Shown: positions 1 to 42,851 of the stretch, one piece after another
How positions within the stretch are numbered: the first letter of the stretch is position 1
Layout: the number at the start of each line of letters is the position of its first letter
DNA from: Lama guanicoe
Lineage: Eukaryota
Assembly: GCA_013239625.1 (NCBI GenBank)
Contig: MU053695.1
Span: 1 to 42,851, forward strand
Direction: 5' to 3'
Length of the DNA: 42,851 nt
Notes under the pieces: generated by a model
Database searches by the model: none
Told to the model about the DNA's origin: nothing
Seen by the model: the letters and a program-made list of their open reading frames with translations, nothing else
Position numbers and translations under genes: made by a program

Positions 1-321
1 GCTGAGAATAATCTGGCTATAATCTGGGAACCAAGAGAAGTGCTAGGAGAGTTGTGCAACGTTGCTCCCCTGTACTGGGCCTAATGGAAGCTCTCTTGCT
101 CCCTGAATCCCAGTGATGGTGGTTCATTGTTGTAGGGATTCCAAGAGAATCTAGTTTGCAAGTAGAAGCTGGGTTCTTATCAAGGCCCCCGACTCCCTTC
201 CCATTCATTCCCAGGCAACGGGGGACATGGTGAATCTCTGAGGAGTGGCATGGATGCTGGGGCCCAGACTACAAAGGGACCTAAACAGAGCCAAAGACTT
301 TGCGTTGAGTTCAAAGCCAGG

Positions 322-327
322 TTTATT
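322..327 (-). terminator. AATAAA polyadenylation signal of DUXC copy A
   Basis: tttatt on + strand ~255 nt past the stop codon, conserved in copy C (41565-41570). Confidence 0.65.
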
Positions 328-581
328 GGATCAAGGAAATGTCAGAGAGAACCCGCAAATCAACCTCTAAGGCAAGAGGACTTGGGCCATCCTCTTGCTG
401 GTTGGCATGCTAGCATCCCTTCCGACATCAGGGAGGATGCCCCTGCTAGTGCCCGTGCGTCCTGAGAGAGCCCGGGGAGCACGGCAGGGCTGAGGGAGGC
501 CACGCAGTGGCGCTGGCAGTCTGGGCGCCTTGCCCTTGCTGCCGAGCCCTAGGAGTGTGGCTGGCTCCTTGTCCTTTGTTC

Positions 582-1458
582 TCAGCCGTGGCTCGGCATC
601 CCAGGGAAAGAGGCCTGAATTGGGCTCGACCAAAGGCTTTGCTGAGGCCCTGGTGAGCCTGGCAACATGTCCAGGAGGGCCTGGAATTCGTCATCACTGA
701 GGGGTTCCTCCAGGGTTGGCCAGAGTCCCTCTTCCGGGGTGCCGTCGCTCAGGAAAGGTTGTGCCTTTTCCAGAAGGCTGGCGTCTGACAAGAGTTCATC
801 TAAGAGGCTCCCTGAGCCTGTGGCGCCTGAGGGCTGGGGCTGCGGGTGGAGCGGAGGAGACGTGAGTTGATCCGATGGGGCCTACTGCTGCCACAGTTGT
901 GTCTCGGCCTGTTCGGGCTGCAGAATTGCCGCGTGGGGGCTGCGCGGCTGAGCCGGATGCTGCCCGGTCTGTGGAGGACCGCTGCGGGGGACAGGCTGAG
1001 GGGGTGCTGCCGCGCCAGGGTGCAGGCTGTGGTGCGGGCAGGGCCCTCCGTGGGCAGAGGGCGTGAGTGCCGCGTGCACAGGGTGCGAGATCCTGGACTC
1101 GGCCCTGCTCTGGTGCCGCTTGGGTCTGTTCCCGGATGTGGAGGGTTCTCAACTCCCTGCCAAGCCGGGGTGGGCTGGAGCACCAGGAGCATCAGTGGCT
1201 TGCCCACTGAGCCACCAGGGGGCGCACAAGGCACATAGAAGCTGGGGACAGAGGAGGGGCTGCCGCGGCAAGGGACCGGAAGCTGTCCAGTGGATCAGTT
1301 GGAGGCAAGTGATGAGCGCCGTGGTGGATGTTGGGCGGGGGCCGTTGGTCCGATGGGACAGTCGGGGCTGGTCTGGCATCGGGGTCTTCTGCCCGGGCCT
1401 TGGCAGGCGCCCCACTGCTCTGCTCCGGGTGCCGAGCTCTCCGGTTCTGAAACCATAT
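582..1458 (-). pseudogene. DUXC: DUXC-like copy A, terminal exon (end of homeodomain 2 plus C-terminal activation domain), disrupted
   Basis: Acceptor ...catcttgcctag|ATA TGG TTT CAG AAC CGG AGA GCT CGG CAC gives IWFQNRRARH. The 3' end encodes SLLDELLSDASLLEKAQPFL...EEPLSDDEFQALLDML, the DUX4/DUXC/Dux C-terminal motif. Lesions: 1-nt deletion at ~1245, net 4-nt deletion at ~1080-1091, in-frame TAG at 882-884. Confidence 0.9.
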
Positions 1459-1517
1459 CTAGGCAAGATGAGAGAAAATCCGGTTCTGAAACCATATCTA
1501 GGGAAGATGAGAGAAAG
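1441..1517. repeat. 39-bp tandem duplication spanning the terminal-exon splice acceptor
   Basis: ccggttctgaaaccatatctagg[c/g]aagatgagagaaa occurs twice with period 39; it is single in copies B and C. Confidence 0.95.
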
Positions 1518-1829
1518 GGAGACAGGTTCATGAGAAGCAAGATCTTCCAAGTCGCCTTGCAACGGCCATGCCAGCACCCCTGGTGTAACAGGCTCTGGGC
1601 AAAAACACTGCCTTCGGCTAGGTTTTGACCCAGGGTCATGTGACCTCTGCCGGTCTCCAGGTCCTTGCAAAATGAGGGGCAAAGTCAGGGCCACACTGGA
1701 AGCCTGGCTTCCATGAGAGATCCCTCGCCGACTGGCTAGAATGTCGGGACCCCTCCCAGGCTGTCTGGCACCTCCTCTGACCCGCCCCCTTCAGGAAATT
1801 GATTCCTTCATGTCAGGCACCTGAGTGAA
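1459..1829 (-). other. Partial last intron of DUXC copy A, truncated at 1829
   Basis: Aligns with 33970-34452 and 42703-42851; similarity to copy B ends abruptly after cacctgagtgaa. Confidence 0.85.
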
Positions 1830-2419
1830 ATCTTATATTGAAACTTAAAATCCCACATTCCTCATCCCATACTCCTCAATGTCCCACTCACAGAACCAAA
1901 TCCTGTATTATTGCTTCGGATTCTGAACTCCGAGACTGGGAAATGCACAATGTCCCGAATGAAATAGGGATAACAGCCAAGCAATGTCTCAGATAGATCA
2001 GAGTATGTCATTTTGGGTGAGATGGAAAGGCTGGAGAGGTGGGACAGCACACGCAATGATGAATGTTAGGCAGATGGTGGGGAAGGGTGGTTCTGGACAC
2101 AGCAGTGGTCTGCTTCCCTGCTGGGCTCCTGACCCTCATTGATGGATCATCTGAACTTTATGAGGTCATCAGTTCCCCTGCTCTGACACCATGGGCTCTT
2201 GGCCAGCCCCCAAGGAGAGAGACTGAAGCATCCACACTCCTCAGCCTGGACACCTGCTCCTACCCATTCCAGGGGAACACAGACATCTCATCCATTGCTG
2301 TCACTTCAGAGCGAGCTGTTCTTGTGAAAACTGCTCCTGTTTGTCAGGAAGAACTCTTAGGTGAGCATGCAAATCCAAGTGGATACCAGTTCCCAAAGGT
2401 GTCTTGGCCCTGAGAGTGC

Positions 2420-3420
2420 AGCCCCGCCCCCTGGCCGAAGGAGCCACTCCCCGTGCACGCAGCCCGGCCCCGCCCCCGTGCCCTCCTCGGCCACGCCCCT
2501 GCCCCGGCCGCCGGCCCGCCCCTTCATCAGGCCGGCAGGCAGGAGGCAGTCGTTCCCAGCGGCCCGGGGCTCTTCTGAGCGCCGCTGTCCCTCCTCAGCC
2601 TGCCAGCGGCGGCGGCTGCACAGGCAGCGGCGCGGTCCCTTTGGCAGTCGCAGCTTGAGCCGAGCGGCGGCGGAGGGGCCTGCCCAGCGCGTTGGCGGCG
2701 CCGGTGGCTTCCGCGTCGGTTTCCATGGAGGCGGCAGCGGCGGTTGCGGTTGCGGCGTCGGCGGCTGCAGCTACGGCAGCGGCGGCAATGACGACGGAAG
2801 GGAACAGGGTCTCCGACATGGTCCGCGGGCAGGCGTGCGACGTGGGGCCGCCCTACAGCAAACTCTGGTACATCGGGGAATGCTCCTGTGTCGTGATGTC
2901 ATGATTTTCCGCACCCCGTGTGCCGGCCGCGCACCCCCGCGCAGCTTCTCACTCGACCTAGGCGTTCACAGCCGCGGCCTTGGCCTAGGACCCTCGACCC
3001 TGATTCCAGCGCAGACCCCGACCCCCGCCAAGCTGCCCAGTTTTCTGCGCGTCCTGAGTCTGGGGCAGGTCCTGGCCGCTCTTGCTGTGGCTTTGCTCCT
3101 GCAGCTTCCAGGTCGGCCCTGGCTCAGCGCGGGGAGTCGGGGAGGGGCTCAGGGCGTGGGGGCCACGGCCCGGTGGGGCCCTTCGTGACCCCCAAGAAGG
3201 GAACTTGAGCCCCCGCCCCAGGGTGCACCCCTCGCGGCCTTCCCTTGACCACCCCGAGTGAAGCCGCCAATTCCTTCAGATGTTCAAAACGGTTGCGTCC
3301 ATGGTCGGGAAATGGGTTGGCAGGGGCGTGTGTGCAGAAAGCCGGAATCATCGTCTCGTTTAGGCCCCTCACCTGTGTTTCCCGCTGACGGCTTAGCTTC
3401 AGGACCTTCCGCGGTGCCAA
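2420..3420. promoter_or_regulatory. CpG island with GC boxes, derived from a MAPK1 promoter/exon 1/intron 1 region
   Basis: Very high GC and CpG density, several ccccgcccc Sp1-type boxes (2421-2520), surrounds the MAPK1-like exon. Confidence 0.75.
2500..2904 (+). pseudogene. MAPK1: Diverged unprocessed MAPK1 (ERK2) exon-1 fragment (5'UTR plus N-terminal coding)
   Basis: 2725-2904 encodes MEAAAAVAVAASAAAATAAAAMTTEGNRVSDMVRGQACDVGPPYSKLWYIGECSCVVMS, against ERK2 [40 protein letters not shown] as recalled. Upstream ccggcccgcc...ggcaggcagg...ggcggctgcac...ggcgcggtccct resembles the MAPK1 5'UTR. Homology stops where ERK2 exon 1 ends and no exon 2 is seen. Confidence 0.85.
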
Positions 3421-4849
3421 TGGTGCTCTCCTGTGTAAGCTTTCTACAAAGCATGAATTGGCAGCAGTGTTGGTGTGGAAAGTTTCAAACGCGGAGTTTC
3501 CAAGTGAATTCGGCTATGGTACTGTTCGCGCTTCTGGAAGGGTAAGTCAACATCCCTGTCTTGATTCCTTCAAGTGTCATTTGGTTTTCTACCTAAGTTG
3601 ACGCTCCCCCCGCCCCCGCCCCTCCTTGAGCCCGACTGAGCTTTCCTACTAGCAGATAGGCATCTAGTTGTCTTAGCGCAATGACTGCGGGCTTTTCCTT
3701 CTAAGGCTTTAGCGCTCAGTGTGTATGCAGCCCAGATGGAGTTCTTGGAGAAGCAAGTGCAGGCTCCCAGTGCTCGCTTGAGATCCCTCAGAATCTTCCC
3801 TGGAATCGGGGTAACGGTGTTGCTATTTAGTAATTTTTTTCAAGTAGATCCAACCACCTTTTGTCTTTTGCGCTTACAGAGACTTGTAGAGCTGTAGGCT
3901 CCCTTACACCTCAGCCTTCATGGGTGTGTGTCTTTTTTTTGAATGGAGGGAGCAAACCATTTCAGATACTTAGCTAGGTATGTTATCTCATGTTACCTGA
4001 AAAGCCACCTGCAGAGAGGGAAAGGCAGAGACAGCTGTCTTTCAGATGAGAAGCTGTTTCATGGTGAAGCTAGTACTTATTGTCGCCCAAATAGTCGGGC
4101 TTGAGATTGCAGCCTGAGATCTTGTTCTGGTTGCTGGAGCCCTTTCCATTGCTCCCTGTTTTCCTTCATTAGTGTTGGGAATAATTTTGGAATTTTAGCC
4201 CCTTTTACCCTTACAAGCAAATTTATTTCAGAAACATATTGAACTTTGAACGGTCAAAATTTGAGAAATGCATTGAGGGAATATTTTTCCATGTGTGTTT
4301 TGTAAGTACGAAGTTAATACAAAATGTGTAAGAAGAAATTCTTGAATATTTCCTTCCAGTCCAGGAGCAAATTTTTGTGAATGAATGAATGGACATGAGA
4401 ACCATTTTAAGTGAAATTATACAGACATTAATTACCACATGTTGTACGAATCCATTTAATTGGAAGTCAGGAATATGCAAATCAGGATTTCATATAAATG
4501 AAATCAATCCCAATGTACAGGTTAGTGACTGTTTGTTTTCTCTCAGTACTGTTTTTGAGTGCTACAACTTTTTTATATCTATATGACATTCAAGCTGTTC
4601 ATATTGCTGAATATGCCATGCATTCATTCTGTATGTAGGGCATGTAAGAGTGTGTCACAAACTATGTATTTATCCCTTCTTTTAATACTAGATATTTGTG
4701 TTAGTACCATTTGCGTTACTATAAATTCACAGTTTGTTTATTTATGCATGCATCTTTTTTGTAATTATCTGATGTCATTCACCATATGTGAAAAATATTT
4801 GCCAGCAGTAATATTGGGTCGATGTGTCTTAAATACACCTTGAGTGCCT

Positions 4850-7520
4850 TTTAAGTATTTCCCTTTTTATTACCTTGGTTTCTTTTGGTTTTTGTGAGTC
4901 TATTGTGTGGTTTTGGTCTGTGGTCACCCTGTTTCTCAAATACATTAACCCATTTCTCTCTCTGTTGTCTTTAAACAGATTATCATATAATCTCAAACAC
5001 ATCCTCAATAGAACAGAAACAAATCTCTATTTTCCTGCTTCCCTTTCCCATCCTTAATGATTTTCATGCCGTGTTTTTCATCTTCATGCTTATTCTCTTG
5101 CAACTTCTTGCCGTTATTGCCTTTCCAATAATGGTTTTCTCATTTCTAGATCATCCTTCCTCATCAGGGTCTAAAATTCTCAATCTTTCTTGCAGGATAT
5201 GTTTATTATTGCAGAATTCTTTCTATGTTTGCTTGTCTGTGAAACCCTTGATCTCTCCTGTTATTCTAAAGGATTGTCTTGTGGCATAGGTTATGCTAGG
5301 TTGCACGTTCTTCTCATTCAGGGATTTGACTCTCTATGAAATCCCTCCTTGGCCTGCAAAGTTTGTATTGAAAAATCTGCTGAATGCCTGATGGAGGTTC
5401 TCTTGTGATTCACTTGTTTTAATTTTGGTGCACTTACAATCATTTCTTTATCATGAAATTGGGTCCTTTTCATGACAGCATGTCTTTTTGTAGGTCTCTT
5501 GGTGTTTATCTTCTTTGGGTCCCACTGTGTTTCCTGTATTGGGAGAGCTGATTCTTTCTTCAGTTTAGGAAATGTTCAGTCTAATTTCTTCAGTCCCCTT
5601 TTCCAAATCCTTTTCTCTTTCTTTTCCATCTGGGACCCCTATATTTCATAGAATGGCATACTTCTTATTATCCCAGGTTTGAAATGCATGGCTTCCATTA
5701 GTTTTCACTTGCTTCTCTATGTCACATTCTGATTGTGTGATTTCCCTTATCCTTTGTTCTGAGACAATTCTTTGTTCCTCTGCATTTTCTAGTCTGATTT
5801 GACCGTTTTTAGCAAGGCAGTTACCTCATCCATTGCATTTCCTGGTAATATTTGGCTCCTCTTTAGAGTTGCTGTTTTCATTTTATAGTATTCTGCATTT
5901 TTATTCATAGCCTTTCTTGTTCCTTCAGTGTTTTTCTCACCTCCTTTTTCAAGTAAGGTTCTTTTGGAGTTTTGGTTCTAATTCATTGCTCATTCTTTAA
6001 GGGGCTTTCTCTTTTAATCAGGGATGGTTCTTCTTCTTTTGCATTTGATTACATCTCTAGGTCTCTCTGGCTTAAAGATCATCAGTTATCTCTTTCAGAG
6101 TTGAAGGGCATGTTTGAAGTGTCAGCTTTTCTATCTATGTCATGCACAGTTCCTAATATTGCCGTTAGGACTGCTTTGGGTATGGATTGATGCTTCTGTG
6201 AGCATTGCCTCTTGTTTCTTTGATTCCCTGCATAATTTTGTGATGGTCACTCACTCTTGTCATTTAGCAGAGCCTCGTTTTGGCTAGGTGTTTATCACAG
6301 CTTTGACTGTGTCAGAGCCTACTCCTTTTTGGCTGGAATTGTGGCTACCAAGCATTCTCTGGGCTGCAGTATGTGATCTGTGGAGTTGGACATTTTCCAA
6401 TACTCTTTCTTGACAGTGCCCTTACCCTTGCTTTCGCCACGGGAAGGTCAGCACCCTACTCTGGTGACCCACAGGTTCTCTGGCCACACAACCACCAGTG
6501 AAAACAGTCTAATAAAATCAGGCCCTAAGGCCTGGTGCAATCACCCTGCAGTCCCTCATCTGGATCATCAGGGAAGTACCAGGTCAGCATCGTCCCCATT
6601 TGTTGCATTTTCCTGTTAAGCAAGCCTGATGGAAAGTCTTCCCCTTACCCTGCTGTGCACAAGCACCCTGCTCCTTGTTCTCTCCTCTGAGATGTGAGGG
6701 ACCACAAAGACAACAGCAGAGCAAATCCACACCCTCTGTCTGGGACTCCAAACCTTATCTCAGTCCTGCTGATGAAGTTGCAGATTATCTGGCTCTGGAT
6801 TCTACTTTTCCCCATCTTCCCCCAGAACACTTGAAGCAGAATGATGACAGATGTTTGAGCCCTCCTTCTCTATTCAGAAAATGTCACATTGAGCCCGGGA
6901 CCAGCACAGACAGTAGCTATGGCCATAGGATACCTAGATATTCACCATCAGGCCCACGAGGAGTGTTGGTTTTTGATCTGCGGTTACCAGCAGTTCTGTT
7001 CTGTACAGAGCACCATCTACAGCCAATAGCACACTCCAACCAGTTAGACTGCTTCTGTGCCATCAGCCTTAGCCTTCTCCCTCAGCTTTAGCAGCCATTC
7101 CTAGCTCACCATTGCCAGCTCGAGTCAAGTTCTCGGGATGGATTTCTGGCCTATATTGTGCTGGTCCCTTTCACTTCTCACAGCTAAGCATCTGCTGTGC
7201 ACTCCTCTCAGCCTCAAGGGATCCCCTTCGATCCCTGTTATCTTGTCCATTACATGTTTCCCAGTAAAAGAGCATCTCCCATTTTGCTGTCCCCGACCCC
7301 CACCAAATATCAGGGCCTGCACTGTTTGATGTTCTACTTGTCTATTTTCTCCTACCAGATTTTGTCAGGACTCTTTCTGTCTTTTGAAATAAGAGATGTT
7401 CCACCAATGATCAGCAGGTATCTTGAGCAAATGTGTGGGTAAGTGGATACATATCTTGTTGTATACATGGGACTGGGTGAGCTAGAAGTCCACTTACACT
7501 CCAACATCTGGGCACTGATA
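4850..7520 (-). mobile_element. LINE-1 5' portion (5'UTR, ORF1 remnant), 3'-truncated
   Basis: T-rich antisense L1 ORF1 signature (tccttggcctgcaaagtttgtattgaaaaatctgctgaatgcctgatggaggttc, ~5345-5400) and L1 5'-end-like sequence at 7330-7515. Confidence 0.7.
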
Positions 7521-8449
7521 AATCGACACTATTTTTTTAAGATATCAATCACAGAATTGTGCTTCTTGTTTAGACGTCTGTTTAGGGCATCCATAGTGGG
7601 AGAGAGGGTCAGAAGACTCCAGGTCTGCCATTGTGTTGATATCATACTTGCAGCCTTTGAAATGCTTTATAGATTAAATTAGATATTATGAGGTTTGTAT
7701 CCAAATAAAATCATTTCTTAAACCATCTAAATCTAATTACAAACCACTGTTGCCAATGTTGGGTACCAGCTTGTCAAGTCTATAGGTACAAAAACAGTGA
7801 ATTGATAAATCAGCAGCTGACTACTGTGATGAAGAAAACAGTTTACCCAGGTTCAATTGGTGCATTGGACTCACCAATTAGAACCATGAAATAACACCTG
7901 GGCTTCCATAGTGCATGTGGTGCATATTTGTCTCATTGAGACCTCCTGAGCTCTGGTTGGTGAATCAATGGGCAACAATTTGCTTGAGAAATACCCAAGG
8001 AAACCCAAAGAACACATTTCTATTTAGACTTATTGCAAAAAACATCTAGATCCATGATAACTAGGAGAACAATGCTGCCTATTTTGGATGATACTGAGAA
8101 GCAGGAGCTCTTATATCAATGGTGGATTGTTTCAATGGTACTTACGCATTTGAAAAATTAATTTAAGCCTACAAATTCTACCCCTAGATATCCTGCACCC
8201 AGGATTCTACTTAAGGGGAAAGAAGTTCCATATAAATGTGTCCATAAATGCTTCTGATAGCTTTTACAGTTCACTTTTGGACTGATGTGTAATAGTTACC
8301 CATATTGTCTTGATACGTGTATGCATATACAATTTGCATATCCATGTTGATGTTAAATAACACTCATATATGTAGTAAATGATTTTATTTTTACTGTGGA
8401 AAGTGGATGGGAATGGATAAGTTGGGGAGTTTGATATTTGAAAATATTA

Positions 8450-8655
8450 ACCACTGTATATAAAAAAAGATTAAAAACAATCTTCTTCTCTATAGCATAG
8501 GGAACTATATTCAAAATCTTCTGATAAACTTTATTGAAAAAAATTATGAAACAATTATGTATTTATGTATTCATGACTAGGACTTTGTGCTGTACACCAG
8601 AAATTGACACATTGTAACTGACTACACTTTAAAAAATAAACAAATAAATAACATT
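8450..8655 (+). mobile_element. Short L1 3' end with A-rich tail (cetartiodactyl/camelid type)
   Basis: tatagcatagggaactatattcaa...tgtgctgtacaccagaaattgacacattgtaactgactacacttt followed by aaaaaataaacaaataaata. Confidence 0.8.
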
Positions 8656-9802
8656 AAAATTGTTATTCTGGTGATTCCTTTTATTCACCCTACCCTAAAT
8701 ATCATTTTATATGCAAGAAAATCAGCTCCCTACTTTCTCACCACCGCTTAGGATGCTTGCCTCTAATCACTTCATAATTGGAAATTAAAGTGATCCCAAT
8801 TTTCCCAAGATGGGAAGTGGGAAGAGAATGAGGAGGAGGAGGAGAATTATTTAGTGGTGATCAACTATTCATTAACACTACTTGGAACCAAATAAATAAA
8901 GCCTGGGCTTTATTTTTGCTGATATATCTTGATTTTTAAAAATTGTACATTGATAAATTCTTCAAATAATTCCTTAAGAATGAATGGATTCAGAATTGCC
9001 TGTGTAAAATATTTTTATTGAAGAGGGTTAACAAAATTAACATGGTTTCTATCCCTTCATTAAAAAGAAAGAATAATTTCAAAATGTTATCTCTAGAGCA
9101 AATTATGTATTTCACTTTCTACTATCAATAAAAAATAATGTTCTCCAGGGATTGGAACACTCCTATGAAGCAGGCTGTATTATACCTTTGAGACAGAAGG
9201 CACCCTGAAATTTCTAACTGAAACTCTGATAGCTAAAACTCCAGATGTCTTCCCAGAATTGTCAACAAGTGGGCAATCCACCATGGATTTTCTATTTCTG
9301 TACCATGCCTCTCTGACCTGAAATTATTGTTGTCATATATTAGCAATACATAAATTATAACAAAATCTGGTACTTCCAAATGCTAGTTGGTAAATTTTCT
9401 CCCCTTCTTTGTGTCTCTGTTTCCTCATCTGTAAAGTGGACAGACTGCAGTCCCTGCTATGGGCACTGTATGTACATGGGAGCATCTTGCTTTTATTCAT
9501 ATCCTCAGTTTACTCCCCTGTTTCCTGCACTACACCCCTGCCTCCGGAAGGACTTAGTACCCCTCATCCCTGAATCCTTCTAGGCTTCTGAGATACTAAT
9601 TGTCTTTTGACATTTTGGCAAGCCCTCTCTAAGCACTTGACATGCAGATTTCCCAGCCCTCATAACCCCTCACTCAGCCTCTTCCATCTTCCAAAATTAT
9701 GTTGACTTACTTGCCTATACTTTTTATTGGTTTAGTGGGTTTCATTAAAAAGTATGCATTTTTGAGTCTGCTATGTTTAACCAGAATTCTCCAACAGAAA
9801 AT

Positions 9803-9848
9803 GAAGGGAGGAAGGAAGGAAGGAAGGAAGGAAGGAAAGAAGGAAGGT
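9803..9848 (+). repeat. (GGAA)n microsatellite
   Basis: gaagggaggaaggaaggaaggaaggaaggaaagaaggaagg. Confidence 0.9.
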
Positions 9849-10624
9849 GTTAAAGATCAAAACCAAACTGTCAGTTTTCAAAGACCTGCTAACTTTTTAA
9901 CTTAATCAAGTACCTTTGTTGGAAAGAGGATTCTACTGTGATATTCTCTTCTCTTTATTGTTGGTATGTGAACTGGAAGGTGAGTGGAACCTGTAACCTG
10001 AATCAAGGAGATAAAATTAAATAAAGGCAAGCAGTCCGTATCACCAAAATTTTAAGAATTAAATTATTTCTAAAGTAAGGCAAAATATTTATATGGGTTA
10101 GATAGAAGCACAGGAAAACTAAAATCCTCACAGTGCAGAAAATATACTTTAAGAAATTTAAATGTATACCTTCAGTTTCTACAAACAAAATATATGTATA
10201 GTTCATATACTTTGTTTCAATTTGGCTAAATTAAAATGTATGTCATATTATGCATTCTACATTAGAAGGAGAATATTGATCATAAACATATTTGAAGGAT
10301 ACTTTTAATAAGTAGGTATATGATTAGAATCTTCAAAAGCTTTTTGGATTACTTGTCTTATAAATGTAGAAGGGATTTATGACCGCAAGTATGTAAGAAT
10401 ATGTTAAAATTAATTAGAGGGTTCAGTAAGGTTTTGTGAACACTAATAATCTAAAAATATGCTCAGATAATTTAGAATACATTTTTAAATTAGACTTCAA
10501 TATCATATAAAATTTAGCTGTCTATATGAAATAAAAATTTTCTTTCCTAAGAAATAATAAAAAATATATTTTGAAACGGAAAGAATTGGATGCTTATAAA
10601 TGTTAATGGGGAGTAAAGTATTAT

Positions 10625-10980
10625 ATAATATACAGCCCTTTCAGATTGGCTTCAACCACTTAGTCATATGCATTTAAGAGTCCTCCATGTCTTTTCATGT
10701 CTTCATAACCCATTTCTTTTTACCACTGTATAATATTCCATTGTCTCAATATTGTACCACAGTTTATTTATCCATTCACCTATGAAGGACATCTTGGTTG
10801 CATCCAAGATTTGGCAATTATGAATAAAGTTGCTATATATGTACCAAAGTTTTTGTGGATGTAAGTTTTTATTTCATTTGAGTAAACATCAATGTGCATG
10901 ATTGCAGGGTTGCATGGGAAACCACCAGACTGTTTTCCGAAGTGGCTGTACCATTTTGCATTCCCTTCAGTGTATTCTTT
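10625..10980 (-). mobile_element. Old L1 (L1MB/MC-like) 3' fragment, antisense
   Basis: cagccctttcagattggctt...ccacagtttatttatccattcacctatgaaggacatcttggttgc...ccattttgcattccc. Confidence 0.75.
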
Positions 10981-10984
10981 TGTT

Positions 10985-11700
10985 ATAATGGTTATGTGGG
11001 GACAGTTGGTGAATCTTGAAGGGGTCTGAGGATTAGATGATATTAATGTCTCAATGTTAGCGATGATGGTTATAGTGTGTGTGTGTGTGTGTGTGTACAT
11101 ACATATATATATATGACAATGTAGATGAACATTCTTATTTGTAAGAAGTACAAGAAAAAGCATTATTCAAGGTGATGGAAAATCAAATGGCAATTTCAAA
11201 TAGTCTGAGAAAAATAAATTTATACTGTGCTTGAAATATTTCTGTAAAATTTATGATTGTTTCAAAAAAATTAAACCACTCAGTTGGCAAAATCTTACAT
11301 TGAAAATATGCATTTCTACTAGACAATAGCTAGTAAATTATCCCATATGTATATAGGCAAGCAGGTCCCAGCAGGCTCATTATAATAAAGAAATTATAAT
11401 GTGAAAAAAGGCATTAATTCATCAAAAGGAGCATGGTTATGTGAACCTAAGTATATTTATACACCAGAATACTACACAGCAGTTAAAAATGAATGAGTGG
11501 TCTTGACATGAATAAACGGTGTGAAAAAAATAAGTTGTAAAGAAATAGGTCTCCACTGTTCAGTGTTTTTAATCTGAAACAAAAATGGCAACTGTTTTAC
11601 TAAATTTGTGTGTAGTAGCTATGTAGGTTGTGATAGATTACTTTTTATACCTTCCAGTGTGATGGAAATTAAAATGTTTAAATTAATATTAAAATTTTAA
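10985..11700 (+). mobile_element. Old L1 3'UTR fragments (L1MC/ME-like) containing a (TG)n/(TA)n microsatellite
   Basis: ggggtctgaggattagatgatattaatgtc... and gaatactacacagcagttaaaaatgaatga motifs; (tg)n at ~11075-11097. Confidence 0.55.
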
Positions 11701-13039
11701 AACAATAAGATAAAATAAAGCTATCAAAATTTTAGAGGTTCTGAGCAGAATTTGAAAACAAGGTCTGGCCTGGCTATAAATCAGACTGAAGTTTTCCAAA
11801 CCAAACTGCATACCCTTGTGAGGACTCTCTGCCTGCCCCCAGGATTCCAAAGTGGGCAACAAAGCTTGTGCTGCCCAGATTAATCATGGTAAGTGAGATG
11901 CAAGGAAGGAAGGGAACAGTATCTTTGAAGAGGGATAATATGGTCTGGGTGACACTAAGCCCTTTGACCTCTGGAGAAAATATTTCCTTTTGTAGTGTCA
12001 TGCCCTCTGAATAACATGAAGGGCCAATAAATAGTTATTTCATATACCATTATGTAGGAGGTATGAAGTTACCTCTAATTTTAATAAATGCAGTCACAAA
12101 TGCATTTTAATACCTTACTAATTATATCTAATACCAGACAATGTTATGATGATTACATAAAATGTTCCTGTTAGAGCATGACTCTAATATTAATTAAAGT
12201 AAACTAAATAGCAAGGATATTGTCCATTCCAGACCATGTCCCCTTGTGCTTTGCACCACAAGTTTTACTGACCATTCCATAGTTCACTGAATTGTGTCCT
12301 CTGCTCTTTTAAATCCTCACTTCATAGTAGGAGCCCATCATTAAGTTCTTTGTTCAAGAAGATTTTAGAATTTTGGTAGAATTTTGTCTTTTTTCACTAA
12401 TTTTCAGGAACAGTTTTCTCATTTGAGCTTCAAATCTTCCTGTGTTATTAGGTAAACTCAAAATTCTCTATAGACTTTTCCTAAACCAAGCAACACATTT
12501 GATTACTAGAGAAATGGCACTATTTCTGATAGGAGTTATTCTCTCTCTGCAAGTGAAAAGTTTGAAAGCAAAACTTCCTCAGGGAGGCATCTTAACTGTG
12601 TCCACTTCATCTCCACTGTATGAAGATGGAGATGTGGACCCAGAACTGAAGCACAACTTGATCTTTAGATTCTGTTCAAATATGTTTTCAACTGGATCAG
12701 CCTAGAAAACTTTGGGGAAACAAAAATTCAAGCCATGACTGTACAGAATTCACGTGTCTTAGTGGAAGTCATGGACATTACTATATTTCTTAATAATGGG
12801 TGACAAAACTATAATTTTAGGATTTTTGTTAGAAGAATGCCAACATGCGAGATTGTGGCCATGATGCTACAACATCAGGTACAGCTGCTCCTGCCTGCAC
12901 CTCTGAGTAATTCTCTTCAGCATGTGCTGGTTCACATTCATCATTCAATTCTATGTAGAATACCATCGAGACAGGAGGGCAGGGGGCAGGGCACAACCAT
13001 TAAAAGAATGACATAGCTGTTGAGGAAATGGGATGGAAC

Positions 13040-14020
13040 AATTTGTTCTTCAAAAGCATTTTTGGTTTCTTGGCCTTTTGCATTTCCATATAAATTGCAA
13101 ATTCCATGAAAAAAATTAGTATTTTTATTGAGATTATATTGAATCTTGATATATTATATCAAATCTTCAATCTTGATGGAATCTTGATTGAACTGATATA
13201 TTGTCACTTAAGGGAGAATTAATATATTTATAATATTGAGTCTTTCAATCTGGAATTTTAGTGTTACTCCCTATTTAATTTAGGCCTTTTCAAATGTCCC
13301 TCTTTAAATTTTATCATATTTCTTCCTAGAGAATTCTTTTAGCTATTGTTAGTTTTATTTCTAAATATTTGATTTGTTATGCTATTGTAAATGGTGTGTG
13401 TTTAAACAGGTAATTACCTACTATTTCTTCTTGGTATATAGAAAAACATTTGGTTACAGTATATTGACATGATATATATTTATTTCTATGTATTGACATT
13501 GTAGGCAATATATTCTGTATATATAATATACTCTGTATATTGAATTTTGTGTATGGACATAATAGTTAACCAACTTGCTAAACTCTATTAATCCTAATAA
13601 TTATTTGAGAAGGCCATCCATTTCATATTGAATAGAAATAGTCATGGTAGGCCTGTTAGTCTTGTTCTTAAACAAAAAAATGGAAAATGTTCACTATTTC
13701 ATCATTAATTACACTGTTTGTTATGGATTTTCTTGCTAATATCTTCCATCAGATTAAGAAAGTTCTATTTCTAGCTTGGGAAGGGGGGTTTTGCTTTTGG
13801 TTTTGTATCATAAAATGATTTTGAATTTTATCAGATGTTCTTATGCATTTACTGAAGTTACATATTTTTTTTATTTTTTAATCTGTTTGTGTGTTATGCT
13901 GATTCATTTTCTAAAGTCAAACTTTGCATATCTGGGATAATACCAAATTGGTCATGCTGTATTATTCTTTTTATATACAACTGGGTTCCATTTAGAAATG
14001 TTTTTAAAAAGAATTCTTTA
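13040..14020 (-). mobile_element. Old L1 ORF2 region remnant, antisense
   Basis: ttgcatttccatataaatt...aatattgagtctttcaatc...ttgcatatctgggataataccaaattggtcatg. Confidence 0.7.
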
Positions 14021-14482
14021 TGTTCATTATTTCATGGGAATTCCCATTTTATACCTAAGAGTGTACAAAAGGTCAGATTTGATATGTGTTTTATGAAGTT
14101 GTTCCACTTCTGGGCAAAAATGATTAAATATACTGAAAACCACTTGTATAGTCTTTGAAGCATTCCGAGGAATGCCATTGTTGTCAGCACAGTCAAAGCC
14201 ATGCGTGTTCTTGTTAAAATTCAAACAACAGTTCGAAGAATGTTTCTGTATTTTCTCCAGTAAATATACCAGATGTGGAATAAGAATTGCAATTAGAGTC
14301 CCCATTTGATTAAGTTTCAATAAACTACTGCATACTCCAATATCTGCGTCCTTCTGCACAGAGCAAACAGGTGATTAAAGGAAGATTGATAAAGACAACA
14401 AGCCCTGAATTTTTCAAATCTTCACACTACCCTCTGCAAACTACCTGTCGAATGTTGGCATTACTTTTGCTTTACTATTTGC

Positions 14483-14975
14483 ATTAGTTTTCTACTGCTG
14501 AGTAACAATGTACCACACACTTGGCACCGTAATACTCATTTATTATCTGACAGCTAGGCATGTCAGGAATCTGGGCTTGGCACAGCGGGGTACTCTGCTC
14601 AGGGTCTCTCATGGCTGAAATCATGGTGTCAAAAAGTTTGGCATCCCATTTAAGGCTTGGGGTCCTCTTTCCAGCTCATGTGGCTATTAGCAGAACTCAT
14701 TTCCTCACAGCTATAAAACTCACAGGGGCTACATCTGCAAGGCAGCATCTCTCTGATGCCAAACTTCTGAAGAGTTCACCTGATTATGTCTAGTTCACCT
14801 AGGATAGTTTCCCTTTTCATTAACTCAGTTAACTGATTAGTAATCTAATGAGAATGATATTCCATCATCTTCACTGGTCCTGCCCACACTCAAGGTGAGG
14901 AGATTTTAGAGTCTATGTACAGCAGGTGGCAAAGGCCTGAATGATTGATTAGAATTCTGCCTACCAGACCATCCC
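14483..14975. mobile_element. MaLR LTR (MLT1-like)
   Basis: ttagttttctactgctgagtaacaatgtaccacac...catttattatct...gtcaggaatctgggc...ttagaattctgcctacca. Confidence 0.7.
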
Positions 14976-15549
14976 AGGGAGGTCTCAGGGCTTCCACTTG
15001 GCTCTTCCTCCCATAGCAGTCCTCCCTCACTCCCCAGTCTGCAGAGATCATGCGTGGATCATACCACTTTTTTAGTGTGTTTATTACCATTATATGTTCA
15101 GTAACCGCAGGTTAGATCCATGGTCACACTGAGTCCACTGAAAGACAGTCTCAGCCCAGAATGTCACTTATCACCTGTATGATAGAGCTCCAAGCTGTCT
15201 GGTGGATATTAGTGGTGCTTTGGGTCCCAGAAATTACCATCAACACAGAGCCATGTTCATAATTTCTGTAAAGCCTGGGTGTTTCCTCTTGCCTAGGACA
15301 CAATTTTATAATTGCCCGCAGAGCCCTCCCTTTGGTTCTCATCTGCAGTTTCCTTCTACACTCTGTGAACCAACCCTGACATCTAAGCTTCTAGGTTCTG
15401 AAACCCCAACCCCTTCACTTCGTTTCTCAAGCTCCAGAGGTGACAGCTGCTCCTTGTAATTTCCACTTCTCTGTTGCCTCACTGTTTGCTTTTTGCCTTT
15501 TTAGTCCTCCGTTGTTTGTTTAACCAATTCTGTGTTTTCAAATGTCTCC

Positions 15550-16500
15550 CCTACATGAGTGAACCCAGGGGACATTATGCTTAGTGAAATAAGCCAGTCA
15601 CAGAAGGGTGGATACTGCGTGACTCCACTTCTATGAAGACTCTAGTAAAACTCATAGAAGCAGAGTGTAGAATGGTGCTAGACAGTGACTGCTGGGGAGG
15701 GGGAAAGGGGAACTCTCTGCCAATGAGTATCAAGTTTCAGTTATGCAAGGTGAATATATTCTAGAGATCCAATGGTTAAGAATATTGTATTGAGCACTTA
15801 AAAACTCATTCAGAGTGTTTGTCTTCTACTAAGGGTTCTTACAATGGCAACAACAAAAAGGCACAATGAAACTTTTGGAGGTAATGGAAATATCTAATAC
15901 CTTGATTGTTGGTGATGGTTTCATGAGTGTATGCATATGTCCAAACCCATCAAATTGTATACATTCAATATGTACATCAATTGTATAACAATTGCACCTA
16001 AATACAGCTGTTTGAAATAAATAAAATAAAATACCTCTATTAAAATATCTGTTACAGTTCCTATTTGACTGATTGGAGTCAGACACACAGCCGAGGGTTC
16101 TGCAACAGTAGAATGGGTTAATAAACTACAGTATATTCATATAATGTATTGTTATAGTGAAATACAGTTGAACATTTTATTGCTGTATGTGAATGAAGCT
16201 CACAAACTCAATGCTGTGATAAAATGAATGCATATGGGGTGATTTCACTTCCCTGAATTCTAAAATTAAACCCTCTTTTTTTAGATGCATATATTGAGTG
16301 TGAAAATATAACAAAAAGCAAGGACATGGTTACCATGAGCCACAGAGGAGCAGATGCCCCCTGCGGAGAGGGAGGGCTTACTGCCAGTGGGAAGGACACA
16401 CTGCTGGGCATCAGCCATGTTTCCTGTCTTCTGAGTGCGATTTAGGGATGCTTTATACCCTTCTCTGTATGTGTGTCATAGCTCACAATGTGAAATGTTT
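15550..16500 (+). mobile_element. Adjacent L1 3'-end fragments (L1MA/MB/ME-like)
   Basis: ggacattatgcttagtgaaataagccagtcacagaag; cttgattgttggtgatggtttcatgagtgtatgc...aaataaataaaataaaa tail at ~16015-16032. Confidence 0.7.
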
Positions 16501-16639
16501 TGTTTGTTATTTTAACTCTAATACAGATGACTTTGCAACTTGAAGAAACTTGCAGCCTTAATTTCTATGAAAACTGTTTCTTCCCTATGTGCGTATTTCA
16601 AGCCCTCAGTCCTCTCACATGGAATTATGATGTTAAAAC

Positions 16640-17129
16640 TGTTGACTGAAATAAACACACAGCCTAAAAGTTAAGAGTTATGTTCTATTTGGCGGGAGGA
16701 CTCGAGCCAGGATGACAGCCTCTCAGATTGCCCTGAGGGACTGCTCCAGAGAGGTAGGGGAGGAGCTAGGATATATAGGAGCTTTACAACAAAGACCAGG
16801 TAGTTGGAACAATAAAAGATTACTTGTTATCTAAAGAAAACCAGGCATCAGGTTAAAGAATTTAGTGCTTTTCTATGTATGGGAGGAAGCAAACATTTGG
16901 GCTCACTGAATCCATTCCTTTGACAAGCATCTAGGTATCTAGGGCCAGTATCCTGTCCTTTCTTATTCTGAGTCAGCTCAGAGGGCACCATTGTGTGGCT
17001 GCAAAGGCTGGGCTGCAGGCCTGTCCCCACTGGGGGGTGGCGACAGCCACTGATGACTTGGTGTCAGCATCCTTTGTTTACTGATATGGTTGCAATATTT
17101 TCACTCACATTGCAGCATTTTCATTCACA
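16640..17129 (-). mobile_element. 3' LTR of the ERV
   Basis: tgttgactgaaataaa...tcattcaca; polypurine tract aagggggag on the minus strand at ~17133-17141. Confidence 0.85.
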
Positions 17130-20100
17130 GTGCTCCCCCTTGGTCCTAAATTCAACCAATATTTTGGGAGACATTTTGTGACCAATTTTGTCCCACGGTG
17201 CTAGGAAGGCTCATTCCTACTTCAGGTGAAGAATCTGTTGACATGCCACTCAAAGTGCCACTTTTGGATCAGGCCCTGTTGATACTAAAAGTTCTCTGGA
17301 TCACCTGTCTTGCTAATCTATTATGATCCAGGAGATGTTTACCCCTTGTTGCTCATTCCCATACCTACAATCACACTATTACAATTATTTTATACAGGGT
17401 TATAACTTTTATCTATTTCCTCAAGATGTTTAACCATCATCAATCTTGTTGGAGGCCTAGTTACACACTGGGAAATGGAAGAGACAACAATTTTATAAAA
17501 TAGACAGGATATAAGTAATACAGCCAGTAATTTTAATAAAGTCACAAGTAAGGATTTAATAGTTGAGAAGTTACATTTTAGGGTTAAATTGTTGCTTGTG
17601 TTTCTGATTGAGCTTGAGTGATCTTATAAGAAAATTCATATTTATGGTAAGTTTCAGAGCAGGTATTATTAAATGTCCAGGTGAGGTCTCCCACCTTGTA
17701 ATGTCAATAGTTGCCTACACAGAACTATCATTCCTTTTTAGAATAAATTTTATGAAGGCTATTAATTTAGAGCCTTGGAGTAGGGAAACCCACCAAGGTA
17801 ACACAGAAGTACTAGACATAGGTAATTTACCATAAACCTAACAATTGGAGTAGTTCATAATTAAAGGTGAGAGCAAATATCAAAATAATTGGTATATACA
17901 GGCCTGGTCCGGTGTCTTGGGTCAGCTGTCTAGCTCAGATGTCGTCTTCTTCTCATCCTGGCCTGGTAGCCTTTTCTCCATTTGGGCATTGTTTTAAGGT
18001 GAGCAGTGCTCTATAGGCCAGTGCACTGCAGGGGCTGTTTCTGACTGGAAACTGATCCAAAGGTCAATTTCCTTTAGCTTTCACTGTGCATGGTCTAGTT
18101 AAGAGTACCTGGTAAAGGGTCCTTTCATTCAGGTTGGAGACAGTTCTTTAAGTCATGTCTGTTCCAGTATGTATAACCCCCTGGCTGCAGGTGATGGGGC
18201 ATTGGATCTTTACCCAAGGATAGATTACTGAGCTTCAGAAACAAACATACAGTGTCCTTTTAATAATTCAATTAGACTTTGCAGCAATGTAACATAACAG
18301 CAAGGCATGATCTGGGAAGTATCTTAGTAAATATAGACCTCAATTAACACAAGTAGAATTTAATATCCACTAAAATATAATCTTTTTCTCTCTAAAGTTC
18401 ACTCATTTTTATCAAATATAGTCAAATCAAGATTAATTTGTTTACAAGTTAGGTCTTATTATTTGATCATAGGCTCTTTTAAATTGGCTGTGTTGGAACT
18501 TTTAATAAGGAGTCTCAGGCTAGAATGTGAATAAGGTTTCCTAAGGCCAGGAGAGCCACATCAAGTGGTTGTCACATATTTTTGCCTTACACATTTAGGT
18601 AAATTGTTTTCTCTTTAAGGTCCTAAAATACCTTTAGATTCCTATATCTCTTAGGAGATTATTTTTTTAATTTACCTGATAGCGCCACTGGGGATCTAAG
18701 GGTTTCCAGTCTCTGGAGGGATCAGACGGAGAGAAAAGATAACTGTTCCAAGTCTGCTTACATAGTTATAATTCATCAAATTGCTGTGAGTCATAACTAG
18801 CTTAAGGGGAAGAGTTTCTTTATGTCTGGGAACAGATTAAGGCCAGTAATATTTCAGAGAAAATCAAAAATTATAATCATATTCAGCAGTTTACTCAGTC
18901 CCATGTAACTAATCCTTTTGTTAACAGTGTTATGAAATCAGAGTTTTCATCAGAACTTTAACATTTCTTACCCAGTTTAGTTCAGTGCAATAGTTTGAAT
19001 TTTATTAGAAACCAGTAAATCTCCTTGAAGAGAAAGCATTTTGTAAAATCATCAGAATAAAACAATAACTGTCTTAAAATGACAAAAGATTTAAAAGCAC
19101 GGTTAAACACCGTTACACTGTAATCAATAAAGAAACCTGGTCACAATAACCAGAATTATGACTGGTAACATTTCAGATATACCAGAATTTTAGGGAGTCC
19201 ATATAAATTCTAGAATACCTATATTAATAATATTTTCTCATACAATATAACCTAGGAAGATTTATTATTCATTTGACAATACTTCCCATGTTATTTAACA
19301 TGCCAAATGAAACTTACTAGTTTAAAATCTCTCTTTGGGGTATTTCAGCGGTCCCTCTGTTGCATCTCAAATTTAACTGGAGATCAAAAGAACTTTAATA
19401 AGAAATTGATATTTGTGAAGCCTGTTAAAAGGTTTCAAAACACTTGGTCAGATAAAAGTATAGATTACTGTGGAAGAGTACTTATTCATTAACAAGAAAA
19501 TATTTCAAACGTAAAGGCAGAACAGATCACTTAAGGGGTATGAGTAGCTTTACAATCTGTTACTGAAGGCAGATTAACATTTTAAGAAAACTGTCCATTT
19601 AACAGAGAGAAAACCAAATCTAGCCTTTACCGGGTTATTTCTAAGATTCATTTACTATGACCAAATTGATTCTAAACTTAGTCAATCACGACCATGCACA
19701 AAACTCTTTCCTCAGGGATCCTCTTCCACAAGCCTTCCACGACTTTCTATACTCATATTATTTTGTCCCTTATTTTCTCTTTCATTCAGAAGTAACCAGC
19801 TTCAGGACAAAGTTACTTTTTTCCATTAACAAAATATAATTCCATTCCTTTTATCTTCCTTTACACATTCACCTTATTTTCCTAGGATACTGAGAGATTT
19901 CCCTTAATAGTAGAGAATATTTCAGGGTGGCACCAAACATTTATTCATATTTTTAAACTCCTTTAGTTTCTCTGTGAGAGGAAGTCAAATGTTAAGTAAG
20001 TAATATTTTAATCTTATTTTATCTGAAAATGGCATAGCTATTTAATAAACTCCCATCATTTAACTCAATTTAGCACAACTCTAGAATTTAAAGATACCAA

Positions 20101-22614
20101 ATATTTAGAGATTATTTTAAGCATACATTTTTAGAAATATGTTTTTTAAAAAAATTTACCCAAAACATCTCATCTCATTAGCATTTAATTTACTAAGAAT
20201 TTTATCACACTACATTACTATTATGATTATTGTTGCTGTTGTTGTTATTATTATTATTTTGACAAATCTGCAACAGATATAACAGGATCTTATTTGACTT
20301 TCATTAAACCTAGGTACAGTAAGGGTATTATACTTAATATTGATGACTCTAAATATGTCTATATTAACTAGAACAAACTTAAACTAAACCTAATACCAAG
20401 CATTAGCTTAATATGGAATATTTTCCAGTTCACGTGAACCTTGAAAGTCAATTTGGATAGTTTTTATTTTAAAAATACTTAATTTGTAAGCTCTTTTTTT
20501 TTTTAACATCAGTTAAGCAGAGCTCTTTGACTTCGATTTTTTTTTTTTAGGAGTAGAAATATCTCAAATGTATATGTACAAAGACTTATAAACAGACAAA
20601 AGCTAGAGATCTCATAGCTTCACTTTAAAACTTACTTAGAAGTTAGGTATTACAATATAAATTTACTGCTTATAAATAACAGTTGGAGTAAGCTGAATTT
20701 GCTTGCTCAAATCACTAAGGCTTACTATTTATGAAAAAGACTTTTAAGATTTCTTGACAAAGTCTTAAGGATCCATCACAGTTCTGAGTTCTAAAATGCC
20801 AATAATTTCTTTGGTGTTAAGTTTTATCTCTTCGAGCTAATTAGGTTCAGTCCTAGGCCATTGTTTGCTGTATTTGCATTTCTGATCTGCATGACAAAGA
20901 CAGATGCTTCCAGTTCCCCAGAGAACTGCTCTGTCACCCAGGCCCAATTGTAGCTCCTTAATTTGCTTCTCTGTGTCAGTGAGAAGAGCCCTAAACAAAG
21001 AATTCCATGTTTTAAAACTTTAAGGTTTACTTTATCATGTCTTCAAAAGCTTTCAGAAGGCAATTAGTAAGATCTCTTTTCCAGGAGTTACAAGTTAAAC
21101 CCAGGATAAATCCTCTTTTTTGTTTGTTTGTTTGTTAAGAAAGAAATCTTTTGACATTTTTACATTTCTTTTTCCACTTACTCAACCTAATTAACATTAA
21201 TTATTCTAATATTTTAAATAGCATCTCTAATACCACTGAGGGGAAAGGAAAAACACAAATGTAGCTTTTCAAACCTTTTTTTTTTTTAAACTAAGTTGTT
21301 AGGTTAACCATTAGATATATTTTTCCACCTTTAAACTTGATTGATTTTAATAGGTACCAATAAAACCGCTGTTTATAATGAGAGCTCTTCACTTTCACCA
21401 ATTTAGAAGTTTTTCCAAATTAAAGGAACCATCATATGGCCATCAATTAATATATATATATAGTGATTTAAAACAAATAAGATAAAGAGGCTTTTCCACA
21501 TGAGAGTGAGGGTGTTGCCTAAATAAAGTTCAAAAGTTTACTCCCCAAAAGGTAAAGGCCTTTGTGGTCCAGGCTGATGAAACAAAGGTTAAAATGTCAA
21601 AATGCCTGAGAACTGGTACAATCAAAGAATTGTTGAGAATCTCAATTTATTTCCTTGACCGCCATATGTACAGGATACTTGTACCTTTTACATAGCAGAG
21701 TCCAAGTTTTCCTTTAAAAAAAGGAAACACGTATATACATACATACACATACATAGAACACCCAGAGAAAAATAAAATATTTACATTTCAAGGACACAGG
21801 AAGAGAAATCCAAGTTCCCCCTAAAGGGGCTTTTGTTTTTATAAGGTTAGAATTCCAGAAAATGTTTTTATCAGGCCTGGCTAGTTACTTTCAGGGTAAG
21901 AATTTTTTTTTTAATTTCCAATTAATGTTGTAAGTTTTGTATGTACGTAAATCTGGCTGGGTTATTCGTTGGAGGCTGGCAACCTGTCATTTCTTTTTCT
22001 TTTGTTTTGAAAGTTCTATTTCCCATTTTAAGTTTGGGTTGTCAGAATAAAACAGGTAGTAGGTTTTCCTGCAGGGACACCTGCACGGCATGAGGCCTTG
22101 GCCTCTACCACTCCTGCAAGTTTCTCAGTCACCTGAGAAAGCTGTTGCCAGCCAGGAGGAGGGTCCCATTATTGGAGTTGAAAGTATTCTCTGAAGAGTT
22201 TTACTTTCATCCCGACAAATTCAATGGAGGCAGCCAAATTGAGGAAAGTGTTAGACCAGCCTCTTACCTAACCACTCAGTCCAGACCCCAGTATCTTTCA
22301 ACCAGCCCCACCCAGGACGTCTACACTGAGTGGGCATTTCCTGGTATCTTTCAACCAGCCCCTCCCCCACCTCGGACGTCTCCACTGGGTGGGTGATTCC
22401 CCCCAGTATCTTTCAACTGGAGGGCCAGGTACCTGGATACACCGCCAAATAAAACTCAGGATCATCAACCAATATGGGAGATCCGAGGACCAGGAGAGAC
22501 TCACCCAAATTCGTCTGGACTCCCCGAGGAGGCGGATGGGCACAAAGGGCCACTGCTGGTACCAAGGCTGTAGTTCCTTGGAGAGTTCAGGCGAAAGAGA
22601 GAAGTCTTCTCTGG

Positions 22615-22632
22615 GTCCCTTCGTGGTCACCA
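22615..22632 (-). promoter_or_regulatory. Primer binding site, tRNA-Arg type
   Basis: Minus strand TGGTGACCACGAAGGGAC, 4 nt from the LTR, complementary to the 3' end of tRNA-Arg(TCG) as recalled (one mismatch). Confidence 0.7.
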
Positions 22633-22636
22633 AAAT

Positions 22637-23105
22637 TGTTGACTGAAATAAATACACAGCCTGAAAGTTGAGAGTTATGTTTTATTTGGTAGGAGGACTC
22701 GAGGCGGGATGACAGCCACTCCAATTGCTCTGGGGGACTGCTCTGGAAAGGTAAGGGAGGAGCTAGGATATATAGGAGCCTTACAACAAAGACCAGGTAG
22801 TTGGAACAATAAAAGATTGCTTGTTATCTAAAGAGAACCAGGCATGTCAAGTTAAAGAATTTAGTGCATTTCTATGTATGGGAGGAAGCAAATATTTGGG
22901 CTTATTGAATTCATTCCTTTAACAAGCACCTAGCTACCTAGGGCCAGTACCTGTGCTTTCTTATTCTGAGTCCGCTCAGAGGGCACCATTATGAGTGGCG
23001 GCAGAGGCTGGGCTGCAGGTCTGTCCTCGCTGGGGGGTTATGACAACCACTGATGACCTGATTTCAGTATTTTTTACTGATATGGTTGCAGTATTTTTGT
23101 TCACA
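22637..23105 (-). mobile_element. 5' LTR of the ERV
   Basis: Repeat of 16640-17129; TATA-like ctcctatatatcc and AATAAA on the minus strand. Confidence 0.85.
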
Positions 23106-23340
23106 CCGGATACACCAGTCCCGGTGTATCAGCTTGCTGAGGCGGGGAGCGGGGGCGGGGGCCTTAGGTTGCTGTGGAGACGGGGGTAGGGGGCTGCCGC
23201 GGGGGAGCCAGCAGTTTGCTCCGCTCTCCCCCGCGGCGTGGCCTGACAGCGACCTCTGCTGCCCAAGAAGCCAGAAGCCCTTCTCCAGGTCAGCTTGTTC
23301 CTGGGAGGCAGGTGCGGTGCGCTTAGGGGACTGGTAAGGT
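23106..23340 (+). promoter_or_regulatory. GC-rich promoter/first-exon-like fragment
   Basis: GC boxes (ggcgggg), X-box-like GTTGCTGTGGAGAC at 23168-23181, and donor-like ACTG|GTAAGG at ~23333. Confidence 0.4.
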
Positions 23341-23639
23341 TATTTATTATTAAAGGTGCAAAACTATTTACATGGGCTCTTATTTAGAAGTAGCTTTATT
23401 AGAAGACTGAAGGGTATTTAAAAGATGGAAAAATACCTATGATGACACCATCATTTTTATTAACTAAATATCAAGAGCTGTGCAGGGTTAAGATTTGACC
23501 CTTCTTGCAAGCTAGCAAGTTAGCAAGATGCAGTTTTGTGGATGCTGCCAGCGGACAGGAGACTCCGTCCTGGGTCAGAGACCAAGAACTTCCTGCCGGG
23601 ACAGCAGGCAGCCTGTGGTTCATGTTCATGTTGGTTCCA

Positions 23640-24260
23640 GGGTTCATTTCCTATCGCTGTTGTAACAAAGGACCACAAAGTCAGTTGCTTAAAGCAATAC
23701 ACACTCATTGTCTCACTGTTCTAGGGTGCAGAAATCCAAGGTCAATGTCAGTGGGCTAAAAAAACTGTGTGGTCTGGGTTATGTTCCATACAATACCTAT
23801 CTTTCCCAGCTTGCAGAGTTGCTCACGCTCCTTGGCCCAGGGCCCTGTGTCACTGTGACCTCTGCTGCCACTTCACATCTCTGTCTCTGACCATTCTGCT
23901 TCTCTCCCCTAAGGACCTCCGTGATGACGTTTGCTTACCCACAGTGATCTGCCATCCCAAGTTCCTTGACAGTCACATCTGCAGAGTTCCTTTTGCCATG
24001 CACAGTGACATATGAACAGGTTCTCGGGATCAGACCGTGGACATATTGGGGGCCATTATTCTACCACATTCTTCCTTTGGCCCCACAGATTCATGTCCAT
24101 CCCACATGCAAAATGCATCCACCTCATCCCAACACGCTCCAGACTCTCATTTACTACACCATCAACTTAAAGTCTAACATGTAGTCCAACTGTTATCAGC
24201 TCAAAAGGCCTAAATATTTTCATCCTCATCACCTAAGTCTGGCGTGGGTGAGACCCCGAG
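23640..24260. mobile_element. MaLR (MLT1) LTR plus adjoining internal fragment
   Basis: catttcctatcgctgttgtaacaaaggaccacaaa...gtgacatatgaacaggttctcgggatcagaccgtggacatattgggggccattattcta. Confidence 0.7.
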
Positions 24261-25150
24261 TGTGATACTTCTCTGCTCAAAATCCTGCAATGGCTTCTCA
24301 TTTCACTCAGTGGAGAAGCAAGAGTCCTTACAGTGACCTTACAGCTCTCTCCCCCTCCCCAAGCTGAGCTCACTTCCAGTTTTCTCCCTGGCTCACTCCC
24401 TCCAGGTGCACTGGCCTCCCTGCTGGCTCTTGGGGACATCAGACATGCACCCACAGGGTTGTTGCCCTGGCCGGTCTCTGTCCAACTCATATGCTGAAGT
24501 TCTAGCCCCCAGGACTACAGAACATGACCTCATATGAAAATAGGGTTGTTGCAGATGTCATTGGTTAAGAAGAGGTCATTAAGGTGGGCCCTAATGCAGT
24601 ATGACTTGTGTCGTGATAGAAAGGGGCAATGTGGACAAAGAGACACGTGTACTTGGGAGATGACATCGAGAGAAGACGTTTGCCTCCAAGCCAAGGAGAG
24701 AGGCCTGGACCAGCCTCTCCCTCCCAGCCCTCAGACGGAACCAGCCCTGCTGACACCCTGCCTGCAGACTCCCCGCCCTCAGGGCTGTGAGACAGTGAGC
24801 CTCTGTGGTTCCCGTCACCCAGTGTGCGGTGCTGTGGTAGAGGAAGCCCAGCGACTAGTACCCCCTTCTCAAGGTCCTCAGTGAGGCCAGATCTGGCCAT
24901 CTCATTTTAAACTGAAAACTGCCTTCCCCTTGTCTCTGCCCCAGAAACCCCCTCTCCCTGATCATATTATTTCTATCACCTTCTCGAATACCATATAATT
25001 CACATGACTGTCATGACTGCAGTTTATGTTCTGCTCCTCAGTCCTACAGGGACAAGGATCCTTATTTGTTCACTGACGGACCTCAGGTGACTTGAGCAGT
25101 ACCCGTGGCACAGCAGTCAATACAAATTGGCAGGATGGAAGGAGGGATCA
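24260..25150. mobile_element. L2 fragment interrupted by an MLT1 LTR (~24470-24850)
   Basis: ctctgctcaaaatcctgcaatggcttctcatttcactcag (L2-like); tagggttgttgcagatgtcattggttaagaagaggtcatt...ccagccctgctgacacc (MLT1-like). Confidence 0.6.
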
Positions 25151-25549
25151 TTCCTTACATTCACAGGTGAGTGAAGGAAGTTTCTGGGGGGGTTGAGTGT
25201 TTCGCTCATGCACAGAGCTGGTAAGTGTCAGGCCAAGGTGGGTTTCAGGTACCTATGAAACTGAGGGAGGCTTGAGTGATTCCGTTTCTGTTGGTTAGTA
25301 TTTCTCAGGTGTCTCTTTTTTTTCTGGCTCTAACTTTTGACCTCTTTCTGTTATTCTTTTAAGCTTTCAACCAGTTTTAAGTTTTGATTTGCTTTGTTTC
25401 AGGTAAACAAGTGAAATCTGTAAATCTTTTAACTGATTATTTATTTCACCTAAATACATTGTGACTAGTGATGATGTTTTATTTCTAGCATCGTGTTTTG
25501 TGATTTCCATTTGCTTTGCTCTGCTTTTCTCCTGCCTGTTATACACCTT

Positions 25550-25750
25550 GCAGTCATGGTTAAGGGCATGGCGTCTAGAGACAGCCTATCCGGGCTTGGT
25601 TCCCTCCGTTGCTAACCATGTAACCAGGATATGTAATCCCTTTGTGACTCACTTTCTTCATATACAAAAAGTGGTACTATCCACCTCAAAGACTGTGAGC
25701 ATTAAGTGATAAAATAGATGAAGAACTTAGAATAGTGACTGGCTTATTTT
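25550..25750. mobile_element. MIR SINE remnant
   Basis: ggttaagggcatggcgtctagagacag...ccacctcaaagactgtgagcattaagtgataa...agaacttagaatagtg. Confidence 0.55.
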
Positions 25751-25759
25751 GCATGCTTC

Positions 25760-27190
25760 ATTTTGACTTCTTTATTTTTATTCTCTTTTTAAACAATTAT
25801 TTTACAGATTACTCTTGAATTTTAATGAACACCCTAGATATTGAAGGTTAAAATGTTATTAAACCCACACATTGAATTTTATATACCAAATGTTATCTGT
25901 ATTTTGTTTCCATAAGTTCTGTTTAATTCTTTAAAAAATTGATCTGTTTTATTTTTCATGATGTCCTGATTTTTCATTATGTTACACATGATTCATTATA
26001 TTTTTAAATGATTCAGTCATACTTATTTTATGCTCTCTCTTAGATTGTTTCATAATTTTAGGCTATGGAATATTAATCATCTTGTGTTTTAGGGTTAGCT
26101 CTTTCTTCCCTGTGGCCACTTACTTCCTTCTGTTTTTAGTTGTGTGTCTGTGTGTGTGTAGAGTTGTGGGAACTTCTCTTTAGTGAGTACAATTTGTTTC
26201 CTATGATTGTCCCTTACATCCTGGTTTTTAAAGTTTCCCTAGAGAACAGTTTTGTGATGCTCATCCTAAGGCTCCAGGTGATCTGATCAACCTTGAATTA
26301 TTATATTTTTTGGTTTGGGAATTCCTGATTCTAAAGTGGAGTATCAATTTGGATTCCACATTCATATAAAGCAGGGGCATGGAGATTAGATATTTTTAAG
26401 GGAGACTTTATTTTTCCCTAGAGAACCGGTTCCTTCACCCCTTTCCTGTGTGCACACGTGGAGAAATTTGAGTCTCCTTTTCGGTGAAGAGGCAAGTCTT
26501 CCAATACATCTTATGCAAAGGTTTCTACAAAGGAAGACTCTTCTGCATCTGGTATGGACCCTTTTTCCAAAATGGACATTGTATCCCTATTTATGTGCAG
26601 ATTAAAACCCCTTCCCTCCAGGGTGCGGTGGCATCAGCTCTGAAGGTGACCATTCTGGTTTTAAGTGTCCTCTTTGTATTGTCACCTGGGAACTCTCTCT
26701 CCATAGTTAGCTCTGTGTTACTTTTGTTGTTGTAATTTATCCGGCATTACTGAAAGTTGTACTTAACAGGGATCAAAATTCACTCTGTTCACCTTTTTTC
26801 AGAACTGAAAGCTTCAGTTCTAGAGTACCTGTTTGATTTTTCTTAAAAATACATTCCAGTATATTTCTCTGGTGAAAATCTTTACCCTGTTATCTATTTT
26901 CCCATCTTTTCCTTATATTCTTGAATATATTAAAAGTAATTATTTTATAGCCTTTATTAACTCTGAGGCCTGCATTACCTGTGGGTTTTCATCCATTGTC
27001 TAATGTTTCTTATTCTCATATTATCCGTCCTACAGTTTTGACATGTTGCATGCCTAGAATTTGTTTATTTCATGGCAGACATCGTGAATGAAAAATCCAT
27101 ATATTAACTTCCATGAGAGGTTTTCTACCTTTCCATTAGGCAGACAGGGTGAGGGACTGATCATCTCACTCCAATCAGGCGCTGAGGTGG
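25760..27190 (-). mobile_element. Highly degraded ancient L1 remnants
   Basis: T-rich antisense-L1-like composition; family not resolvable by eye. Confidence 0.35.
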
Positions 27191-27209
27191 GTCAGAACTG
27201 AAGTGCCTT

Positions 27210-28785
27210 TTTTCTTAAAACAGCTTTGAGGTATACTTGGCAAAATAATTTTCACATACGTAGTGTACAACTTAATACACTTTGGCATAAGTATATCCCC
27301 AAGAAACCATGACCACACTCAAGACTGTGAACATACCCATCACCCACAAAGCTTTTCTTCTGCCCTTTGTTGTCCCTCCCTCCCTCCCCATCTCCTCCCC
27401 TGGAAACCATTGATCTGCTTTCTAACACAACATATTGGTTTGCATTTTCAAGATCCTTGTATGAATGGATTCATGCAGTATCTACTCTATGTTGTCTGAC
27501 TTCTTTCATTCAGTGTATTTATTTTGAGAGTCATCTGTTTTGCTGTGGGCATTATTAGCTTATTTGTCTTATAGCAGAGAATTCTTTAGTGCTGAATTAT
27601 TGCTGACTAATTTATTGTGAGTAGTGTTTGCATAGACCATCATTTGTTTACCCATTTACTTGTTGATGGGTTATTTACAACTTTGGCTATTATAAATAAA
27701 ATTACAATGAATATTTGGTTACAAGTCTTTGTATGGACATACACTTTTATTTTCTAAAGCACCAGATGATGAATGTCTGGGTCATATGGTAGATAGGTGT
27801 TTACCTTTTTTAGGGAAACTGCTTAACAGTTTTCCAAAATGATTGTATTATTGTAAATTCCTTATTGGTGTGTATCAGTTCTGGTTGCTCTGCTTCCTTG
27901 CCAGCATTTTGTGAGGTCAGTCTTTCGAACTGTATTCATTCTAGTTTTTATGTGTAGTAGTATCTCACTGTGGTTTTTAAAAGCATTTCACTAATGACTA
28001 ATGGCATCTTTAATCAGCATCTTTTCATATGCTTATTAGCCATCTGGATATCTTTAGTGAAGTGTGTTTTCTGGCCTTGCTCACTCATTCAGGTGTTGAC
28101 TTTATTACTGAGTTCTAAGAGTTCTTTATTCTGGATCAGATACAAAGAGAGGGCATCCTTTGTCAGATATATGATCTGCAAATAGCTTCTGTCTATGGCT
28201 TGTCTTTCATTTGCTTAGCAGTGTTTAAGAAGAGCTTTGAAGTGTCTTCATTTTGATAAAGTTCACTGTATCCGTTTCTTTTTAAAATAGATTATACTTT
28301 TGGTGTCATAGCAAAGAAATATTTGCCAAACTCAAGGTCATAAAGTTTAAGCCTATGCTTTTTTTCTCTTCGATGTTTTATAGTTTTAGATTTTCTGTTA
28401 AGATCTATGATCCATTTTGAGTTAATTTTTGTGTATGTTGTGAGGTATAGATCAAAGTTTCTTTTTTTTTTTTTTTGCAAATGGATATCCAATTGTTCCA
28501 GCACTATTTGTTGAAAAGATCCTTCCTCCACTGCATCCTTATTGAGAATCAATTGTCCATATAAGTTTTGCTTTAGTTCTGAATATTCTGTTCCTTTCCA
28601 TTATTCTATTTCCTGTTTTATGTCAACATCATACTGTCTGATTACTGTAGCTTTATATATAAAAAAAAGTCTGAGAATCAGATAATGAAGTCTTCCAGGT
28701 TTGTTTTTCTTGTTCAAGCTTGTTTTGGATATTTGGGCTCCTTTGCATTTTTATGTGAATTTTAGAATCAGTTTTTAAATTCCCT
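27210..28785 (-). mobile_element. L1 3' region (ORF2 C-terminus plus 3'UTR), antisense
   Basis: ORF track 28292-28552 gives YTKINSKWIIDLN..KTIK, an L1 ORF2 C-terminal motif; also gatatccaattgttccagcactatttgttgaaaagat. Confidence 0.85.
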
Positions 28786-30464
28786 CCTTTACATCCTGTT
28801 CTGCTAAAGTTCCACGCATGTCTTTGGCCATCTCCAAGGCCACTTTTTCTGAAGAAGCCTCTCTAGATCCCAGGTGAAAGGAATTTCTCTTTCTTCTGTG
28901 CTCCATTCACACTTCATAATATTTGATTGCACTTATTCAAATTTGGCTGTATGTACTTGTCTGAACTTTCCTGCCATATAGTAAACCTCTCAAGATCAGG
29001 AATCTTGACTCGGTTCCCTCTGTCTGCTGAGAAAACTAGTTCTATGCTTTGCAGGAGTGAGCCCTGCAGTAAGAGGCATCTGCAGCACACATCTAGCTCA
29101 TCGCTTGCATATTTTCAAGGAATCCTGCAGATCTAGAATTGTTTATTGTTTGTTATCGCCAAGATGGCTCAGTCTTTACTATTTCTATTGCTACTTCTGC
29201 ACTTTCAAAGAACAATGGGCTAATTATTTTCCAAATATCAAAACACACTGAAATTGATTTGTGATGCTAATATGTGCTGCTGTGTGTTACTTAACAATCT
29301 GCTTAGTGTTCACAGGCTCCTTCACTCACGGAACTTTTGGAAGGATGACACATCCTTAGAGATAGCAATGCTGTCTTTGGCAACCTAAGCAGCAGTATCT
29401 GAGCTCACTCCTGCTGTATTTACAGTGTCCCCTCTAGCCCTCCTCCAGCCCTCCATGGGGGGACCTGCAGTTCTGCCCTTGAAAAGCCTGTTGCTTCTCA
29501 GGAAGACTTTTCATATGAAACATAAGCATGTCCTTCTTGTGGGGACATTCAGTCCAGAGACCTGATAGCAGGGGAAAATGTTTAGTCTGCGTTTGGTACA
29601 GCCTAAACTCTGCCATACTTACTAGAAGCAAATCCAATGAGGAAATTGTGTTGGCATCTAACAAATCAGCATAAATATCTGAAGAGGAAGATCAGCTTCC
29701 CCATCCCACTCAGGCGTCATGTTGATGTGACACTCACCATGGCTAACATTTTCTCCTGTGAGCAACATAAAGTTCAAGACATTATGAATGGCTTTTTGTT
29801 TTTCTTCCTTAGTCTTTCTACATTTGCTGTGTCTAGTGAGATTATATGAATCCTGCTTATTTTCAGCCCAGCACTAAGCTTTTTAAAGGATCACGTGTTT
29901 AAAAGCTTAGTGGACAATTTGTTAGAAGGTAGAAATCTCCTTAGATTTTGGTCCTAGAGTTGAATCTTGGTTAGTGGTGAATGAAAATTCCCCTTAAAAT
30001 TTTAAATACAGTGATACAAACTTTTAAAAATAATTAAATATTAGTTAATTCATTAAACACTATACCAGTTATTTACCTCTAAGCCTGTTTCTGTGACAGT
30101 ATTGCAATGATTCACTCTCTTTATTGATTTCCTCTTTATCAGAGTCCTTGAGAGGCCCCTGTCAGCACTGTCAACATCATCAGCATCATCATGAAACTGA
30201 TTCCTCTGGAAGATTCTAGGAAAATAAGGATGGATTGGGATACATGTAGGTGTGAGTGTGTGCATATACAATAAGAACAGTTGTCAGACATTAGATGCAT
30301 TATATCCATTCCATTTAGAGAAAAATGTGGCCATGAAATCCTCATGTGGTGAAGGAAGGAAGTGGTGGGAACAGGATGGTCAATGGAAAGGAGGAGGAAG
30401 TGAGCAAATCTGGGAGCATAGATCCTCATTTAGGAGATCACATTGGTGAGAATGAGGAGAGTGT

Positions 30465-31225
30465 GGTGGCAGAATAATGTGTCCTCCCACCCCCAGCAAT
30501 GTAGCCACCTGTGACATGTTACTGCACATGGCAAAAGGGATGACAGATATTTCAGGACAAAAATATTAAAGGATTTCTGTCTTCTAAATTGTCTACTAGT
30601 TAGCCTTATAAAACCATGATACATTATTAAAGATTAGTGCTGGGCAACAAATAAGCAGGAGTCATATAATCTCACCAGACATAGTGAATGTGGAAAGACT
30701 AAGAAAGAAAAAACAAAAGCCATTTGTAAGTGTCTTGAACCTTAAATTGCTCATGAGAGGAAACGTTACCCCAGGTGAGTGTCACAGCCACATACATAAT
30801 ACCTCAGTGGGGTGAGACAAGGGGATCCTGAGATGAGGTGAGTAGCCTGGATTGTCCAGGTGAGCCCAGTGTAATCACAGGGGTACTTAAAAGTGGAGGA
30901 CATTTCCCAGCTGAGTTTAGGGTCAGAGGGAGGTATAGCCACGGAGCAACGTTCAGAAAGGCTGCTGGCCGTGAAGATGGAGGAAGTCATGGGGCACAAG
31001 CTAAGAAAGGTGGGTGACCTCTGGAAACTGGAAAAAAAACAAGGAAACATTCTCTTCTAGACCCTCCAGAAAGCAGGCACGCTGCTGGTACCTTGAATTT
31101 AGCCCAGTGGGAACTGTGTTGGATCTCTGACCTCCACAGCCATAAGGTGATAAATCCATGCTGGTTTAACTCTTTAAGTTTCTGGAAATTTGTCACAGTA
31201 GTAATAGAAAAGTAACATAGGGAGG
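30465..31225. mobile_element. MLT1 (MaLR) LTR fragments
   Basis: tgtggtggcagaataatg...gcacatggcaaaaggga; gattgtccaggtgagcccagtgtaatcacagggg...ataaatccatgctggtttaactctttaagtttctggaaatttgtcacagtagtaatagaaaa. Confidence 0.7.
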
Positions 31226-31549
31226 GGTTGTGTAAGGGATTAAAGGTCTGGGATGTGGTGTGGAGAGGATTCTGACATTTACACCTAAAAAACCACCAGA
31301 TGAGGTGGTAAGGTGTCATCTTCAAACCAAATTTTAGGGAGAACTACGTGGCAGGGCTGTTAAGCAGACTGGAGTGAGGAGAGCATTGGAGTAAAGAAAT
31401 CAATGAAGCCTCTACCAGGAAAATAAGGAGTAAAATGTCACAGGGCTTCAGTGGTAGTGGATGTAGGAAAGGAAATGGGTAGAGGGATATAAGCATTACT
31501 TTGAAATTAGCTACAGGTTCGATGACCGCATGTTGGGGAGAGTTAGCCG

Positions 31550-31822
31550 ATGTGTAGACTGAATGCATCCCCTCTAAATCCATATGTTGAAACCCCATCT
31601 CCCAGTGTGCCGGTGTGGGGAGGTGGGGCCTTTGGGAGGGGATTAGGATAAAATGAGGTCATGAGAGTTGAGCTCTCATGAATGGGATTTGTGCCCTTAT
31701 AAGTGTCCCAGAGAGCTCACCTCTCTCTGTTCCTCAGCCTCCAAAACTGGAAGAACATGCTGGTTGTTTAAGCCGCCTGACCCATGGTAATTAGTTACAG
31801 CATCCCAGACTGATGAAGACAG
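31550..31822. mobile_element. MLT1A-like LTR
   Basis: aggtggggcctttgggaggggattagga...ctcatgaatgggatttgtgcccttataag...gactgatgaagaca. Confidence 0.7.
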
Positions 31823-31889
31823 TGGAGAATGCCTCTGAGCTTGGAACTGATTGCCTGGAGAATGCTGGAACCCAGGGAAGTGGGCAGCA

Positions 31890-31992
31890 CAGACGTTTAC
31901 TCATTTAATCCTGCCAGCACAGTAGGAGATATAGTCTACATATTCCTCGCTACTTAAAAGGTAAGGAAAAAGAGGCACAAATAATAACAATG

Positions 31993-32024
<32 letters not shown>

Positions 32025-32115
32025 AATTTGTCCAAGATTCACACAGAACCCCCTGGAGGCAGAGTGAGAATTTATACACATGCAGGCTGGCCCCAGAGCC
32101 CCTGCTCATAACTAA
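31890..32115. mobile_element. MIR remnant with an internal (CAA)n microsatellite (31985-32026)
   Basis: ctcatttaatcctgccagcac...aggaaaaagaggcaca...(aac)n...tttgtccaagattcacacag. Confidence 0.6.
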
Positions 32116-32836
32116 CTAAGTCAGCTTGCTTATGTGGATCAGTTTTTTTCAACTGTGATATGAGGGTACTGTGTCCAGTAACTTATAATTTCAAAATATC
32201 TCACTGTAAGGGAATCATTAGTCACAGACATTACAAACCACAAAAAAGCTAGACATACAAAAAAAGACTCATTAGGGCAAGATAAACAATAATGTTTTTA
32301 AACATTATACCTGCTGAGCCTTTGCAATAAAATGTTTATTTATAATTCTGTCTGGCTACAGAATAACATCATAATCCTGCATGAGGCTGGTGGCTCCCAT
32401 GGTGGACAGCACGGGCCTAGAGAATTTAAATGACTTGCCCATCATCGCCCAGAAAGCTTGAGGTGGGATCAGAGCTACAGTCTGGGACTTTAACTTCCTA
32501 TCCAACAAGTCCCTCATGGAGGCTTAGAAGCTTCTCCTTTGGTGCCCAGCTGTCTATCCGTACTTATGACATCTTGTCAGGTGTCCCAGCCTGCTCCCGA
32601 ACATCAGCCAGAACCCACTTCTGTTCTTTTCTGGCCAGGTGATACCTTCCAGCAACTTCCATTACCTTCTTGGCATCAGTTCTTACCTGGAAGTGTAGTG
32701 GATAGAGATGGAAATGGGTCATGACAGGATTTTCATAAACATAGCAGGAGTGGTCAAGAGAAGAGAACGTCAGGAAGAAAGACCAGTGGAAGCAAGTCAT
32801 TAAATACATCAAGTGGATACATTCAATGTATGTTTG

Positions 32837-33363
32837 TGTTACCGAGTCCAAACTCGTTCTGCTTGCTGCATGATAGGCCAGTAAGTCAGGAGACCAGGTT
32901 TTGAGGCAAGGAATAGTGACTTTATTCATAAAGCCAGGTGAATAAAGAAGACGGTGGGCTAATGTCCTGGAGAACAATCTACCTCAAGTCAAAATTCAGG
33001 CCCATTTTATATTAGAAAGGGGCAGGCGGTGTGCTTGTTTGTTGCAGAATTCTTGGTGTAGGAGTTCCTTGTTGTTAGAATCCTTTGTTCTTGCAGGTCT
33101 CCACCTGGGTCAGATCCCAGTAAACCTCCAACAAAACAAATGTTATTTTCCATTCTGCAACTTCTCTTTATATGAATGGAAAAGTGTTAATATCCTTAAA
33201 GGTCAGAGCCTTGAGAACAGGCTCTCCTGTATATTACAGGCTCTACACAACATTGTATTACAAAACGCACAGAATCAACAAGACTAAGCCTAGAAAACAG
33301 GGCACAGGGTTAAAGTCAAAGGAACATATCTACCATGGAGTCAGATTTGTTCTTTTCTATTAA
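32837..33363. mobile_element. Solo ERV LTR
   Basis: tgttaccgagtccaaactcgttctgc...ttgaggcaaggaatagtgactttattc...tttgttcttttctatt; resembles Laurasiatherian ERV1 LTR consensus sequences as recalled. Confidence 0.6.
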
Positions 33364-33809
33364 AAGAGCAGAAACTTCTTGAGGATGATGTTTATTTGAA
33401 TTATAATTTTCTAATTCTTTTGAACTTTTGCTCACTTCCATTTCATTTGCTTCTGTTGAATTGCTCATGGCTTCTGTACACTTCAGTATAATTTACTGTG
33501 ATCCCAGAAATGTCCAGCCTTTGTCTGTGTTTGTGATGCTTCCATTTCCCATTTGTTGCTCTGATTACTTTTAATTTTCTATTTATTTTCTGTACTTTGC
33601 CAACTATTCTCTATTCCTGTAGGCTTTCAATGTATTTCATAAACTCTTCTTTATCTTTCTTGTTCTTTTGTTTTGTAGAAAAATGAATGCTTTAAGTCAT
33701 GTTTCCCATAACACAATAAACAACAACTTTCACCATTCTTGAAAAGCTATTATGCTATCTAGAGTGTTCCATTATCTGAAATTTTATTTTTCCCCTTTAT
33801 CCTTTTAAA

Positions 33810-33969
33810 TTGGAGGCAATTCACAAACACTGTTGTGGATGATGGGCGGAGGATTTTGGTCCGATGGGACAGTCGGGGCTGGGCTGGCATCGGGGTCTTC
33901 TGCCCGGGACTTGGGAGTCGCCCCTCTGCTCTACTCCGGGTGCCGAGCTCTCCGGTTCTGAAACAATAT
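33810..33969 (-). pseudogene. DUXC: DUXC copy B terminal exon, 5' 160 nt only
   Basis: cctag|ATA TTG TTT CAG AAC CGG AGA GCT CGG CAC CCG GAG TAG gives ILFQNRRARHPE*, with W to L and a stop at 33931-33933. Homology to copies A and C ends at ~33810. Confidence 0.88.
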
Positions 33970-34026
33970 CTAGGCAAGATGAGAGAAAGGGAGACAGGTA
34001 CATCAGAAGCAAGACATTCCACATTG

Positions 34027-34330
34027 CCTTGCAACCCCCATGCCAGCACCCCTGTTCTGACAGACTCCGGGCAAAAACACTGCCTTCGGCTAGGCCTTGA
34101 CCCGGGGTGATGTGACCTTTGCCGGTCCCAGGGCCTTGTAAAATTAGGGGCAAAGTCAGGGCCACACTGGAAGCCTGGACCTTGCAACCCCATGCCAGCA
34201 CCACTGTTCTGACAGACTCCGGGCAAAAACACTGCCTTCGGCTAGGCCTTGACCCGGGGTGATGTGACCTTTGCCGGTCCCAGGGCCTTGTAAAATTAGG
34301 GGCAAACTCAGGGCCACACTGGAAGCCTGG
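34027..34330. repeat. ~152-bp tandem duplication inside the DUXC copy B last intron
   Basis: ccttgcaacccc...cacactggaagcctgg at 34027-34178 and 34180-34330; single in copy A. Confidence 0.95.
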
Positions 34331-34529
34331 CTTCCATGAGAGATCCCTCGCCAACTGGCTAGAATGTCGGGACCCCTCCCAGGCTGTCCGGCACCTCCTC
34401 TGCCCCGTCCCCTTCAGGAAATGGATGCCTTCAGGTCAGGCACCTGAGTGAATGCCTATGGGGAAACTTACCCACCCCATCCCCCTCGCCAACACACAAT
34501 GACCCACCCACACATCCAAAACCATCTCA

Positions 34530-34814
<285 letters not shown>

Positions 34815-34859
34815 TCACATTCAGTGCACACAAAATCTGCCGTATGTAGGAAATGGCAC

Positions 34860-35190
34860 ATCAGATAGATAGGTAGGTAGATAGAGAGATAGATAGATAA
34901 ATAGATGATAGGTACAGAGAGAGAGACAGACAGATTGAGAGATACATAGGTATAGATTTACATAGATAGATGACAGATCGATAGATAGAATATAAATAGA
35001 TACATAGATCATCTTTACACATATATTTTTATATACATATATCTATCTCGATGTCTAAAGTGTATTATCATGTGTATGTATAAGTATACACAGGCACAAT
35101 GCATTCCCCCACCCACACAGACACATCCACACAGACACACCCACACAGACACACACAAACACACACATACACACTCACACACACTCACGG
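34860..35190. repeat. (GATA)n/(TA)n/(CA)n compound microsatellite in a DUXC intron
   Basis: gatagataggtaggtagatagagagatagatagata... and cacacagacacacccacacagacacacac. Confidence 0.9.
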
Positions 35191-35636
35191 TTTCCATTTT
35201 TAATTTTAATAATTCACTTTTAAAAATTTATTTATTGCTTGACTGTTTGTTTGCTTGTTTCTCTAGTTTACTGTTTGGTTGTTTTCCCAGCATGTTTTCT
35301 GGAGTGTTCTGAAGCCCTGATGGGCCAATGTTGGAACAAAGCTTGCTAAAGGACCAAAGTAGCCCGAGAAAAACATTTGTGCATTGATAAAGAAGGGAAT
35401 TCTGCACTTCAGACAGTTTCAGGACCAGATGATTTAAAGCCTTCCTGGCTATGCAAGACCCCACCTTCCACACAGGGTCACGATGCTACTGGTCAAAGCA
35501 CCAGCAGGGCAAGGGCCAGGTAGTCTTGTTTCCTCTCCTAAGGCTTCTCTGCTGACTCCTTGTCACCCACGTTCAGAGATGAATCTGTCTCCAGGAACCC
35601 TTCTGGGAAAATGCCTTTGGAAAGCCAGGGACTCAC

Positions 35637-35751
35637 CTTGAGTCAGAGCCTGAGGCTCGAGCACATGATGCGATTGCCTGTCTGGTAACACGTTCTCCGA
35701 TGGCGGACGGTTCTGCCTTAGGCTTCTTCTTCATTGGTTTTGGAACCAAAC
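35637..35751 (-). pseudogene. DUXC: DUXC copy B exon encoding the end of HD1 and the linker
   Basis: ttctacttag|GTT TGG TTC CAA AAC CAA TGA AGA AGA... gives VWFQNQ*RRSLRQNRPPSENVLPDRQSHHVLEPQALTQ, then G|gtgagt. 115 nt, phase 0 to 1, TGA at 35731-35733. Confidence 0.9.
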
Positions 35752-36719
35752 CTAAGTAGAAGGAGAAAAACCCTTGTCACTCAAATGCTTAGGGATAGAT
35801 CTCAAGAGCTATCACAGTGATTAACAACAGAACAAACAGACAAGACAAGAATGGACAAACTGTAGAGTCCATGTGCCCCCAGGGGAAGGATTTAGCCCCC
35901 AAAGGGACTGAACTTGCCACAGATTATGGCTTTCACCTCAGAAGAACTGCCCAGGATTCCAGAAAACACAATCCACATGGAAGAAAATCAGCATTTCCCA
36001 TGCCATCCTCTCTCTAGGATCCAAAGACTAAAACCCTTGAGGCAGGAGACAATGTTTCCTTTCCCAAAGTCAGTCTGAAGGAGCTTGCTAATATTCTCTC
36101 TCTCTCTCCTCCTCTCACTTTCCCTCATTTACTCCCCCGACCCACTCTCTCTAATCATCTGTCTCAATCTATCTCCGTTTATTTCTCCCACTGTTTAACT
36201 CTGTCTCTCTTGACATTTTCCATTTCTGTCAAACCTGCCACGGTCCCTGTTGGCCTGGTATTCTCACTCTCCGATTCTGTCCGTCTACCTGTTTCTGCCT
36301 GTTGCTCTTTTCCTTACTCTCAGTCCCTGTCTCTGACCCTGTGTCCATTTCTCACTCTTGTTTCTCTCACTTGCTCCCTCTGAGTCTTTGTGCCTCCTTT
36401 TTGGCCTTGCTCAGTGCCCAAGGAATGTTCCTCTGTTCTCCATTGTAGCCCCATGTACAGCACCCTTTCCTAACACACCACGCATAGGTGAGTGCTCTTG
36501 TCCAAAATTCACTGAACACGGGTGACCCCCTGAAAACCCCATGCTGCCTGGAAATGACTCCTTGCCAGGGAGCTCTTAGGAGCACAAGGTCTTGCCACTT
36601 CCAGTTCTGGAGGCTCTTATGTTCCCAATCCCCACCTTTGAAATCTGTGTCACTGTCTTCAACAGTGAAGCCACATGTTGCCTTCCACGCTCCCCAAGAA
36701 ACAGGTGCAGAGTTAGGTT

Positions 36720-36800
36720 TGGATGGAGTGGAGTGGAGTGGAGTGGAGTGGCGTGGAGAAGGGTAGGGTGCAGCAGAGTGAGGTCGAGTGAGGTCAGGTT
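36720..36800. repeat. (GGAGT)n pentamer repeat
   Basis: tggagtggagtggagtggagtggagtgg decaying to gagtgaggtc. Confidence 0.85.
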
Positions 36801-37577
36801 AGGCTTTGTGGAGGGCCGGGTGGCGGGGTTTGGGTTTGGAGATGGGAAGGTGTGGCCATCAGGGTAGATTTGGGTGTCGGTGAGGTTGTGGGCTGTGTGT
36901 TTGCAATTTTAGGCATCTCTGATGGGGCAGGGTGGGCAGTTATTTGAACCTGCCAGCCAGATCAGTAATGGAAGCCTGCGCGTGTTAGTGCCCCTTGAAA
37001 TGTCGCAGGCACTGTGCTCCTGCTCCTGCGGTTCTCCCCTTTCAGGACTCCTCTCCCAGCTGACCAGACAGGACGCCTTGAGCAGCGGTAGTGCCTCGGG
37101 GGTGAGCCACAAAGGACCGAACTCCCTGGCACGAGCAGCCTCACGCACCCTCGTTCCCTGGGCTTGGATTCCTGCCCACCCGTTGGCATAGGACCCAGGG
37201 CCACTCAGCTCCCCCTGGCCCTGTTCTCCCAAGGGACAGCCATTCCTTCTCGGGAGACCTCAAGCACCCAGGAGCACCAAGGGGAGGAGACGGGTCCTGT
37301 CCCTAGCGTGCCCTCCACCACCAAGTGTCTGTAGCCAATTGCATATTGGGCTCGGAAGCCACGTACAAACCCTGCAGCACAGACGCTCATTAGAGGACCC
37401 CCATTTTATTGATGCTGGCTGGCTAACCTTCGGGTCCCTCCCAATGCACGAGAGACAAATCCAAGTTAAGCTTCTGCAGCCAGCTTCCCGACCAGGAAGT
37501 TGGAACCTACACGGCTCGGGCAGGGAGCGTAGGGACATGGACCCCGAGAGAGGAAGAATCCAGAGACTGAGATTTAC

Positions 37578-37732
37578 CTGAATTCTGCTTTCAGCAATGC
37601 CCTGGTCACGGGCTATGCTTTCATGGGCCTTGATGCCAGGGTAGGGGTTCTTTTGAAAGAGGGCTTGCAGAGCGTCCTTTTGACTGAGCTTCAGAACCAG
37701 CCTCCTTCTCCGCTGTCCACCTGTGCGTGGGC
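37578..37732 (-). pseudogene. DUXC: DUXC copy B exon encoding most of homeodomain 1
   Basis: tttggcag|GC CCA... gives PRTGGQRRRRLVLKLSQKDALQALFQKNPYPGIKAHESIARDQGIAESRIQ|gtaaat, with the DUX HD1 signature RRRRLV...NPYPGI. Confidence 0.92.
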
Positions 37733-37794
37733 CTGCCAAAGGCAACAGGGGGAAACTTCTGAGAGGGGATCCGTTGAGCCGCACCAACAGTTGT

Positions 37795-37819
37795 GCCGGG
37801 TGGTGATGGATGGGGCCAT
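37795..37819 (-). pseudogene. Putative short first coding exon of DUXC copy B (MAPSITTR)
   Basis: ATG at 37819 just upstream of the HD1 acceptor. A 25-nt phase-1 exon would fit, but no GT donor follows it. Confidence 0.35.
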
Positions 37820-39833
37820 ACCAGCCTGCATTTTGTGTCCGGGAGTCCGGGGGGAATAGACCCAAGTGCACAGATGAACGTCCATTTCTATCTAACGGAA
37901 GCACACGCAAAGCCCTTCTGAAGGGGAGACCCTGGGCCTTACATCTAGACCTTGTAGCAAAGATGAGATGGTTCATGCTCTTGGTTTCTACCCCCAACTC
38001 AGCGGCAGCCCACAGAGCTAGGAAGCAACCAGCTGGGAAGGCCTAGGACAACAGGCTCACATTCCAAATGGGTGGAAGATGTTCCCACCCAGGGGACGCG
38101 GCGGCCGGCTGCCAGCCGTGGAATGTCTGGATGGACCCTGGCAGGATGGACCTCGAAATTTAGGCCAGCTACAAGAGCCCGCCTTGCGGCTCCTCACACA
38201 TCCATGGCACAGCTGCTTGAACTACCTGAAAATGAAGCCAAGCACGGCCGCATGTGGGTAGTTTGTGTCGGATACCCACCTTGAGGCCCTCGTGCCCCGA
38301 CCCTGATTCTGACGGTGCCCGCGCTGGGACACCACAGAGGAGGAGCACCCCATCCTGGACGTCAACGTGTCATGTGGACTGGCTGCGTACATGCAATTCT
38401 TTCTCTGTGGAAAGCTTGGTGTGATGGAGCCCTGTCCTAGTGGACACTTGTTTTTGTGATGCAGAGGAATAGGACTGTGCTTGTTTCACACGTTCTGTGG
38501 AAAGCCCGACGTGGTATCGGGCACGTCCCGGGCTTCGGGACGACTTGGATTTCCTGAAGTGTATTCAAACTCTAGAACATCAGCCCTCCTGAGAAAGGAA
38601 TTCCCTGCTAGCCGCTGTCAGATGCCAAACTAGGGTGTCAAGGTGTCTGCCTGGAAGGACGCAAGGCATGGCTTGCGCACCGCAAGCGACGCTTCCTTCA
38701 CAAGCACCCTTTCTGCTTGCCTGCTCCAGTGAGATTTCTTCGGACAGAAGTCATGGAGCACACGGTAGCCTGGCCTTGGGGGCTTCCCCTTCAGAAAGCC
38801 CCACCCCCACAAGTGCCCCCAGCCGCCCCTGCCCCCAGGCCCCACTCCCTACTTTGGAGTGGAGTGGGAGGCAATTCAAGGGCTTCTGGGATCAGTGCCT
38901 CCCGAGCCCTAGTGTGGAGTTTGGTGGCAAGGGAACCTATGCTCCTGCCGTGCTTCTTGGGAATTCTGCGTGTGGACTATTTCCTGGGACAGCAGAGAAA
39001 CGGACCCTTTCCCATGGAACTCAAGCCGAGAGAGAGCTGCTAAACCACCATGAGAAAGAACCAGCGACACCAACTCAAATGTCCAAACGTGGTCCACTAG
39101 AAATGCGCTTCCTGCAGTCGGAAGCCTTGGACAACGGATGCAGCTTTCTGTGCAGCTGCACGTCAGGACTTGTGAGAGAGGAGCTGTGGGTGGGCCACAG
39201 GGCTACCGCTCCCATGTCCATTTCAACGGGGCCAAAGAGATTAATGAAAGGAAAAACAAAACTACCTCAGCCACTCTCAATCATTTGGCCCAATGGCTTC
39301 CTTAAACACAGCCCAGCCAAAGCCTTCCCTGCAGTCTCAGGGGGCCATTTCTCCCCTCGTCCACACCCCTGAGAGGGCAGGAAAGCATTTCAGATGAGCC
39401 AGCAGGAGAGCCCAGGTGCTGATGTCTACTTACCGTAGGACGTGCGTGAGTCATCCATGGCCGGAGAGACACCCGTCCGGCACAGAGGCTGCTGGCCAAA
39501 TGCTGAGTTCCCAAGAGCACGGGCCTTATCAAGGGATCGGGCACGCCCCGCCCCTATTTATGGAAATCGCTGCCTCGGGGTCCCAGCCCCCCTTCCACCT
39601 TGAGAACGTTGAAGTGTTCCCATTTCCCATGTTTTCTCGTTAGGGGACTTGGACTAAAAGGCCAATCCAGAGGCCAGCAAGGACCTTTATTTGGAAGCCT
39701 GGCATCCTCCGTTCCCCGGGCTGAATGGACTCCAGGGCTCTCTGGTTTTCACACGTTTTCCCGTTCCACACAGTGTTTGCTCTCCCTGGCGTTCCCCGGC
39801 CCTGGCTTCGTGGTGACAAGGCTTGGCCCCACT

Positions 39834-40685
39834 NNNNNNNNNNNNNNNNNNNNNNNNNNNNNNNNNNNNNNNNNNNNNNNNNNNNNNNNNNNNNNNNNNN
39901 NNNNNNNNNNNNNNNNNNNNNNNNNNNNNNNNNNNNNNNNNNNNNNNNNNNNNNNNNNNNNNNNNNNNNNNNNNNNNNNNNNNNNNNNNNNNNNNNNNNN
40001 NNNNNNNNNNNNNNNNNNNNNNNNNNNNNNNNNNNNNNNNNNNNNNNNNNNNNNNNNNNNNNNNNNNNNNNNNNNNNNNNNNNNNNNNNNNNNNNNNNNN
40101 NNNNNNNNNNNNNNNNNNNNNNNNNNNNNNNNNNNNNNNNNNNNNNNNNNNNNNNNNNNNNNNNNNNNNNNNNNNNNNNNNNNNNNNNNNNNNNNNNNNN
40201 NNNNNNNNNNNNNNNNNNNNNNNNNNNNNNNNNNNNNNNNNNNNNNNNNNNNNNNNNNNNNNNNNNNNNNNNNNNNNNNNNNNNNNNNNNNNNNNNNNNN
40301 NNNNNNNNNNNNNNNNNNNNNNNNNNNNNNNNNNNNNNNNNNNNNNNNNNNNNNNNNNNNNNNNNNNNNNNNNNNNNNNNNNNNNNNNNNNNNNNNNNNN
40401 NNNNNNNNNNNNNNNNNNNNNNNNNNNNNNNNNNNNNNNNNNNNNNNNNNNNNNNNNNNNNNNNNNNNNNNNNNNNNNNNNNNNNNNNNNNNNNNNNNNN
40501 NNNNNNNNNNNNNNNNNNNNNNNNNNNNNNNNNNNNNNNNNNNNNNNNNNNNNNNNNNNNNNNNNNNNNNNNNNNNNNNNNNNNNNNNNNNNNNNNNNNN
40601 NNNNNNNNNNNNNNNNNNNNNNNNNNNNNNNNNNNNNNNNNNNNNNNNNNNNNNNNNNNNNNNNNNNNNNNNNNNNNNNNNNNNN
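39834..40685. other. Assembly gap (852 N)
   Basis: Run of n. Confidence 1.
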
Positions 40686-41045
40686 GGTGGTTGTGGGGGA
40701 GGGGAGCGGGAAGGGGGAGGGGAGGGGGAGTCGAGGACAAGCAGGAGGAGGAGGAGGAAGAGAAGGAGAAGGGGAATTCCAAAGCTGCCTTGAGAATGGT
40801 GGCAGAGCTGTGCTAGGAAGGAATATTTGGCTGCAACATACAAACCCATCTGACATTTGAGCTGAGCCTAGGCCCTAGATCCTTGAAACATGGAAACCCC
40901 AAACACATAATGAGCCGTCTTAAGTGTACTCTTTTGCCACCCTTGTTCATAAGACTCAGCCATGTGCACTGAGATCGAGACTGCGAGCTTCTTCAGCAAC
41001 AGTTGGGGATCAGTCTAATTCAACCAGCACTTGGTTCAAACGATG

Positions 41046-41200
41046 CTTGTGTGTGTGGGTGTGTGTGTGCTGTAAGTGTTTTTGGCCAAGATGGAATAAG
41101 AAAGGGAGAGAGAGAGAGAGAGAGAACCAGAGAGAGGCAGAAGGAGACACGCAATTGAGGGAGGTAGGGATGAAGGGCGTGAGCGAGAGAGAGAGATTGA
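41046..41200. repeat. (GT)n and (GA)n microsatellites downstream of DUXC copy C
   Basis: gtgtgtgtgggtgtgtgtgtg; gagagagagagagagagaga. Confidence 0.85.
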
Positions 41201-41564
41201 TTGCCTGCCTGATATCCCCAGCACCTTGGTTAATTGGAGCCCTGCTGAGAATAATCTGGCTATAATCTGGGAAGAAGAGAAGTGCTAGGAGTTTTGAGTA
41301 ACGGTGCTCCCCTCTACTGGCCCTAATGGAAGCTCTCTTGCTTCCAGAATCCCAGTGACGGTGGTTCATTGTTGTAGGAATTCCAAGAGAATCTAGTTTG
41401 CAAGTAGAAGCTGGATTCTTATCAAGGGCCCCCGACCCTCTTCCCATTCATTCCCAGGCAACGGAGAACATGGTGAATCTCTGAGGAGTGGCATGGATGC
41501 TGGGGCCCAGACTACAAAGGGACCAAAACAGAGCCAAAGACGTTGCGTTGAGTTCAAAGCCAGG

Positions 41565-41570
41565 TTTATT
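41565..41570 (-). terminator. AATAAA polyadenylation signal of DUXC copy C
   Basis: Same position relative to the stop codon as in copy A. Confidence 0.65.
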
Positions 41571-41824
41571 GGATCAAGGAAATGTCAGAGAGAACCCGCA
41601 AGTCGACCTCTAAGGCAAGAGGACTTGGGCCATCCTCTTGCTGGTTGGCATGCTAGCATCCCTTCCGACATCAGGGAGGATGCCCCTGCTAGTGCCCGTG
41701 CGTCCTGAGAGCGCCCGGGGAGCACGCCAGGGCTGAGGGAGGCCACGCAGTGGCCCCAGCAGTCTGGGCGCCTTGCCCTTGCTGCCGAGCCCTAGGAGTG
41801 TGGCTGGCTCCTCGTCCTTTGTTC

Positions 41825-42702
41825 TCAGCCGTGGCTCGGCATCCCAGGGAAAGAGGCCTGAATTGGGCTCGACCAAAGGCATTCCTGAGGCCCTGGTGAG
41901 CCTGGCAGCATGTCCAGGAGGGCCTGGAATTCGTCATCACTGAGGGGTTCTTCCACGGTTGGCCAGAGTCCCTCTTCCGGGGTGCCGTCGCTCAGGAAAG
42001 GTTGTGCCTTTTCCAGAAGGCTGGCGTCTGACAAGAGTTCATCTAAGAGGCTCCCTGAGCCTGTGGCGCCTGAGGGCTGGGGCTGCGGGTGGAGCGGAGG
42101 AGACGTGAGTTGATCCGATGGGGCCTGCTGTTGCCACAGGTGTGTCTCGGCCTGTTCGGGCTGCAGAATTGCCGCGTGGGGGCTGCGCGGCTGAGCCGGA
42201 TGCTGCCCGGTCTGTGGAGGACCGCTGCGGGGGACAGGCTGAGGGGGTGCTGCCGCGCCAGGGTGCAGGCTGTGGTGCGGGCAGGGCCCTCCGTGGGCAG
42301 AGGGCGTGAGTGCCGCGTGCACGGGTGCGAGACCCCCTCCTGGACTCGGCCCTGCTGTGGTGCCGCTTGGGTCTGTTCCCGGATGTGAGTTCTCACTCCC
42401 CTCCAAGCCGGGGTGGGCTGGAGCACCAGGAGCATCAGTGGCTGGCCCACCCAGCCACCAGGGGGCGCACAAGGCACAAAGAATCTGGGGGACAGAGGAG
42501 GGGCTGCCGCGGCAAGGGACAGGAAGCTGTCCAGTGGGTCAGTTGGAGGCAAGTGATGAGCGCCATGGTGGATGTTGGGCGGGGGCCTTTGGTCCGATGG
42601 GACAGTCGGGGCTGGTCTGGCATCGGGGTCTTCTGCCCGGGCCTTGGCAGGCGCCCCACTGCTCTGCTCCGGGTGCCGAGCTCTCCGGTTCTGAAACCAT
42701 AT
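41825..42702 (-). pseudogene. DUXC: DUXC-like copy C terminal exon with one frameshifted region
   Basis: cctag|IWFQNRRARHPEQSS...; a net 4-nt deletion at ~42387-42403 shifts the frame. The downstream frame (ORF 41825-42472) ends with SLLDELLSDASLLEKAQPFL...LSDDEFQALLDML. Confidence 0.88.
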
Positions 42703-42851
42703 CTAGGCAAGATGAGAGAAAGGGAGACAGGTTCATGAGAAGCAAGATCTTCCAAGTCGCCTTGCAACCGCCATGCCAGCACCCCTGGTCTAACAGGCTC
42801 CGGGCAAAAACACTGCCTTCGGCTAGGTTTTGACCCAGGGTCATGTGACCT

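Follow-up and report, generated by a model that had tools for sequence, protein, structure and literature searches.

The stretch of guanaco DNA that we analyzed (Lama guanicoe, GCA_013239625.1, contig MU053695.1, positions 1-42851 of the forward strand; hereafter the window) is most likely a decaying DUXC side-cluster around a 32 kb duplicated block, and not a working gene array (Table 1). Three DUXC-type pieces, A, B and C, were found in it. All of them lie on the minus strand and all are best matched by dromedary DUXC, which bears out the three same-strand DUXC-type units of the original prediction. None of the three is an intact unit: B has two stops, A has frameshifts and a stop, and C is frameshifted. 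As assembled, no piece could give rise to a protein that combines the two homeodomains with the activation domain, and the locus as it stands is dead. A functional array is expected to have intact reading frames and homogeneous neighbours. We found neither, as A, B and C are all interrupted (error is possible for the indels) and identity in the shared exon part was 88.7% for B-C and 87.4% for A-B, with 98.1% for A-C. No satellite array was found within the window.

Table 1. Features of the window, in order of position.
Feature	Coordinates	Strand	Description
DUXC copy A	1-1829	minus	Last part of intron 4; exon 5 (1458-582) with the C-terminal activation domain, poly(A) signal 327
Fading edge of A	1830-1903	minus	70-80% similar to B intron 4 (34455-34523)
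Intervening block	1904-33809		About 32 kb, mosaic in composition (segment GC 0.34-0.66); mainly repeats and unnamed sequence
Decayed MAPK1 (ERK2) front end	2400-3300	plus	CpG island, GC 0.71, CpG o/e 0.82; exon-1 coding about 2770-2900
L1 ORF1 remnant	5321-5575	minus	Pfam Transposase_22, E 6e-06
LTR-bounded element, read as decayed provirus	16640-23105		Direct repeats about 16640-17130 and 22637-23105, K2P 0.12
Second GC-rich, CpG-bearing stretch	23106-23340		Abrupt start at LTR end; GC 0.67, CpG o/e 0.58
DUXC copy B	33810-39458	minus	Exons 39458-39434, 37732-37578, 35751-35637, 34771-34617, 33969-33810 (last cut off)
B promoter region	39459-39833	minus	TATA-like CATAAAT at 39562; promoter function inferred
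Assembly gap	39834-40685		852 N; B-C link depends on scaffolding
DUXC copy C	40686-42851	minus	Exon 5 (42702-41825), preceded by the last part of intron 4, which the window end truncates; poly(A) signal 41570; spacer

Identity and decay of the DUXC pieces

The best matches of the pieces were the dromedary proteins XP_064352192-4. By eye these agree with a near-identical sequence that the PMC13558733 supplement lists as DUXC_dromedary_chr17, and dromedary DUXA in the same supplement was clearly unlike the pieces. Judged by sequence similarity, their closest relative is DUXC and not DUXA. Both A and C carry the conserved C-terminal domain which, according to PMC3004920, is common to DUX4 and Dux and absent in DUXA and DUXB. 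The C-terminal 108 aa of C were 94% identical to XP_064352194 and 38-54% identical to ruminant and whale proteins.

Copy B had been predicted to hold 5' exons only, with a break at about 33810. The break is sharp, but B contains exons 1-4 together with 160 nt of exon 5. These exons fit dromedary DUXC in order and phase, as expected of a five-exon gene with two intron-split homeodomains, and exon 2 and exon 4 each gave a Pfam Homeodomain match (E 1.7e-06 and 4.2e-08, respectively). Spliced B was identical to intact DUXC at 169 of 203 residues (83% aa), with 2 stops. One stop lies in helix 3 of homeodomain 1 and the other at codon 13 of exon 5; further, the W of WFQN in homeodomain 2 is replaced by L, and the exon-4 acceptor AG reads TG. 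Exon 5 of B and C differed by 1 synonymous change and by 19 changes in codons with changed residues (a crude count), a skew greater than plain neutral decay would be expected to give, which counts against the side-cluster reading. A DUX4 binding motif had no match near the DUXC promoter or A.

In A, the acceptor is duplicated over 39 bp (1440-1516), and there are 3 small indels (net -5 nt) and 1 in-frame stop, while C carries a net -4 nt frameshift near 42395. The frameshifts of A and C have none in common. Some of their indels fall within homopolymers or next to them, and sequencing error may account for these. Each of A and B has its own small tandem duplication, of 39 bp in A and of 152 bp in an intron of B (34027-34330), 97-98% identical and close to both junctions.

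Relationships between the pieces and the two junctions

A and C were identical in 1549 of 1601 columns (96.8%). The homology of about 530 bp predicted between A and B was confirmed by self-BLAST (E 1e-108 to 1e-109), with corrected extent and identity: the segments span approximately 570 aligned columns and are 86% identical overall, thus not near-identical, and A-C identity there is 98%. Over the final 166 aa, 13 residues set A and C together apart from all 4 dromedary copies, and only 3 and 2 residues are private to A and C, respectively. B, the more diverged copy, has kept the dromedary-like residue at positions where A and C deviate. The single homogeneous tandem array cut by one insertion, as the prediction was titled, was therefore unsupported: A and B differ by 7-13% and A and C by 2% in the shared segment, which suggests that the two flanks differ in DUXC subfamily or in age. 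DUXC identity, decay and likeness to D4Z4-associated duplicons, all foreseen as well, were upheld.

Since A and C are 97% alike and both are only 87-89% identical to B, sequence comparison indicates that B and A did not arise recently by the splitting of a single unit. We think it quite improbable that a single insertion, by template switching or circle integration, split one DUXC unit and duplicated about 570 bp, leaving B and A as halves that diverged later. The order of 5' half, shared segment, block, shared segment and 3' half on one strand is what such an event would leave, A-B identity is highest (98%) in the middle of the shared segments, and circular intermediates have been reported in human duplications (PMC7450558). 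However, with A-B at 86% and A-C at 98% in the same interval, a later replacement of A would be required anyway.

Copy A had been described as a 3' end only, broken at 1829. Its 3' content was as described and high identity does end near 1829, but homology fades on to about 1903. The score for the first 80 nt of homology to B intron 4 was reached by 0 of 2000 shuffles, and A-B identity was 49/69 at the edge compared with 397/434 in the interior (Fisher p 1e-5, borders set after seeing the data). Beyond the break of B there was no similarity to A (shuffle p 0.12-0.43). Identity also faded at this break (44/57, p 0.004), partly from changes on the A/C side and with a small protein-level excess, so that symmetric fading at both junctions was dropped for B and retained only at the A edge. 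Homeology present by chance and exploited at the junction could also explain the 75-bp edge, which would then not be an older DUXC remnant.

We consider it unlikely that the arrangement is an assembly artefact, in which the assembler fused collapsed DUXC repeats with an unrelated contig on one side or on both, or linked B and C wrongly across the gap, or did both of these. The window ends and the gap all lie in DUXC repeat sequence, the near-perfect tandem duplications stand close to both junctions, and indels occur beside homopolymers, all of which would fit such an error. Against this, both junctions lie within one gap-free contig (1-39833), and the edge of A is fading and not abrupt, a pattern that an assembler join would not normally produce. 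Public sequencing runs also speak against it, as words specific to B and words of the block co-occur in runs of several studies. Of 71 words sampled from 33300-34026, 65-83% were present in 19 of the 24 runs listed (6 organism labels, 9 studies; this is presence and not adjacency), and none of the 24 exceeded 83%. The words of this interval are 69% from the block, 4% from the junction and 27% from B, and 5 of 187 B words are common to A or C. The runs at 75% or above (n = 10) therefore probably contain both block and B-specific sequence. One small run, X6, had 78% of the words, while its sister runs of similar size, X20 and X21, had 0; X6 was therefore dropped as a sign of high copy number.

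The terminal-exon acceptors of B (33970) and C (42703) are 8733 bp apart with 852 N within, exactly as predicted. This spacing, a single interval that includes the gap, is compatible with the 8-10.5 kb range of head-to-tail units. It is possible, though we hold it doubtful, that the window is a single repeat unit from a tandem higher-order array with a period of about 41.2 kb (an A/C-type 3' piece, spacer, B and block), with A and C at the same position in adjacent units and a block preceding C too. The two ends of the window share an overlap of 1.6 kb (96.8%), as a collapsed amplicon would show, and A and C pair against B and against dromedary DUXC. In orangutan, higher-order DUX units consist of an intact and a broken copy (PMC13558733, section 7); multi-copy pseudogene blocks of alpaca include chromosome 17 (PMC13751797, section 14), and dromedary has a DUXC array on chromosome 17 (PMC13558733). 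On the other hand, an interrupted array would give the same end overlap, the window stops about 180 bp short of C reaching the break of A, and the frameshifts of A and C all differ; the 78% in X6 and 0 in its sister runs are unlike high-copy sequence, if the libraries are alike. As a weak further argument, none of 102 stretches of this genome that were compared resembled 2300-4600, 1-12000 or 23100-33800. If true, such an amplified repeat would clearly exemplify how a ZGA-gene macrosatellite can widen through capture of foreign DNA.

Content of the intervening block

The block had been predicted to be a patchwork of unrelated gene fragments, which our results bear out only in part. We identified MAPK1 exon 1, the only donor gene named in the block besides DUXC, and 4 other exon-like stretches did not receive a name. 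In the MAPK1 piece 15 of 21 residues were identical to ERK2 at a modest E-value (0.002), with the end of exon 1 placed where we take the boundary to be. The sequence after it is non-coding, and no further ERK2 coding sequence followed in any plus frame. The CpG island upstream and the lack of coding continuation fit a genomic, and not a processed, copy of MAPK1.

From the LTR layout, we take the LTR-bounded element to be an ERV. Its target-site duplication is absent (0 of 4 bases match at the expected site), its ORFs gave no Pfam match, and flanking GC is 0.34-0.35 on the left and 0.51 on the right. The GC steps and the missing target-site duplication point to further junctions in the block; much of it could nevertheless be one locus. 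The fragmented gene pieces can be likened to the mosaic segmental duplications of primates, reportedly treated by Bailey and Eichler in 2006.

Searches with 306 of the 310 ORFs of at least 45 aa yielded one Pfam match at E<=0.01, the L1 ORF1 remnant. For 14051-14347 (minus) none of 27 candidates reached E 0.001 (proteins >2000 aa left out), and the best hits were E 0.59 in PDB and 0.84 in Atlas. One frame of 4230-4517 (plus), read through stops, gave 2 matches among 1.84 billion representatives, to trout SEA repeats and fly GYR repeats, both rejected as repeat-inflated; the best E for its minus-strand ORF was 0.26. There was no PDB match for 12427-12702 (plus), with an Atlas hit at 0.78 to HEAT-repeat clusters as a lead only, and the best E for 32567-32983 (minus) was 0.12. 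One plus frame of six over 3601-16599 had no PDB match at E 0.05. A chimeric DUXC-block protein found no support, with 0 tblastn matches inside the block from 88 DUX-family proteins. Rfam over 31 kb of the window and a camelid SINE motif both gave 0 matches, as did the right-junction motif in JGI metagenomes, which are uninformative for a mammal.

The MAPK1 CpG island is still CpG-rich and lies about 1 kb upstream of A exon 5. It is very improbable, in our opinion, that an amplified 41.2-kb macrosatellite keeps DUXC split, with the island driving opposite-strand transcripts of the activation-domain exon and with homeodomain-only proteins from less decayed B-type copies dampening DUXC at genome activation. 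In the present copy there is no in-frame start before the activation domain and a stop interrupts homeodomain 1 of B; a function, if there is one, would have to reside in other copies or in RNA.

Comparison with known arrays and proposed history

Of the DUXC units of dromedary, three lie on chr17 and a further one on chr33 (for DUXC arrays of Laurasiatheria see Budillon et al. 2026, PMC13558733, and Leidenroth and Hewitt 2010, PMC3004920). The window resembles Laurasiatheria arrays in the five exons, the two intron-split homeoboxes and the conserved C-terminal domain, and probably in the head-to-tail order; its one interval of 8733 bp, gap included, is compatible with the reported 8.1-10.5 kb. 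Mixed intact and defective copies have been reported in dolphin and megabat. In contrast, the window has no intact unit, and its partial units are separated by 32 kb of DNA that includes the captured front end of a gene. Further, the 3 intact one-contig dromedary copies match at 438-441 of 443 residues, whereas guanaco neighbours B and C reach only 89%.

Human pseudo-D4Z4 on acrocentric chromosomes (PMC13558733, sections 9 and 16) likewise consists of partial, non-contiguous, heterogeneous units with interrupted ORFs that escape concerted evolution, although the gene there is the DUX4 retrogene and here intron-containing DUXC. We would give an even chance to the window being an analogous, non-functional camelid DUXC side-cluster within segmental duplications. 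The DUX array on Asian elephant chr14 is also interrupted by a large foreign block, a 10-kb L1MB4 (PMC13558733, section 7). That insert is one transposon and both sub-arrays are coding, whereas here the insert appears composite, the break interrupts the gene itself and comes with a duplicated segment, and no visible unit is unbroken. In alpaca, chr11, 17 and 36 bear repetitive, pseudogene-rich blocks (PMC13751797) that similarly hold gene fragments of unrelated loci in repeat-rich camelid DNA, but the pieces named there are from NEK10, ATF5, FMN2, uS3m, ACTB and ABHD17A; DUX and MAPK1 do not occur in the main text and one supplement of that paper.

Camelid DUXC, like human DUX4, would have left behind partial copies that are intermingled with duplicated pieces of genes. 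Such copies escape surveys in which complete genes alone are kept, and PMC13558733 discarded partial copies in sloth and human. The pieces can confound DUXC copy counts, mapping of embryo RNA-seq and MAPK1 promoter assays.

For the side-cluster we propose the following history. An old rearrangement would have joined the DUXC unit B, truncated within exon 5, to a pre-assembled multi-locus block drawn from the MAPK1 5' end, AT-rich DNA and a second CpG-rich piece, with a second DUXC remnant, beginning in intron 4, at the opposite end. B then decayed, as its two stops and lost acceptor document. Recombination or gene conversion with a younger, array-type DUXC may subsequently have replaced almost the entire left piece, which yielded an A that is 97% identical to C and left only the 75-bp older edge at 1830-1903. 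A and C later gained separate frameshifts, which the present sequence displays. Partial or interrupted DUX copies near arrays (PMC13558733) and duplicated pseudogene-rich blocks of alpaca (PMC13751797) serve as precedents.

Identity and anatomy of the DUXC pieces

The exon layout, the homeodomains and the C-terminal domain, criteria set out in the accessible part of PMC3004920, identify the gene in the three broken pieces A, B and C as DUXC. We used the C-terminal 108 residues of C for a protein search, in which 23 of 273 candidates were hits. Identity was 94% with Camelus dromedarius proteins, against 38-54% with proteins of ruminants and whales, so the window comes from a camelid. The best dromedary matches were 443-aa proteins, three of them on one contig (48.75 Mb) and the fourth on another (20.37 Mb). 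This placement agrees with Budillon et al. (PMC13558733), whose accessible text gives an array of three DUXC units for chr17 and a single copy for chr33, and in the accessible part of their supplement a near-identical sequence carries the label DUXC. The dromedary gene model XP_031326989.1 continued past the DUXC C-terminus and took in another homeodomain-1 exon; a model that crosses into the following unit of a tandem array would have this form.

Features of the window and their coordinates
Feature	Position	Strand	Content
A	1-1829	minus	end of intron 4 and exon 5
B	33810-39458	minus	exons 1-4 and first 160 nt of exon 5; break at 33810
C	40686-42851 (window end)	minus	end of intron 4 and exon 5
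LTR-bounded element	16640-23105		LTR-like repeats, K2P 0.12 between them
Second CpG-bearing, first-exon-like stretch	23106-23340		begins at LTR end

Spliced B matched intact DUXC at 169 of 203 residues, in a splice in which two acceptors each had three additional bases. There were two stops in B, one in homeodomain 1 and one at codon 13 of exon 5, and its exon-4 acceptor was TG. Three indels and one stop were detected in A and a net loss of 4 nt in C, with no lesion in common. Each copy of the segment shared by A and B carried one near-perfect tandem duplication: 39 bp at 1440-1516 in A, by which the exon-5 acceptor was doubled, and 152 bp at 34027-34330 in B. The predicted spacing of 8733 bp between the acceptors of B and C, gap included, was borne out (33970 and 42703, with 852 N in between).

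Divergence of the pieces and edges of the block

A and C matched in 1549 of 1601 aligned columns; that they stand in a tandem higher-order unit of 41.2 kb is a possibility that we doubt. In the exon part common to all three pieces, identity was 98.1% for A and C, 88.7% for B and C, and 87.4% for A and B. Over codons 1-53 of exon 5, residues matching the dromedary numbered 49 in A, 49 in C and 42 in B. Therefore B is either older than the other copies or further decayed. Over the final 166 residues, A and C had 13 differences in common against all four dromedary copies, and private differences numbered 3 in A and 2 in C. Nearly all differences between B and C within codons 1-53 of exon 5 (33811-33969 and 42544-42702) fell in codons with changed residues; a crude count gave 1 synonymous and 19 others.

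Since A and C diverge from B, the intervening block of approximately 32 kb has a different type of DUXC at each end, and we regard a single clean insertion into one DUXC unit as very improbable. The overlap of A and B, predicted at 530 bp, is real; at approximately 570 columns and 86% identity it is both longer and more divergent, and it extends to 1903 in A and to 34523 in B. Identity in A fell to 70-80% beyond 1829, where the first 80 nt had a similarity score above all 2000 shuffles. The drop was significant at the edge of A (p = 1e-5, borders chosen afterwards). We gave little weight to the drop at the edge of B (p = 0.004), because changes on the A/C side partly cause it.

Anatomy, lesions and two divergence classes are the observed part of our account. 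An old rearrangement may have fused a DUXC unit with a duplicated block of composite make-up, next to which B would have decayed. Exchange with younger DUXC copies would later have renewed the left piece as far as 1829, and A and C would afterwards have decayed independently. We give these steps, taken jointly, an even chance.

Content of the block

The block had been described as a patchwork of gene fragments. Its mosaic nature was supported, but a gene fragment was demonstrated for one gene only, MAPK1. The ORF at 2659-2901 matched the ERK2 N-terminus with 15 identical residues of 21 (best E 0.0019), and nearly all of the 60 matches listed were ERK1/2. It lies within a CpG island (GC 0.71, CpG o/e 0.82), and translations of all three plus frames contained no further ERK2 sequence after it. 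Taking the MAPK1 exon 1 boundary at its presumed position, we interpret this region as the MAPK1 promoter together with exon 1, copied in unprocessed form. ERK2 is a highly conserved protein, so six changes in 21 residues point to long decay. The island (2400-3300) retains its CpG o/e of 0.82 despite the decayed coding stretch, and lies approximately 1 kb upstream of the exon-5 acceptors of A (1459-1498), on the opposite strand.

A Pfam scan of 306 of the 310 ORFs of at least 45 aa gave a single match with E no higher than 0.01, which is an L1 ORF1 remnant. Homology searches gave no name to four exon-like stretches; one of these is a 99-codon open frame at 14051-14347 (minus, the strand of B) with good acceptor and donor, for which no homologue was found. 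At 2-2.5e-9 substitutions per site per year, the LTR pair would be approximately 25-30 million years old if both repeats came from one insertion. They may belong to different insertions, because no target-site duplication was found at the flanks of the element and the GC content jumps from about 0.35 on its left to 0.51 on its right. These two features and the CpG stretch at the LTR end support a mosaic block, and the element may lie where sequence from two donor loci meets. An inverted pair (29719-29955 and 30554-30793; approximately 240 bp, 78% identity) presumably represents the ends of an old DNA transposon.

Occurrence in other animals and comparison with known clusters

Both junctions, at 1829-1903 and 33810, lie inside one gap-free contig, and we consider misassembly unlikely. 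Between 65 and 83% of 71 sampled words from 33300-34026 were present in 19 of the 24 runs listed (6 organism labels, 9 studies). By position, 69% of the possible words fall in the block, 4% on the junction and 27% in B, and 5 of 187 B words also occur in A or C. Because of this composition and the few B words in A or C, the 10 runs with at least 75% of the words probably contain B-type sequence as well as block, provided that sampling was even. The word shares indicate presence in other animals, not adjacency of block and B. High copy number is argued against, as no look-alike of 2300-4600, 1-12000 or 23100-33800 was found among the other windows noted (102 in this genome), and one small run held 78% of the words while two sister runs held none.

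Because the reading frames are broken and the neighbouring units heterogeneous, A, B and C are not a functional DUXC array. No description of a camelid DUXC-MAPK1 arrangement was found in the literature searched, which included few subscription papers. The window looks like a real, dead DUX side-cluster tangled with segmental duplications, and as such it would be an ordinary example, so far undescribed, of a familiar type of locus. As far as the accessible parts of the sources describe them, it resembles human pseudo-D4Z4 structures and the elephant DUX array split by L1 (PMC13558733), as well as the alpaca blocks rich in pseudogenes on chr11, 17 and 36 (PMC13751797).
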